Shown: in pieces, positions 1 to 64,000 of the stretch
Position numbering within the stretch: the stretch's first letter is position 1
Layout: each line of letters begins with the position of its first letter
NCBI GenBank assembly: GCA_963695855.1
Contig: CAVOHZ010000010.1
Span: 192,001-256,000 of the forward strand
Direction: 5' to 3'
DNA length: 64,000 nucleotides
Source: an uncultured Nitrososphaerales archaeon
Lineage (GTDB): Archaea > Thermoproteota > Nitrososphaeria > Nitrososphaerales > Nitrososphaeraceae
Translations under genes and position numbers: made by a program
Notes under the pieces: model-generated
What the model saw: only the letters and a program-made list of their open reading frames with translations
The model's database searches: none
Told to the model about the DNA's origin: nothing

Positions 1-196
1 TTGGAGTTTTTTCTTTATCATCTAATGTCATTATTTGAATTTGACCTGCTTTAAAACCAGCAAAACCCAAAAGAGAATTCTTCTCTGTGTGTTGTTCTGG
101 CCATGTTCTAATTCTTGCTTCAAGACTTTTAGCTCTTACTCTAGGATAAAACGCTAGACTACCACGCCTTGGAGCACTGTACTTTCTATGACCCAT
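1..196 (-). CDS. rpl3: 50S ribosomal protein L3, 5' part (runs off the window start)
   Basis: Manual translation from ATG at 196: MGHRKYSAPRRGSLAFYPRVRAKSLEARIRTWP...LLGFAGFKAG, the archaeal L3 N-terminus. Confidence 0.95.
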   Translation of the reverse strand, partial: MGHRKYSAPRRGSLAFYPRVRAKSLEARIRTWPEQHTEKNSLLGFAGFKAGQIQIMTLDDKEKTP

Positions 197-341
197 GGAT
201 ACAGCAAAAAACCTCCCGATCCCATTAATAAATTTATATCCCGATGTCAGTCAAAAAGAGTATTTAATTTAGATTTCCACCAAGTTCTTAACTAGGTTAT
301 ATTTTTATTTTAATTAATTAATAGGATTCAGATTTATCATA

Positions 342-1397
342 TCATTTTAAAAGATAATTCAGGATGGATAAAGAGCCCAAAACTGCTTCTTCTAATCTTA
401 CCGTCTCAGTATGTTGATTTGGAAAGAGATTAGAATAAATGCAAGACTTTCTTGTAGCTAATTGTTCAATATTAGGATAAATTTCATCTAAACCTTTAGT
501 AGGAGAGCCGAAAACAATCAAGAGATTATCATAATGCGTTATTAATTCTTTGAATCTTGCCTCATTATCTTTAAAACGTCCTCCTTTTCTAGAGGTCAAG
601 AGAATGAATGTATTTTTATCTTCTTGTCTGAAAATGTGATTTAAAGAGGGAACAATTGAAACTTTATAACCCCAATAGATATTTTCCAAATCTTCCTTGA
701 AAGCTTGTACGGCCTTAATATTTGGGTACTTTCCAATAATCTTTATATCAACTCTCTGTCCAAGAAGATCATTATTGCCATAAAAAGGAATTAAATAATC
801 TAATCCAATATCAACATACATATCGGTTTGATTATTATTTTTATTGTGCCAAAATTTCACCGTTCTAAAATCATTAGGAAATTCAAATGAGAGATCTGTT
901 CTTATTCTTTTATTAAATGAATTATTATCCATTTTTCTGTCTATACGTTTTGAGAAATCTTTACGATCCGCTTTATTTACTAGAAACCCGATTCTCAATT
1001 CGCCTTCTTTAATCTGCTCCAGAGGAATTTTTTTCTTATGATGAGGAGACTTTATGGGATCTAATAGTCCAGCAAATTTTAATTCATTGCAAATCGGATA
1101 TAAAGCCTTCCGCAAATACTGAGGCGTATCTAAATATTCTAAAATTAATTTCAAAATGTTAGATTCATCCCCAATTACGTGTATATCATTTTCATGTCTA
1201 TTTTTCTTAAATTTATTTACACTATATTGTCTCAGTTTATTGTCTTTATAGATAAATATTTTTTTTACCCCAAAAATAGAGAACGCCCGTGCAAACCTTG
1301 ATATCTTAATAGTTTTATCTCGTAATGTTTCTTCATCGATAAGCGATGAGCTTGGAATTGCAACATTAATATTTATACATCTATTATGGAAATTCAT
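342..1397 (-). CDS. SPOUT-family RNA methyltransferase (DUF171 type)
   Basis: AIPSS...TIKISRFARAFSIFGV, YLDTPQYLRK, VFGSP, FPNQHTETVRLEEA; typical position upstream of rpl3. Confidence 0.9.
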   Translation of the reverse strand: MNFHNRCININVAIPSSSLIDEETLRDKTIKISRFARAFSIFGVKKIFIYKDNKLRQYSVNKFKKNRHENDIHVIGDESNILKLILEYLDTPQYLRKALYPICNELKFAGLLDPIKSPHHKKKIPLEQIKEGELRIGFLVNKADRKDFSKRIDRKMDNNSFNKRIRTDLSFEFPNDFRTVKFWHNKNNNQTDMYVDIGLDYLIPFYGNNDLLGQRVDIKIIGKYPNIKAVQAFKEDLENIYWGYKVSIVPSLNHIFRQEDKNTFILLTSRKGGRFKDNEARFKELITHYDNLLIVFGSPTKGLDEIYPNIEQLATRKSCIYSNLFPNQHTETVRLEEAVLGSLSILNYLLK

Positions 1398-2056
1398 TCA
1401 TTTACGAGCTTATCTATAAGATCATGCAGAATATTGTTTGTTCCAAACGATACATTTCTCAAGATGCCTTTTCTATCTACGAGAATCACAGAAGGAGTTC
1501 CCTGTAACTTGTATGTTTCAAAAGTCATAGCAGAATATTCTTTATTTCGTAAATAATGTTTAACCCTTTCAAAAAGAATCTTTTTATCCGAATCATGATA
1601 GGAATTGTAATTTTCAATGTTTGCTTCCATAAAATCTATGACATAATTATCAGAGAAATTTCGCTCCATTCTTTTTAGAATATCCATACCCACAGGAAAG
1701 GGAATCTTATATTGTAGTTTGTTACTTTCTATCAATTGTCCATACTGTCTCAAGGCATTCAGAGTGTCGCCAATAACCTCGCCAGAACTCAATAACAATC
1801 TTAGATTGTCAAGAGTATTTTTATCGTAGTCTTCGAAAGCAGTAGCTAATCCTAGAACAATAACGTCGTCTCTAGAATATTTTTTGTATATTTGTATTGA
1901 ACTTGGGAGAGCGTACATAAAACATCCCGGACAATTGACCTGAAATACCTCTACTAGAATTACTTTTCCGATATTTTTGTCGATATTGGTAGATAAACCT
2001 TGAACCCATTCAGAGACATGAATATTTGGAGCCTTTACTCCAATTTGCACAGTCAA
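1394..2056 (-). CDS. Thioredoxin-fold redoxin (TlpA/AhpC-like)
   Basis: VEVFQVNCPGC CxxC motif, GLATAFE, LQGTPS cis-Pro motif. Confidence 0.8.
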   Translation of the reverse strand: MTVQIGVKAPNIHVSEWVQGLSTNIDKNIGKVILVEVFQVNCPGCFMYALPSSIQIYKKYSRDDVIVLGLATAFEDYDKNTLDNLRLLLSSGEVIGDTLNALRQYGQLIESNKLQYKIPFPVGMDILKRMERNFSDNYVIDFMEANIENYNSYHDSDKKILFERVKHYLRNKEYSAMTFETYKLQGTPSVILVDRKGILRNVSFGTNNILHDLIDKLVNE

Positions 2057-2111
2057 TGTAAATCAAATAATTGTATAATAATAATAAAAATGATCGGTTA
2101 AATAAAATTTA

Positions 2112-2861
2112 TTATGGCGATGGTTTATCCTTAGGATTTGTTGGATTTTCTTTAGCTAATTTTGAAAATTTCTCAATCTCTTGATCCGTTACTTTTCTCA
2201 TTATTTTGCTATCTTTTTCTATAATTGACATTTTCACATGAGAAATTCCAACCTTTTCATCGCTTACCATATTGATAGATTCTAAAGCCAATTTTCCGAC
2301 TTCGTCAAGAGATAGATTGTGTTTATAGGCTTTTTCAAGAAACTCGTTTACTTCATCACTTCCTTGTCCAATTGCGATGGCTTCATATCCTATAAAAGTA
2401 CCACTTGGGTCTGTCAGGAATAATTCTCCTCCTACTTCATCAACTCCTGCTATGATCAATGCTACACCATATGGACGAACTCCCGCATATTGCGTCAATT
2501 GTTGAGACATATCTGCGATATTCTTTGCTACTACTTCAACGTCCACCGGTTCATCATATATTAATTTATTACTTTGAGCGAAAAATCTGGCATGATCTAC
2601 TTGAGCCCTTGCATCAGGAATATATCCTGCGGCAGCAACCCCAATATGATCATCAATTTGAAAAATCTTCTGTGTGACGTCAGAAACCTGCAATTTACGA
2701 GTTTTTTCTTCGACTGCCAAGAGAACACCCTCTTTACATTTTATTCCGATAGCTAGTGTTCCTCTTCTGACTGTTTCAATTGCATATTCAACCTGATACA
2801 ATCTCCCATCAGGAGAAAATACCGTTATAGCTCTATCATATCCTGCTGCTGCTGGTAACAA
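2112..2861 (-). CDS. psmA: Proteasome subunit alpha
   Basis: GYDRAITVFSPDGRLYQVEYA signature; RPYGV; TDPSG. Confidence 0.97.
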   Translation of the reverse strand: MLPAAAGYDRAITVFSPDGRLYQVEYAIETVRRGTLAIGIKCKEGVLLAVEEKTRKLQVSDVTQKIFQIDDHIGVAAAGYIPDARAQVDHARFFAQSNKLIYDEPVDVEVVAKNIADMSQQLTQYAGVRPYGVALIIAGVDEVGGELFLTDPSGTFIGYEAIAIGQGSDEVNEFLEKAYKHNLSLDEVGKLALESINMVSDEKVGISHVKMSIIEKDSKIMRKVTDQEIEKFSKLAKENPTNPKDKPSP

Positions 2862-2924
2862 TGCGATATTACTACTTTGTAGTGTTTAATTTAAATTTAC
2901 CTTATTGACCGATTCTAGTCTGTA

Positions 2925-3350
2925 ATGATATCTGATGAGATAATTTATTATGGGCATCCAAATGTCTTGGGATTGCATCCGAGGGCAATAGAGATAACAA
3001 AAGACACTTACCTTACTAAAAGCGGCGACTGTATAATAGGAATTAATTCTAACAAAGGTTGCAGTGATATCGATACAAAGTTAAAAAAATTAATGCAAGA
3101 TGACGAGATAAAAATAAAATTTGAATTCATAGTAGAGGGTTCATCTTTCGAGGTCTTCGGTCGTGGAAATAGAAATCTAACATTAGAAAATAAAAATGAT
3201 ATTGTAATCAGAACAACTAATTTTGTGTGTCCCAGGACGATATCAGTAAGATGCGATAGAGGTTCAAATAATATACCACGAGAGATTATTTCATATTTGC
3301 AAAAAAAAAATACTAAAGGAATTTTAACGATATCCGTAGATGATTACTAA
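2925..3350 (+). CDS. DUF371 family protein
   Basis: GHPNV...H..AIEITKD..LT..GDCIIGI, DIVIRTTNF. Confidence 0.85.
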   Translation: MISDEIIYYGHPNVLGLHPRAIEITKDTYLTKSGDCIIGINSNKGCSDIDTKLKKLMQDDEIKIKFEFIVEGSSFEVFGRGNRNLTLENKNDIVIRTTNFVCPRTISVRCDRGSNNIPREIISYLQKKNTKGILTISVDDY

Positions 3351-3373
3351 AATCTTAAAAAAGGATTTTATTG

Positions 3374-4276
3374 TCAATAATCAGAAGTGGGCAACTGATC
3401 ATTATATTTCTGTCCTGTTAATTTTTCATAAGCAAAAATGTATCTTTGCGAAATCTTATTGATTAGATCACCTGGAAGTATAGGAGGTTCCGGTTTTTTT
3501 CCCTTGATAGCAAATTCATCAACTTGCTTTTTATAACCTATTTGGATTAACCAATCTCTTAACAATTGTTTATCATAGCTATCTTGGGTCCGTCCTTCCT
3601 GATACAGATCTTTTTTCCATAATCTAAATTCATCAGGCCCTACTGAATCTCCAAGAATGATATCTCCACGCTTATTAAATCCAAACTCGAATTTCACATC
3701 AGAAATAATGAAACCTGAATTTTCGATAATTTTATTCATCTGATTGTACAATGAAATTGATTTATCCTTAACGTACTCAAAATCTTTTTCAGAAAGGATA
3801 TTAGAGGAAATAATCTGTTTTTTTGAAATCTCAACATCATGATCATGAGATTTAGTACTTGGATCAAAAATCGGATAAGGTAATTTCGATGCCAATACAG
3901 GATTAAAATTGGGAGGTAGTATGGACCTCGCGTGGTTTGATTTTGTTTTATTGGGATTATTAAACCTCTCAACTATACTTCCATAGAAATATCCTCTTAC
4001 TATGCATTCAATGGGTATCATGGTAAGTTTTTCCACAAGTAATTTGTTTTTATCTATTACACTTATCATATGATTGCTAACATTCAAGTGTTTAAACCAA
4101 AAATCTGTAAATTTACACAAAATATTTCCTTTTTCAGGAATCTCTTGATTCATTATTACATCAAATGCAGAAATTCTGTCTGAAAAAACAAAAATTAATC
4201 TTTCTTTGCTATTAGGGTCTTCAGAGTCTGATCCTTCGTATACATCCTTTACCTTACCCTTATGAATTAATTTCAA
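3374..4276 (-). CDS. purC: SAICAR synthetase
   Basis: GKVKDVY, SDRISAFD, IPIECIVRGY, DVKFEFG, PDEFRLW, SYDKQ. Confidence 0.96.
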   Translation of the reverse strand: MKLIHKGKVKDVYEGSDSEDPNSKERLIFVFSDRISAFDVIMNQEIPEKGNILCKFTDFWFKHLNVSNHMISVIDKNKLLVEKLTMIPIECIVRGYFYGSIVERFNNPNKTKSNHARSILPPNFNPVLASKLPYPIFDPSTKSHDHDVEISKKQIISSNILSEKDFEYVKDKSISLYNQMNKIIENSGFIISDVKFEFGFNKRGDIILGDSVGPDEFRLWKKDLYQEGRTQDSYDKQLLRDWLIQIGYKKQVDEFAIKGKKPEPPILPGDLINKISQRYIFAYEKLTGQKYNDQLPTSDY

Positions 4277-4342
4277 TGTACATGATATGATGAGAAAATA
4301 TCTTTTTATAAATATCTATAATCACACATACTATCTATTATA

Positions 4343-5140
4343 ATGGATTCTTCAAGAAACCTGGACCTTAATCAAAACGAGAGAAAAAGTAGAATAAGAT
4401 TAAAGTATTTTTTCGTCTACCAGATTTTCTTAATAGCATATCTAACTGGAGTTCTATGGTTAAGGAGAAATCCTCTCTCCCTAGTTTTTTCTGCTATTAC
4501 ACCATTTTCAATACTATTTGTATTGTTAGTAATTAGTGACGGACAATATTCAAAATATGCGGTTTCTGGAAGTCTAGTCATGGCATTAGTAGGATATGGA
4601 CTTGCATTGGGTCAGGATATCTCATATTACAAGACAGAATACAAAATTCAAGAAGTTTTTGTTGCCTCTCCAGTTTCATCTCTGACATATATGACAGGAC
4701 TTGCGTTATCTGAAATACTTTTTGGACTTCCAGCTCTTGTAATTTTAATATTAATGCTATTTTATTTTGGTCTCTCTATATCTTTTCTTCCTTTGTTGAT
4801 TTTTACGGTCCTAGTAATATGGATATCAACATCTGCGATGGGGTTCTTTTTATCCTCAAGAATGCTGTATATGAAAAATGCAACTCAGATCATATCGTTT
4901 GTAAATGTACTTCTTGCAGTTCTTCCGCCAGTATTCTATTCAATAGAAAAATTGCCTGACTGGCTTCAAACTTTTGCATATATAGTACCCACCACACATG
5001 CATCATTGATGATCCAGTATTCAATGGGTTTAAAAATACCAGAAGAATGGAGCATTTGGACTGGGATTTTTGTTGAGATTGTATATGCAACTGCCTTCAT
5101 ATTTTTAGCAAAAACTAAAGCAATTTGGAGAGACTCATGA
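4343..5140 (+). CDS. ABC-2 type transporter permease
   Basis: About six hydrophobic segments; PPVFYSIEKLPDWLQTFAYIVPTT typical ABC-2 C-terminal motif. Confidence 0.85.
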   Translation: MDSSRNLDLNQNERKSRIRLKYFFVYQIFLIAYLTGVLWLRRNPLSLVFSAITPFSILFVLLVISDGQYSKYAVSGSLVMALVGYGLALGQDISYYKTEYKIQEVFVASPVSSLTYMTGLALSEILFGLPALVILILMLFYFGLSISFLPLLIFTVLVIWISTSAMGFFLSSRMLYMKNATQIISFVNVLLAVLPPVFYSIEKLPDWLQTFAYIVPTTHASLMIQYSMGLKIPEEWSIWTGIFVEIVYATAFIFLAKTKAIWRDS

Positions 5141-5199
5141 GCTTATAGATTATGTTGTATGATAGCAATTTTGATCTTTTAGGTAAGTGGAGCCGTGAG

Positions 5200-5274
5200 A
5201 GGTCATGGTGGGATTTGGACCCACGACCTAAGGTTTACAAAACCTTCGCTCTAGCCAGGCTGAGCTACATGACC
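5200..5274 (-). tRNA. tRNA-Thr(TGT)
   Basis: Reverse complement GGTCATG-TAGCTCAGCCTGGCTAGAGC-G-AAGGT-TTTGTAA-ACCTT-AGGTC-GTGGG-TCCAAAT-CCCAC-CATGACC folds as a cloverleaf with anticodon TGT; no intron, no encoded CCA. Confidence 0.93.
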
Positions 5275-5359
5275 AGAAATTCTTTCGAATTTTTATAACA
5301 ACTATATTTAAATCTTTAATAATTAAAACGTATTTAAGTAAAAGATTTTAAGATATTAG

Positions 5360-5629
5360 TTGTCAGTGGGAAAAGATTATACAGTTTTAGTCACTATTGA
5401 AAATAAAAAATTTATAAATGATCCTGAAGGAAAGACAATACTCCAAGATCTTATTTTAAAAAGTCAATATCTACAGATTAAATCCGTTAGAACTGCAAAA
5501 GTTTTAAAGTTGACGGTAGACGCAGAAACAGCCAATGAAGCTACTGAAATCGTAAAAAAAATGTGTGACGATCTCAGAATATTCAATCCAATAGTAAGCG
5601 ACTGCAAAGTTTCAATTTCGGATCAATAA
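5360..5629 (+). CDS. purS: FGAM synthase subunit PurS
   Basis: INDPEGKTI, VRTAK, IFNPIV; near purQ/purL. Confidence 0.93.
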   Translation: MSVGKDYTVLVTIENKKFINDPEGKTILQDLILKSQYLQIKSVRTAKVLKLTVDAETANEATEIVKKMCDDLRIFNPIVSDCKVSISDQ

Positions 5630-5772
5630 AAGTAAAAATAATAAAAAAATAGAATCTTACATCTCAATCAGATTTTATTAAAAATCAACCAAGATAGCAT
5701 TTCAATCTTTTAGATAAGATCTTTAGATTCCTATGTAACATATTTAAAAAATTTTTTTATTTGATAGCACAT

Positions 5773-6183
5773 TCAGTATGAAGAAAGGGCTCCATTTAAG
5801 AGCAAAATTGTTCTCAGATGTTTGGCCAAGTCTGTAACGGTAACTATTCCAACTAATTTACCACCATCTATTATGGGAAGTCTTCTTATCCTATTATTTA
5901 TCATTCTTTGAACAGCTACTTCTATAGATGTATCAGGTGTTGCATAAGTTCTGATTTTTGACATGATGTGCCCTATCTGAACTTCTGATAATTGTAGTTC
6001 TTTAAGACAAATCTTTTTGATAAAATCTCTTTCCGTTACAATACCAACTGGTTGATCTCCAGATAAAACTATTAGAGAACTTACTCCCTTGTCTGTCATT
6101 ATCTTGGCAGCGTCTAACGCAGAACGTTCTTTTGAGATAGTAACAAGATCTTTGCTCATGATATCCTTTACTTGTTCAGCCAC
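5773..6183 (-). CDS. CBS-domain pair protein
   Basis: VKDIMSK, GIVTERD, IRRLPII, GIVTVTD. Confidence 0.93.
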   Translation of the reverse strand: MAEQVKDIMSKDLVTISKERSALDAAKIMTDKGVSSLIVLSGDQPVGIVTERDFIKKICLKELQLSEVQIGHIMSKIRTYATPDTSIEVAVQRMINNRIRRLPIIDGGKLVGIVTVTDLAKHLRTILLLNGALSSY

Positions 6184-6359
6184 AGACAGTCAATGATAGA
6201 ATAGAAGAAAATCCTTATAATTCTATCAATTCCTATCTAAATTAGAGATTCATTCTCATATTTTACAATGTCATCATAAATAGTGCCACAATAGCTCCAA
6301 ATAAAATAGGGATACGCAAAAATATTAATTATTATCGAATAGCTATTTTACACATTCAT

Positions 6360-7043
6360 ATGCTTAAAATTGGCATCGCTGTCTTCCCTGGTAGTAATTG
6401 TGATAAAGATGTTTATCATGTTATTTCAAATATCTTCAAAATAGAGACTGATTTTATTTGGCATGCCAAGGAGAAAATAACAGGTTATGATGCCATAATA
6501 ATCCCAGGCGGTTTTACATATGGAGATAGACTACGAGCTGGAATTATTGCTGCACACAGTCCCATAATTAGAGAAGTAAAAAGACTAGGAAAAGAAGGTA
6601 CTTTGATTCTAGGTATTTGTAATGGATTTCAAATATTGGTAGAATCAGAATTATTACCTGGAGCCCTTATAACGAATGAATCACTCAAATTCGTGTGCAA
6701 GTGGGCAGACATTCAAGTAAAGAATAGTACTACTCCTTTTACTAATGAATTTACGAAGGGACAAGTTTTTAAAATTCCTCTGGCTCATGGGGAGGGCCGT
6801 TATGTTATTTCAGAAGAGAGATTGAAGGAATTGAAAAAGAAGAACCAAATAGTATTCAGTTACCAGCAAGATAATCCTAACGGATCGTTTGAGTCTATAG
6901 CAGGAGTTTGTAATGAGGTTGGAAATATCATGGGAATGATGCCACATCCTGAAAGATCATGTCAGAGAGAGGTAAGAGGATTTGGACTTGGTAACGAGGC
7001 AATGAAAATTTTTGAATCTTTAATAAAATATTTAAAAAAATAA
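6360..7043 (+). CDS. purQ: FGAM synthase glutaminase subunit PurQ
   Basis: FPGSNCD, PGGFTYGD, GICNGFQ, AHGEG, GMMPHPER. Confidence 0.97.
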   Translation: MLKIGIAVFPGSNCDKDVYHVISNIFKIETDFIWHAKEKITGYDAIIIPGGFTYGDRLRAGIIAAHSPIIREVKRLGKEGTLILGICNGFQILVESELLPGALITNESLKFVCKWADIQVKNSTTPFTNEFTKGQVFKIPLAHGEGRYVISEERLKELKKKNQIVFSYQQDNPNGSFESIAGVCNEVGNIMGMMPHPERSCQREVRGFGLGNEAMKIFESLIKYLKK

Positions 7044-7079
7044 GCTCATAAATGGTAAATTATATGTATTTTATTCTAC

Positions 7080-9322
7080 TTGAATATATTATCAAACTCA
7101 GAATTTAGATACCTTCAAAAAAAATTAGGTAGAAAACCAAACGATCTTGAAAAGGAGATGGTAGGTGCGCAATGGTCCGAACATTGTTCTTATAAATCTT
7201 CTAAAAAATACATCAGGTTACTTCCTAACAAAGGAGAGAGAATTATTGTTGGTCCTGGTTATGACGCAGGTGTAATCGATGTAGGAGACAATCAGGTAAT
7301 TACAATCCATATAGAAAGTCATAACCATCCATCTGCCGTCGAGCCTTATGGAGGAGCTGCCACAGGAGTCGGCGGAGTGATTCGGGACATTATTTCTTTG
7401 GGTACTATGCCGATAGACTCTTTTGAATTCCTTGAGATTTGGTGACATTGATAATGGCCCTAATGTTTTTAAAAGAAATATAGGAAAAAAAAATAATGAT
7501 AAATTTTCTCATTCAAGATGGTTGTTAAAAAATGTTGTTCGTGGAATAGCTGATTACGGAAATTGTATAGGAATACCTACTATTTCTGGGGAGGTAGAGT
7601 TTGATAATTCATTTGAAAATTATTGTTTGGTGGATGTAGCTTCAATCGGTTTTGGAACGAAGGAAAAGATAATTCAAAATAAAGTTGAGGAGAACGATCT
7701 TATTATTTTGGCAGGCGGTTTAACTGGAAGAGATGGAATTCATGGGGCGTCTTTCGCTTCAAAAGAACTAGAAAATGAGGAGGACAAATCTGCAGGTACA
7801 GATTCCAGATCCGTTTCTAGAAAAATTAATTATGGAAGTGACGCGAGAGGCTATTGAAGATAATTTAATCAAGGCAGTAAAAGATCTAGGAGGAGGCGGA
7901 TTATCATGCTGTCTTTCAGAGACATCCAGTAATTTGGAAAAGGGATTCGAAATTGAATTGGAGAATATTCCTACTAAACATCCAGAAATGATTCCGGCTG
8001 AACTAATGATTTCTGAATCACAAGAGAGAATGCTCTTCATCACTAATAATCAAAAGTTAAAGAAATTAGAAAAGATATTTGAAAAATATGAAATCACGTT
8101 TGCAATAATAGGTAAAGTAAAAGGTCACAATGACCTTGTTATATCAAAAGATGGACAACAACTAGCAAAGATGCCTTCTGCTTTGATCGCACATGCACCT
8201 TTATTGAACAGAAGGAGTAGAAAGCCGTCTTATTTAGAAGTAAAAGAAAAGATAAAAAATAAAGTGAGGATCCCTAAAGATCTTGGCTCGGTCCTTTTAA
8301 CTCTACTTTCAAATCCCACGATAGCCTCAAAACAGTGGATATACCAACAATATGACCAAGAAATAGGATTAAGAACAATTTTAAAACCAGGATTTACAGA
8401 TTCTGGAGTTCTAAAATTAAGTGAAGATAAGTTCCTGGCATCGAAACTGGATGGAAATTCGAAGATATGTTACCTTGATCCTTATCATGGAACACTATCA
8501 TGTCTTTCAGAGGCTAAAAGAAATATTATATGTTCTGGTGCAAATCCAATTGGAATAGTTGATCATCTTCAGTTTGGCAATCCAACAAATCCTGAAATAT
8601 TTTGGACATTTAAGAAGAGCATTCAAGCAATAATAAAATTTAGCAAATTTAATAAAATTCCCGTAGTAGGAGGAAAGGTTAGTTTTTATAATGAAACAAA
8701 AAAAGGAGCTATAAAACCATCCCCGGTTATTGGAATGATAGGATTAATAGAAAATAGAAAATATATTACGAAATCCACTCCGGAAGAGGAAGATGTTCTC
8801 TTTATCATAGGAAATACAACTGAAGATATGGGCGGATCAGAATATTATGAATATGTTCATAGAATAACAGGAGGAAAAGTTCCAACTGTGGATCTAAAAA
8901 CAGATTTGTTAAATTCAAAAACAGTTTTAGAAGGAATTAAGAAGGGATTGATTAGCTGTGCACACGATTGCTCTAAAGGTGGTCTTGCCATAGCATTGTC
9001 TGAAATGGCGATTGGAAGTGGACGCACCATTCAAATAGATTTAGATAGTATTCCTAATAGCTGCAAAAGGTTAGATAATATGCTCTTCTCTGAAAACCCT
9101 TCAAGATTTATTATTGGTACCGGAAACCCTGAGAAATTAGAAAATTATCTTGAAAAGATAAAAAATCTTAGATTTTCAAAAATAGGAACATCTGGTGCAT
9201 CAAAGATTAGAACCGAAAAAATCATTTTCAAAAGTAGAAATAAAAAAGTCTTAGATATCCAGATTGTAAAGGCACAGAAAAGTTATCAAAGTATATCGGG
9301 TATAATGGATAAAGGAAAATAA
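7080..9322 (+). CDS. purL: FGAM synthase subunit PurL, split into three ORFs by two +1 insertions (about 7417 and 7795)
   Basis: WSEHCSYKSS, ESHNHPS, GAATGVGG, TGRDGIHGASFAS, QIPDPF, DLGGGG, SESQERM, GGKVSFYNE; removing one base at each site gives a continuous frame (PIALLNSLRFG; DKSAVQIPDPF). Confidence 0.92.
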
Positions 9323-9463
9323 ATAATATACCAAAATTGATTTTTCATATTTCAATGTAAAATCATTGAGACTGTGATCCTCAATTATATGGTAGCCTCG
9401 GATTTTTTGTTAAAAACCGATAGTTAAAATATTTTATTGATCCTACTTATTTTGTCTGTCTAC

Positions 9464-10909
9464 ATGTTGAGAGAAAATTGTGGAGTTGTTGGCGCGTTCT
9501 CTCTTGACCAACACAATGTCATTCCAATTATAATTGATTGTTTGAGATCATTACAGCATAGAGGACAAGAAGCCTGGGGAATAGCTATACCAAAAAAGGA
9601 ACCGTTTAAACAACTAGGTCTGGTTTCAAGCTATGCTGACCATTTTAATAATGTCGTTAGAAAATATGCATCTCATGCTGCAATAGGTCATGTAAGATAT
9701 TCTACCTTTGGTAAAAGCAGTATTGAAAATGCACAACCTTTGAAAGTAAAAGATCTGTGTGTTGCTCATAATGGAACTATAGCAAATGTTGAGGAACTTT
9801 CAAACATGGTGGGAGGGTGTACGTTTACACCTCAAACAATGAGTGATACATTAGTTGCTGCCAAGCGACTTGTTGAACACCTCTCGAATAAAATGAACTT
9901 ATTTGAATCAATCAAGATCTTGAAACAAGAAATGATAGGTTCATTCTGTTTTACTTTTTTGACAGATAAAGGTGATGTATACGCTGCAAGGGACACAAAA
10001 GGATTTAGACCTATGGTCCTAGGTTACCACAAAGAAACCAAAACATACATAGTGGCATCAGAATCATGTGCGTTTTCTGCAGTGGGAGCATTTCTTGTTA
10101 GAGATGTAGAACCCGGGGAGTTGATTAAATTAAGTTTTGATGGATTAGAAACTCAGATCTTTTCTTCTGAAAAACCCCATGCACATTGTGCGTTTGAATA
10201 TACATATTTCGCCCATCCGTCTAGCATAATGGAAGGTATCAACATCTATGCAGCAAGAAAGAGAATTGGACACTATCTAGGTAAGAAATTTCCTGTACAA
10301 TCTGCTGACGTAGTGATTCCTGTTCCAGATTCTGCCAGACCTGCAGCCCTCGGTTATGCACAAGAAACAGGATTACCATTTGAAGAAGGATTAGTAAAAG
10401 ATAGACATTCGAGTAAGGGAGTTCTACGTAGTTTTATCGAACCATATCAAGCGGACCGTGTAGAAATTAATGAAGGAATTTTACCAATCGAAGATATAAT
10501 AAAAGGTAAAAATGTTGTCGTTATTGATGACAGCATTATTAGAGGCACCAGCTCAGCAGCTATAATTCAGACCTTAAGAAGCGCAGGGGCAAAAAAGATT
10601 ATAATGATAATAACATATCCTCCTGTTAGGTATCCTTGTTATGCTGGTATTGATTTTCCTTCTATGGAAGAGCTTTTAGCTAATCATAAATTTGACGATA
10701 GGCCAAATGAGAAAAAAATAGATTTGAACATAAAAATCGCAAAGTTAATCGATGCGGACAAGGTATTTTATAACGATACTTCCAATCTTGCAAAAGCAAT
10801 AGGAATTCCAGAAAGAGAATTGTGTTTTACCTGTTCTACTGGAGACTACACATCTTTAGGAATAAAGCCAAAATTTAGATCCAGAGAAGAAGTGAAGGGA
10901 GAAGACTAG
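9464..10909 (+). CDS. purF: Amidophosphoribosyltransferase
   Basis: MLRENCGVVG (ATG 9464), LQHRGQE, GHVRYST, AHNG, CAFEYTYFA, VIDDSIIRGT. Confidence 0.96.
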   Translation: MLRENCGVVGAFSLDQHNVIPIIIDCLRSLQHRGQEAWGIAIPKKEPFKQLGLVSSYADHFNNVVRKYASHAAIGHVRYSTFGKSSIENAQPLKVKDLCVAHNGTIANVEELSNMVGGCTFTPQTMSDTLVAAKRLVEHLSNKMNLFESIKILKQEMIGSFCFTFLTDKGDVYAARDTKGFRPMVLGYHKETKTYIVASESCAFSAVGAFLVRDVEPGELIKLSFDGLETQIFSSEKPHAHCAFEYTYFAHPSSIMEGINIYAARKRIGHYLGKKFPVQSADVVIPVPDSARPAALGYAQETGLPFEEGLVKDRHSSKGVLRSFIEPYQADRVEINEGILPIEDIIKGKNVVVIDDSIIRGTSSAAIIQTLRSAGAKKIIMIITYPPVRYPCYAGIDFPSMEELLANHKFDDRPNEKKIDLNIKIAKLIDADKVFYNDTSNLAKAIGIPERELCFTCSTGDYTSLGIKPKFRSREEVKGED

Positions 10910-11195
10910 GATTTCTTATAAAAAAATGTTACGCCCACCGGTCAATAAATCCGAACAAAACCGCTTAAAAATTACTGCTCCGTCTAACCGTGTTTAGACG
11001 TATCTCTTTATACATAAATAGAAAAAGGTTATTTCCCAGACAATTTGTTAATAATCAATTTGAATTAGAAAACCAGATGTATGAAAAATAGTTCCTGTAC
11101 AATTATAAAAATAATTGATGAGATTTTTTTTCGAATTTAATCCTACAAATGATTTAAAAGAAATTTATATCTTTAAGAAATTTATTTCTTCCTGA

Positions 11196-11900
11196 TTGGA
11201 TGCAATTAAAGTCTTTGCAATAGATATTGATGGTACTTTGACCGAAAATGGTGAAGGAATGTTACACTTACCTGCAATTCAAAATTTCAGAACTCTAGAG
11301 AAATTAGGGTACAAAATAGTATATGTGACGGGACGTTCCTCAGTCGAAGCATTAGTGTTAGCTGTTTTTGGAGGCACTACTAGAGTTGCAGTCGGAGAGA
11401 ACGGTGGAGTAGTTACCACTGGTCCGACCGAACATATAATATTAGGAAATAAAGAGGAATGTGTAAGAGGTTATAATATTCTTAAAAAATCTCTAAATGG
11501 GGTAAGAATGAAAAGAGTATTTAATAGACTCTCAGAAGTGGTCTTGGAAAGATCTTTTGATCTTAAAACTGCCCAAAAGGTTTTTGATCAGAATAATCTT
11601 GATCTTAATTTAATAGATAGTAAATTTGCTTTTCACATCAACAGTAAAAATGTAAACAAGGCATATGGATTCAGAATAGCATTACAAATAATGAATGTCA
11701 AACCTTCGGAAACCATAGCTATCGGAGATAGTGAAACAGACATTCCGTTATTTGACTACTGCGGTTATAGTATAGCTCTTAACCACTCAGACGACTATGT
11801 TAAATCAAAGGCAGATTATGTAGTTAAGGGCTATAGTGGCGCTGGCCTGGTTGAAGCATTGGATCATATTGCATTAAAATTTCTTGGTGAGATAAAATAA
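11196..11900 (+). CDS. HAD-superfamily phosphoglycolate phosphatase (archaeal type)
   Basis: DIDGTLT, TGRS, ENGG, NKAYG, IGDSETD. Confidence 0.9.
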   Translation: MDAIKVFAIDIDGTLTENGEGMLHLPAIQNFRTLEKLGYKIVYVTGRSSVEALVLAVFGGTTRVAVGENGGVVTTGPTEHIILGNKEECVRGYNILKKSLNGVRMKRVFNRLSEVVLERSFDLKTAQKVFDQNNLDLNLIDSKFAFHINSKNVNKAYGFRIALQIMNVKPSETIAIGDSETDIPLFDYCGYSIALNHSDDYVKSKADYVVKGYSGAGLVEALDHIALKFLGEIK

Positions 11901-13934
11901 ATGACATTTTCAAAAGTTATTGAGGAAATTAAAAATTTGTTATCGTTATCATTTTCGGAATTGAATTATCCGCCTATTGAATATGACGTTACAGAACCTC
12001 CATTAAAGGAATTTGGGGATTTAACATCTAACATAGCTTTTTTGCTTGGAAAGAAATTAAAAAGAAAACCTAGCTCTATAGCATATGAGATTGTTGAAAA
12101 AGTATTACTTCCAAGAATCGATACTAATAGTAACGACAGGAGATCTCTTGTTCTTTCTGTACAAGCGCATATTGCAGGACATATAAATTTTAAAATTAAT
12201 TACGAGTTATTCAGCAAGTTCCTACTAGAGATATTAGATGAAGAAAAAGTGCAATTTTTAAATGTAGGTAAAGGACAAAGAATTACTATAGAACACACAA
12301 GTGTCAATCCAAATAAGGCTATTCATATTGGACACTTGAGAAATATGGTTATTGGCGACACTCTTTACAGGATTTTTAAATCTACCAATCATCATGTTAC
12401 AGTCCTCAACTATATCGATGATTCAGGTGTGCAGTTTGCAGATATTATTGTCGCTTTTCGATTTGGAGGATTTGAAATTGATCCTCCAGATAAAAATATC
12501 AAATTTGATCACTATTGCGGAGACATATATGTAAAGATGAATGAAATCTATCAGAATAATCCGAATCTAGTAGAGAAAAGAACATGGATAATCAAAGAAA
12601 TTGAAAAAGGAAATAATGAGATATCTACGTTTACATGGAATATTGTGAAGAAAGTTATCTTAGAACAGTTAAAAACATGTTGGAGAATGAAAGCAAGATA
12701 TGATATCTTAAACATAGAATCACAGATATTAGTTTCTGGATTATGGGAACAAACTTTTAATTTGTTGAAAGAAAGAGAAATAATTAGATATATCAGAGAG
12801 GGAAGAAATAAAGACTGCTGGGTAATTCAGCCAGAAAATGAAGAAGAAAAAGTTATAGTTAGAAGTGATGGTACTGCTACTTATATTGCCAAAGATATCC
12901 CTTATGCTACTTGGAAGTTGGGTCTAGTCATAGACCCGTTTGTATATACGGTATTTGCCGAACAATGGGATGGAACTAAATTATTCAAGACCGACATTCT
13001 AGACCACATAAACAATTTTCATGATAACAGCGAATTAAATGAAAAAAAAGACAACGATGACGACAAGACCAATAACAATAAAAAAAATAGTAAAAATGGT
13101 AATATAATAGGAATAGAGGAGGACCATCAAATTTTTTCTCAATTACCTAACAAGGTAATTACACTAATAGACTCAAGACAAGCACGTTTACAAAACATTA
13201 TTTCTCAGATAATTCGAAAGCTAGACACAAATTCTCAAAGATATTACTATTTAGGATATGAAACAGTTGCTTTAAGCCATCAAACGGTTGAAGAGATGGG
13301 CATACAAACGCAAAATAAAGACAAACGTATAATTCACATGTCAGGAAGAAAAGGAATTTTCGTAAATGCAGACAACATCATCGATGAATTGAGTAAAAAA
13401 GCGTTCGTAGAAATAAAGTCTAGAAATTCACATTTGATTGATTCTGACATTGAAGTTATTGCTGAAGGGATAGCAGTATCAGCGTTAAGATATAGTTTAA
13501 TTAAACAGGACCTAGAAAAAATGATTACTTTTGACATCAAAGATGCGCTAAATCTTGATGGAGATACGTCCCTGTACTTACAGTATTCATATGCCAGAGC
13601 TATTAGAATTATAGAAAAAGCAGAAAATATTGAAAAAGAGGAGGAGGTAAAATTACATTTGTTAAATCAAGATATCGAGAAAGAATTGATAAAGGATATC
13701 CTCAAATATGAGATGATGGTTGGAGATGCTCTTAGAACCCTTAGTCCCAAAGTTATCGCACGGTATTCCAACAGAATAGCTACAAAGTTCAACATATTCT
13801 ATGAAAGTATTCCTGTACTCAATGAACAAAACAAAGAAATCATGATCGCGAGACTGACATTGGTAAATTCATTTGCTATTGTATTGAAAGCACTATTTTT
13901 ACTATTAGGTATCGAACCATTCAAAAGAATATAG
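11901..13934 (+). CDS. argS: Arginyl-tRNA synthetase
   Basis: FGDLTSN, EHTSVNPNKAIHIGHLRN (HIGH), RSDGTATY, MSGRKG, YLQYSYAR. Confidence 0.96.
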   Translation: MTFSKVIEEIKNLLSLSFSELNYPPIEYDVTEPPLKEFGDLTSNIAFLLGKKLKRKPSSIAYEIVEKVLLPRIDTNSNDRRSLVLSVQAHIAGHINFKINYELFSKFLLEILDEEKVQFLNVGKGQRITIEHTSVNPNKAIHIGHLRNMVIGDTLYRIFKSTNHHVTVLNYIDDSGVQFADIIVAFRFGGFEIDPPDKNIKFDHYCGDIYVKMNEIYQNNPNLVEKRTWIIKEIEKGNNEISTFTWNIVKKVILEQLKTCWRMKARYDILNIESQILVSGLWEQTFNLLKEREIIRYIREGRNKDCWVIQPENEEEKVIVRSDGTATYIAKDIPYATWKLGLVIDPFVYTVFAEQWDGTKLFKTDILDHINNFHDNSELNEKKDNDDDKTNNNKKNSKNGNIIGIEEDHQIFSQLPNKVITLIDSRQARLQNIISQIIRKLDTNSQRYYYLGYETVALSHQTVEEMGIQTQNKDKRIIHMSGRKGIFVNADNIIDELSKKAFVEIKSRNSHLIDSDIEVIAEGIAVSALRYSLIKQDLEKMITFDIKDALNLDGDTSLYLQYSYARAIRIIEKAENIEKEEEVKLHLLNQDIEKELIKDILKYEMMVGDALRTLSPKVIARYSNRIATKFNIFYESIPVLNEQNKEIMIARLTLVNSFAIVLKALFLLLGIEPFKRI

Positions 13935-14013
13935 AAAATCAAACAAATTATTAGTCGCTAGAAATTTATCATTTATAACAAATATTAATTGAAAAAAAAG
14001 ATCATAGAAAAAT

Positions 14014-14826
14014 ATGAAGATAACAGAAGGAAGTTACGTTCTACTATTCCATAGTCCGAGAAAAAAATGGTTAGTAAAAGCAGAACAAGATAAAAAGATG
14101 CATACCCATCTTGGAATAATAGATCTGTCTTTAATATTGGGGATGGAGTATGGAGCGACCGTAATGACGAGTTTAGAAAAAAAGATCTATTTGATAGAGC
14201 CAACTATTCATGACTTTGTTATGAAATCTGAGAGAAATACTCAGATAGTTTATCCCAAAGACCTTGGTTTCATTGCCATAAGAACAGGAATCCAGAATGG
14301 TTCCAAAGTATTAGAGATTGGAACAGGGAGTGGGGCTTTAACTACTTTTCTTGCTAGCATAGTTAAACCAAATGGCCATATATTTACCTACGATGTCAAC
14401 CCTGAATTTATGAAAATTGCCAAGAAAAACATGATCAAATCAAAAATCGATGGATTTGTAACAATGCATCAATACGATGTCCATGAGGGTCTTGATTTAA
14501 CAGATATGGATGTCGCAATTGTAGATCTGGGAGATCCTTGGACACTAGTAGAAGAGGTATACAAAGCATTGAAAGGGAGTGGGGCTTTTCTAGCAATATG
14601 TCCTACTATGAATCAAGCTGAAAAGACAGCTATTGCTTTAAAAGAAAATAATTTTACAGACATAGAATGTGTAGAGATCTTAATTAGAAATATAGAGGCA
14701 AGAGAAGGGATGTCAAGACCATCTATGAGAATGATAGGTCATACGACATATCTGATATTTGCAAGAAAGATCTTTCCGATGGTTAAGCCAGATAACATAT
14801 TGAAATTGAATGAAAAACGAGAATGA
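14014..14826 (+). CDS. trmI: tRNA (adenine-N1)-methyltransferase
   Basis: TQIVYPKD, VLEIGTGSGALT, DLGDPW, RPSMRMIGHTTY. Confidence 0.93.
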   Translation: MKITEGSYVLLFHSPRKKWLVKAEQDKKMHTHLGIIDLSLILGMEYGATVMTSLEKKIYLIEPTIHDFVMKSERNTQIVYPKDLGFIAIRTGIQNGSKVLEIGTGSGALTTFLASIVKPNGHIFTYDVNPEFMKIAKKNMIKSKIDGFVTMHQYDVHEGLDLTDMDVAIVDLGDPWTLVEEVYKALKGSGAFLAICPTMNQAEKTAIALKENNFTDIECVEILIRNIEAREGMSRPSMRMIGHTTYLIFARKIFPMVKPDNILKLNEKRE

Positions 14827-14909
14827 CAGTTAAATAACAATATTTTCAGAAGATAAGTTTTGTAATTATTATTATATTGTTTTCCGATCAAAAAAAGAAG
14901 TGAATCAGG

Positions 14910-15383
14910 CTATTTTTCCATTGGACCCATCATGCCCATTTGACCAGGCATTGATTTCAAACCAGAATGGACCTTGTGCATGAATTCCTCTATTGTCATC
15001 TGGCTAGTTTCCAATATCTGTCCATGTCCCGCGTCAGTTACTACCTTTGTAACGTGATTATTTTCATCTATAACATACGTAATGTAAACTAGGTATCCAT
15101 TTACTGGATGAATAAATGAGGCTATTGCAGATGATTTTTCACCGACATACTGTTGTGCAGTAGATGTAGCATTAGATAGAGTGACATGGATAAGAGGGTC
15201 AAAAGCATTTCTGATTACTGATACTATATCTATAGAACCTGTCCAATTTGCTTGTGGAGTACTAGTCATATTGTTCATTGGTTGGCCATTTGCATTAGAG
15301 ACTATGCTGCTACCAGCTGCTAAGAATGAGATGGCAACAATAGAAGCCATCATTAAGATTCCTAAATTCCTTTTGCGTTGCAT
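14910..15383 (-). CDS. Secreted protein with PepSY-like domain and Met-rich tail
   Basis: N-terminal signal peptide; VTLSNATSTA...NGYLVY...VVTDAGHGQIL resembles PepSY. Confidence 0.55.
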   Translation of the reverse strand: MQRKRNLGILMMASIVAISFLAAGSSIVSNANGQPMNNMTSTPQANWTGSIDIVSVIRNAFDPLIHVTLSNATSTAQQYVGEKSSAIASFIHPVNGYLVYITYVIDENNHVTKVVTDAGHGQILETSQMTIEEFMHKVHSGLKSMPGQMGMMGPMEK

Positions 15384-15532
15384 AATTAAATATTAGAAAA
15401 CTTTACTAAAAAATATTTCTAAAGGTTTAATAAATAAGATGATGACGGATATACTTTTGTAAAAAAGTCATACGATGCGGAATAAAAATAAAAAATACAA
15501 AAAAAGAAAGATATCTTTATAGAAATAAGAAA

Positions 15533-16036
15533 TTAGGATTCCAGAAAAGATCTGAGCATCCAAGCCATCTTTTCATGTTCTTCCATTATTCCGGTCAAGA
15601 AATCTGTAGTTCCTGCGTCACCAAGTTTATCACAAGTTTCTAAATCTTTTCTCAGTTGTCGTACAATAGTTTCATGATCATTTAACAAATTTTCAAGCAT
15701 TCTGTCTGCACTGGTAAAAATATTTGGATATTCAGCGGGATTTTCTTTTAATCTAGTTATTTGTAAAAATTCTGTCATAGTTGCTATAGTTTTTCCCCCG
15801 ATCGATCTCACTCTCTCCGCTACTTCATCTACAATTTCAGATATTTGACCATATTGTTCGTCAAAAAATTTGTGTAGATCGTTAAATCGTGGATCGACTA
15901 CATTCCAATGATAATTCTTTGTCTTGGTTAATAGCAAATATTCATCGGCTAGAATAGCATTCAATATCCCAATTATCTTTTCAACTGATCCATCATCTAG
16001 TCCTATCTTGATTTTTTTAGAAATAATATCACTCAT
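15533..16036 (-). CDS. dps: Dps DNA-protecting miniferritin
   Basis: KTKNYHWNV, LHKFFDEQY, DEVAERVRSIG, EKMAWML; likely start ATG 16036. Confidence 0.95.
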   Translation of the reverse strand: MSDIISKKIKIGLDDGSVEKIIGILNAILADEYLLLTKTKNYHWNVVDPRFNDLHKFFDEQYGQISEIVDEVAERVRSIGGKTIATMTEFLQITRLKENPAEYPNIFTSADRMLENLLNDHETIVRQLRKDLETCDKLGDAGTTDFLTGIMEEHEKMAWMLRSFLES

Positions 16037-16114
16037 AATTATAAAAAAGGTCAGACCACTAATAAGCATTTGTTAAAAGTTAAATATCCTTATTGTATCA
16101 AGGCTCTAACATTA

Positions 16115-17188
16115 TTATGGAATAAGACTTAGAGAAATCAGTGTTCTCCATGATCTATTTTCAAAAACACGAGGATTTAGCCCTCTGATATTTACCTTAT
16201 GAGACATTCTTTTTGATAAATATAGGCCTAATGAACCTAATAGTCTCCACAATCGACTGTTTGGATTTGATAGAAATGAATTCAATGCCAATTTTATAAT
16301 AGAATATGTTGATCTATGATTTTCTGATACATAATCTAACAGTGAATCCTTTGAGGATGACAAAATGTAATGTGCATGTTCAAAAAGTTCTTTTTTGAGA
16401 GCATAATCACTTCTTTGAATTTTTACAGATCCCTTCAACATGCCTTCTAAAATTGAATCAAGGTTGTTTTCGGACTCAATAGTATTGATACAACGTCCAA
16501 GGGTGGAATCAATGTGAGAATCACTTCCCGCAACTGATATCATGTTTTTTTCTTCGGCAAATTTAGCAGCAGCGATATTAGAATAACTATCGATATTGTT
16601 ACTGTTAAAAGATTCGATCAGATCGCATTCCATTGCTTTCTCTCTTATTCCATTCGATACAGCAAAAGGGTGAGCTGCACATGAAACTCCGTTTTGTCTC
16701 TTTATTTCATCGAGAGTTTCATCTATTGTCATTCCTGGTTTTACTGTTTTATTAATTCCATAAGCTAAAATATGACCTTTTGTATCAACTGTAATCTCTT
16801 CTGCAGGATAAATAGTTAAGTTCTTATATTTTTTGTGGTTTTCTTTGTAATCGCATATTTGTTTGTAACCATTAAGGGTGTTGTGATTGGTAACAAACAA
16901 TATGTCTATATTCTTCTCATAAGCCAATTCTAGCTGCTTTTCCATAGTTACACCACAATCATATGGTATTCGAGTTGAACAGTTCATAAAATTAGAGAAA
17001 GTGTTATGACAATGTAATTCCATTCTTAATAACCGAGTCGTATCTAGTAACCAGTAATCCTTAAATGGAATCTCTAATATATCATTATCTGAACCCAATT
17101 TTTTAAATATTATTAATTTTTGATTATCAGAGATAGATTTTTCTGTATATTGAAATAGCACGATCGCTCGAAAATCAAGAATGTTCAA
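16115..17188 (-). CDS. PHP-domain metallophosphoesterase
   Basis: ELHCHNTFS, VTNHN, GHILAYG, AAHPF, AGSDSH; true start possibly downstream. Confidence 0.85.
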   Translation of the reverse strand: MNILDFRAIVLFQYTEKSISDNQKLIIFKKLGSDNDILEIPFKDYWLLDTTRLLRMELHCHNTFSNFMNCSTRIPYDCGVTMEKQLELAYEKNIDILFVTNHNTLNGYKQICDYKENHKKYKNLTIYPAEEITVDTKGHILAYGINKTVKPGMTIDETLDEIKRQNGVSCAAHPFAVSNGIREKAMECDLIESFNSNNIDSYSNIAAAKFAEEKNMISVAGSDSHIDSTLGRCINTIESENNLDSILEGMLKGSVKIQRSDYALKKELFEHAHYILSSSKDSLLDYVSENHRSTYSIIKLALNSFLSNPNSRLWRLLGSLGLYLSKRMSHKVNIRGLNPRVFENRSWRTLISLSLIP

Positions 17189-17769
17189 GGTTTGTAGGAA
17201 AATGCTATTGTATTTTTACTATTCTTCTTTCCAGTTTTATTAGATTTTTCTTAAATTATTATAAATAATATTTCTTCCTTTATTTTTTATATTAATTTTT
17301 TATTGTATCTTCTTTTGAGCAAACTGGTATCTCTATATAAATGATGTCTATATAAAATATAATTACATGTTTAATATTTACTTCTCAAATTTTGAGATTC
17401 TTCTTCGAATATCTTAAGTGTCTTTTAAGATAAACATATATTTGTTATTTGTCAATAGTGCTAACTTAGCTGCAATTTAAATTTATTTATTTTCTTTTCC
17501 ACATCAAATATAATAATTTTAATTTTTATAACAATATAACTTAAATTTGAAATCTGAGATTCTTATTAATTATCCTAGTTTTCCCTATTGTATTTTAGAT
17601 ATTTTCTGTGATTCCATAAATCTTGCCTTTAGTGGTTTTTTGTCTTATTATTTCATTTTTTTTAAATATATGTGTTAAATAAAAGCACATTTTGTTGAAG
17701 ATATGGCAATATATTATAAAATGGTATAAATAACTAGAAATATTGATAAACCGCTGAATTTTTATCTAT

Positions 17770-18807
17770 CTATACAGTATTTTTGGCTAGAAACTTTACT
17801 AGATCCACTAGTCTGCATGCAAAACTCCATTCGTTATCGTACCATGAAAGAATCTTGACGTATTTTCCCTTATTGTTTATTACCATTGTACTTAATCCAT
17901 CAACTATTGATGAATGACTATCTCCTATGATATCAGAGGAAACAATAGGTTCCTCTGTATAAGATAATATTTCCTTTAGATCCTCTTTAGATGCTTTCTT
18001 TAGCTCATTATTAATTTCATCTCTTGTGACTTCCTTTTTTAAGTTTAGAACCATATCAGATATAGAACCGTTATTGACTGGAACTCGTAATGCCAGTCCA
18101 TCAATTTTTCCTTCGAGTTCGGGAATTACTGTTCCTATTGCCCTAGCTGCTCCAGTAGTCGTAGGAATAATCGACATCATCGCAGATCGCGAACGCCGAA
18201 GGTCTTTATGATAAGAATCTAAAAGTCTTTGATCGTTAGTATAAGCATGAGTAGTTGTCATGTAACCATTTTCTATTCCAAATTTATCATTTATAACTTT
18301 GATCACTGGGGCTATACAATTTGTAGTACATGACGCCATCGAAATAATATTATGTTTTTGATTCTCATAAATTTGATTATTAACGCCCATAATTAGTGTC
18401 GCATCTGGATTTTTGGCAGGAGCCGAAATAATTACTTTTTTTGCGCCAGAGAGTAAATGCTTCTGCGCGTTCTCATTATCGTTGAACTTTCCGGTTGATT
18501 CCAAGACAAAAAAAATGTTTAAATCCTTCCATGGAAGCTTAGAGGGATCCCTTTCAGAAATAATATTTATCCTTTTTTCTTTATTTATTATCAAGATCTT
18601 TTCAGTTTCGTCTATTTCAATATCTCCTTCAAATTTACCAAATGTAGAATCATACTTGAAGAGATGAGATAGTTCCTTTAAATTTGTCAGATCGTTGATC
18701 GCCTTTACTTCAATGATATTGTTAAATTCTTTGTCAAGAAGAGATGATTTTAGAAAAGTACGTCCTATTCTTCCAAAACCATTGATAGCTAGGTTAAACT
18801 TTGCCAT
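17770..18807 (-). CDS. gap: Glyceraldehyde-3-phosphate dehydrogenase, class I (bacterial/eukaryal type)
   Basis: INGFGRIGR, INDL, KYDSTFG, ASCTTNC, IIPTTTGAA, RVPV, WYDNE. Confidence 0.95.
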   Translation of the reverse strand: MAKFNLAINGFGRIGRTFLKSSLLDKEFNNIIEVKAINDLTNLKELSHLFKYDSTFGKFEGDIEIDETEKILIINKEKRINIISERDPSKLPWKDLNIFFVLESTGKFNDNENAQKHLLSGAKKVIISAPAKNPDATLIMGVNNQIYENQKHNIISMASCTTNCIAPVIKVINDKFGIENGYMTTTHAYTNDQRLLDSYHKDLRRSRSAMMSIIPTTTGAARAIGTVIPELEGKIDGLALRVPVNNGSISDMVLNLKKEVTRDEINNELKKASKEDLKEILSYTEEPIVSSDIIGDSHSSIVDGLSTMVINNKGKYVKILSWYDNEWSFACRLVDLVKFLAKNTV

Positions 18808-18897
18808 ATTATGATTACTAGTTTTTATTCTCTATTAAGGCATTTTCTAATTCAATCAATAAATATAATTTATTTACTAGATTATCACAAGAGCAGT

Positions 18898-19368
18898 ATG
18901 AATGAAAATAAAAGGTTTTCAAAAATTTTAGTTCCCATTGATGGTTCTGAACATTCATTTCATGCATCTCAAGTTGCCCTCAAGATAGCAGAAAAATTCA
19001 GTGCCAAAGTCATTTGTTTATATGTTATTGTATCTCCATCGCCGCAAGAATATGTCAACTTGACAGGACTTGTTACCCCAAAACAAATCGAAAGGATAAT
19101 TGATAACGCAAAGGAAGAATCCAGGGAGTGGTTTGAAAGGATCAGCAAATATGCAAAGGAAGACAAGGTACAAATTGAGATAACAACAGAAGTTATTTTG
19201 ACTGGTTTGGCTGCATATGGTGAAATAATCCAATTTGCTGAAAAGGAAAAAATAGATTTGATAGTTATTGGGACAAGAGGTACAACTGGATTTAAAAAGT
19301 TACTCTTGGGTAGTACTGCATCAGGAGTAGTAACTTATGCTCATTGTCCAGTCATGGTGGTAAAATAA
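18898..19368 (+). CDS. Universal stress protein (USP) 1
   Basis: KILVPIDGS, DLIVIGTRG...LLGSTA...HCPVMVVK. Confidence 0.93.
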   Translation: MNENKRFSKILVPIDGSEHSFHASQVALKIAEKFSAKVICLYVIVSPSPQEYVNLTGLVTPKQIERIIDNAKEESREWFERISKYAKEDKVQIEITTEVILTGLAAYGEIIQFAEKEKIDLIVIGTRGTTGFKKLLLGSTASGVVTYAHCPVMVVK

Positions 19369-19811
19369 AGAATATTCCCTGCCTACATCCTCATTTCCAC
19401 ACTGACCTAGTTTTCACGTACCTTGGATTAGATTGTGCTGGTTGTAATTTTGTTTCGTCTACCGTTATAAATTAAGATAAATTTGTAAAGCTAATAACAA
19501 ATTCGCATTTTTTTTGTTGAATTATTTTGTTTGATGTTGATAAAAGATACCAGTTTGTTTTTTTGGAAACATATTCAACATATATATTTTTGTTATATAT
19601 GAGAATTATCAAAAAAAGATAATGATTTGTTTCCATTCAAATAATACAGGTATATTGACCATCAGTTTCCCTTTCAGATAGTGGCTTTGTTCCGTTCAAA
19701 TTTAGAATGAAAAGTAAAGCATCATTCTATAAGGATTCCCAGACGTATTTTTTTGGTTATTTGTGTATTAATAATGGTAAGTATTTCAATTAAATTCTTA
19801 AATTTAAAATA

Positions 19812-19849
19812 AAATGTAAAAGATAATAATAAATGTAAAAGATAATAAT
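19812..19849. repeat. Perfect 19-bp tandem duplication (AAATGTAAAAGATAATAAT x2)
   Basis: 19812-19830 equals 19831-19849. Confidence 0.85.
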
Positions 19850-19871
19850 GATAGCTTTACTAATCAAACAT

Positions 19872-20327
19872 ATGGATAAATTTACAAAAATACTAGCACC
19901 GATTGATGGGTCAGAACCTTCTATGCATGCTGCAAAATATGCCATATCGTTCGCAAAAAAATTTTCGTCCGAAATATATATCGTATCAGTAGTACCGTCT
20001 AAGATAAAATATGGAGATTCTTCTGGTTTTTTCGGCATGGTTCCTCCTAAATACTTTGACAATTATAAAAAGGAAGCTGAAATATGGTTTGATAAGGTAA
20101 AAAAAGGATTAGAAAATAGTGAAAGTAAAAATATAAAGATAAATACAGAAGTAATAACAAGTCCACTTTCTATCTCTGGCACTATTTTGCAATATGCCGA
20201 AAATTTGAACATCGATCTTATCGTCATGGGAACCAAAGGTAGAACAGGATTCAAAAAATTATTAATCGGAAGTACTGCACAAGAAATAATAACTTATGCA
20301 GATTGTGCAGTATTAGTGATTAGATAA
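19872..20327 (+). CDS. Universal stress protein (USP) 2
   Basis: KILAPIDGS, DLIVMGTKGRTG...LIGSTA. Confidence 0.93.
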   Translation: MDKFTKILAPIDGSEPSMHAAKYAISFAKKFSSEIYIVSVVPSKIKYGDSSGFFGMVPPKYFDNYKKEAEIWFDKVKKGLENSESKNIKINTEVITSPLSISGTILQYAENLNIDLIVMGTKGRTGFKKLLIGSTAQEIITYADCAVLVIR

Positions 20328-20537
20328 ACCCTTTTTAATTATTTTATTAATAGATTCAAAACTATCTACGAAAATAACAAAAGATAACTATCAATTCTTT
20401 TGAAGCATTTTTCATATAAATTAGAAGTGTCGATGTCTACTATAGTTGGTAGGATATTCACTATTATTTTCCATTATACAAATATCAAGAGATGACGGAT
20501 TAAATCATTATATGTGACAAAGTTAACAATTATCTAA

Positions 20538-21380
20538 ATGGACGAGAAAGAAGAAGTAATTGCGGAGATGAGGCATGATATAAACCTTAGATCAAATGAT
20601 GGTAAAACTCTTGTATATTCGACTCCCGAATTTAAGAACATTGTATTAAAAAATCCTATTTTAATTGCAGGATTTCCTGGTCCTGGACTGGTGGGTTCTA
20701 TATCTGTAAATTATATGATAGAAAAATTGCAGATCAGACAGATTGGATGTGTAGAATCTGAGTTTATCATTCCTGGAGTTATATATTATGATGGAAGATT
20801 GAGACATCCATTTAGACTCTATTCAAATCATGAAGGCTCTTTATGTGTACTAGTATGTGAAGCGCCAATTTTGATAAGAGGAATAAGTTCCGTGTTAAAT
20901 CTTGTAATGAAATGGTGTAATAATAATAATGTACAGGAAGTTCTGGTGCTAGGAGGATATTCTAGACCCGGTCTGGATGATTCAAAGAGAGAACCTTATA
21001 TATTTTCAAGTATAAATGAAGATAACGTACAAAAAACAAGTTTTGACAGAAAAATAATCAAGACTTATCTAGAACCGACTACTTTTATCGGAGGAATACC
21101 GGGGGGTTTATTATCATCCTCTCTTGCAAACAACATTCCATGTACTGCATTATTCATTCCAACACGAGATGACCTACCAGACGCGGAAGGTGCTGCTATC
21201 ATAATAGAAGAAATTAATAGAATAACTAAGGATGAAAAGCTAAGGGTCGATACAGCTCAATTAAGAGAAGAAGGAGAAAATTTGAAAAAAAGAATGTTAG
21301 AATTTATTGAATCTCTCCGCAAAGAAGTTTCTAGAGTACAGAAGGCATCGGGGGAGGCAGAGCCAATTATTTATGGATAA
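20538..21380 (+). CDS. PAC2-family proteasome assembly chaperone
   Basis: LIAGFPGPGLVG, RHPFRLY, PDAEGAA, C-terminal IYG. Confidence 0.88.
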   Translation: MDEKEEVIAEMRHDINLRSNDGKTLVYSTPEFKNIVLKNPILIAGFPGPGLVGSISVNYMIEKLQIRQIGCVESEFIIPGVIYYDGRLRHPFRLYSNHEGSLCVLVCEAPILIRGISSVLNLVMKWCNNNNVQEVLVLGGYSRPGLDDSKREPYIFSSINEDNVQKTSFDRKIIKTYLEPTTFIGGIPGGLLSSSLANNIPCTALFIPTRDDLPDAEGAAIIIEEINRITKDEKLRVDTAQLREEGENLKKRMLEFIESLRKEVSRVQKASGEAEPIIYG

Positions 21381-21874
21381 GCAGAAAAAAGTATCGATAT
21401 TTTCTAGCCACATATCCAATAGATTGTGTTAATTTACAGACTGGATGATTATTCAAAAAATGGCACAGGATATTAGTAGTTATAAATCGATTAAATTATT
21501 TTTTAAAGTAAAAATGGGCCAAAATGGATACAAATTATATGATTAATCAAATATTTGGTTTTATTTTTTGCGAGAAGATTTAAAGAAATGAAATTACAGA
21601 ATGTAAGTTAAATTAAATCCAGTCATATCCAGAGCTTCAAATAAATAAATTATAAGGAAGAACATATCTTGCGATCTGTACATTACGATGTCTCTTCCTG
21701 ATTAACTTATGTACTAGTAAAATAGCAATATTAATTTAATGATATGATTTTAATGGTTTTTTGTATGCTTTTGGTTTTCTATAGTTTTTTTGCCAATTAC
21801 AATTTTTTTCTTTTGTTGAATTATGTTTTGCATTTTTATCTTTTAATTATAAGAGATTAAAAAAATAAAATACA

Positions 21875-23101
21875 TCATGTGGAATCAGAATCTATTTTAT
21901 TAATTTTTTTATTAGCGCTCTCCAAGAATCCTCGGCGCTTTCTAGTATACTTTAAGATCTCATCATAATCAGCTCTTTCTTGCGCCGCATTTAGTATGTC
22001 TGTTTTACTCACGAGACCTATCAGTTTGAAATCATCATCAACTACAAATATTCTATTCATCCTTTTTCGAACTAATTGTTCTAAAGCATTATTAACTTGC
22101 ATGTCTGATTTCATAACTATCAAACTTGATAGTGGTTGCATGATATCCATAGTTTTTTTTTCAAAAAGTGATTCTCCTTTCTCTAAAATATCATCTGTTG
22201 TAACCATTCCGAGTAGCACGGATCGATCATCAATGACCGGGAATGATCCCTTTCTATATACATCAAAGTAATCAGAAATCAAATTTCTTATTGATAAATC
22301 AGGTTTTACTGAGACAAAACTTGTATTCATTATATCCTTTAACCTCATATCTTTGAGGAGATTTGACAATTCAAACTGTTGCAGATATGCTTTCGCCCCA
22401 CTTTGAATAAACCATCCTATGAGTATCAACCATAAACCCCCAATCGGAGAGGCCCTAATAAGCACTACAATGCCTAATCCAATTAGAACAAATGAGATGA
22501 TTATTCCAACTTGCACAGATATTTTCGTTGCACGCTGATAATCCAGCCATCTAACCAAGGCAGCCCTTAACATCCTTCCACCATCCATAGGAAAAGCGGG
22601 AAGCAGATTAAAAGCACCTAACAGCATATTCACAATAAAACCATAAAGTAAAACTCCTTTCAATACTTGAAGGTATGATGGTCCTGCTTCTGTTATTTCG
22701 GGACTAATGAAGGTAATTAAAAGAAAAAATGATAAAAAAATGCCCCCCACACCAAAACTTGTTAACGGTCCTATTACAGCAATTTTGAATTCTTTTCTGA
22801 AATCCCGTGTTTCCTCTTTAATCTCAGAAATGCCTCCAAATATAAATAGAATTATTTGATCTACTTTTACTCCATATTTGGTTGATAAAATAGAATGTGC
22901 TAATTCATGGACCAATACAGAAACAAACAATATAATCGCGCCAGTGACTCCCATCACAACATACTCTGTTCTCGTCAAGTTAGGATAGTAATGTGGCATA
23001 AATCCGACTGATAAGGTCCAAGTTAGAAAAACAAAGATAAAGATCAATGTAAAATGTAATTTTATCGGAATATTTTTAATTTTTAATATCTGAAATGACA
23101 T
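21875..23101 (-). CDS. Site-2 (M50) metalloprotease with C-terminal CBS pair
   Basis: HELAH, FIFGG, IAVIGP, FNLLPAFPMDGGR, followed by two CBS domains. Confidence 0.93.
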   Translation of the reverse strand: MSFQILKIKNIPIKLHFTLIFIFVFLTWTLSVGFMPHYYPNLTRTEYVVMGVTGAIILFVSVLVHELAHSILSTKYGVKVDQIILFIFGGISEIKEETRDFRKEFKIAVIGPLTSFGVGGIFLSFFLLITFISPEITEAGPSYLQVLKGVLLYGFIVNMLLGAFNLLPAFPMDGGRMLRAALVRWLDYQRATKISVQVGIIISFVLIGLGIVVLIRASPIGGLWLILIGWFIQSGAKAYLQQFELSNLLKDMRLKDIMNTSFVSVKPDLSIRNLISDYFDVYRKGSFPVIDDRSVLLGMVTTDDILEKGESLFEKKTMDIMQPLSSLIVMKSDMQVNNALEQLVRKRMNRIFVVDDDFKLIGLVSKTDILNAAQERADYDEILKYTRKRRGFLESANKKINKIDSDST

Positions 23102-23399
23102 AACCTGATATAGTAAGGTTATAGAATTTAAGGAATTTGTTCTTTATCAAATATGCCTAGATATTTAATTTGTATATCAATATATGAGAGCTGAAAAATT
23201 AGTATTAAAGTTTAAATATATTCAAGACTTTTAGAATGAAAATCCAAAATCAGTGTTCTGGTATTGAATGGTGAGGAATAGTTTGTTGGTGACTGGTATC
23301 GCTAGAGATAAGTGAAGCCTGATGTCAACACAAAATGACTACTTGATGAATTTCTTGAGTCCGGTTTTACTTGTAGGAGATCGGATATAGATAGTGCAA

Positions 23400-23940
23400 G
23401 TCATTTACAGTATGTAACAAATAAAGACTATTCAGATAAGTGTTTTTGATAGCGCAACTCATGAAGTAAAACAACAATTCCTGTTGGAACCATCATACAG
23501 ACTATTTCTGATTATCCAAGTGAAAATAAGACGCATATCGCTTATGTTGACAAGCGTTATGTTGACAAGCCGGATATAATTAGAATTCACCGTATAAATC
23601 AACGCGATGGAGACAATAAATGAAAGTGGTTTTAATTCAATTGAGAGGTATGTTATGAAGATAATGACAGACTATACGGATCAATAAAATTTGAGAATAG
23701 TATCTTCGTTTTAGGTTCCAATTTATAATCGTGGAGGCTTCTGATCTTCAATTGGCTACGATTTCTAATGAAATTCCTGGTACTGTCAAATTTTATCTAC
23801 TACAGATTACTTTATCGCAAGCTATTATTGAATAATAGACTGCAGGTGTAAACATGAAGGTTAATTCAAATAACCATGGAAAACCAAATATCAAGATAGC
23901 TAGTTGGACTCTTGACGGATGTGATCTTTTTGATCATGGA
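23400..23940 (+). pseudogene. Degraded YVTN beta-propeller (YncE-like) relic
   Basis: Frameshifted YVTNKDYS / ISVFDSATHEV / KTTIPVG at about 23411-23488; boundaries approximate. Confidence 0.5.
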
Positions 23941-24328
23941 TCAAAATTTTTGATATGTATACAGAAAATTATAAGATGATATCATGAGATCATGATGACA
24001 GTTAACTTAAGGAGTATTTGTTGCTAAACAAAAAAATAATATTGATTTCCATAAATTGCAAGTTGATGGGAAGATAAGAGATTACAAGAAATTCATAATA
24101 ATTTATGGTAAAAATATTGATGTATTTGTTATTAAAAGTGTGAGATCTTAGTAATTGGAAATAGTTAATCAAATCAACGAATTAATACTAGAAAACATGA
24201 AAGATTTTTGTTGTAATAATAGATATGCCTACAAAAAATAACGAGTCCGTGTTGTAAAGTTAAAATCAAGAATTCAAAAGAAAATTAAAAGTATTTATGG
24301 TAATATGTTATAAAATATTCAAACAAAT

Positions 24329-24748
24329 TTGAGCGAATCTAAGGATATTTCAGCCAGTTATGACACTATATTAAAAGAAAGTGCTTTATTAACAACGTTC
24401 TCTGGAATTTTATTTGGATTCATATTAAATATTTCCATTAATCCTCCGATATCTTTTTCATACATTGATAAGGTTCTATTACTTATTGCATTGTATTCAA
24501 TCACCGTTGCGGCATGTCTTTTTGTCATGCCGATTATTTATCATCATATTCAATATCCATACTATGACATTGAGAAAATTAGAAAAAGAAGTCATAGATT
24601 TATATTCACTGGACTTATTCCAGCCGGGATAACACTGGTATTAGGTTTAGATATTGCAAGCTCAGCGTTGATTAACAGACCCGAGGCTTTTATTCTGTCT
24701 ATGATACCAATCATAATGGTTCTGATATTATATATTAAAAGAAAATGA
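24329..24748 (+). CDS. Small four-helix membrane protein (DUF6328-like)
   Basis: Hydrophobic segments; ILFGFIL, MPIIYHH. Confidence 0.6.
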   Translation: MSESKDISASYDTILKESALLTTFSGILFGFILNISINPPISFSYIDKVLLLIALYSITVAACLFVMPIIYHHIQYPYYDIEKIRKRSHRFIFTGLIPAGITLVLGLDIASSALINRPEAFILSMIPIIMVLILYIKRK

Positions 24749-24945
24749 TATCTTGTTGACAAATATATAGTAAAAAATTTTTTTTAACGTCGTCAATTCT
24801 AAATATGATTTATGCAGGTAGGAATTGCTAGAGTCATATTAATAAATAATAATATAAATAATAAAAAAAACTTTGCATAATAAAGATTTTATAATAACAA
24901 AAATATGATGCTATAAATACACTATATATATATCAATTTAAAGAA

Positions 24946-26730
24946 ATGAAAACAAATATTGAATTATCTAAATTATTTCGTAAAATAGCTTATTTAATGC
25001 AAGTAGATCATGATACCGAAAAAGATCCAAATGCGAGGTTTAAAATCAGAGCATATCTTAGAGCGGCAGAAACAATTGAAAATTTATCTGCAGATTTGGA
25101 AGAAATATACCAAAAAAATGGTATTAAGGGATTAGTAAGCATCCCTTCTATAGGAAAAGCAATCGCTTTAAAAATCGAAGAATATATTAAAAATGGAAAA
25201 ATTCAGTTTTTTGAAGAATTAACAACAAGAATTCCCATAAATATAGATGAATTCTATGATCTGGAAGGAATTGGCATAGGTCCAAAAACCGTGAAAATAC
25301 TTTATGAGAATTTGAATGTGAGAACGTTAGAAGATTTGGAGCATTATGCCAAATATGGAGAGTTGAGAAAAGTAAAGGGCTTTTCTATTAAAAAGGAAGA
25401 ATCAATTTTGAAAAAAATTAAAGCACTAAAAAATGTCAACAAAAAGAGATACCTTCTTGGAGATATTTATCCCGTTGCAAAAACTATCGAGAAGCTCCTG
25501 GAAAAATGTAAAGATGTAAAAAAAGTAGCAATTACAGGTTCATTTAGAAGAATGAAAGAAACTGTAGGTGATATCGATTTTCTAGTAGAATCTGATAATC
25601 CTGATCATGTTATTAAATATTTTATCTCTCTGCCACAAATGGAGCAAATAATCGCAAAAGGTGAAACGAAGGTATTCGGAAGACTGGTTAACGGGATAGA
25701 TACCGACCTATTGGTGGTGCAAAAGAGCAGTTTTGGATCTGCATTACAATATTTTACTGGAAATAAAGAACATAACATAGAGTTAAGAAAAATTGCACTA
25801 ACAAAAAAATATAGACTTAATGAATGGGGTCTTTTTAAAAGCAGTGGAGAAAAAATAGCCGGTACAAATGAAGAAGAAATTTACAATGAGCTGGGACTTA
25901 CCTGGATTCCCCCAGAATTGAGAGAAAACCATGGAGAGATTGAAATTTCTTCTGATTATTTCTCCAGAAAGGAATTCATCTCAAATCTGGTAGAATATGG
26001 ATCTCTAAAAGGCGATCTACAAGTTCATACAATATCATCTGATGGTACAAAATCTATAGAAGAGATGGGTGCCTCAGCCAGAGATGAATTTGGATTAAAC
26101 TACATAGCAATTACAGATCATACTAAGAGCTTAAAGATAGCAAACGGATTAGATGAAAATAGATTAATAAATCAAATAGAAGAGATAAATGAAATTAATG
26201 ATAATCTAAAAGAAAAAAATTCAAAAAATAATTTTAAGATTCTTTCATCTGCTGAAGTAGAAATATTAAAGGATGGAACATTAGACATGAAAAACAACAT
26301 CCTAGAAAACCTAGATATAGTTGGTGCATCGATTCATTCTAATTTCAGTCTTCCCTCCGAAGATCAAACAAAGAGAGTAATTGCTGCATTAAAAAATCCT
26401 CATGTAGATATATTATTCCATCCAACCGGCCGTATAATCAATAAGAGAGAGGGGTATGATATTGACATAGATAAAGTGATAGAAGTTGCTAAAGATACAA
26501 AAACTGTACTTGAGATTAACGCCCACTATAATAGACTTGATTTAAAGGATGAATACGTTAGAAAGGCTATCAATTATAATGTTAAACTTGCCATTAATTC
26601 AGATGCACATCATCCACTTCATTTTTCATTTTTAGTCTTCGGAATAGGACAGGCAAGGAGAGGATGGGCAAAACAATCTGACATAATTAATACATTACCA
26701 GTACATGAAATGCTTCGAAATTTAAAATGA
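24946..26730 (+). CDS. polX: DNA polymerase X with C-terminal PHP domain
   Basis: RAYLRAA, HhH GIGPKT, GSFRR.KETVGDIDFL, LQYFTG, NEWG, IPPELRE, GDLQVHT, TDH, HPTGR, NSDAH. Confidence 0.95.
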   Translation: MKTNIELSKLFRKIAYLMQVDHDTEKDPNARFKIRAYLRAAETIENLSADLEEIYQKNGIKGLVSIPSIGKAIALKIEEYIKNGKIQFFEELTTRIPINIDEFYDLEGIGIGPKTVKILYENLNVRTLEDLEHYAKYGELRKVKGFSIKKEESILKKIKALKNVNKKRYLLGDIYPVAKTIEKLLEKCKDVKKVAITGSFRRMKETVGDIDFLVESDNPDHVIKYFISLPQMEQIIAKGETKVFGRLVNGIDTDLLVVQKSSFGSALQYFTGNKEHNIELRKIALTKKYRLNEWGLFKSSGEKIAGTNEEEIYNELGLTWIPPELRENHGEIEISSDYFSRKEFISNLVEYGSLKGDLQVHTISSDGTKSIEEMGASARDEFGLNYIAITDHTKSLKIANGLDENRLINQIEEINEINDNLKEKNSKNNFKILSSAEVEILKDGTLDMKNNILENLDIVGASIHSNFSLPSEDQTKRVIAALKNPHVDILFHPTGRIINKREGYDIDIDKVIEVAKDTKTVLEINAHYNRLDLKDEYVRKAINYNVKLAINSDAHHPLHFSFLVFGIGQARRGWAKQSDIINTLPVHEMLRNLK

Positions 26731-26793
26731 AAGATATCGATTTTTATTTCAAAATTTCCTGTTAATAAAAATAATATAGATCTAGAAATTTAT

Positions 26794-27754
26794 TGTATTA
26801 TCCCATGACATATGTTACACTGTTTTACTTGGTAAGAGTAAGGAGTGTTGTTACACCAGATGCAGTATAAAAGAGATTTAGAAAAGATAAGAAGATGGTG
26901 TATAAGACGTAAACTGGAAGGAGGATGGAAAGTAACCGACATCTGTAAACATGTACACATATCAAGAATGAGTTTCTACAGATACTGGAACAGTTACAAC
27001 AAGGAAGGATTGGATGGACTAAAAGATAGATCTAAAAGACCACATAGAATTCATAGAACAGATAAAAAGATAGAAAATAAAATAGTGCAGTTAAGAAAGA
27101 AATACCATTACTGTCCACACAAGATACAGGGAACTCTTGCTAATCAATACAACTTAAAGGTTGGACATATGACAGTATACAGAATTTTATGCAAAAGCGG
27201 ATTGAACAATAATCCTATCACAAAACCCAGGAAGAAGAGAAAATACTTACGATTTGAGCGTAAATTTCCAAATGAATTATGGCAGATTGACCTAAAAGTT
27301 ATTGAAAAGGAAGGAATTTGGTTGATATCCATTTTTGACGATCATAGCAGATATGTGTTATCATCTATCAAATGTATAGAAGGTACATCAGATAGGATCA
27401 TCTCTCTATTGAAACGAACAATCAGAAAGTATGGAAAACCATTACAGATACTGACAGACCATGGTTCACAATTCTATAATTCACGTTCTAAATTGAAATC
27501 AGATTTTGATTCTTTCTGCAAGGAACATGACATACAACATGTTATGGGTGGTATAGGAAAACCTACTACATTGGGAAAGATAGTGGGAAAGATAGAGAGA
27601 TGGCATCGCACATATGATGTAGAGAGACCCAGATTCAAAAGACATGAGCAATTCATTAAATACTATAATAATAAAAGAGTACATATGTCATTGAACTACA
27701 TAACACCAGTACAAGTGTATAATAGGAGTGTAACACATGTGGTGGGATAATACA
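26794..27754 (+). mobile_element. IS481-family element, 27-bp IRs, 16-bp target duplication
   Basis: Left end TGTATTATCCCATGACATATGTTACAC, right end reverse complement TGTATTATCCCACCACATGTGTTACAC; AGATCTAGAAATTTAT at 26778-26793 and 27755-27770. Confidence 0.92.
26845..27750 (+). CDS. IS481-family transposase
   Basis: HTH; WQIDLK, DDHSR, TDHGSQF, GKIER (DDE/rve core). Confidence 0.92.
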   Translation: MLLHQMQYKRDLEKIRRWCIRRKLEGGWKVTDICKHVHISRMSFYRYWNSYNKEGLDGLKDRSKRPHRIHRTDKKIENKIVQLRKKYHYCPHKIQGTLANQYNLKVGHMTVYRILCKSGLNNNPITKPRKKRKYLRFERKFPNELWQIDLKVIEKEGIWLISIFDDHSRYVLSSIKCIEGTSDRIISLLKRTIRKYGKPLQILTDHGSQFYNSRSKLKSDFDSFCKEHDIQHVMGGIGKPTTLGKIVGKIERWHRTYDVERPRFKRHEQFIKYYNNKRVHMSLNYITPVQVYNRSVTHVVG

Positions 27755-27939
27755 AGATCTAGAAATTTATAAATTGAAAAATATATTCTTCGTTCTAGTA
27801 TTTCGAATTTTGTACTGAATGACAATTAAGGAGGGAAAATATTTTTCAAAATATTGATTTTATTGACTACTAGAAAGAAAGAAATAAAAATAATCTTAAA
27901 GTATTTAAATACAAATTACAATATTAACAAATATAATAA

Positions 27940-28416
27940 ATGACACAGGATAAAGAGACTATAGGAACCATTTTAGTTCCGCATGATGGAACAGAGATGT
28001 CTGATAAGGCCCTAAAGAAAGCCGAATTACTTGCAAGAGCTTCGGATTCTCAGATTATTCTTATACATGTTATTGATGACAGATTTATAGCTTCTAGTGA
28101 TGCAATGAAATTTATCAAGGACAAGACGTCATTAGAAAATGCAAAAGTACAATTAATAAAAAGTTTGAGGGAAGGAGCTGAATCAATGTTGAAAAGTAAA
28201 GTAGAATATTTCAAGGAAAGAAACACACCTATAACATCTGTTTTGACTGTTGGATCACCAGCTGATCAAATTCTACAGACAGCAAAGGAAAAAAATGTAG
28301 GTCTAATTATCATTGGTAGTAGAAGATTTGAAGGGAATGATAAGGTAAAAATGTTAGGTAGTGTTGCAAGGAAAGTATCGGAATTATCTTCATGTCCTGT
28401 ATTAATAGTTCATTAA
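27940..28416 (+). CDS. Universal stress protein (USP) 3
   Basis: ILVPHDG, GSPADQI, LIIIGSR, LGSVARKV, CPVLIVH. Confidence 0.92.
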   Translation: MTQDKETIGTILVPHDGTEMSDKALKKAELLARASDSQIILIHVIDDRFIASSDAMKFIKDKTSLENAKVQLIKSLREGAESMLKSKVEYFKERNTPITSVLTVGSPADQILQTAKEKNVGLIIIGSRRFEGNDKVKMLGSVARKVSELSSCPVLIVH

Positions 28417-28515
28417 TGTTTTTGAGAACAGGAACATGATTGTCATCTATTTTAGTGAGATGAATTTGGGTTTCAACCTACTGAAAAGAATATTATAATG
28501 AATATTTGAAATTAA

Positions 28516-29916
28516 TTATACAAACTTTGAGAGATTAGATGCTATAATATTTAATGGCTCCCACACCGGTGAAATTGGTGGTACGTAACAGGCATCATAA
28601 CTCCAAAGATCGTTAATAGTGGCTTTTTTTAATAGAGCTAATGCAACAATATCTAACCTTCCCTTTACTCCTTCGCCGCCAATAATTTGAGCTCCTAAAA
28701 TTTGTTGAGTCTTTTTATCCGCTAGAATTTTAATCGAAATTGATTTGCTATCAGGATAATATCCGGCTCTGGTAATACTGTTTATATCCGTTTCAATAGG
28801 ATCAAAACCATTTTTTCTAGCTTCTTCTGTGCTAAGACCTGTTTTTCCTATAAATAAATCAAATGTCTTTGTGATAGCACTGCCTGCAATTCCCCTAAAA
28901 ATTGCTTGGCCGCCTGCCGAGTTCTCGCCAGCTACTCGTCCCTGTTTGTTAGCAGTAGTTCCCAAGGGCAGATAAGTGTCTTTACCCGTCACATAATTTT
29001 CAGCAGTAGCGCAGTCACCTGCGGCAAAAATATTTGAAATGTTTGTGTGCATATACTTATCAACCTTTATTGCGTGACTAATTCCAAGTTTTATCCCTGC
29101 ATCGAAAGCTATTTCACTATTTGGTTTAACACCAGTTCCAAAAACTAAAAAATCTGAAAGTATGGTTTTCCCTTTATTTGTTACTACCCCTTCGAATTTT
29201 TGATCTCCTAAAATTTTTTCAACTCTTTCTCCTAGTACTATTTTTATTCCATTATTTTCCAATTCCTGTTTAACAATTAATGACATGTCTGTGTCTATTA
29301 TTTTAGGTAATATTGAATTACCCGATCCAACAAGAGTCACTTCCAAACCTTGTTTTTTAAATGCTTCAACTATTTCAACCCCTATTAGACCAGCTCCGAC
29401 TACCACACAAGAATTTGGACGGTTATTTTCTAAAAAACTTTTTATCGCGATCCCATCGTTTAAAGTTCGTAAGGTAAACATCCCGTTATTGATGTTTTCT
29501 ATTCCTTGTAACGCTGGTATAACAGCACCCGCTCCAGTTGCGATAACGAGAGAGTCATAACTTATTATTTTATTAATGTTTTTTTCTTTATAAACAGAAT
29601 CACTAACAATTATTTGCTTTTTAGAGGGTATTATTTTCAATGCCGACGTGTTTAGCAAAATATCAATGCCATATTTACTTTGAAATTCGTCTGCGGTTCT
29701 AGCAATCAGTTCTGAAAAATCACCGATTAATCCTTCAAGAACGTAAGGAAGCCCACAAGAGCCATAAGATACAGTTGATTCCTGTTGTATTATGGTAACA
29801 TTAGCATCAGGATTGATTCTTTTTGCTTTTGATGCTGCACTAGTTCCTGCAGCAACACCACCTATAATGACTATATCTTTTGGTTTCTTATTCGCGTCAG
29901 CAGAAAATTTGGTCAT
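28516..29916 (-). CDS. CoA-disulfide reductase / NADH oxidase family flavoprotein
   Basis: IIGGVAAG, SYGSCGLPY single redox Cys, ATG, GAGLIGVE, FAAGDC, PLGTTANKQG, YVPP. Confidence 0.88.
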   Translation of the reverse strand: MTKFSADANKKPKDIVIIGGVAAGTSAASKAKRINPDANVTIIQQESTVSYGSCGLPYVLEGLIGDFSELIARTADEFQSKYGIDILLNTSALKIIPSKKQIIVSDSVYKEKNINKIISYDSLVIATGAGAVIPALQGIENINNGMFTLRTLNDGIAIKSFLENNRPNSCVVVGAGLIGVEIVEAFKKQGLEVTLVGSGNSILPKIIDTDMSLIVKQELENNGIKIVLGERVEKILGDQKFEGVVTNKGKTILSDFLVFGTGVKPNSEIAFDAGIKLGISHAIKVDKYMHTNISNIFAAGDCATAENYVTGKDTYLPLGTTANKQGRVAGENSAGGQAIFRGIAGSAITKTFDLFIGKTGLSTEEARKNGFDPIETDINSITRAGYYPDSKSISIKILADKKTQQILGAQIIGGEGVKGRLDIVALALLKKATINDLWSYDACYVPPISPVWEPLNIIASNLSKFV

Positions 29917-29961
29917 AGAGGCATTAATATTTTAACATATAAAAGAATAGATCTATTACGT

Positions 29962-30033
29962 GATTGATTCTTTTTGCTTTTGATGCTGCACTAGTTCCTG
30001 CAGCAACACCACCTATAATCACTATATCTTTTG
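29962..30033. repeat. 72-bp duplicate of 29811-29882 (5' part of the CoA-disulfide reductase gene)
   Basis: GATTGATTCTTTTTGCTTTTGATGCTGCACTAGTTCCTGCAGCAACACCACCTATAAT(G/C)ACTATATCTTTTG in both places, one mismatch. Confidence 0.9.
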
Positions 30034-30326
30034 AATTTGAAGAGAATCAAAATATCAAAAGAATTAAAGTAATTATAAAAGTTTTATAAATTTGGAACTA
30101 TTATTTTCTAGAAGCTAGGTTCTTGTAAAAATCTACACACTTACAAATTACGCAATAAAAATATCTTTGAAACACTCACATAGTAAAGATTTTTTATATC
30201 TTAAAAAATACGTAGCTGTCAACACATTAAATGATAAAATATATAATTATTAAGTGACATCAAAAAAAGATTGTATTATCAGATAAATCAGAATCGTCAT
30301 TAACAAAAAGAAAATACGTTACGTTA

Positions 30327-30782
30327 CTACTGATTTTCTAGTAACATATATCTTGACATCGCCATTAAGACAGGATCCTTTGGTTCTTTTTCGCACATTT
30401 TTCTTCCAATGTCTCCAGAGGTAACTATACCGTATAAGGTATTATCCCTTACTACAGGAAGTCTTCTAATTCGATATTTTGTCATAATCCTTGCAATTTG
30501 ATCCAAGTATGTTTCGGGTGCTATCGTAATTAATGGTTGTGACATTACTTCCTGTGCGCTCGTAGTTTTAGGATCTTTATTTTTACTCACTACCCTTCTG
30601 ACTATATCTCTTTCTGTAATTATTCCTACAGGACGATCTTTTTCTGTTATTATTATACAACCAACGTTCTTTAGAGTCATTTTTTCAGCGATATCATAAA
30701 TATTGTTTGTTACATCTGCAGTTTCTAGTGGAATTGGTGTCATTGCTGACTCGATAGCTACTTTGTTATAGTTATTGCTCAT
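30327..30782 (-). CDS. CBS-domain pair protein
   Basis: GIITERDIVRRV, VMSQPLITI, IRRLPVV, GIVTSGD; likely start 30782. Confidence 0.92.
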   Translation of the reverse strand: MSNNYNKVAIESAMTPIPLETADVTNNIYDIAEKMTLKNVGCIIITEKDRPVGIITERDIVRRVVSKNKDPKTTSAQEVMSQPLITIAPETYLDQIARIMTKYRIRRLPVVRDNTLYGIVTSGDIGRKMCEKEPKDPVLMAMSRYMLLENQ

Positions 30783-30896
30783 ATGTGGTTTAAAAAAAAT
30801 TATTGCTTTTATATGATTGGTGTGCAATGCATTACAGAGTATCATGTAAAAATACCAAAGAGGACAGACATTTTAGCATAATACAATATTCCTAGA

Positions 30897-31951
30897 TGTT
30901 GTACTTACCAACATAGGTTACAATTTCATTTACCAACATAGGTAACACTTTCTAGTCTGCTAGGAAGTGTATGAAAAATAGAATTAGAATTACAAACAAA
31001 ATATAACTTAATTCATGAGAAAGAATGGACTGGCGATTCAGTAACTAACATTTGTATACGATATCAGATATCCAGAAAATCTTACTACAAGTGGAAGAAG
31101 AGGTACCTAAAGTATGGAATAGACGGTCTACATAATAGAAGTAGAAAACCACACAATATACAACCAGGAAAAGTAACAAAAGAGATAGAACAGGAAATAA
31201 TCAATTTACGTACAACAAAAAAATTTGGATGCAATCGTATCAGATTCAGGTTAAAGCGTTTAAATCAGATATCACTCAGTACTAAGACGATATACAAAAT
31301 ACTGAAAAGACACGGATTGAATATCCTAAAATGTAAAATCAGAAATAGACAGTACAAAAGATTTGCAATGGAAAAACCCAATCAAATGCTACAGATTGAT
31401 ATCTTGGGACCGTTTTATCTTGAGAATTGTGCTCAAAAGAATTATTTTATCAGTTGTGAAGATGATTGTTCAAGAAAGGTATCAAGTGAATGGTCTGAAA
31501 GAAAAAGAAGTGTAGATGTACTGCAGGTACTGTAAGACTACATAGTAGAGAATGGTAAACCAGAAAAGGTAATGCATGATAATGGTAAACAGTTTACATC
31601 CAAGATATTCAGACGTTTTCTACAACGTAACAACATTAAAGATAAATCCATACCTGCCAGATATCCGCAACTACAAGGAAAGATAGAAGCATATAACAAG
31701 ATACTAAAAAATGAGTCTCTAGCAGTAGAAAACATTCCAAATGTAGAAGATGGAAAGAGAATGTATGCCATGTTTGTAAAAGCATACAATGAAGAAAGAG
31801 AACATGGTGGAATCAATGGTCACACACCATCTGAAATGTTTCTCATGAAAGGAAGATTAAATAGTTGTAAGAATATCAAGACAGTCAAGCAGATAAAAAG
31901 TGTTACCCATGTTGGTAAGTGAATCTGTTACCTATCTGTGTAAGTACAACA
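30897..31951 (+). mobile_element. IS481-family element (copy A), transposase broken by a premature TAA at 31533-31535
   Basis: TGTTGTACTTAC...GTAAGTACAACA ends; 6-bp TSD CCTAGA at 30891-30896 and 31952-31957; QIDILG, DDCSR, HDNGKQF, GKIEA. Confidence 0.92.
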
Positions 31952-33109
31952 CCTAGATATGCTCAAACCTGAATAGTATTATCTTCTGTTATCCTATACA
32001 TATTACTAGTTCTAAAAAAGTTAAATCCTGGAACTGATATTTATCGATAGTTGTTTTCACGGAGATTCCGTAATCTGGGACCTGGGATTATTACAGGTGC
32101 TGCCGATGATGACCCATCTGGAATAGCAACTTATTCCCAAGCAGGAGCTCAATTTGGACTTGGTTTAGTTTGGACTCCTATTTTCTTTCTTCCATTGTTA
32201 TTTGCCATCCAGGAAATATGTGCCAGGATAGGTTTGGTTTCCGGTACTGGTATTATTTCATTAATGAAAAAAACGTATCCTAAAAGACTAATTTATCCAT
32301 TAATATCTTTGCTATCTATCGCAAATACCATTAATTTAGGTGCAGATTTAAACGCTATAGGCGTTTCGGCAAATCTCATAACACCCGTGATACCGACATT
32401 TTTCTTTACTTTGTCATTTACTTTGTTTGTTTTGATTTCAGAAATTTTTATTTCTTATTTGCGGTATGTTAAAATATTAAAGTATCTTACATTATCCTTA
32501 TTTTGTTATTTTATAACAGCCATTATTGTTGGAGGTAATTGGAATCAAGTCATTCTGTCGACTATTACTCCCAATATTGAATTAAATAGAGTTCATAATG
32601 ATGTTTGTGGCATTATGCGGAACAACTTTATCTCCATATCTTTTCTTTTGGCAAACCTCTGAGGAAGCAGAAGAAGATGTAGTTCATAAAAAAATAAAAG
32701 AAATTGGCAGAGGAAAACCAAAAATTTCCAAGCAAGAGATAAAAGCAATGAGAAAGGATATCTTTGTAGGAATGGTATTTGCAGTTTTCATTATGTGGTC
32801 AATTATAGTTACCGCGGCAGGTAGTCTTAACATTCATGATATTACAGATATTCAAACAGCACACGAAGCAGCACAGGCACTAGAACCCCTAGTGCAAACG
32901 TTCCCTAATTCCGGCTTTATTGCGAAAATTATATTTGCAATAGGAATAATTGGAACAGGATTATTAGCTATACCTGTTTTAGCAAGTTCGACTGCTTATG
33001 CATTTTCTGATACTTTTGGATGGAAAGAAGGATTAAGTAAGAAGTTTAAGCAGGCAAAATCGTTCTACCTTACCATTGTGATTTCTACAATTATTGGTTT
33101 GCTTCTTAA

Positions 33110-35149
33110 TGGTTTGTTGCATGATTCACTACTGCTAATCTATTTAGCTAACCTGTTATATTCATATTATGTGTTAAACTGGAGACAATATAATCAATCT
33201 CTTGTTAAGCGTGGAGAAATTATGCTTGGATTTGATATTATAGATAATTGGGATAATGAATTGAAAGAAATGAACAAAGGTAAAGTTGGAGAACCATATC
33301 ACTATCCCAACTCATTTCTCTTATTACTTGGATATGCAAGAGTGTATTTTCATCTTCCATTCAGGCAGACTGAAGGTATAGTAAGAGCTCATGCTGAAAA
33401 TAAAATCCCATCAATTCCTGACTATAGTACTATAGATAGGAGAATAAACAAACTGTGGTTTGTTGCATAACTCGTTTAACCAATCGTTCTCATTATTATA
33501 TAATTGATAATTATGTAACAGTTATACTTTGAAACCAGTTATACAACGATGCTTTCAACATTATCTCTCTTATCATGTTCTCTAACCTGATAGCAGTAAC
33601 ATATTCACCAAACATTCTCTTCATAGAGGAAAAAACAGATTCTACCATCCATCTTTGTCCATAGCGTACACTATCTTTCCATTCTTGCAAATCATTCTTC
33701 TGCATTTTCACCATCTTGTTTCTAAGGTAATGATTGGTCTTTCTGCATCTAGAATTCTTTCTTACCTTTATTGCTGGTTGTATGCCTTTAAATGATAGAA
33801 ACTGAAAGATCTTGTTGCTATCATAGGAACCATCCATGATAGCAGTATCTATTACCTTATTCTGTTTTATTGCTATATAATCAACCAATTTTGGAAGTAC
33901 TTTTACATCATGTACTTCTTCACTAGTAACATCTAATGATAGAATTCTCTTCTTTTTTATATCGACTGCTAAAGGTATCTTTAGATATCCTCTTTTTACA
34001 TTCCACTTGTGTCTAATCCATTCACCCCCTCTTAGATACCTTTATACCGGTAGAATCAATTGCAATAACAAAATTATCATCATGCAAGTTAGATTTGGTT
34101 ATATCATCAGAAATCTTGATATCCAGTCTATTTATTCTTCTGCTAATGTTACTATAATCTGGAATTGATGGCAAAGTGTTTGAAGCATGTTCTCTAACTA
34201 CTCCTTCAGTTTGTCTGTAAGGTAAGTGAAAATATGCTCTCATGTATCCCAATAACTTGACAAATGAATCTGGATATACGAATTTCCTACCTTCCTTTTC
34301 CTTATTCATCTTCTCTAGTTCAGTATTCCAGTTATCTATAACATCAAAATCCAGTAATACCTCACCACGTTTAACAAGAGATTCGTTGTAATTTCTCCAG
34401 TTCACATAATATGACTAGAATTGGTTAGCTAAATGTGTTGAAAAGAACAAGTTGTGCAACAAGGCACAAACTGGATATTCATGTTAACAACAACAAATTA
34501 GGAGGTAATGATGTTATTATAGCAATTGATTCTACAGGAATAAAGATAACAAATAGAGGAGAGTGGATGCGTCATAAGTGGCACTGTAAAAGTAGGAAAG
34601 GATACCTCAAGATTCATGTAGCAGTAGATATAAGCGGTAGAAAAAAGAATGAGAAGAAAGCAAAGATTCTATCTCTAAACGTTACTACAGAAAAAGTACA
34701 TGATTCAAAAGTATTACCTATACTGGTACATGATATAGTCAGAAAACAGAATATCGATGTAAATACTGTGATAGCAGATGGTTCATACGATAACAACAAG
34801 ATATTCCAATTTCTTTCATTCAACAATATTAAACCAGCAATAAAGGTAAGAAAGAATGCTAGAATCAGAAATGACAATCACTATAAAAGAAATCTTGCAG
34901 CAGTGGAACAGAAAACTGATTTTAATAAATGGAAGAATAGCGTTAGCTATGGCAAGAGATGGGTTGTAGAATCTGTTTTTTCCTCTATGAAGAGAATGTT
35001 TGGTGAATATGTTACTGCTATCAGGTTAGAGAACATGATAAAAGAGATAATGTTGAAAGCATCATTATACAATTTGTTTATATCCACAACATAAAAGACT
35101 ACAACCAGAGAATTATTATCAATAAATTAATGAATCATGCAACAGAGCA
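33110..35149 (+). mobile_element. Outer IS5-family (IS903-like) element; transposase about 33171-35094 split by the inner IS
   Basis: IRs TGGTTTGTTGCATGATTCA / TGAATCATGCAACAGAGCA; TSD CTTCTTAA(T) at 33102 and 35150; NWRQYNQSLVKRGE, AIDSTGIK, ADGSYD, YGKRWVVES. Confidence 0.9.
33456..34466 (-). mobile_element. Inner IS5-family (IS903-like) element, opposite orientation, frameshifted at a G-run near 34025
   Basis: IRs TGGTTTGTTGCATAACTCG / CAAGTTGTGCAACAAGGCA; TSD (A)CAAACTG on both sides; ORFs 34022-34405 and 33511-33888. Confidence 0.9.
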
Positions 35150-35410
35150 CTTCTTAATTTCAGTGGAATGGAACCGATAAAAGCATTGATATATGCTGCT
35201 ATAATAAATGGAGTAATTTCTATTCCTATACTAGTTATCATAATGAAAATATCAAATGATAAAAAATTACTTGGTCAAAATGTAAATGGAAAAATTTCTA
35301 ATACTATTGGTGTCATAACTATAATTATAATGACAATTCCAGTTATTTTTATGATATTAACATCAATTTAATTATATTCTGGAATTTCTTCGATTGTCTT
35401 CAAATCATCT

Positions 35411-35458
35411 AGATATTTGGAATATTATTGAAAAAGATATTTGGAATATTATTGAAAA
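35411..35458. repeat. Perfect 24-bp tandem duplication (AGATATTTGGAATATTATTGAAAA x2) within an unassigned decayed ORF
   Basis: 35411-35434 equals 35435-35458. Confidence 0.85.
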
Positions 35459-36022
35459 CAAGACATTCGCATTCTCCCTTTTCTGGCAAAATAATATCTT
35501 CTGTAATATCCTAATTTGGTTTTCTTATGTTATCAGAGAGGAACCAAGATATTCCTTTCCACATTTTTTAAAATTATACACTAAAATTTTTTTGTGAAGT
35601 CTACCTATATTTCCCAAGAATAAAGGTGTTACTCCTAGGCTGGATTTTGATTCTTCATATTCTGTTATATATGCAAAAGCATAACCTCCTGCACCTAATA
35701 GCTTCTTCGAAATCTTCACTTCTGTGCAAATGTATTAACTATTCATAAATAATAAATTGTAAGATTAACCTTTAAGTGAATAATTATCCAAATACGAGAT
35801 AGTAATAGAAAATTTACACAAAAGATTTTGTTATGACTTCTGATGACAGTTTTAATAAAGTCATAATACTTGCTCAATATTTCGATAATTCACTGTTGTG
35901 CACTTTAAATAATTTTTTTATCTTTTATTTTAATCATTAAAAAATTACTTACCAGAAGTTATTACCATTAGTTGAATAAGTTATTCTAGAATCAAAGAAA
36001 AAAAATATTTAAGAGGAAAAAT

Positions 36023-36853
36023 TTAAGGACTAGTCTTCATCGTGAACGAACCTTTGATTGGAGCTTCTACTGGTTTATAGTCAACTGATACTACTTCTAC
36101 ACTTATTGGATAAGAAGAACCCTTTTTAAAATCTGATTGGACATGATATGCTCCTGTACTGCTAAAATCTGGTCCATGAGAAAAGGTTTCATTACCCATG
36201 CCAGAAACTAACTCTAGAGGAAGTGACTCACCCGAGGTAGTGAATAGCTTGGATAATAATGTTTTATTATTATTTTCACCTTCACTAATAGTTACATTGT
36301 AAGTAATTGGAGTATTTCTGTCTAATGGAACTGTCTTTGGACTGATATCCATTAATACGCGTGGATTACTCGAAATATCCCATATGGCACCTGAGCCTAA
36401 AGCTATATCAAAACTCCCACCAGTAAATAAGGCATCGCTTACAGATACTGTAGCCACTCTCCATGGATGAATAATACAATGATATAGGAATTCACCAGGT
36501 TGTCTAAATGTATATTGAAAGAATGAGTTAGCTGTAGCCGGCATTATGCCTGAATTAAAGACCGAACCTTCATCGGCAGCTCCTGGTTGTCCACTCGTTA
36601 CTGTATGAGGTTGTTCGAAGTCATTGTTAAACCAGCCTACAGTAGTACCCGCAGGTACGGCTATTTGTGGAGGATAATAATGATATATGTTCTCTTTTTG
36701 AGCAGCACCAGGAACTATGCTCACTGCATAAGTAGCACCAATATTTTGTAATGTAGCCATACTGCCACGTTGAGCAAAGATTTCAGTAGCCGATATTTGT
36801 ATTGTTAGAGCTAACACTATTGGCAATAACAAAATAATATATTTAGTTGCCAT
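36023..36853 (-). CDS. Secreted cupredoxin (plastocyanin/azurin-like) protein
   Basis: Signal peptide; GTTVGWFNND..PHTVTSG, FNSG, YHCIIHPW type-1 copper motif (no axial Met). Confidence 0.88.
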   Translation of the reverse strand: MATKYIILLLPIVLALTIQISATEIFAQRGSMATLQNIGATYAVSIVPGAAQKENIYHYYPPQIAVPAGTTVGWFNNDFEQPHTVTSGQPGAADEGSVFNSGIMPATANSFFQYTFRQPGEFLYHCIIHPWRVATVSVSDALFTGGSFDIALGSGAIWDISSNPRVLMDISPKTVPLDRNTPITYNVTISEGENNNKTLLSKLFTTSGESLPLELVSGMGNETFSHGPDFSSTGAYHVQSDFKKGSSYPISVEVVSVDYKPVEAPIKGSFTMKTSP

Positions 36854-37043
36854 ACCAATTACTCACAGGATATAGGATTTAAGCATATCTATAAAGTTTC
36901 GATTTTTAATAAGCTTATTAATTATTTAACTGGTTATCATTATGGAAAAATAACAACTGATGACAACTTTTATAAATTAATATGTTTATCATAAGTTTTG
37001 ATTGTAATGCTTTTTTTATGTATCCCTGTCTTGCACTAATTAC

Positions 37044-38113
37044 TATACTTCCTAACATTAATTCATAGACCTTAACATGTACTTTACAATATCCAGATTG
37101 AATCTTGTAGTTCTATAATAACAACAAATATTGTGTTTTAGATCTGCAAACATGGTATAATAAGTAGAGAGCATATGATACTTTCCCTGTCTCCAGCATT
37201 CTTCTACTGCATTAAACTCTGGACAACCAACTGGAAAATATTCCACTCTGATGGTATCCTTATTTGCATCAAGAAATCTTCTGGTAATTTTGGAACAGTG
37301 AGGAGTTGCTCTATCAACAAATATGACTATTTTACCAAATCTTTCTTTCTGTACGTGTTTTAGGTAGTCAATAAACGTCTTGCTGTTAAATCCATCGTAT
37401 TGTTTGAATAATTGTTTACCATCCATTGATAGACAGCCAAAGACAATTGTTCTTTTACGAGAACCTGTTACAGTTACTATTGGTCTTTTTTCTGCGGAAA
37501 TCCATTTCTTTCTTTTAAAAATATAATCATAAACAAATATTGATTCATCCTGTACCAGAATATTACAACCTGATTTTAAACTGAATAGAATCTGTTTTAC
37601 TCTTTTTTAAATTTCTTTTTCTCCTTTGCTGAGGCAGTATTTACAAATCTTTTCTGTGGTACTTTAGACTTGAAGCCCGACTTGTGTAATAATCTGTAAA
37701 TATGTACTTCATGGTATCTTACTCCAGTTTTCTTGTAAATAAGATCCATTACCTGTCTGAAATCCCATCCTGTATTACTATCTGCTAATTCTTTTCTTAT
37801 CTTTACCATTACATCTTTTGATACATCTGGCGGTCTACCAGTTTTTGCTTTGTTTTTTAACCCTTCCAGTCCATTGTCATTATATCTCTTGTACCACTTG
37901 TATGCCCACGCTCTACATCTATGCAATTCTTTTGCTACATTTACGATATGTTGATTGTCTTCTACTATACGTCTAACAAGAAGTATTCTTTCTTTTACAT
38001 CTGGATTGGATTCTTCTTTGTATACCTTATCTAATTTAGTAAAATGCAAATGTAATATGTATCAAAAGACCGTTAGCTAAAAATGTATCTACGATGTTTG
38101 GTTAGTTAGTATA
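37044..38113 (-). mobile_element. IS630-family element (two ORFs, TTTAAAAAAG slippery site; extra frameshift near 37565)
   Basis: HTH ORF 37597-38049 ending FVNTAS..KKFKKE; DDE part QDES...DRATPH...PEFNAVEECW; ends TATACTTCCTAAC / GTTAGTTAGTATA. Confidence 0.85.
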
Positions 38114-38239
38114 CCATAGCTCAAGTAGATAACCTATTCTGGGAATATTATGCAGGAGGTTAGAAGAAATATAATTATTCACTACTTAAGAGAGTAGAAC
38201 TATTCCTTGGTTTTGATGCTATTAATAACTTTTTTAATA

Positions 38240-38302
38240 TTGTTGCCCGCTATAACAAATACTATTAATCTACATGCAGATTTAAACGCTATAGACGTTT
38301 CA
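38240..38302 (+). pseudogene. Short relic of a second NRAMP/mntH copy
   Basis: Encodes LPAITNTINLHADLNAIDVS versus LLSIANTINLGADLNAIGVS in the gene at 32051; shares TGCAGATTTAAACGCTATAG. Confidence 0.65.
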
Positions 38303-38318
38303 AAAAAGAGATTTAATA

Positions 38319-40847
38319 TTACATTTTTACCAATCTATAAAAGATCCATTTTGTTATTTCAGCCATAAGTACATACGCTAGTACAATTATTCCTATACTC
38401 AGATAGAATGTTAACGGGATAACAACAAATCCAAATATTGCACCAATAGGAGTAAGTGGAATAGCAAGTACAAAAATATTAACTATTAAAGTTGTAATTA
38501 ACAAAAATTTTCCAGGGGTACTTCTGATTAATGGTTTTTTACTTCTGATAATTAAAACTACAAGTGAAGCCGAAATAACGGATTCCATAAACCATGTTGT
38601 TCTAAATTGTTCTATGTTTGCGTGTAAAATATTTAGGATTACAATAAAGGTCAGAAAATCAAAAATAGTACTTAAAAAACCAAATACAAGCATGAATTTA
38701 CGAATAAATTTAAGATCCCAATGCCTGGGAACTTCTAATATTTCTTTGTCTACATTATCTGTGGATATTGTCATTTCTGGAAAATCTGTCATCAAGTTGG
38801 TAAGAAGTATCTGTTTTGGTAAAAGTGGAAGGAATGTTAGAAATAACGATACACCAGCCATACTAAACATATTTCCGAAATTAGCACTCGTTGCCATGAA
38901 AACATACTTCATTGTATTTGCAAAGGTTCTACGTCCTTCCATTATCCCATCTACCAAAACGTTAATGTTTTTTTCAAGCAAGATAATGTCTGCTGTTTCT
39001 TTGAGGACGTCAGCAGATTTATCAACAGAGATTCCAACGTCTGCTGAATGAATCGCGGCTGCATCATTTACTCCATCACCTAGATAACCTACTACATCAC
39101 CGGATTTCTTTAATGCCAAAATTATTTGTTCCTTTTGAGCAGGTTCAATTTCTGCGAAGATGTTCACTTTGCTCACTTTTCTTGTTAGTGATTCAGGCGT
39201 CATATGTGAGATCTCTGAACCTGTCAAGATTTCAGATTTTGATATTAGGCCAACCTGTTCACCAAGGTGAGAAGTAACATAAACATTGTCTCCACTAATT
39301 ATTTTTAGTGAAACTTTTAATTTTTTAAGTTTTTTTATGGATTCTATTATACCTGGTTTTATTGGATCAAAGAATACTAGAAATCCCAAAAAAATCAAGT
39401 CTCTTTCATAATCTTTATTAATTATTGAAGTATTCATATCATTACGATAGGCCAGACCAATTACTCGAAAACCTTGCAAACTTAATTCTTGAAATTGATT
39501 TTGCAATGCATTTTTAAGAACAGCTAATTCTATTATTTTTTCACCAGTAACTTCTGCTTTAGAACATATATCAAGGATATTTTTTACAGCACCTTTTGTT
39601 ATCATTATATTTGCAGCATTTTTGTAAGATACCAAAACGCTTATTCGTTTACGAACATAATCGTAAGGAACTTCATCTAACTTTTTATATGCATATAAAT
39701 CGAATCGTTTGTAACTTCTTATCGCATCATCAATTGGATTTATAAAACCACTTTCAAATGACGAATTGAGATAGGCATACAAAAGAACTTTGTCGTTTAC
39801 TCTTCCTTCTGTATCCAGAGCAAATTTAAGGTTGATATTTCCTTCTGTTAAAGTACCTGTTTTATCGGAGCATAATATGTTCATGCTTCCAAGATTTTCT
39901 ATAGATATCAATCTTTTTACAATGACCTTTTTTAAAGCCATTTGTTTTGCGCCATGAGACAAATTAATACTAATAATTGCAGGAAGAAGTTGCGGAGTCA
40001 GGCCGATAGACAAGGCAAGGGCAAAAAGAAATGAATCCAATACAGGACGTTCAAAGTAGACATTAATCAAGAAAATGGATGAAACCAACAATATGGTAAC
40101 TTCAACCAAAAGGAAACTAAATTTTCTTACTCCGTGTTCGAATTCTGTTTCAGGTGGCTTTGTTTTGATGTGTTGAGAAATTTTACCTATTTCAGATCTT
40201 TTGCCAGTATTTACAACTACTGCGTTTACAATCCCGCTAACAATTTGTGTATCCATAAAAACACAATTTGTTCTTTTATGCAATGGTGTTTCTAGAGGTA
40301 ATATTTCTTGTGACTTTTCAACTGGATAACTTTCCCCCGTAAGTGTTGACTCATTAACAAAAAGATCCTTAGATTCAACAATAATGCAATCTGCAGGTAT
40401 TCCACTCCCTGCATTAAGAACAACCAAATCTCCAGGTACAATTTGCCTAGTAGAGATAGTTAATTTGTTTCCATCTCGTATTACACTAGTCTTTAATTGT
40501 ACCATTTCTAATAATTTTTTTATTATATTGGATGCCCTTCTTTCTTGTAAAAATCCAAGTACAGTACTTATGAATATAATGATGAAAATTATTATTGCAT
40601 CGTTAAAATTTCCAAGAAACAGTGATAAGCCTGTAGCAAATATTAATAACAAGATGATAGAATTTTTAAATTGAGACAATAACAAACGAAATGTTCCTGT
40701 TTTATTATTTGAATCAATGATATTTGGACCGTAAATTTCTAGTCTAGACAGGGCCTCTCCTGAACTCAATCCATTACTACCAGTTTCAAGATTGTCGAAA
40801 ATCTCGTTTGTTGTTAATGACCAGAATTTATCTTCGATTTTATGCAT
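38319..40847 (-). CDS. mgtA: Mg2+-transporting P-type ATPase (type IIIB)
   Basis: LTGES, LTPQLLP, CSDKTGTLT, KGA, FFDP, GDGVND, SANFGNMFS, TWFMES. Confidence 0.92.
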   Translation of the reverse strand: MHKIEDKFWSLTTNEIFDNLETGSNGLSSGEALSRLEIYGPNIIDSNNKTGTFRLLLSQFKNSIILLLIFATGLSLFLGNFNDAIIIFIIIFISTVLGFLQERRASNIIKKLLEMVQLKTSVIRDGNKLTISTRQIVPGDLVVLNAGSGIPADCIIVESKDLFVNESTLTGESYPVEKSQEILPLETPLHKRTNCVFMDTQIVSGIVNAVVVNTGKRSEIGKISQHIKTKPPETEFEHGVRKFSFLLVEVTILLVSSIFLINVYFERPVLDSFLFALALSIGLTPQLLPAIISINLSHGAKQMALKKVIVKRLISIENLGSMNILCSDKTGTLTEGNINLKFALDTEGRVNDKVLLYAYLNSSFESGFINPIDDAIRSYKRFDLYAYKKLDEVPYDYVRKRISVLVSYKNAANIMITKGAVKNILDICSKAEVTGEKIIELAVLKNALQNQFQELSLQGFRVIGLAYRNDMNTSIINKDYERDLIFLGFLVFFDPIKPGIIESIKKLKKLKVSLKIISGDNVYVTSHLGEQVGLISKSEILTGSEISHMTPESLTRKVSKVNIFAEIEPAQKEQIILALKKSGDVVGYLGDGVNDAAAIHSADVGISVDKSADVLKETADIILLEKNINVLVDGIMEGRRTFANTMKYVFMATSANFGNMFSMAGVSLFLTFLPLLPKQILLTNLMTDFPEMTISTDNVDKEILEVPRHWDLKFIRKFMLVFGFLSTIFDFLTFIVILNILHANIEQFRTTWFMESVISASLVVLIIRSKKPLIRSTPGKFLLITTLIVNIFVLAIPLTPIGAIFGFVVIPLTFYLSIGIIVLAYVLMAEITKWIFYRLVKM

Positions 40848-41123
40848 TAGGTAAGAATATATTATAATTGATCTCTTTTAAGATAATCGATAGAGTCTAA
40901 CGGATATTATAATATTAAAATCTCATAGAAAACTTCTCCAAATTATCGATGCCACTATTTTTCCATCTTCTTTTGATTTTTCCAAACAATATTGATGACA
41001 TAAACATGTTATTTCTAGAATTATATGAGATTCGAGGTTATATTGATCTCATTATTGTTTTGAATTAGGCATTTTCATTTTATTTTTACAAAATATATAT
41101 TATTATTAATTCTATTACATGTA

Positions 41124-41588
41124 TTGTCTCGTGAGAATAATGGATTTAAGAGGATACTTGTTCTTGTAGACGGATCAAAATATTCGATAAATGCATTGGA
41201 ATATGCTAGTACAGTATCTAAAGAATATGATTCTGAATTAATAGCATTATACGTTGTACCATCCATAATTAGATATGATGATCTGTTTTTAAGTAAGAGA
41301 AAATACGAAGATATCCCTGCATTCAAAGATATAATTGAACTCTCATACATAGAATCTCATAATTGGTTAAATGAATTAAAAGAAAAAAGTGGTGTTAAAC
41401 TAACAACTGATGTCATTATTGCTAAGAAATCCGTTGTTTCTGAAATAATAGAATATTCAGAACGCAGCAATATAGATTTAATAATTATGGGTACAAGAGG
41501 AAGAACAGGATTGAAAAAATTACTTTTGGGAAGTACAGCTGAAGGGGTTATAACATATGCACATTGTCCTGTATTAGTAGTTAGATAA
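41124..41588 (+). CDS. Universal stress protein (USP) 4
   Basis: ILVLVDGS, DLIIMGTRGRTG..LLLGSTA...HCPVLVVR. Confidence 0.93.
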   Translation: MSRENNGFKRILVLVDGSKYSINALEYASTVSKEYDSELIALYVVPSIIRYDDLFLSKRKYEDIPAFKDIIELSYIESHNWLNELKEKSGVKLTTDVIIAKKSVVSEIIEYSERSNIDLIIMGTRGRTGLKKLLLGSTAEGVITYAHCPVLVVR

Positions 41589-41765
41589 AATTTATGGTAA
41601 AATTGAAATCGTAACTTCTGTCCCTTAACAGTATGCAGATCTAGACAAAATCATTTCGCTCCTAATTAGAAAATTTTGGATCTATTTAATTGAGGAAATA
41701 TTATTACTTTAAGTAGTTTACGTTTCTAAAGTGTCCATTTAGGTACGTACAGGTTATCAAGTGGG

Positions 41766-42770
41766 TTAAAAATATTGTATGTAACCTCTAGCAAGATTAA
41801 AATGTAACATGGCCTCTTTCTCGTGAAAGGTTTTCTCGTGGTTTAAAACTTCATTCGCACGGAAAAGAGAGACCTTGCCTCTAACACAAGCCTTATAACA
41901 CATTATAAAAAAAATCATTTTCCTTGTAATATCGTCCCTGCTTTTTTTTATATAATAATGGATAAAATGGTCACGTAGATCTATACGTTGATGAAAATCA
42001 AAGTCCATGGCAAGGTGTGAAATATCCTCTATGACATCAGCGTATCGTAAAGAATCATTAAATTCTATTCTATCATAAAGATAAATTTTACCACCTACAA
42101 TAAATATATTTTTTAAATATAGATCACCATGAATATCACGAATTCTGGTTTCTTTTATACGTTGATCAAATAAATCAATATTTTTTTCAACAAATGAGTC
42201 CAATTTATATTCAAATATTGGATCTAATTTTATAAGTTGAGAAAGGGTTTTGAAATTTTCATTAATTTTCTTTTTTATAAATTTAGGTCTACCAAATCTA
42301 GAAATATTTTCACTTGTTGTGGCACTGTTATGAAATTTTATAAGTATTTTCGTTAAATACTCTACAGTTTTAATATCTATTTTTCGATACCGAAGTAAAT
42401 TATCCATTCTAAATTTTTGTGGAATTTCTATCATTTTAACAGCGTATTCTATAGGTATTCCGCTGTCTCTAAGATTTACTATTTTATAAATATCATTGTC
42501 ATTAACAATTTTTACTACTTTCTGATACATGCTACCACAAAGGGGTTTATTTAACAAAATTTCCTTGTTACAAAATTTTTTTCTAAGATATAATTTTGAG
42601 AAGTCCAGAATTTGACCAAATTTTACATTTTTCTTTATCTTGTAAGCATAAGAACCTGTTAAAATAACCCAAGAAATATGAGTTTCTAGTATTTTTATCC
42701 TTGATACTTTATGGGGATATGATTTTTTACTTCCTAACTGTAAGATAATATTCTGTTGGTCAGTCTGCAT
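41766..42770 (-). CDS. COG2187 aminoglycoside-phosphotransferase-like protein (no AAA kinase domain)
   Basis: ETHISWVILTG.YAYKIKK, LDFS, HGDLYLKNI, DRIEFNDSLRY.D, LAMD, YKACVRGKV. Confidence 0.85.
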   Translation of the reverse strand: MQTDQQNIILQLGSKKSYPHKVSRIKILETHISWVILTGSYAYKIKKNVKFGQILDFSKLYLRKKFCNKEILLNKPLCGSMYQKVVKIVNDNDIYKIVNLRDSGIPIEYAVKMIEIPQKFRMDNLLRYRKIDIKTVEYLTKILIKFHNSATTSENISRFGRPKFIKKKINENFKTLSQLIKLDPIFEYKLDSFVEKNIDLFDQRIKETRIRDIHGDLYLKNIFIVGGKIYLYDRIEFNDSLRYADVIEDISHLAMDFDFHQRIDLRDHFIHYYIKKSRDDITRKMIFFIMCYKACVRGKVSLFRANEVLNHEKTFHEKEAMLHFNLARGYIQYF

Positions 42771-42965
42771 AGTTTAGCATCGCCTTTGGAATAGCTTCAT
42801 TGTACTTGTTAGATTTATTTATTTTAATAGTTATATGAATTCTCTACAGATTCATAAATTATTGTAATATTATTTTCGATTAAGGAAATTTATTATTATA
42901 AAAGTTAAGGCATTATAACAAATACTTCGAAAATATTAAAAGACATCTACTACAAACAAAATATA

Positions 42966-43532
42966 TTGAGGATGATACGACAATTTTTTTTATTTATTGG
43001 TATTGCAATTTTGCTCACTTTAATTTTATTTATTGATAAACAATATGTTTTTGGCCATCTGAATGGAACCAGAATACAAGAATTGATTGATAAGAAAAAT
43101 GATATTAAGCTTTTATTTACGTATGAACCAGAAAAGCCAATAATTGATACTTTTACAAAACTTTCCTTTAGTGTTCAGGATTTAGAAGGAAATCATATTG
43201 AGAATTATAAAGCATATGTTGTCGTAACAAATGGAGTACGACTTTTCAAATTTCAAAATATATCTGTTCCTGATGGAGATTTTGATGTAGAATATATTTT
43301 CCCAGATGACGGAACACATCAAGTAATAACAAGAATTGATACGAATTCTAGCATCACATGGGCATCATTTAGAGTATTTGTTCCACATCAGGCACCTCCA
43401 AGTATTTTGAATCCATTTCCGCTTGCACCTAATGGAAAATATAGTTTAGAAATAATAGTAAGTATCGTACTTGCAATAGTAATTCCAATAATAGCAGTAA
43501 TATCATTGATTATTATGATTAAGAAACGTTGA
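42966..43532 (+). CDS. Hypothetical exported protein with C-terminal membrane anchor
   Basis: N- and C-terminal hydrophobic helices flanking a beta-rich domain (YIFPDDG). Confidence 0.65.
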   Translation: MRMIRQFFLFIGIAILLTLILFIDKQYVFGHLNGTRIQELIDKKNDIKLLFTYEPEKPIIDTFTKLSFSVQDLEGNHIENYKAYVVVTNGVRLFKFQNISVPDGDFDVEYIFPDDGTHQVITRIDTNSSITWASFRVFVPHQAPPSILNPFPLAPNGKYSLEIIVSIVLAIVIPIIAVISLIIMIKKR

Positions 43533-43924
43533 TAAAAATTTGAATTAATTAATTGTAAAACATTGAAGGTAGCGGACTTTGGTTCCATCTTGTTAATTCT
43601 TTATTTTTTGCAAATCGATTTTATAAAAGCCTATAGCGCCTGTTCCCCTTGTCGTAAAAGAGAGAACTTGTTCATGAAACGTTGATTTCCATCTTCAAAT
43701 TAAAGCTAAATAATACTCCCGCTAGTATCTTCTATATTTGCTAAAAAATATTTGTTCTTTATGGCCTTCCATCACCCTCTTACTTATTTTGGCAACGTAT
43801 TGGGTCTGTTTGGGCATGACTTTTTGACAAGCGTCGATTAAAATTATATCATACTGCAATATACTCTGATCCGATCTTTTATCATAGATCTGTCGTATTT
43901 GGTTGTAAAGGAAACGATATTTAG

Positions 43925-45601
43925 ATGGTACCCATTATTAATTTTGAATCAAGAATGAGAAAAAAGATTGTCGATGCTACTGTTTCTCTTTCAGAAATTA
44001 AAGACAATAGTGTAGTAGCAATTTCTGGTTTCAATATGGCTATTACGCCAGAATACTTAATTTTGGAATCGTACAGAAAATATGTGGAGGAAGGACATCC
44101 TAATAATATATTTATTATATCAGATGCGTTGCCGGCTATTCCCGGCAGGGGGATAGATAAAATTGCCGAGCCCCTTTATAATGATCGCAACCAAAAGTTT
44201 CTACGGGGAATATTGATGCCTTTTTTGGGTTTTTCTCCATGGCTTCAAAAGATGGTACACGAAGACAGGATCGAATATTATGGCTGGCCAATAGGGATTA
44301 CGGCCTATTGGTTTAGAGAGATCGCATCTGGAAGACCAGGACTTTTAACAAAAATCGGTATAGACACATTTTTGGATCCAAGAAGAGAGGGAGCTGCATT
44401 AAATGAACTTGGTAAGAAAAACGCATCCTGCAAAGTTAGTGTTTTAGATATTGATGGAGCAGAATGGCTGTTATATCAAGCTCCAAAACCTAATTGTTGT
44501 TTTATAAGAGCAACAACGTCTGATGAAACAGGTAATTTGTCAATGGAAGATGAGGGCATAAGAGGAACCATCCTTAGTATTGCACAAGCTACTAAAGCAA
44601 GTCCACATCAAGGAACTGTTATTGCACAAGTAAAATGGATCACCCGATCGGGCTCAATTAATCCAAGGGATGTTGATGTACCGGGTCCATTGGTTGATTA
44701 TGTTATAGTATCTCCAAAACAATATCACTGGCAGAGCGGAAATATTGAATTTGATCCTAGAATATCATATAAAATACTTCCCTCATTAACAGATACATTA
44801 TTTGATGGTCTTCCCAAGGTATCTATGAAAGCACACCAAAAAGTGATAGCAAGAAGAGTCATCTTAGAATTAGTAAGATTACTAGAAGAAAAAAATGCTC
44901 CAGTATTAGTTAACTTGGGAATAGGCATACCTGCTTTCGTTTCTTCTATAGCAGCTGAAGAGGAGGTATCGGAATTTATTATAACCGTACTTGAATCTGG
45001 TCAATGGGGTGGACTTGCTCTTTCAGGAAATGACTTTGGATTGGCAATCAGTCCATTTGCACTTTCAACTATTCCAGATGTATTTTCCAACTTTGAGGGT
45101 GGGATAATAGATGCTGCATCTCTTGGTTTTCTACAAATAGATAAGGAAGGTAATGTTAACCCATCCATTCTTCCTAATAAGATATTTGGGCCCGGAGGAT
45201 TTCCTGTTATTGCAGGGGGGGCACCTAGGACTTTCTTTGCTGGGTCTTTCACAGCAGGAAAAAGCAATATTATACTTTCAAACAACACTATAAAAATCGA
45301 AAACGATGGAGGAACATCGAAGTTCGTTGAAAAAGTCTATAGGATAGTATTTAGTGGGAAGCAAGCGGCTAAATATGGTCATATAATTCGCTATATAACT
45401 GAAAGAGCAGTCTTCAGGTTAACAGATCGTGGAATAGTTCTTGATGAAATTGCTCCTAAAATCGACATAGATAAAGAGGTATTAGCAAAAATGGATTTTT
45501 TACCTATAATAAGTTCTAATCTCAGGACAATGGATGAAAGAATTTTTGACGAATCAAAGATGAATATAAAAGAAGAAGTAGTTCGAATATTTAAAAAGTG
45601 A
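43925..45601 (+). CDS. Family I acyl-CoA:acetate/propionate CoA-transferase (fused alpha-beta, YdiF-like)
   Basis: ISGF, TKIGIDTFLDPR, DETGNLSME, VNLGIGIP, catalytic LESG, GFLQID, GPGGF, ITERAVF. Confidence 0.9.
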   Translation: MVPIINFESRMRKKIVDATVSLSEIKDNSVVAISGFNMAITPEYLILESYRKYVEEGHPNNIFIISDALPAIPGRGIDKIAEPLYNDRNQKFLRGILMPFLGFSPWLQKMVHEDRIEYYGWPIGITAYWFREIASGRPGLLTKIGIDTFLDPRREGAALNELGKKNASCKVSVLDIDGAEWLLYQAPKPNCCFIRATTSDETGNLSMEDEGIRGTILSIAQATKASPHQGTVIAQVKWITRSGSINPRDVDVPGPLVDYVIVSPKQYHWQSGNIEFDPRISYKILPSLTDTLFDGLPKVSMKAHQKVIARRVILELVRLLEEKNAPVLVNLGIGIPAFVSSIAAEEEVSEFIITVLESGQWGGLALSGNDFGLAISPFALSTIPDVFSNFEGGIIDAASLGFLQIDKEGNVNPSILPNKIFGPGGFPVIAGGAPRTFFAGSFTAGKSNIILSNNTIKIENDGGTSKFVEKVYRIVFSGKQAAKYGHIIRYITERAVFRLTDRGIVLDEIAPKIDIDKEVLAKMDFLPIISSNLRTMDERIFDESKMNIKEEVVRIFKK

Positions 45602-45628
45602 CTGATCAGAATTCAAATTTGATCCTCA
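45588..45628 (+). repeat. 41-bp direct repeat, left copy (overlaps CoA-transferase stop)
   Basis: TATTTAAAAAGTGACTGATCAGAATTCAAATTTGATCCTCA; recurs at 52229-52269 with one mismatch. Confidence 0.9.
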
Positions 45629-45669
45629 AAAAGAGGTGCAACACCATCGAAACCATGTGAATTACTTCT

Positions 45670-45838
45670 TCTCTATGTTCTTCTTCTCTAATTCTGTATT
45701 CCAGTTATCTATAACATCAAAATCCAGTAATACCTCGCCACGTTTAACAAGAGACTTGTTGTAATTTCTCCAGTTCACATAATATGACCAGAATTGGTTA
45801 GCTAAATGTGTTGGGAAGAACGACTCGTGCAACAACGC
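45670..45838 (-). mobile_element. Truncated 5' end of the same IS5-family element as 33456-34466
   Basis: Near-identical to about 34310-34465 (GTATTCCAGTTATCTATAACATCAAAATCCAGTAATACCTC...GAATTGGTTAGCTAAATGTGTTG...GTGCAACAA). Confidence 0.88.
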
Positions 45839-45868
45839 TAATATATAAGGAGATTAGTAACCTATAAC

Positions 45869-46180
45869 ATGGCACAAAGACCAGTAGCACAGAAAGTAAT
45901 AGCAAAGAAAGGAATAAAAAAAGCAGTATTAAGAAAAGCAGTAAGAAAAGCATTAGGAAAGAAAGCAGTAAGAAAAGCAATATTAACAAAAGGTTTGGCA
46001 GGGAAGGGATTGAGAAAAGCAGCAGCACGTAAGGGATTGAGAAAAGCAGTATTAAGGAAAGCTATATTAAGAAAAGCAGTAAGGAAAGCTATATTAAGAA
46101 AAGCAGTAGGAAAAGCAATATTAAGAAACGTACTAGCACAGAAAAAAATAAGAAATACATTAGCAAAACAAGTCATATAA
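45869..46180 (+). CDS. Very basic Lys/Arg/Ala repeat protein (histone H1-like)
   Basis: Repeats of RKA(V/I)L; about 36 of 103 residues K/R, no D/E; TATATAA about 27 bp upstream of ATG. Confidence 0.75.
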   Translation: MAQRPVAQKVIAKKGIKKAVLRKAVRKALGKKAVRKAILTKGLAGKGLRKAAARKGLRKAVLRKAILRKAVRKAILRKAVGKAILRNVLAQKKIRNTLAKQVI

Positions 46181-46537
46181 AAAGGAAGACCAACTTCAAC
46201 AAATTCAATGACATGATGCGAATGAATTTGGTTTGAGGTTAGTATAACATTACGTCGATATCTCAGATACAATTATCTAGTTATTTTTTTTATTACACCT
46301 TTTAAGATATCTACAGACGTTAACAATTACAAAAAGAGATGACTACAGACCTCTTCCTTACGAACAAGCCGATTATCAGTTTTCAAATTTACTATTTTCG
46401 ATAATCATATAAGAGAATTCTAATTTGTCCCTTTAGGTCCACTGACCAATTGGGATTAAATACTAATTCGTACAATAGAATAGACAGTAGTAGTTGTGAT
46501 ATCAACTCAGACAACAAGAAAAAGGAGAGGAAAAAAC

Positions 46538-47010
46538 TAGTAGGCCAGTAAACCTATCTACAACTGTAAAAAAAATAGACCGAATATCAAGTAAGGAGAA
46601 CCAATTATTTGTAAGAAACTATCATGAATTCATGAAATCGTGTCAAGTGTCCGAACGTCATCTAAATAACAATCTAAAAGTGATGCTTTCCTTCAACAAT
46701 TACTTAGATTCAGATTCAGAAAATCAAGTTAAATTCTCAGATATCAAAAGTAGTGAAATAATTTTAAGATATCTTGAAACCAAGAGAAAACAAAAAGAAG
46801 ACGACCCCGACCAGAAATGGATATCAACTTGGAATCATTATTTCCATAGAATAAAGCATTTTTTTAGATGGTATTATAATTCTAGATATAGGATACTAAA
46901 TAAAAGGAGTTATGATGATAAAAGAAACCAACTATCAAGGTAACCACATTTATGAACCTGAAAATCAAAACAGTTGGAAAATACCTGAATTCTTACAAAA
47001 AATTAACCAA
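46538..47010 (+). pseudogene. N-terminal relic of a thaumarchaeal-type tyrosine integrase
   Basis: Frame extends upstream of the ORF (PVNLSTTVKKI...YHEFMKS); SERHLNNNLK and DPDQKWISTWNHY..RIKHFFRW resemble the N-terminus of Nitrososphaeraceae integrases as I recall them; catalytic domain absent. Confidence 0.7.
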
Positions 47011-47227
47011 CTAACAAAAAGATATGAGATTGTAGAATGAGACATATATTAGACTTTGTAACAAATAATTCAACAAATCCTTTTCATAATTGATTTAACT
47101 AATAAAAATTAGCAATTATAAATCACAATAAATATTCACTAATCCAATTCACTGATTTAATTTATTAAAACTATGTCACCAAGTGTAGCTAAGAACTTCA
47201 ATTATAATTTAACTGTCTAATATTGGT

Positions 47228-47362
47228 GTGCACAAGTCAGGAGTATTTACCTTTGGATTCTTGATAAGTTTATTGATAATGTTAGCAGCACTGCCTGTTC
47301 TTAACCATCAGAATAGTTTTTCAAATACAGCAATGGTTCACGAATATGACAAATATTGGTAA
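47228..47362 (+). pseudogene. Truncated secreted-protein gene (signal peptide only)
   Basis: GTG start: MHKSGVFTFGFLISLLIMLAALPVLNHQNSFSNTAMVHEYDKYW*. Confidence 0.45.
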
Positions 47363-47419
47363 ATACTAGATAGTAGATAGATGAAAAAATTAAATTGTAA
47401 GATATTCGAACGTTAATTA

Positions 47420-48907
47420 TTGAAAACTGCAATTGCTGCTATTCTTTTTCTTTCTTTTATAGTATGTTTTACTTTTTTGTATTCTGTTGTATATGGATTT
47501 TCTCCTAAATTGAAAACTGAACTATTCACCAATAAAATAGAAAATTATATATATTATGGTATAAATGACGGTTACAATAATAACACTCTAAAAGATTTAG
47601 ATAAAAATATCAATTTAGATAGAGTATATGTAACAAGTAATGGTACTCATCTTGAAATAAAATTATTATTTAATGATTTTCTAGACAGACTTAAGAATAT
47701 ATTATTAAACAATAATACTGTTCCACAGAATCTTTTTATTAATATATTTATCGATTCTGATGATGATGAAACAACAGGATTCTTAGGTTATAATTATAAA
47801 TATTTGTTAACTCATAATATTTCAAATTCTTATAATGATAACAATTTAACTTCTGCTAAAAAAAATTTTACTCAAGATAGTATTCATAATAATTTAAAAC
47901 AAGATGAGATTCGTGAAATAATAGCAAGAACATTAAATTCTAAAGAAATACTTGAGAAACTTGACTGGGTAATAAAGGGATATGAACTCTTAGACTATGA
48001 CTTTCAACCATTATTCTTTTCTTCCAAAGTTAATGATAAATCTCTATCAGCCATTCCAGATGGCTTTAAGGTTACTTTAGACCTGAATCAAATAGGCTAT
48101 CCTTCAAATTATGCTCTTTTGGTTGAAGTTGGAAGGAAATTAGAAGACTACATGTTTTCCAATGTTTTTGGAAAAGTACATGTACCACGTCCAAATCTAA
48201 TTTTAGAGGATAAAAAAATAGATATTGCCAATGGTAAGAACTCGGTCGTTCTGCACTTTAATAGTACCGGTCTATATAATTTAAATGTGAAGGCGGAATT
48301 ACTGAACAATAGTAATTCTGATGATAATTTAGTACTTAATTTTAGTCAAGGAAATCAATTTAATCTATTAAGCGAAAAAGGTGTATTACCTATAGATGTT
48401 ATAGTTGATTCTAATTATAAACAAAAAAATCTTGTTGTTCCTCTCAATATGTCTTATAGTGTTGTAGGTGAAAATGATCTTACAGAATCGGGTTTTAATA
48501 ATTCACTAACCAAGGAAAATATATACAATAAAATACTTTACTTGAATCTTAACCTTATTAATGAAAGGAATCGTTTAATTAACTTTGACGAAATTCCTCC
48601 CCAATATATTGCAGTATTTCTTGGGGCTGTATTCACCTTTTTTATTCCATCTATTGTTAGGGTGACCAAGGAATATTTTCAAAAACGAACTGCCAACAAG
48701 TACCTAAACAATATTCTTAAAGAACAAAATTTGTCAGATAATCCTGCTGATATTTCTATTAAAAATATAATGAGTATTTCAAGGATCTTAAAACATGAAT
48801 TTATTAAAGGAAAGATAACCAAGGAAGGATATGAAATATTAAAAGAAAACATATCTGATGTTCTAAAAGATTTAGTATCTAAAAAAACTAGTAGTAGTGA
48901 TAAATAG
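47420..48907 (+). CDS. Hypothetical Asn-rich surface protein with C-terminal TM helix
   Basis: 495-aa ORF, signal peptide, IFIDSDDDETTG motif, TM near residue 400, short cytoplasmic tail. Confidence 0.7.
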   Translation: MKTAIAAILFLSFIVCFTFLYSVVYGFSPKLKTELFTNKIENYIYYGINDGYNNNTLKDLDKNINLDRVYVTSNGTHLEIKLLFNDFLDRLKNILLNNNTVPQNLFINIFIDSDDDETTGFLGYNYKYLLTHNISNSYNDNNLTSAKKNFTQDSIHNNLKQDEIREIIARTLNSKEILEKLDWVIKGYELLDYDFQPLFFSSKVNDKSLSAIPDGFKVTLDLNQIGYPSNYALLVEVGRKLEDYMFSNVFGKVHVPRPNLILEDKKIDIANGKNSVVLHFNSTGLYNLNVKAELLNNSNSDDNLVLNFSQGNQFNLLSEKGVLPIDVIVDSNYKQKNLVVPLNMSYSVVGENDLTESGFNNSLTKENIYNKILYLNLNLINERNRLINFDEIPPQYIAVFLGAVFTFFIPSIVRVTKEYFQKRTANKYLNNILKEQNLSDNPADISIKNIMSISRILKHEFIKGKITKEGYEILKENISDVLKDLVSKKTSSSDK

Positions 48908-49115
48908 TATGAAAAAGATGCGATTAGATAAGGATATAGTTGTAATTATTTCTCCTTATCTATCATGTCCTGTTCCCACCGTTGCAGTAGTTTTTAATTT
49001 AAGTTGTAATCTTCTTTTATTAATAGAGGATATTTATATATAAAAAATAAACCAAATATTTTCGTCAGCATAATAAGATTTCATAGGAACTCTTATTAAG
49101 GAATTTTTGTATATT

Positions 49116-50150
49116 AGATCGTTTGCGTAATTAGATAAAATCTATTATATATCTTGATGATGCCTTATATTGCTATCATCTTCTGTTGTGTATTATTCGA
49201 TAATTTACTAAACCAGAAACAATATCTGACATTGTATCGTATCTTTTCAATCTGTTTCTGTATTTGTTTCCCATAATACTAAATTTCTTTATTCTACATA
49301 TAGTATGTTCTACTATTACTCTCTGTCTACGATGTCTTTTGTTGTACATTTTCTCTTTTTCTGTAAGGTCAATATTACGTTTCTTCTTTACAGGTAATAC
49401 TGCTTTGATATCTGGAAAATCTTTTTCTACTCCAATATAACCAAGATCAAAATAGTTTTTTACATCTTTTGGTGTTGTCGGATGAACATCTTTGTATACT
49501 GTATAGTCATGCTCTCTTCCTTCTTCATGGTTTGATTTATGTAATATTTCTCCTTTTTTGTTTACCATATACTGTGTCTTTACAGTATGTTTTTTCTTTT
49601 TTCCAGAATAGTACTCTTTTCTTCTTGTTTTGTCTGTAGGTACTGGAATTTCCTGTTCTGTTGAATCTATAAATGCTTTAAATCCTGGAAAATACAGTTC
49701 TACTTCATCTACTGTTCTTAATCTTCTTGTTACGTTGTATATTTTTTGAGGTAGTGGAATACAACTTTTTACTATAGGTTCCATATATCTTACATCTCTA
49801 TGTACATTGCTCTGATCCAGATCAAACAAAAATCCTGTTAATGCATTGGTTATGTATAGTTTATAGTACACAAGAAGCATAACAAATCTATCTCTTGTTG
49901 TATGTTTGAAATGTCTTCCAGCTCCTAAATTTCTTTTTCTCTTTCTTTTTGATAGACGTTTTATCTCATATTTTGGATATTTTGATTCTACTTGCTTACA
50001 AATAGAATCAAACTCAGATAATTCCAATCCTGTAAAGGATCTAAACAATAACGGTTTTTTAGATAAACTATCATAATTGAGCAAATTTATGAGAAATTAG
50101 TATAGAAATGAGGAATATAGCTGTAAGCTTTCTAATTATGCAATAGATCT
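49116..50150 (-). mobile_element. IS5-family (ISL2/IS702-like) element with intact transposase 49176-50084
   Basis: IRs AGATCGTTTGCGTAATTAGA / TCTAATTATGCAATAGATCT, 3-bp TSD ATT; FRSFTGL, IDSTEQ, YSGKKKKHTVK, DLGYIG, RVIVEHTI. Confidence 0.9.
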
Positions 50151-50761
50151 ATTCTACTAATCACATCGTTCTATCGCAAAGTGAACTAATTTTATTTTAT
50201 TAATCAATTGTTTTTATAGAGAAGGTATTATTGTATAATATTATTACTCTATGAGACTAATTGATAGAATTGTTTCTAGTTGCAGTAAATATCTAAAGAA
50301 GAATATAAATTCGCCAAAATCCTTAATCGTGCTTGTTTTTTCATTTTTTTCAATTATCTTTGTCGTATATTTGGTGGAATCTGTTTTAGTTCACTATTTA
50401 CTCAAATATATATTCTAAAGAATAATACCATGTTCATATTGCATAAATTAAAATTTTTATAGTATTATTTTTTTAAAATTTTTATACCTATATATTATTA
50501 TTCATGAATTGTGTCATTTGTTTTTGTCGTTTTTTGCATCAAAAAAGGCCGTTAATTCTTTTGATAGTTGGTCACAAAATATACGTAAAATCTCGAATTC
50601 AACATGAGTTAGCTTTTAGCAATATGAAATTTATTTATTGTCTTCCAAATGGTACATTAAATGGTTCGATGTCTGAGTTGATGATAATTTAAAACAAGTA
50701 AAGACAGATAAAAAGTTTGGAGCTTTCGACGTTAGTATATTTCCCTACAAGTGTCCCAAGC

Positions 50762-51001
50762 TTAAAGGACTTGCCAAAAATTAGGATCTTGATAATATTT
50801 GTAGGCAGTTTCCGCCCTTTCTTTAGTAATTTTCGCATTGATTATGTCTTTATTATCAGCCTGCGTATTAGCTTCATCAAGCAGTCTGCTAATCTCGTCC
50901 AAGAATTTTTGTCTAACTTCAGCTTCATTGTTTCTTTTAATTTCAGTAATTTTCCGATCCAAATCACTTATCTTTTGTTTAATTCCATCTTCGGTGGACA
51001 T
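50762..51001 (-). CDS. Small hypothetical coiled-coil protein
   Basis: 79-aa ATG ORF with charged helical composition and TTTAAATA box upstream. Confidence 0.45.
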   Translation of the reverse strand: MSTEDGIKQKISDLDRKITEIKRNNEAEVRQKFLDEISRLLDEANTQADNKDIINAKITKERAETAYKYYQDPNFWQVL

Positions 51002-51056
51002 GAGCGACGTAGTAGCATTAACTTATTTAAAGGTATTATAAATTAAGATTATTAGT

Positions 51057-52109
51057 TGTTGTACTTACATAGATCGGTAACAGATTCACTTACCAACATG
51101 GGTAACACTTTTTAGCTGCTTGATTTTCTTGTTACCATTATGATTATTTAATCTTCCTTTCCTAAGAAACATTTCAGATGGTGTGTGACCATTGATGCCA
51201 CCATGTTCTCTTTCTTCATTGTATGATTTTACAAACATGGAATACATTCTCTTTCCATCTTCTACATTAGGAATATTTTCTACTGCTAAAAATTCGTTTT
51301 TTACTATCTTGTTATATGCTTCTATCTTTCCCTGTAGTTGCGGATATCTGGCAGGTATGGATTTATCTTTAATGTTATTACGTTGTAGAAAACGTCTGAA
51401 TATTCTGGATGTAAACTGTTTACCATTATCATGCATTACCTTTTCTGGTTTCCCATTCTCTACAATATAGTCTTCTAGTACATGCAATACATCTATGCTT
51501 CTTTTTCTTTCAGACCAGTCACTTGATACCTTTCTTGAACAATCGTCTTCACAACTGATAAAATAGTTCTTTTGAGCACAATTTTCTAGATAAAAAGGAC
51601 CTAAAATATCCATCTGTACCATTTGATTGGGTTTTTTCATTGCAAACCTATTCCATTTTCTTTTATTCCTTATCTTGCATTCCAGGATATTCAGACCATG
51701 TCTTTTCAATATCTTGTATATGATTCTTGTACTTAGTGACATCTCCTCTAGTCTTTTTAACCTGAATCTGATCCGGTTACATCCAAATCTTTTTGTTATA
51801 CGTAAATCCAATATTTCTTCTTCTATCTCTTTTGTTATTTTTGCAGGTTGTATATTGTGTGGTTTTCTACTTCTATCATGTAGACCATTTATTCCATACT
51901 TTAGGTACCTGTTCCTCCACTTGTAGTATATCTTTCTGGATATTTGATATCTAGTACAAATATCAGTTACCGTATCTCCAGTCCATTCTTTTTCATGAAT
52001 TAAATTATATCTTGTTTGTATTTCTATTTTTTATACACTTCCTAGCAGAACTAGAAAGTGTTACCCATGTCAGTAAATGAAATTGTAACCTATGTTAGCA
52101 AGTACAACA
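51057..52109 (-). mobile_element. IS481-family element (copy B, paralog of 30897-31951)
   Basis: TGTTGTACTTAC...CAAGTACAACA ends; flanks ATTAGT / ATTAAT (6-bp TSD, one mismatch); frame open from about 52027 to 51086. Confidence 0.9.
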
Positions 52110-52122
52110 ATTAATAATACTA

Positions 52123-52230
52123 ATGCCAGAAATGTCTAAAGATGAAGTTAGAAATTTTCTTTTAAAATGAACTTTTACAGGGAAACTTGGAACTATTAAC
52201 AAAAATGGGACACCACATGTAGTTCCAGTA
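52123..52230 (+). pseudogene. 5' fragment of a PPOX-class (pyridoxamine 5'-phosphate oxidase-like) oxidoreductase
   Basis: MPEMSKDEVRNFLLK*TFTGKLGTINKNGTPHVVPV, cut exactly at the 41-bp repeat. Confidence 0.75.
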
Positions 52231-52269
52231 TTTAAAAAGTGACTGATGAGAATTCAAATTTGATCCTCA
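52229..52269 (+). repeat. 41-bp direct repeat, right copy
   Basis: TATTTAAAAAGTGACTGATGAGAATTCAAATTTGATCCTCA. Confidence 0.9.
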
Positions 52270-52343
52270 TTTACATCTTTCATTTATTTTGATTCTCATG
52301 ATTAACAAATCATTCTTAATTTTGTTAAACATACCTGTATTTT

Positions 52344-53006
52344 TTATACATACAGGAATTTTGAGAACCATTGTAAAGCCAACTTAGAAACTTCCTCTAG
52401 CGTTCCAGGCTCTTCAAAAAGATGTGTCGCCGTAGGAACAATTATCAATTTTTTATCTTTCACTTCTTTAAGATTTTCGAATGCATCTTTATTTAATTTT
52501 ATAACTTCAATATCTTTTTCTCCGACTAGTAAGAGCGTTGGTGCTTTTACCTTGAAAAGTGCATCATTTGCCAGATCCGGTCGCCCGCCTCTTGAAACAA
52601 TAGCTTTAATATTCTTATTATCTGCTGCAGCCACCAGAGCTGCAGCAGCACCGGTACTTGCACCAAAATATCCGATTTTTAAATTTCTTGAACTGGGATT
52701 TTCTTTAATCCATTTCGTCGCATCATTCAATCTATCAGCCAAAAGTTTGATATCAAATCTCAAATGACCACTCCACATCTCTTCATGCTCTTCTTCTTTC
52801 GTAAGGAGATCAAACAAAAGTGTTGCAATATTACCATCTTGCAATGTTTGTGCTACATGTTTATTTCTTGGACTGAATCTACTACTTCCACTACCATGAA
52901 CAAAGAGAACTATTCCACTTGCCTCATCCGGAATTGAAAGATCGCCTTCGAGTACTTTCGAACCAGAAGTAAAAGACACACTATTAATAGTAGATTTTTT
53001 GGTCAT
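52344..53006 (-). CDS. Dienelactone-hydrolase-like alpha/beta hydrolase
   Basis: FVHGSGSSRFSPRN, GYFGASTGAAAA, VSRGGRPDLA, PTLLLVG, ATHLFEEPG. Confidence 0.9.
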   Translation of the reverse strand: MTKKSTINSVSFTSGSKVLEGDLSIPDEASGIVLFVHGSGSSRFSPRNKHVAQTLQDGNIATLLFDLLTKEEEHEEMWSGHLRFDIKLLADRLNDATKWIKENPSSRNLKIGYFGASTGAAAALVAAADNKNIKAIVSRGGRPDLANDALFKVKAPTLLLVGEKDIEVIKLNKDAFENLKEVKDKKLIIVPTATHLFEEPGTLEEVSKLALQWFSKFLYV

Positions 53007-53288
53007 CTTCCTTCGACCAAACTAAGGCCTATTTTATTAGAAGGTTTTTGATTTGTGAAAAATGACATGACTTTATTATTTTTATTTTTTCCGCCTAGGT
53101 TCATTAATATAAATAATGTGTTCATGCCAAGTATAACATTTTATTATAATATTAAGACTATGCAATTAATTGTACACTGGTAATAAATTCATTTTATTTA
53201 GTTTATTTTATTTTCTGTCATTGAATCATATTGGTCATAAGTAATACAGGTAAAGTGAAAATAAATAAATAACGAAAATTTCTAATAC

Positions 53289-55577
53289 TTGATACTAAAT
53301 TTAAATAAATTGAGAATATTTATTTCTGGAACAATACAAGGTGTAGGTTTTAGACCTTTTGTCTATAGAATTGCAAATGAATCTCATCTTTACGGGTATA
53401 TACAGAATAAAGGAGATGGCATTGTGGAGATCTGCGTTCAAGGAAGCCAGAAAAATATTGACATTTTCATGAGAAAAATTAAGAATGAGAAGCCTGTCCT
53501 TGCACATTATGAAGATATTGATATTAGGGATTTTGAAGAGGATAAAAAATACAATGATTTTATCATAATCGAAAGTTCCAATACAAGATCAAAAACAGGT
53601 TCTTCAATCCATCCGGATATTTCAATATGTAAAATGTGCACGTTAGATTTTTTTCAAAATAAAAGAAGATATCAGTATCCATTCATCTCATGTACCGAAT
53701 GTGGTCCAAAATTTACCACATTGAGAAATTTTCCTTACGACAGAACCAATACAACAATGTCAGATTTTCCAATCTGTAAAGAATGCAAATCTGAATATAA
53801 TGACCCAAATAACAGGTTATTTCATTATGAACTAATATCTTGTACAGAATGTGGACCAAAATTTTCTATTGTTGATAACAAAGGTCATATCATCAATACC
53901 ACTGATCCCATAGCACTTTCAGCTGAATTAGTTACGGAAGGTAATATAATAGCAGTAAAGGGTCTTGGAGGTTTTCACATCATAACATCATCCACAAACT
54001 CCGATCCAATAATGAAATTGCGTAATAAAAAAGACAGAAAAAATAAACCTTTTGCGATCATGGGCAAAGATGTTGAATCGATAAAATCATTTGCTTGCCT
54101 AAACGAATTAGAAGAAAAAATACTAACTTCCATAACAAAACCTATTGTTCTATTAGACAAGAGTAATAATTATTTCCTTTCTCCTTTCATTTCACCGAAT
54201 CTCCACAATATTGGTGTTATGCTTCCCTATATGGGGTTACATATAATATTATTCAAATTCATAGAGGAGCCTGCTTTGGTTGTGACCAGTGGAAACGAAA
54301 GTGGTAATCCGATAATAAAAGATAACAAACAAGCTCTTAAATCTTTAGGAAATTATGTAGATTATCTTCTGGTTCATAATAGAGAAATATTTTCGAGATG
54401 CGATGACTCGATTATTAAAATGATAGAAGATACCCCCGTACTATTAAGGAGATCCAGAGGATTCGTTCCATCAAAGATCTCTTTTACTAAAAGTATTCCA
54501 GATTGTATTCTAGCACTGGGTGGAGAAAAGAACGTAACATTATCTATAATATCCAATGAAGACTGTTTCATTTCACAGCATATTGGAGACCTTTATAATG
54601 CAGATTCTTATTTATTTTTTAAGAATACAATTGAACAAATGATGAAATTTCTAAATTTGAAACCCTCTTTTTTTGCGTGTGATTTACACCCTTCTATGTT
54701 GACAACAAAATTAGCTTATAATTTAGCTCAGAATGAATCTAACGTCTTCCAAGTACAACATCATCACTCCCACATAGCCGCTCTAATGGCAGAACACAAC
54801 ATACAGGATATTATAGGAGTAGTATGTGATGGAATTGGATATGGTCTAGATGGAAATCTATGGGGAGGAGAAATATTCAAATGCGAAAATGTAACAAACA
54901 TACAACGAATAGGACATTTAAGTGAGCAACCCATGATAGGAGGAGATTTGGCGACACTAAATCCGTTAAGAATGGCCGCTGGAATACTATTTGGCAAGGT
55001 TGATGGTTTTGAAGATTTTCTATATTCAAATTTAATACGGTTCCAATATGGACATAAAGAAATAGAATCTATCATTAACAATCTACAATCTGATTCCTAC
55101 CCCAAAACCACCAGTACAGGCAGGATACTCGATGCAATATCATCTTTACTTGGAATTTGTTATAAAAGAACTTATGAAGGAGAACCTGCAATATCACTAG
55201 AATCAAGTTCAATAAATGGCAAAGATATTTTCATGGAGCCAGAAATATCAGGAAATATTTTAGATACTACATATTTACTAAAATATATATACGAAAACAG
55301 AGATAGGCTTTCTCGAAAAGATATTGGCTATTCTGCTCATGCCTATCTCGCAAAAGGCTTAGCAGAAATTGCTGGAGAAAATGCACTGTCCACAGGGATT
55401 GAAGTTGTTGGGTTTTCAGGAGGAGTTGCACATAATAAAATTTTTACAAAAATCCTAAAAGAAGAGATTGAGAAGAGGGGGATCAGATTCCTGCTACAGC
55501 AAAAAATTCCACCTGGAGATGGAGGACTTTCTGTAGGTCAAGCTTATTATACTATGAATAAAATTCTAAATAAATGA
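53289..55577 (+). CDS. hypF: Hydrogenase maturation carbamoyltransferase HypF
   Basis: QGVGFRPF, Zn-finger CxxC pairs (CTECGP twice), KGLGGFH, RRSRG, CDLHP, QHHHSH, DGIGYG, GDGGLSVGQ. Confidence 0.97.
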   Translation: MILNLNKLRIFISGTIQGVGFRPFVYRIANESHLYGYIQNKGDGIVEICVQGSQKNIDIFMRKIKNEKPVLAHYEDIDIRDFEEDKKYNDFIIIESSNTRSKTGSSIHPDISICKMCTLDFFQNKRRYQYPFISCTECGPKFTTLRNFPYDRTNTTMSDFPICKECKSEYNDPNNRLFHYELISCTECGPKFSIVDNKGHIINTTDPIALSAELVTEGNIIAVKGLGGFHIITSSTNSDPIMKLRNKKDRKNKPFAIMGKDVESIKSFACLNELEEKILTSITKPIVLLDKSNNYFLSPFISPNLHNIGVMLPYMGLHIILFKFIEEPALVVTSGNESGNPIIKDNKQALKSLGNYVDYLLVHNREIFSRCDDSIIKMIEDTPVLLRRSRGFVPSKISFTKSIPDCILALGGEKNVTLSIISNEDCFISQHIGDLYNADSYLFFKNTIEQMMKFLNLKPSFFACDLHPSMLTTKLAYNLAQNESNVFQVQHHHSHIAALMAEHNIQDIIGVVCDGIGYGLDGNLWGGEIFKCENVTNIQRIGHLSEQPMIGGDLATLNPLRMAAGILFGKVDGFEDFLYSNLIRFQYGHKEIESIINNLQSDSYPKTTSTGRILDAISSLLGICYKRTYEGEPAISLESSSINGKDIFMEPEISGNILDTTYLLKYIYENRDRLSRKDIGYSAHAYLAKGLAEIAGENALSTGIEVVGFSGGVAHNKIFTKILKEEIEKRGIRFLLQQKIPPGDGGLSVGQAYYTMNKILNK

Positions 55578-56754
55578 GGCCGGGTCATAATTATTCCATT
55601 TTCATAACGAATAGAGATAGTTTATTGGTGTATGATGTTTTGGTGAAAAACTATCATTCAATCCAACAAACTAGCACAGAAAAGATCTACATCTATTCTA
55701 ATTAGTATTTTGTATTTGATTGGTTTGATTAGTTGGCCACATAATAATAGAGGAGGAGGAGGGCGTGGTAGACCATATGTCTATCCTCCTACTGTTATAC
55801 TACGATGTTTTATAGTACGTATCTGGTTTAGATTGGATTAGAACAGAGCATTATATGAGTACCTCGCAATGGACCTATCATATAACAGAAAGGTAATAAT
55901 GAAGGGATGTGGACTATCCAGAATACCAAGCAGAAGAACATTTGATAGACACCTTGTCACACTATCTGATGATATCAAAAACAGGATTACTACAATGGGT
56001 GAACTTTTTGTTCGTCATAAAATAATAGATACATCTATTCTCGCAGCAGACAGTACCCTTATCAACGCTAGAGGATATGTCTGGCACAAATCATCTATGG
56101 AAGAGGGAGTAGTACCGCATTCTGGTATTGATACAGATGCAATATGGAGATTCAGCGATACAAAGGAGGGTTGTATATTTGGATACAAATTGCATTTGAT
56201 ATCAAGTACTGGTGGTTCTATCATTGTACCTTTGGCAGCAGATTTTACAACTGCTAACATACCTGATAATGAAATGTACAGTATATTGACAGGAAGTCTA
56301 CCTGTTACAAAAATTAAAAGAACATTATTCATGTCTGCAGATCCTGGATACGATGATGATGAGTTGTATGATCTCGGTACAGATATGGGATTTAGATTGG
56401 TATATCCAGTAAAGAGATATAAAAATACACATGCTGATAGGATAAAACTGATAGAATTTTATGAATCAAATGTTGGACAGGCTGTCTATTCCTTGAGAAG
56501 TATATCAATTGAACTGTTCATAGGTCATATCAAATCGGTATTCAGGATAGATCCATTGCCTTTAAGAGGCTATACCAAGGTTTGTGCATAAGTACTGTTG
56601 TCAGTACTACTATATCAAATACTTGTATACTACAACTGTAAAATTAACAAAGCTAATCCAAGAGCAATCAAATACATGCTAGGAACATAAAGATTGACTA
56701 TATCTATATTATTAACATTTCAATACCAGTTTATTGAATTATGACCCAGCCTCA
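55575..56754 (+). mobile_element. DDE insertion sequence (IS4/IS5/IS982-like), transposase broken by stops
   Basis: 18-bp IRs TGAGGCCGGGTCATAATT / AATTATGACCCAGCCTCA; ADSTLI, FGYKLHL, ADPGYD, RSISIE; exact family uncertain. Confidence 0.8.
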
Positions 56755-56772
56755 GATATTTAGTAAATATAT

Positions 56773-57240
56773 TCATCTCACAATTAAAACTGGACAATGA
56801 GAATAAGTCGCAACTTGAGATGCTGTGCTACCTAATAATAATCTTTTAAGACCTGTTCTTCCTCTAGTACCTATTACTATTAGATCTATTCTTTGTTTTT
56901 CTGCATAATCTACTATTTTTGGACCTATCGAAGAAGATACAATTATATCAGTTTTAATATCAATTTCTTTATCCTTTTCATATTCTTTGGATATTTTTCT
57001 AACTGAATCAAACCATTCGTTTACTTCTTTTTTTTTCTTTTCAATTAATTTATTTGTATCTTCAGGTCGTTCTGTCGCAAAAGGATGTAGAGATAGATCA
57101 AGTTCAGTCGGATGTAAAATATTTAATATAATTAATTGAGCGTCATGTTGAATAGATAATATTATTCCAAATTTAGCTGCATCCATTGAAAATTTCGAAC
57201 CATCTATAGGGACTAATATCTTTGATAATTTTTCCTTCAT
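56773..57240 (-). CDS. Universal stress protein (USP) 5
   Basis: KILVPIDGS, DLIVIGTRGRTGLKRLLLGSTA, HCPVLIVR. Confidence 0.93.
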   Translation of the reverse strand: MKEKLSKILVPIDGSKFSMDAAKFGIILSIQHDAQLIILNILHPTELDLSLHPFATERPEDTNKLIEKKKKEVNEWFDSVRKISKEYEKDKEIDIKTDIIVSSSIGPKIVDYAEKQRIDLIVIGTRGRTGLKRLLLGSTASQVATYSHCPVLIVR

Positions 57241-57424
57241 GAATTCTTTTCACGGTTTTATATAATATAAGGTAATACTTTCTAATTCTCTCTTATTGAC
57301 AAATGTTTCAGTCAAGCTTAAAGCTATACCAACTATCTTGTTTTCTAATTATCAATTTTAGTAAGCAAAAATACCAATTAAGATAAATATGCTTACCCAC
57401 CTCTAACCAAGTAATTTCTCATAT

Positions 57425-58100
57425 TCAGATTAAATCCTTTTGTTCTAAAATATGTAAATATTTAATTATGAAATCTGTAAATGACTGATAGTATTGTAGG
57501 ACAGGCAGATCGTTTTTGGCTATATTCCAGCATTCCTCAAGTACCATAAATTCTGGAGATGCTGTTGGAAGATATACAGGAATCAGATACTGTTTATGTT
57601 TGTCAAAATATTGCAGTACCTTTTTTGATTTATAGTGTTGTTTTGCTTTATCCAAAATGTATAACATTTTGGAAACTTTCTGTGTATCTGTTTTAGATAA
57701 TCCAGAAATGTATTTTCATCAAACCAGTCATATTGCCTAAACAGTTGTTTTCCTTCTAAACTTGTGGCACCAAATCAAACTGACTCCTGATGAGATCCAT
57801 TAATCCTTACTACTGGTCTTTCATCTTTTCTTATCCAGACTCTTCTTACAAGAGAGTCAAAGAAAAAGAATGATTCATCCATAGATACTACTGTGAACTC
57901 TTTCTGGAGAGTATCCAATATCTTTCTGGCTCTTTTTTAAAACGTTCTTTCTCTTCTTTTGATGCTGTATTTACATATGTATTTCTAAGTACCTTCTGCT
58001 TGAATCCACACATATCCATGAGTCGGTATATGTAAGTGTAATGGTATGTGATTTCACTCTTTTTCACAATTAGATCTTCAACCTGTTTTGTAGGCCAGCC
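57425..58100 (-). mobile_element. Degraded IS630-family element
   Basis: GWPTKQV...YIYRL...VNTASKEEKERFKK, SMDESFF, ILDKAKQH, PTASPEFMVLEECW in shifting frames. Confidence 0.8.
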
Positions 58101-58208
58101 CTATTTGCTGGATGATAAACCTCAAAAGATCTTGTCTTTTAATTTGATAATTAATCTGTTCGTAATCTGTTGATTAGTATGTTAATAGGACTAATTATTG
58201 ATTGTTAA

Positions 58209-58744
58209 CTAAGGATTTCTGAAAGTTTCTCGACTTTCATTAAGCTCAATTTGTCCAATACACGGATCATATAATTTATTGAAATTTGAAGACGAACTTA
58301 TTGTTCTTATTGCTGCAAATGCTCTAATAACCGTATTTGGAAAAATATCCTTCAACTTATTAGCTGCACCCATTATTGTAGCTTCTCGTGTAATAACATC
58401 ATCAACCAAGAGAATTTCTTTTAGTTTTGGTAAAGTTCCTATGATTTCTAGTGAACCATAATGTTGAGATGTCTTGGGTCTATTGGAGGCAGTACTCGTT
58501 GCAGATTTAGGCAGTGGTTTACCACGTTTAGGACACTCTAAGACTTCTTTTGCAAGTCCTTATGAACAAGAGATTTTGCCAGACGTTCAGGAACCCATAA
58601 TGGTTTTGGATTAATTAAAGGACTGCTTGGAATCGGAAGATCCGTTAAGCAACTATTAGGAATGGGAATCAATGTAGTGTTATTAATAAAGAAACTAGAA
58701 AATGGAAAAGATTTGCAATGAAAAAACCAAATCAAATGGTACAT
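58209..58744 (-). pseudogene. Frameshifted type I phosphoribosyltransferase (ComF-like)
   Basis: LIPIP, PLPKSA...RP...HY.SL, ILLVDDVITREAT PRPP-loop in different frames. Confidence 0.65.
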
Positions 58745-58855
58745 ATAGATATTTTAGGTCCATTTTACTTTGAGAATTCTACTCAAAAAAAATAACTGAT
58801 TTTTTACTTTATCTATAATCTTTATAGGCAAGATTTTCCTATCATTTCTAGGCTT

Positions 58856-59170
58856 ATGTGTTTGGCTTTTCCTGGCAAGATAACTGAAATAGTAGGAGAT
58901 TTTGCCAAGATAGATTTTGGTGGAGGTACTATGAGAAATAATATTAATATTTCCTACGTCGATGGTCAAGTGGGAGATTATGTTCTTATTCATGCAGGAT
59001 ATGCAATCCAAGTGTTGGATCTGGAGGAGGCTGAAAATATATTGAAATACTGGGTAGACAATACATCCTGGAAGTGCAATCAGTGTGAAATAATAAATGA
59101 ATGTTTCACAGGAAATTTGGTTAAAGAAGTAAAACAGATTAAACATAATAAATTGGGTTCAGAATCATGA
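58856..59170 (+). CDS. hypC: Hydrogenase maturation chaperone HypC with Cys-rich C-terminal extension
   Basis: MCLAFPGKI, VGDYVLIHAGYAI. Confidence 0.95.
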   Translation: MCLAFPGKITEIVGDFAKIDFGGGTMRNNINISYVDGQVGDYVLIHAGYAIQVLDLEEAENILKYWVDNTSWKCNQCEIINECFTGNLVKEVKQIKHNKLGSES

Positions 59171-60276
59171 TTCTAGAAAAATACAAAGATCCCGATTTAG
59201 CAAAGAACATTACTGAAAAGATCCATGAATATGCCGATTTGATAGAAGAGAATCTGCTTTTTATGCATGTTTGTGGATCTCATGAATGGACAATATCACA
59301 CTACGGTATAAGGTCTTTGATTCCTAAAAATATAGAGATAAGACCTGGACCGGGCTGTCCTGTTTGTATTACTCCAGCTGAGGATATAGACAATGCCGTA
59401 AAACTCGGTTTAGAGGGAAAAACGATTTTAGTATATGGAGATATGTCAAGATCGAAAGGATCTAAAGGAAAAAGCCTTTTAGATATAAGGGTACTTGGTG
59501 CTAAGATCAGGATAATATACAGCATACAGGAAGCCATATTATTAGCAAGAAATGACCCATCAGAAGACTTTGTCTTTTTCGGAGTAGGATTTGATACCAC
59601 GGCACCTCCGACGGCATTTGAGATATTGAAAGGTTTACCGCCGAATCTTGCTATTATTAATTCTTATAGATATATGCCTCCAATAGTTGGAGCAGTTATA
59701 AAATCTTCTGTACTAGGTGTCGATGCAGTATTAAATCCGGGACATTCATCCACAATAACTGGAATGAAACCTTATTACAGATATTTTCTAGAAACTAGAA
59801 AACCTCAAGTCTTTTGTGGATTTGAACCTATTGATATTTTATTGGGAATTCTCATCCTATTAAAACAAATAAAAGATGGAAAGGCGAAACTAGAAAATGA
59901 ATATCAAAGGTCAGTCACATGGGAAGGAAATAAAAATGCTCAGAAAAAACTTGAAGATGTCTTTGACCTGGACACAGGATATATAAGAGGAGTAGCAAAC
60001 ATTCCAGAATGCGGTTTTACCTTTAAGGAAAAATATAAGGATGTTGATGCATATGCCAGATATGGTTTATCAAAGCAAACAAATAATGAACATTTTGTAG
60101 CGGGAGCTCGATGCGGTGAAGTGATTTTAGGTCTTTGTGAACCTACTGAATGTCCGCTATATATGAAAGAGTGCACTAAACAGACACCTAAAGGGCCTAC
60201 AATGATTTCTCTCGAAGGGACATGTAGAATATGGGCTGAACATAATCTGATTAAATCTATAAAAAAACTTTCGTAA
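59167..60276 (+). CDS. hypD: Hydrogenase maturation protein HypD
   Basis: HVCGSH, GPGCPVC, GVGFDTTAP, PGHSS, GFEP, C-terminal Fe-S Cys cluster. Confidence 0.96.
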   Translation: MILEKYKDPDLAKNITEKIHEYADLIEENLLFMHVCGSHEWTISHYGIRSLIPKNIEIRPGPGCPVCITPAEDIDNAVKLGLEGKTILVYGDMSRSKGSKGKSLLDIRVLGAKIRIIYSIQEAILLARNDPSEDFVFFGVGFDTTAPPTAFEILKGLPPNLAIINSYRYMPPIVGAVIKSSVLGVDAVLNPGHSSTITGMKPYYRYFLETRKPQVFCGFEPIDILLGILILLKQIKDGKAKLENEYQRSVTWEGNKNAQKKLEDVFDLDTGYIRGVANIPECGFTFKEKYKDVDAYARYGLSKQTNNEHFVAGARCGEVILGLCEPTECPLYMKECTKQTPKGPTMISLEGTCRIWAEHNLIKSIKKLS

Positions 60277-60295
60277 TATTCAATATTGATCTCTT

Positions 60296-61078
60296 ATGGC
60301 TTTTTTTATAGGAAATAGTTTTTGTAAACTCTGTCAAAAGGATGAAGAACAACTTGAAAATGAATTATTTTACAGCACAAAGGGACTAATTAATAAGGGT
60401 TATTCGATAATTAAAAATACACTAAATAGTGCACGACTCCCAAATTATGACGACTTTTTCGTAACATATTTTAAAAATAATATATGGAATTCAGATATCA
60501 AAGTACTAAAAATAAATATAAAAGATTGTTCTAATAATCATGAAAATCCCACAAACGGTGTTGAGGTTGATAAAGGCGAAATTTTGCTACATACAAAAAT
60601 ATATCAAGCTCGTCCGGATGTCAATGCTATTTGTCATACAAGGAATCCATATTCGATAATTTTAGAGAATGATACTTTCAAAAGAGTACATGGAGAAGCT
60701 ACATTGATCTTAGGTGACATCCCAATAATAGATATTGAAAATTTTTCTGATGAAAATAGAACTAGGAGCTTTATAGAAAAAATAGTTCAATCAACAATAG
60801 GAGAGCCCCTAAGACCGATAAGAACCGTAATCTTATCAAACAATAGCGTTTTGGCTCTTGGTTCCTGCATACATGAAGCAAGAGCATTTACAGAAATACT
60901 GGAAGAATGTGCCAGATTTTACATGATATCTAAAATTTTTGGGGGACCGCTAAATCTGCTTACACTTGATCAATTGAGAGGTTTGGGATCGAGATATGCA
61001 AGAGCCATAAAATTTGGAGGAAGACAAATAATGTCTAATGCGAATCATCCAGACGATCAGATTAATAAAAATTTTTGA
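60296..61078 (+). CDS. Class II aldolase/adducin-fold protein, degenerate metal site
   Basis: LHTKIYQARPDVNAICHT..PY, ILSNNSVLALG..IHEA, ILEECA. Confidence 0.7.
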   Translation: MAFFIGNSFCKLCQKDEEQLENELFYSTKGLINKGYSIIKNTLNSARLPNYDDFFVTYFKNNIWNSDIKVLKINIKDCSNNHENPTNGVEVDKGEILLHTKIYQARPDVNAICHTRNPYSIILENDTFKRVHGEATLILGDIPIIDIENFSDENRTRSFIEKIVQSTIGEPLRPIRTVILSNNSVLALGSCIHEARAFTEILEECARFYMISKIFGGPLNLLTLDQLRGLGSRYARAIKFGGRQIMSNANHPDDQINKNF

Positions 61079-61482
61079 AAATGACGCTAAAAAAAATTCT
61101 AGTTTTTGGTAATCCTTTGGTTAGAAGGGACAGTATACCTCTAAAATTAATAGATAATCTTAGAAATGAATTTCCTAATATAGAATTCAAAGAATTTGAT
61201 TCAATTGAAGAGATACAAAATGAAGGGGATACCCTTTACATTCTGGATTCGGTAGAAAAAATAAAAAAAGTGATGGTAATAACCGATTTAGATCAATTGG
61301 CTACAGACAAAATATATTCGGTACATGATTTTGATTTAGCTATCAACCTCAAGATCCTAAAGAAAATAGGTGTGATAAAAAAGATAATTATTCTTGGCGT
61401 GCCCATGAATATTACGCATAGTCAGGCATTACAAGAGATTAGAGAAAAAATTATATCCATTTCAATCTCAAAAAATGACTAG
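61075..61482 (+). CDS. Hydrogenase maturation endopeptidase (HycI/HybD-like, short form)
   Basis: VFGNPL..RD, ILDS, SVHDFDL, IIILGVP; abuts the large subunit. Confidence 0.8.
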   Translation: MKMTLKKILVFGNPLVRRDSIPLKLIDNLRNEFPNIEFKEFDSIEEIQNEGDTLYILDSVEKIKKVMVITDLDQLATDKIYSVHDFDLAINLKILKKIGVIKKIIILGVPMNITHSQALQEIREKIISISISKND

Positions 61483-62728
61483 CACAGCTCATACACGGAT
61501 CGTATGCCCTTATTATTTTTTCAAGCTCATGATAAATAAAATGTTTATCTTTGTCTAAAATGCTAGGTAAAAGATTTTTTATATCATTTTCCATCTTAAT
61601 TTGATTTTGTGCTGTTGGTATTATAAAGTTGGCAAATTGTACTTTTCCTTCTCTGTTAAGTTCAACCATATGATACAATGTACCACGAGGAGCCTCTATT
61701 ACTCCAACTCCTTTACCTTCTCCTGTTTTAACTTCTGGTGCTGGCTCCTGGTTAAATTCATTTTCTTCAAGAATTTGAATTGTGTGATCTATACAATGTA
61801 AAATTTCAATAGATTGTGCAAGATTATTATGATAAATATTGTTTGATGGAAAGATTTTAAGGATTTCAGATAAATCTTTCTTTGAATCATTATGAATAGA
61901 TTCTTTATTCAAGTTCAACCTAGCCAAAGCTCCTACCATGTATTCTTTGGTCCTGAATCTAAATCCAGTAGCCTGAGAGTATGGTATAATAATTCTTTCT
62001 AGGTGATTCCAATATTCATCCTTTTTTATTTTCATTCCATCTGAAGAAGCGATTTCACCTTCCAAAAAACTAAAATCGTCTGTAACTAAAGATACGAAAG
62101 TGGATTCTCTACTAAGGTCAAAATTGCATTCATAAAATATTTTTATGAGTTCAAGAACCGTATCTCTAGTTTCTTTAAATTGTGACAATACTTCTTTCAA
62201 ATTTTCTTTTGAGGGTAGATGAGAAAACTGTCCAACCTTTTCAAATGTTGGGTGAACAGCCCTGCCAGCAACTATTTTCGAAAGATTATTTCCAAGACTC
62301 TTTACACTGAAACCTTGTTTAATTAGATAATTTTTTGAATCGTCAAAATCAAATACTGAATCGGTGTTAAAGACATCAGGAAGACAGAAGAAGTACAAAT
62401 GTAAAGCGTGATCCCTTATCATCATCCCATATACAGATAACTTTCTTAATAATTCGGTTTGTTTTGTTGGTGTGATTTGGAGACATTTTTCAATTGATTC
62501 AATGCTACAAGTTAAGTGTGCTATGCTACATGTACCACATATCCTAGAAACAAATTGTGGAACACTAGAAAAATGTCTATTTCGTACTGCTTGTGTATAA
62601 AATCTTTTATTTTCATTTATCTTTAATTTGACATCTTCTACTTTACCATTCCTAATTTTTACTTCAATGTCTGCATGACCTTCTGTTTTGCTTATTTGTT
62701 CTATATTGATATCGAAACTATCATGCAT
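61451..62728 (-). CDS. [NiFe]-hydrogenase large subunit, group 3b-like
   Basis: KTEGH, L1 SRICGTCSIAH, GRAVHP, YMVGALAR, EAPRGTLYH, PTAQN, L2 RAYDPCMSCASH plus cleavable FLRLKWI tail. Confidence 0.92.
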   Translation of the reverse strand: MHDSFDINIEQISKTEGHADIEVKIRNGKVEDVKLKINENKRFYTQAVRNRHFSSVPQFVSRICGTCSIAHLTCSIESIEKCLQITPTKQTELLRKLSVYGMMIRDHALHLYFFCLPDVFNTDSVFDFDDSKNYLIKQGFSVKSLGNNLSKIVAGRAVHPTFEKVGQFSHLPSKENLKEVLSQFKETRDTVLELIKIFYECNFDLSRESTFVSLVTDDFSFLEGEIASSDGMKIKKDEYWNHLERIIIPYSQATGFRFRTKEYMVGALARLNLNKESIHNDSKKDLSEILKIFPSNNIYHNNLAQSIEILHCIDHTIQILEENEFNQEPAPEVKTGEGKGVGVIEAPRGTLYHMVELNREGKVQFANFIIPTAQNQIKMENDIKNLLPSILDKDKHFIYHELEKIIRAYDPCMSCASHFLRLKWI

Positions 62729-63200
62729 TTACAAGACCAAATTCCTTTAGATAACTATCTAATTTTGATAAAAATAATTTTTCATCCATTGGACATCCTG
62801 GAATGAAATCATCAACATTTACAAATTCTGAAATAGGCGATACTTTGCTTCTATTTCCAAACTTGACTAAAATAGGGGAAATCTCATTTTTTGTTGATTC
62901 ATCAAAGAAATTTCTTTGATTAGCTGGACTTCCTGAACACGCACAACTCCCTATTGCGATTAATTTTTTTGAATTCTTCCTTATCTCTTTAAGAAATTCA
63001 AGCTCTTTGTCACTTGAAATTGCTCCTTCTACAAAAGCCAAATCTAAATCAGTAAAATCGTTTTTCCCTTTTAAAGTTCTAAAATATTTAAATTCCAATA
63101 GATCTTTCCACTTGACAAAATTATCATTCATTAATTCAATGAATACTATCGTACTGTCTTCACAACATGTAAATGAAAACCAGCCAGTTTTGAGTTTCAT
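62721..63200 (-). CDS. [NiFe]-hydrogenase small (delta-like) subunit, short form
   Basis: WFSFTCCEDS, FVEGAI, AIGSCACSG, VDDFIPGCP; likely start ATG 63200; overlaps the large-subunit start. Confidence 0.88.
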   Translation of the reverse strand: MKLKTGWFSFTCCEDSTIVFIELMNDNFVKWKDLLEFKYFRTLKGKNDFTDLDLAFVEGAISSDKELEFLKEIRKNSKKLIAIGSCACSGSPANQRNFFDESTKNEISPILVKFGNRSKVSPISEFVNVDDFIPGCPMDEKLFLSKLDSYLKEFGLVNA

Positions 63201-63262
63201 TGACACACTAGCAATAAAGATATCGTATTTAAAATAGTTCACCTTTTTGATTACCAATTTTT

Positions 63263-64000
63263 AGAGCCTATCCCAAAAATAGATAGGAATATAGCTCATT
63301 GGTTTCTTATCATATCTGATAATGCTTAATAAAAAGTCTGTTAGTAGAACAATTATACGTATTCCAGATGACCTATGGTATGAAATTGAAGATATTTTAC
63401 CAGATGAGAAACCGGAGAACACCATAGGTCGTCCAATTGTTCCATACAGAAAAGTCCTTGATGGAATAATGTTTATACTAAGAACTGGATGTCAGTGGAA
63501 AATGTTACCCGAAGAATATGGTTCTGGTTCAACATGTCATAGAAGATTTCAAGAATGGGTACAATCAGATATATTTGATAGAATCTGGACAAGATTGCTA
63601 CAAATATATGATTTAACGAAGGGAATCAAATGGAACTGGCAATCACTTGACAGCATCTCTATAAAGTCACCTTTAGGGGGGCGAGGACAGGCCATAATCC
63701 TACTGACAGAAGCAAATTAGGCAGCAAAAGACATATTCTTACAGATAAAGATGGTAGTGTTCCTCTCTCTACTGTTATAACATCTGCGAATACTCACGAT
63801 GTTACTGTTGCAATTGATACAGTTGATAACATTGTAATCAAAAGACCATCATTATTATCCAAACCAAAGCATAACCAAATGAAACAGAATCTGTGTCTTG
63901 ATAAAGCATATCATTCCAAAGAAGTAGAACAAGAAATTATCAAGAGGTGATACATCCCACATATACGACACAGAAGAAGAAGAAAGAATATCTTCTACAA
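63263..64000 (+). mobile_element. IS5-family (IS427-like) element running off the window; two-frame transposase with premature TGA at 63948
   Basis: GRP, ILRTGCQW..LP..YGS.STCHRRFQEW, LDS; G6 run 63676-63681 then -1 frame GHNPTDRSKLGSKRHILTD...SANTHD...LDKAY. Confidence 0.88.

Follow-up and report, generated by a model that had tools for sequence, protein, structure and literature searches.

A putative two-subunit [NiFe]-hydrogenase beside stress-family genes in a probably composite, insertion-sequence-rich chromosomal region of a soil Nitrososphaeraceae archaeon

Gene content of the neighbourhood

The window, that is, the whole 64,000-nt stretch of DNA that was analysed, belongs to a soil ammonia-oxidising Nitrososphaeraceae archaeon, in whose genome amoA and a 2-oxoacid:ferredoxin oxidoreductase were detected. 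Gene identities were assigned by Pfam and NCBIfam profile searches, and the features are listed in window coordinates in Table 1. The left edge of the neighbourhood (14910..17188) adjoins a GCD14/ArgRS/pur housekeeping block. On the right, the gene cluster continues beyond the window end, and an IS5-family element is followed there by HypE, a Zn-ribbon protein, a 123-aa protein and a second aldolase-II-like gene (Pfam). Since the reading frames of purL and Nramp are broken, the assembly may carry indel errors.

Table 1. Features of the neighbourhood in window coordinates
Feature	Position	Strand	Evidence or remark
Secreted 157-aa protein, Dps, PHP/CehA-like metallohydrolase	14910..17188	-	Pfam, NCBIfam
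Dps	15533-16069	-	Pfam/NCBIfam
PHP/CehA-like metallohydrolase	16115-17188	-	Pfam/NCBIfam
Type I (bacterial-type) GAPDH	17770-18807	-	TIGR01534, 443 bits (cut-off 367); divergent from USP1
USP1	18811-19368	+	PF00582, E 5e-30; likely true start near 18898
USP2	19848-20327	+	PF00582, E 7e-29
PAC2 proteasome-assembly chaperone	20538-21380	+	Pfam
M50 site-2 protease fused to two CBS domains	21875-23101	-	Pfam
DUF6328 membrane protein, then PolX	24329..26730	+	PolX by NF006375
PolX (polymerase beta-like + PHP domain)	24946-26730	+	NF006375, 487 bits (cut-off 426)
IS481-family transposase	26845-27750	+	NF033577, 204 bits (below cut-off 224)
USP3	27940-28416	+	Pfam; without exact ATP motif
CoADR/NADH-oxidase-like flavoprotein	28516-29916	-	TIGR03385, 429 bits (below cut-off 579); motif SYGSCGLPY
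CBS-pair protein	30327-30845	-	Pfam
IS-damaged stretch	30975..38049	mixed	Pfam, repeats
IS481-like copy	30975-31955		in IS-damaged stretch
Nramp, broken	32051-33200 and remnant 35126-35368		split by IS5 elements (33200-35100)
Cupredoxin	36023-36853	-
IS630 fragments	37058-38049
MgtA-type P-type ATPase	38319-40847	-	TIGR01524, 731 bits (cut-off 611)
USP4	41124-41588	+	with ATP motif; divergent from P-type ATPase
APH-like phosphotransferase, 334 aa	41766-42770	-	Pfam E 0.1; atlas score 0.98
188-aa membrane protein	within 41766..45601		
FadX-like CoA-transferase	43925-45601	+
6.6-kb insertion	45628..52219		absent in G014 (108 bp there)
Dienelactone-hydrolase-like hydrolase	52344-53006	-	GASTG motif; divergent from HypF
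HypF	within 52344..55577	+	TIGR00143, 800 bits
IS-flanked insertion between hypF and hypC	55869..58100		carries USP5
USP5	56773-57240	-	with ATP motif
HypC, HypD, class II aldolase/adducin-like protein, putative maturation protease	58856..61482	+	HypC and HypD by TIGR00074 and TIGR00075, both over cut-off
Class II aldolase/adducin-like protein	60296-61078	+
Putative hydrogenase maturation protease, 135 aa	61075-61482	+	HycI match E 0.0077
NiFe large subunit (hydA), 3b-like, 425 aa	61451-62728	-
NiFe small subunit (hydD)	62721-63257	-	probably 160 aa from ATG at 63203
IS5-family element, 907 bp	63262..64000, reaching 64168 outside window	+	in hydD/hypE divergent intergenic region

A preliminary description of this DNA had named five USPs, a CBS-pair protein, an M50-CBS fusion, Dps, PolX and a class I GAPDH, and all of them were recovered by Pfam or NCBIfam, as were its CoADR-like reductase, CoA-transferase and GASTG hydrolase. 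The cation P-type ATPase it listed was also present and is of the MgtA type. Two further assignments did not hold. For the PPOX relic, none of the 13 genomic matches to PF01243 fell in the window, and a Pfam search of 79 gap frames yielded only IS fragments and an Nramp remnant. The sole candidate for a COG2187 protein, the gene at 41766-42770, was APH-like only, and no AAA domain was detected in it.

Five of the 13 genomic USP matches fall within these 48 kb, which make up 1.4% of the 3.55-Mb genome and would be expected to hold about 0.18; USP clustering thus exceeds chance. The ATP-binding motif (G-2x-G-9x-G-S) was found in four of the five USPs, the exception being USP3. At its 5' end, the CoADR gene carries a 72-nt duplication.

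About ten IS copies or fragments were found within the window by Pfam on proteins and gap frames. For the IS families scored, 10 loci lie in the window, the interval C10:200-300 kb held the top 2 of 77 bins, and nowhere in this genome are such elements denser than in this region. The genome has over 30 relatives of the 907-bp IS5-family element, which was placed by alignment to the 92%-identity congener G014. The IS481-family transposase at 26845-27750 is missing at the matching place in G014. The 6.6-kb insertion lies between direct repeats of 51 nt and contains two IS copies, tandem repeats of 69 nt and the gene of an Asn-rich 495-aa membrane protein (47420-48907); the repeat search has direct repeats D7 and D1 here. 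In G014, hypF and hypC are spaced by 60 bp, and the counterpart of 30975..38049 is contiguous and IS-free, yet Nramp aligns there in three pieces. The IS copies, the IS5-split Nramp, the cluster past the window end and the absence of beta/gamma subunits had been overlooked in the preliminary description.

The hydrogenase genes

All hyd/hyp frames were intact and 88-97% identical to those of G014, and hydA keeps its active-site motifs (L1 RICGTC..H, L2 DPCMSCASH). The best structure matches of hydA were group 3b alpha subunits (PDB 5yxy and 9nez, E ~1e-57), followed by weaker matches to 3c (3e-42) and to 3d and 3a (~2e-34); against NCBIfam ShyA it scored 270 bits, far below the equivalog cut-off of 700. 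The short hydD product (~160-178 aa) aligns to the HydD model (261 positions) at 5-154 only and carries the Cys of the proximal cluster only. No beta or gamma (diaphorase) subunit was found near hydDA, and the beta subunit was not found genome-wide either. The genes beside the hydrogenase encode nothing that would connect it to the respiratory chain or to NAD(P). In the genome, HypA was not found over its cut-off, and the sole cobW/HypB-family GTPase lies 640 kb away. The 3b-like hydrogenase with maturases of the preliminary description stands as to hydDA and hypCDF, but lacks NAD(P)-linked subunits. With one IS between hydD and hypE and a further insertion separating hypF and hypC, it is not assured that the enzyme works in this strain.

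Conservation in congeners

Co-occurrence and synteny, which the preliminary description had proposed to examine, were compared among congeners. In G014, the whole gene order was kept over 32.9 kb with no IS elements. In the 70%-identity congener G012, the genes were split into two clusters on different contigs, C1 and C12. In G017, the hydrogenase was absent, yet USPs, the hydrolase, fragments of the P-ATPase and a HypF relic of 130 aa remained. The order GCD14-hyp157-PHP-USP1-USP2 was common to G012, G014 and G017; the USP1 and USP2 orthologues of G012 and G017 showed 65-70% identity, and the M50-CBS orthologue of G017 showed 64%. The group of the 334-aa APH-like gene, USP4 and CoA-transferase was retained in G012:C12. 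P-ATPases flanked by USPs were also present in G012:C1 and G017:C30, GAPDH had a USP next to it or no more than 2.5 kb away in six or more congeners, and the hydrolase/HypF pair was retained in G012, G014, G017 (HypF as relic), L067 and L093.

USPs were found in 24/24 congeners, the hydrolase in 21/24, GAPDH in 14/24 and the hydrogenase in 9/24. Since USPs, hydrolase and GAPDH occur in hydrogenase-free congeners, their link to the hydrogenase is loose. Pairs such as GAPDH/USP, P-ATPase/USP and hydDA/CBS nonetheless recur. The single co-selected module envisaged earlier is upheld in its physical linkage and its collinearity in G014; against it stand the two clusters of G012 and the independent absence of the hydrogenase in G017.

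Distribution and origin of the hydrogenase

The hydrogenase was found in 12 of 150 other family genomes, representing 4 of 18 genera, with one pseudogene. Its closest relatives all came from DPANN and CPR genomes, and identity to Aenigmatarchaeota enzymes reached 61-65%. We compared 55 hydDA loci (16 Nitrososphaerales and 39 DPANN/CPR). The short hydD was immediately upstream of hydA in 53, a protease-like gene adjoined hydA in 50, and a beta subunit stood beside hydA in none; at least 50 of the 55 loci share the triad of short hydD, hydA and convergent protease-like gene. A gamma-like match was seen in 6 of the 39 non-Nitrososphaerales loci; at least some of these matches may be to pyrK adjacent to pyrD. 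CBS-pair genes lay near hydDA in 10/16 Nitrososphaerales loci versus 0/39 DPANN/CPR loci, and USP genes in 6/16 versus 0/39. With window proteins as queries, the DPANN/CPR loci gave HypF at 26-35% identity (three loci) and HypC at 38-42% (two loci), and no HypD, HypE, aldolase-II-like protein, hydrolase, CBS protein or USP.

Of the phylogenies proposed earlier, that of the large subunit was run. The 15 Nitrososphaerales sequences formed one clade (SH-aLRT 100) within the DPANN rows, with an Aenigmatarchaeota group as its sister (98). Because the tree has one long-branched outgroup and the relatives were collected by peptide patterns, the direction of transfer is not proven. The hydrogenase seems to have been acquired once by Nitrososphaeraceae from Aenigmatarchaeota-like DPANN archaea and since lost in many species.

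The two-gene DPANN/CPR enzyme, assigned to group 3b in the literature, is among the nearest known systems, but the host here is a free-living aerobic ammonia oxidiser, whose family's locus adds hypCDEF, two aldolase-II-like genes, the hydrolase and CBS/USP genes. With the group 3b enzymes of Pyrococcus/Thermococcus (sulfhydrogenase) and Ca. Nitrosocaldus, it shares the closeness of its large subunit to 3b alpha, intact L1/L2 CxxC motifs, a cytosolic nature and adjoining hyp and endopeptidase-like genes. It differs in the lack of beta/gamma, the short small subunit, the ShyA score below cut-off and an identity of only 33% to the four-subunit enzyme of an order-level relative. Judged by sequence, the Nitrososphaeraceae hydrogenase is distinct from the Nitrosocaldus four-subunit 3b enzyme.

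Proposed role and alternative readings

The explanation that we favour, held as a whole at somewhat better than even confidence, is that the neighbourhood is a composite chromosomal region beside the pur/argS housekeeping block rather than a single island, and that its hydrogenase is a predicted minimal two-subunit heterodimer related to group 3b, without diaphorase. Two gene sets, apart in G012, would have been joined in this genome. The first would comprise USP1-USP2, the PHP hydrolase, Dps, type I GAPDH, M50-CBS, PolX, the APH-like gene with USP4, and CoA-transferase. The second would have an accessory hydrogenase set as its core (hydD-hydA, maturation protease, hypC/D/E/F, two aldolase-II-like genes and the GASTG hydrolase), with the CoADR-like reductase, CBS-pair proteins, USPs and P-type ATPase nearby. 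The IS load probably stretched an ancestral 33 kb to 48 kb and broke Nramp.

By analogy, it is plausible that the region serves persistence when oxygen or energy is scarce. Each ATP-binding USP or CBS protein is probably the energy-status partner of its adjacent gene (GAPDH, P-ATPase, kinase-like protein or hydrogenase). The hydrogenase would serve as a redox valve whenever respiration and ammonia oxidation come to a halt, most likely for want of oxygen, and ferredoxin may well be its partner; trigger, partner and direction of H2 turnover are all inferred. Bacterial obligate aerobes have USP-rich low-oxygen loci, according to passages of PMC3721108 and PMC11841059: the lxa locus of Burkholderia cenocepacia comprises about 50 contiguous genes, six of them for USPs (PMC3721108), and NmpR of Myxococcus has a CBS protein and a USP with the ATP motif under its control (PMC11841059). 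As in these loci and the mycobacterial DosR regulon, an aerobe here combines several ATP-binding USPs with CBS proteins and a cation P-type ATPase. Here, however, the host is archaeal, low-oxygen induction is putative, and the gene set was not inherited as one unit.

It is improbable that the whole 48 kb forms one co-regulated hypoxia/dormancy regulon equivalent to DosR, with a fermentative H2 sink and its regulator elsewhere. Mycobacterium tuberculosis has a USP/USP/M50-CBS/CBS cluster, which the order USP-USP-(PAC2)-M50-CBS seems to resemble, and the overlap in families (USPs, CBS pair, M50-CBS, P-type ATPase beside USP, 3b-like hydrogenase) is real. In the right flank, an HSP20 gene has CBS genes on both sides, and two cyclase-receiver proteins are also encoded. 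A passage of the lxa paper itself notes DosR-like content in another aerobe's low-oxygen locus (PMC3721108). The USP, CBS and P-type ATPase families shared with DosR are, however, very common. The DosR hallmark members alpha-crystallin and nitroreductase are absent from the window, as is ribonucleotide reductase. The earlier mirror of DosR survives in broad protein families only. The COG2187 and PPOX counterparts fall away, the ATPase is Mg-type, and, unlike the M. smegmatis-type 3b hydrogenase, the one here has no NAD(P)-linked subunits. The split in G012 and the loss in G017 also argue against it. No k-mer was clearly enriched in 26 upstream regions (best uncorrected p 2e-5 among tens of thousands, with divergent gene pairs counted twice), and the conserved promoter boxes are gene-specific. 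The preliminary description had seen no regulator in the window and we agree; its suggestion to search the flanks likewise gave no DosR/DosS-like gene or cognate sensor in the 109 kb to the right (173 kb examined in all).

Equally unlikely in our estimate is that the hydrogenase takes up H2 as reductant for restarting ammonia oxidation or for maintenance during oxic starvation, with the USP/CBS genes as unrelated general stress genes. Passages of PMC5817080 and PMC10432482 describe group 3b as bidirectional and oxygen-tolerant and propose oxic H2 use for the Nitrosocaldus enzyme. Metagenome DNA matching the stretch came from soil, cave and wetland (14 runs of seven studies, the source study possibly among them). 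The closest relatives are, however, DPANN/CPR enzymes, and those of Woesearchaeota are read as H2-evolving in a passage of PMC8421398. A respiratory or NAD(P) link is missing beside the genes, and CBS and USP genes beside the hydrogenase are commoner than their genome density predicts.

To the same degree doubtful is a reading with no functional unit, in which a stretch tolerant of insertion and recombination collects dispensable genes and IS, and the DosR overlap is coincidental among common families. The IS density, the broken Nramp, the two insertions absent in G014 (including the 6.6-kb block with direct repeats) and gene content that differs among species would fit, as would 3-22 USP matches in every congener and about 20 CBS proteins in this genome. 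Nevertheless, the USP paralogues of the window diverged long ago (27-47% identity among them), and for every one an orthologue of 47-72% identity exists in another species, so the USPs have been maintained. Identical gene pairs also recur in different genomic contexts, and the hyd/hyp frames are intact.

A hydrogenase type otherwise seen in tiny symbiotic archaea occurs in a soil ammonia oxidiser, and its small, intact form in a stress-gene stretch hints at sitting out oxygen-free periods. Although DNA carry-over is possible, RNA-library contigs from three studies covered hypC/hypD in 4/4 runs and hydA/hydD in 2/4.

Gene content of the 48-kb region

The genome (3.55 Mb in 11 contigs, 99.9% complete by marker genes, GC content of approximately 31%) carries archaeal amoA. 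To draw up the inventory of the window, 67 frames were scanned with Pfam and NCBIfam profiles, and the gene content on which the preliminary description had based a hypoxia/dormancy island was found to be largely correct. The five universal stress proteins (USP1 to USP5) all matched PF00582 (E 1e-26 to 3e-32), and the CBS pair, the M50 protease with two CBS domains, Dps, PolX, type I GAPDH, the CoA-transferase, and the GASTG hydrolase were present as well. The G-2x-G-9x-G-(S/T) ATP-binding motif was observed in USP1, USP2, USP4, and USP5, and was missing in USP3. Some assignments stood in part. The proposed CoA-disulfide reductase is a CoADR-like flavoprotein, but it scored below the equivalog cut-off; the cation P-type ATPase is present, but it scored as a Mg-translocating type; and the group 3b-like hydrogenase is accompanied by HypF, HypC, and HypD and has both CxxC motifs in its large subunit, but its small subunit is short and diaphorase subunits are lacking. 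The supposed PPOX relic was not recovered, as a PF01243 search over the genome and Pfam scans of 79 gap frames returned nothing in the window. The only candidate for the COG2187 gene was a 334-aa APH-like protein without an AAA domain; a 495-aa frame considered for the same role was rejected, being an Asn-rich membrane protein within an insertion missing from G014, a congener. The window also holds approximately 10 IS copies or fragments and an Nramp gene split by IS5 elements, which, like a 6.6-kb insertion described below, had gone unmentioned.

The enrichment of USPs in the 48-kb region is real: five of the 13 genomic USP matches, including five of the seven strongest, fall within it, compared to an expectation of approximately 0.18. 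Furthermore, about 10 of the approximately 20 CBS proteins of the genome are encoded within C10:197-360 kb (C10 being the contig whose positions 192001-256000 make up the window), where stress genes are interspersed with core carbon-fixation genes.

Features of the window, its flanks, and related genomes (plain coordinates are window positions; L003 is the DNA just beyond the right window end)
Feature	Coordinates	Strand	Remarks
Region of the proposed island	14910..63200		
tRNA	5199-5274		sole tRNA
purL (FGAM synthase II)	7080-9322		three overlapping frames: 7080-7445, 7423-7857, 7775-9322
Box upstream of USP2	19790-19847		AATGTAAAAGA; directly upstream; conserved in G000 (this genome), G014, G012:C12, and G017:C10; duplicated in G000 and G014
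Duplication at CoADR-like gene	29811-30033		72-nt N-terminal FAD-binding segment repeated 151 nt upstream, 99% identical; no duplication in G014
Internal Nramp segment	32300-32367		
Copy of Nramp segment	38234-38301		68 nt, 82% identical; just downstream of the P-type ATPase gene
6.6-kb block	45578-52269		missing from G014; flanked by 51-nt direct repeats, 94% identical
Tandem repeats in block	45877-46179		69-nt units
495-aa frame in block	47420-48907		
GASTG hydrolase	52344-53006	-	
hypF	within 52344..55577	+	
hypC/hypD, aldolase-II-like, and protease-like genes	58856..61482	+	
Class II aldolase/adducin-like genes (two), 89-aa Zn-ribbon, 123-aa protein	60296-61078; L003:2396-3720		conserved within the Nitrososphaeraceae hyp/hyd cluster
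hydD/hydA (NiFe small/large subunit)	61451..63257	-	
Cyclase-receiver fusions	C10:278415-279605; C10:337601-338791		two near-identical 396-aa adenylate/guanylate cyclase-receiver proteins
Second ferritin/Dps	C10:315090-315692		
Second P-type ATPase	C10:341239-344022		Ca/Na-type
CBS/HSP20 row	C10:355908-359590		four-CBS protein, HSP20/alpha-crystallin, two further CBS proteins
cobW-family GTPase	C10:890780		
Decayed large subunit, G129 (family relative)	G129:C35:2116-3342		two stop codons; sole stop-bearing copy
HypF remnant, G017 (congener)	G017:C30:1114-1506		130 aa, adjoining the hydrolase

A minimal two-subunit NiFe hydrogenase

The large subunit (425 aa) retains intact nickel-iron ligand motifs, RICGTCSIAH (RxCGxCxxxH) near the N terminus and DPCMSCASH (DPCxxCxxH) near the C terminus. 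Its best PDB matches were the alpha subunits of the cytosolic hydrogenases of T. kodakarensis and P. furiosus (E 8e-58 to 5e-56), and its best NCBIfam match was ShyA, with 270 bits where the cut-off is 700. The ligand motifs and the closest similarity are thus shared with the alpha subunit of group 3b [NiFe]-hydrogenases. However, the group 3b heterotetramer has genes for the beta (FeS) and gamma (FAD/NAD(P)) diaphorase subunits together with alpha and delta, and the window enzyme is without them. When the beta and gamma subunits of the order-level relative G032 were used in tblastn, no beta subunit was found in the genome, and the sole gamma-like match was 31% identical and 850 kb away; moreover, no beta subunit was present in 55 related loci. 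Unlike the group 3b delta subunit, which has approximately 240-270 aa and three FeS clusters, the hydD product covers the proximal-cluster part only: its frame of 178 aa (probably 160) matched positions 5-154 of the 261-position HydD model, with a single cluster-cysteine set.

No hyd or hyp frame is broken. The intergenic region between hydD and hypE is interrupted by an IS5-family element of 907 bp, placed 62 nt upstream of the ATG at which hydD probably starts, and a TATA-like box is still present on the hydD side of the element. An IS artefact behind the two-gene form is argued against by the congeners G014 and G012, in which hypE is directly upstream of hydD; the two-gene form is therefore native. 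Such a minimal architecture raises the question of the partner with which electrons are exchanged. The gene context of 39 DPANN/CPR loci yielded no redox partner, the conserved neighbors being a HypC-like fusion protein, an EamA transporter, CorA, and similar genes. Since a 2-oxoacid:ferredoxin oxidoreductase is encoded in the genome, ferredoxin is a possible electron donor.

Maturation genes and RNA-library contigs

HypF (800 bits), HypD (367 bits), and HypC (60 bits) all scored above their cut-offs, and HypE, beyond the window end, was assigned by its AIRS domains and position. The protease-like gene gave a weak HycI match (E 0.0077) and is conserved beside hydA, so that HypC, HypD, HypE, HypF, and an endopeptidase-like gene form a full set. 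HypA (PF01155) had no match above the cut-off genome-wide, and the search for HypB returned one cobW-family GTPase, possibly UreG. The aldolase-II-like, 89-aa Zn-ribbon, and 123-aa genes, the latter two located after hypE, were 29-95% identical across the Nitrososphaeraceae loci and had no matches in the DPANN loci. They could be unrecognised maturation factors, and the Zn-ribbon and 123-aa genes are candidates for the HypA/HypB role in nickel insertion.

RNA-library contigs of 92-100% identity came from four soil and rhizosphere libraries of three studies, which offered no condition contrasts. With DNA carry-over uncontrolled, contigs were found on hypC/hypD in all four runs, on hydA/hydD in two of four, on hypF in two (X15 and X19), on the hydrolase in one (X19), on the aldolase-II-like gene in X17 and X19, and on the protease-like gene in X15. 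Stretches without such contigs were given no weight.

Relatives and distribution of the hydrogenase

A scan of species genomes yielded the 55 loci. Identity to the large subunit was 68-96% in Nitrososphaeraceae and 'Nitrososphaera sp.' MAGs, 53-65% in Aenigmatarchaeota, 48-57% in Micrarchaeota, Woesearchaeota, Nanoarchaeota, and Pacearchaeota, and 44-48% in two CPR bacteria; the four-subunit enzyme of the order-level relative was only 33% identical. The triad of short hydD, hydA, and convergent protease-like gene was kept in at least 50 of the 55 loci. In a quick maximum-likelihood tree (55 rows, LG+G4, SH-aLRT; rooted on a single long branch), the 15 Nitrososphaerales rows formed one clade (SH-aLRT 100) that has an Aenigmatarchaeota group as its sister (98) and lies within the DPANN rows. 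The enzyme's presence in Nitrososphaeraceae records the passage of genes between a free-living archaeal lineage and DPANN archaea. Among the Nitrososphaeraceae, the enzyme was found in 12 of 150 other genomes (approximately 8% of the species genomes sampled), in four of 18 genera.

Linkage of the gene set

The preliminary description had proposed that synteny and co-occurrence be checked in relatives. In G014 (approximately 92% protein identity), gene order was identical over 32.9 kb, without the IS copies, the 6.6-kb block, and USP5. In G012 (approximately 70% identity), however, the genes of the region are split into two clusters. The cluster on contig C12, beside the same pur/ArgRS/GCD14 block, holds hyp157, PHP, USP1, USP2, CBS, the APH-like gene, USP4, the CoA-transferase, another USP, CBS, and GAPDH. 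The cluster on contig C1 holds CoADR, cupredoxin, the hydrolase, hypFCD, aldolase-II, hypE, hydDA, the protease, USP5-like, USP3-like, and P-ATPase genes, a USP, and two CBS genes. G017 (98% complete) had no large-subunit match and keeps the first set; a separate contig retains the hydrolase together with USP5, USP3-like genes, fragments of the P-ATPase, and a HypF relic of 130 aa.

Across 24 congeners, the large subunit and HypF were each matched in nine (eight in common), the GASTG hydrolase in 21, type I GAPDH in 14 (7/9 with the hydrogenase and 7/15 without it), and USPs in all 24, with 3-22 matches each. The recurring units are pairs: GAPDH adjoining a USP in at least six congeners, a P-ATPase flanked by USPs, and USP4 accompanied by the APH-like gene. 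Of 16 Nitrososphaerales loci, 10 had a CBS pair and six had a USP no more than 10 kb from hydDA, relatives which are not independent samples, and neither was found in the 39 DPANN/CPR loci. As for island borders (tRNA or integrase), the sole tRNA is far from the region. The best-supported reading is of a neighborhood of stress and energy-status genes that are linked loosely and conserved in part, an accessory DPANN-derived minimal hydrogenase among them.

Regulation and comparison with the DosR regulon

The comparison drew on the general background gene list of the Mycobacterium tuberculosis DosR regulon. USPs, a CBS pair, an M50-CBS protein, and a P-type ATPase are present in the window; the window hydrolase is without the PRTase fusion, the ATPase is of the Mg type, and the APH-like protein is without the AAA domain. 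No alpha-crystallin or nitroreductase was found in the window, and an HSP20 gene is located approximately 100 kb away. Part of the DosR gene list is given in PMC3721108, and passages of PMC3721108 and PMC11841059 describe, for aerobic bacteria, loci tied to low oxygen that hold USPs, CBS proteins, and a cation ATPase.

No regulator was seen among the Pfam matches of the window, as had been stated. A search for one in the flanks had been proposed; no DosR-type response regulator or haem sensor kinase occurred among the Pfam matches of the window, L003, or C10:275-365 kb. In C10:275-365 kb, the signalling and regulatory content was limited to an HxlR protein and the two cyclase-receiver fusions; no other signalling protein than these fusions was seen over approximately 110 kb rightward of the window. 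When exact k-mers (7-10 nt) of 26 upstream regions were compared with 2643 genome upstream regions, no enrichment survived multiple testing; the best uncorrected p was 2e-5, with divergent gene pairs sharing upstream DNA. Orthologous upstream regions had gene-specific promoter boxes only. Near the promoters of USP1, USP5, and hypE, each gene has a conserved box of its own. A repeat shared by the upstream regions of the CBS gene and Nramp was rejected as a cis-element, as it is an IS end. Given the two clusters in G012, the lack of a DosR/DosS-type regulator in the stretches searched, and the gene-specific boxes, the interpretation as a DosR-like island overreaches.

Putative role of the neighborhood

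Soil nitrification is driven by ammonia-oxidising archaea (AOA), and soils often go anoxic. How AOA survive anoxic soil periods is a question on which the hydrogenase bears, and an intact DPANN-type NiFe hydrogenase with maturation genes in Nitrososphaeraceae offers a concrete, testable handle. A putative role of the neighborhood in low-oxygen or low-energy persistence is our leading hypothesis. We further speculated that some soil AOA acquired from DPANN archaea a minimal NiFe hydrogenase linked to ferredoxin and, under ATP-sensing USP/CBS partners, dump electrons as H2 and survive anoxia; as a whole, this scenario is rather unlikely. If true, it would mean an anaerobic persistence metabolism in mesophilic nitrifiers regarded as obligate aerobes, and group 3 hydrogenases would gain a new subclass with two subunits.

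Passages of PMC5817080 (2018) and of the review PMC10432482 (2023) place 3b hydrogenases, among AOA, only in the thermophilic Nitrosocaldus, and give Nitrososphaera and Nitrosocosmicus only non-catalytic 4a-like complexes without CxxC. A 3b hydrogenase in Nitrososphaera gargensis was dropped from consideration, being contradicted by Table 1 of PMC5817080. According to passages of PMC11094006, 3b and 3d enzymes of hot-spring Nitrososphaerales act as redox valves against oxygen fluctuation, and DPANN 3b enzymes are interpreted as H2-evolving in part of PMC8421398. PMC7554672, from which the word 'hydrogenase' is absent, covers how Dps and other stress families expanded in Nitrososphaerales, and an excerpt of a 2026 preprint locates Nitrososphaeraceae in deep, flooded rice soil. 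A literature search at the level of listings and passages returned neither a description of this hydrogenase in Nitrososphaeraceae nor USP induction by low oxygen in AOA.

Insertions and sequence damage

IS density for the scored families peaked in C10:200-300 kb, which holds the top two of 77 bins; the comparison is biased towards the window because these families were taken from the window itself. An IS-flanked insertion with USP5 parts hypF from hypC. The 6.6-kb block contains, besides the tandem repeats and the Asn-rich membrane protein, two IS copies, and it resembles a mobile insertion in the spacer that separates the CoA-transferase and hydrolase genes.

The broken purL has two readings, a pseudogene of an essential gene or indel errors in the assembly. 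Its last piece, to which the comparison was confined, aligned in G014 as one 507-aa stretch. Because the gene is split over three frames, assembly indel errors are possible, and, if present, they would bear on the Nramp frameshift too. The 68-nt copy of the internal Nramp segment is probably left over from an older rearrangement.
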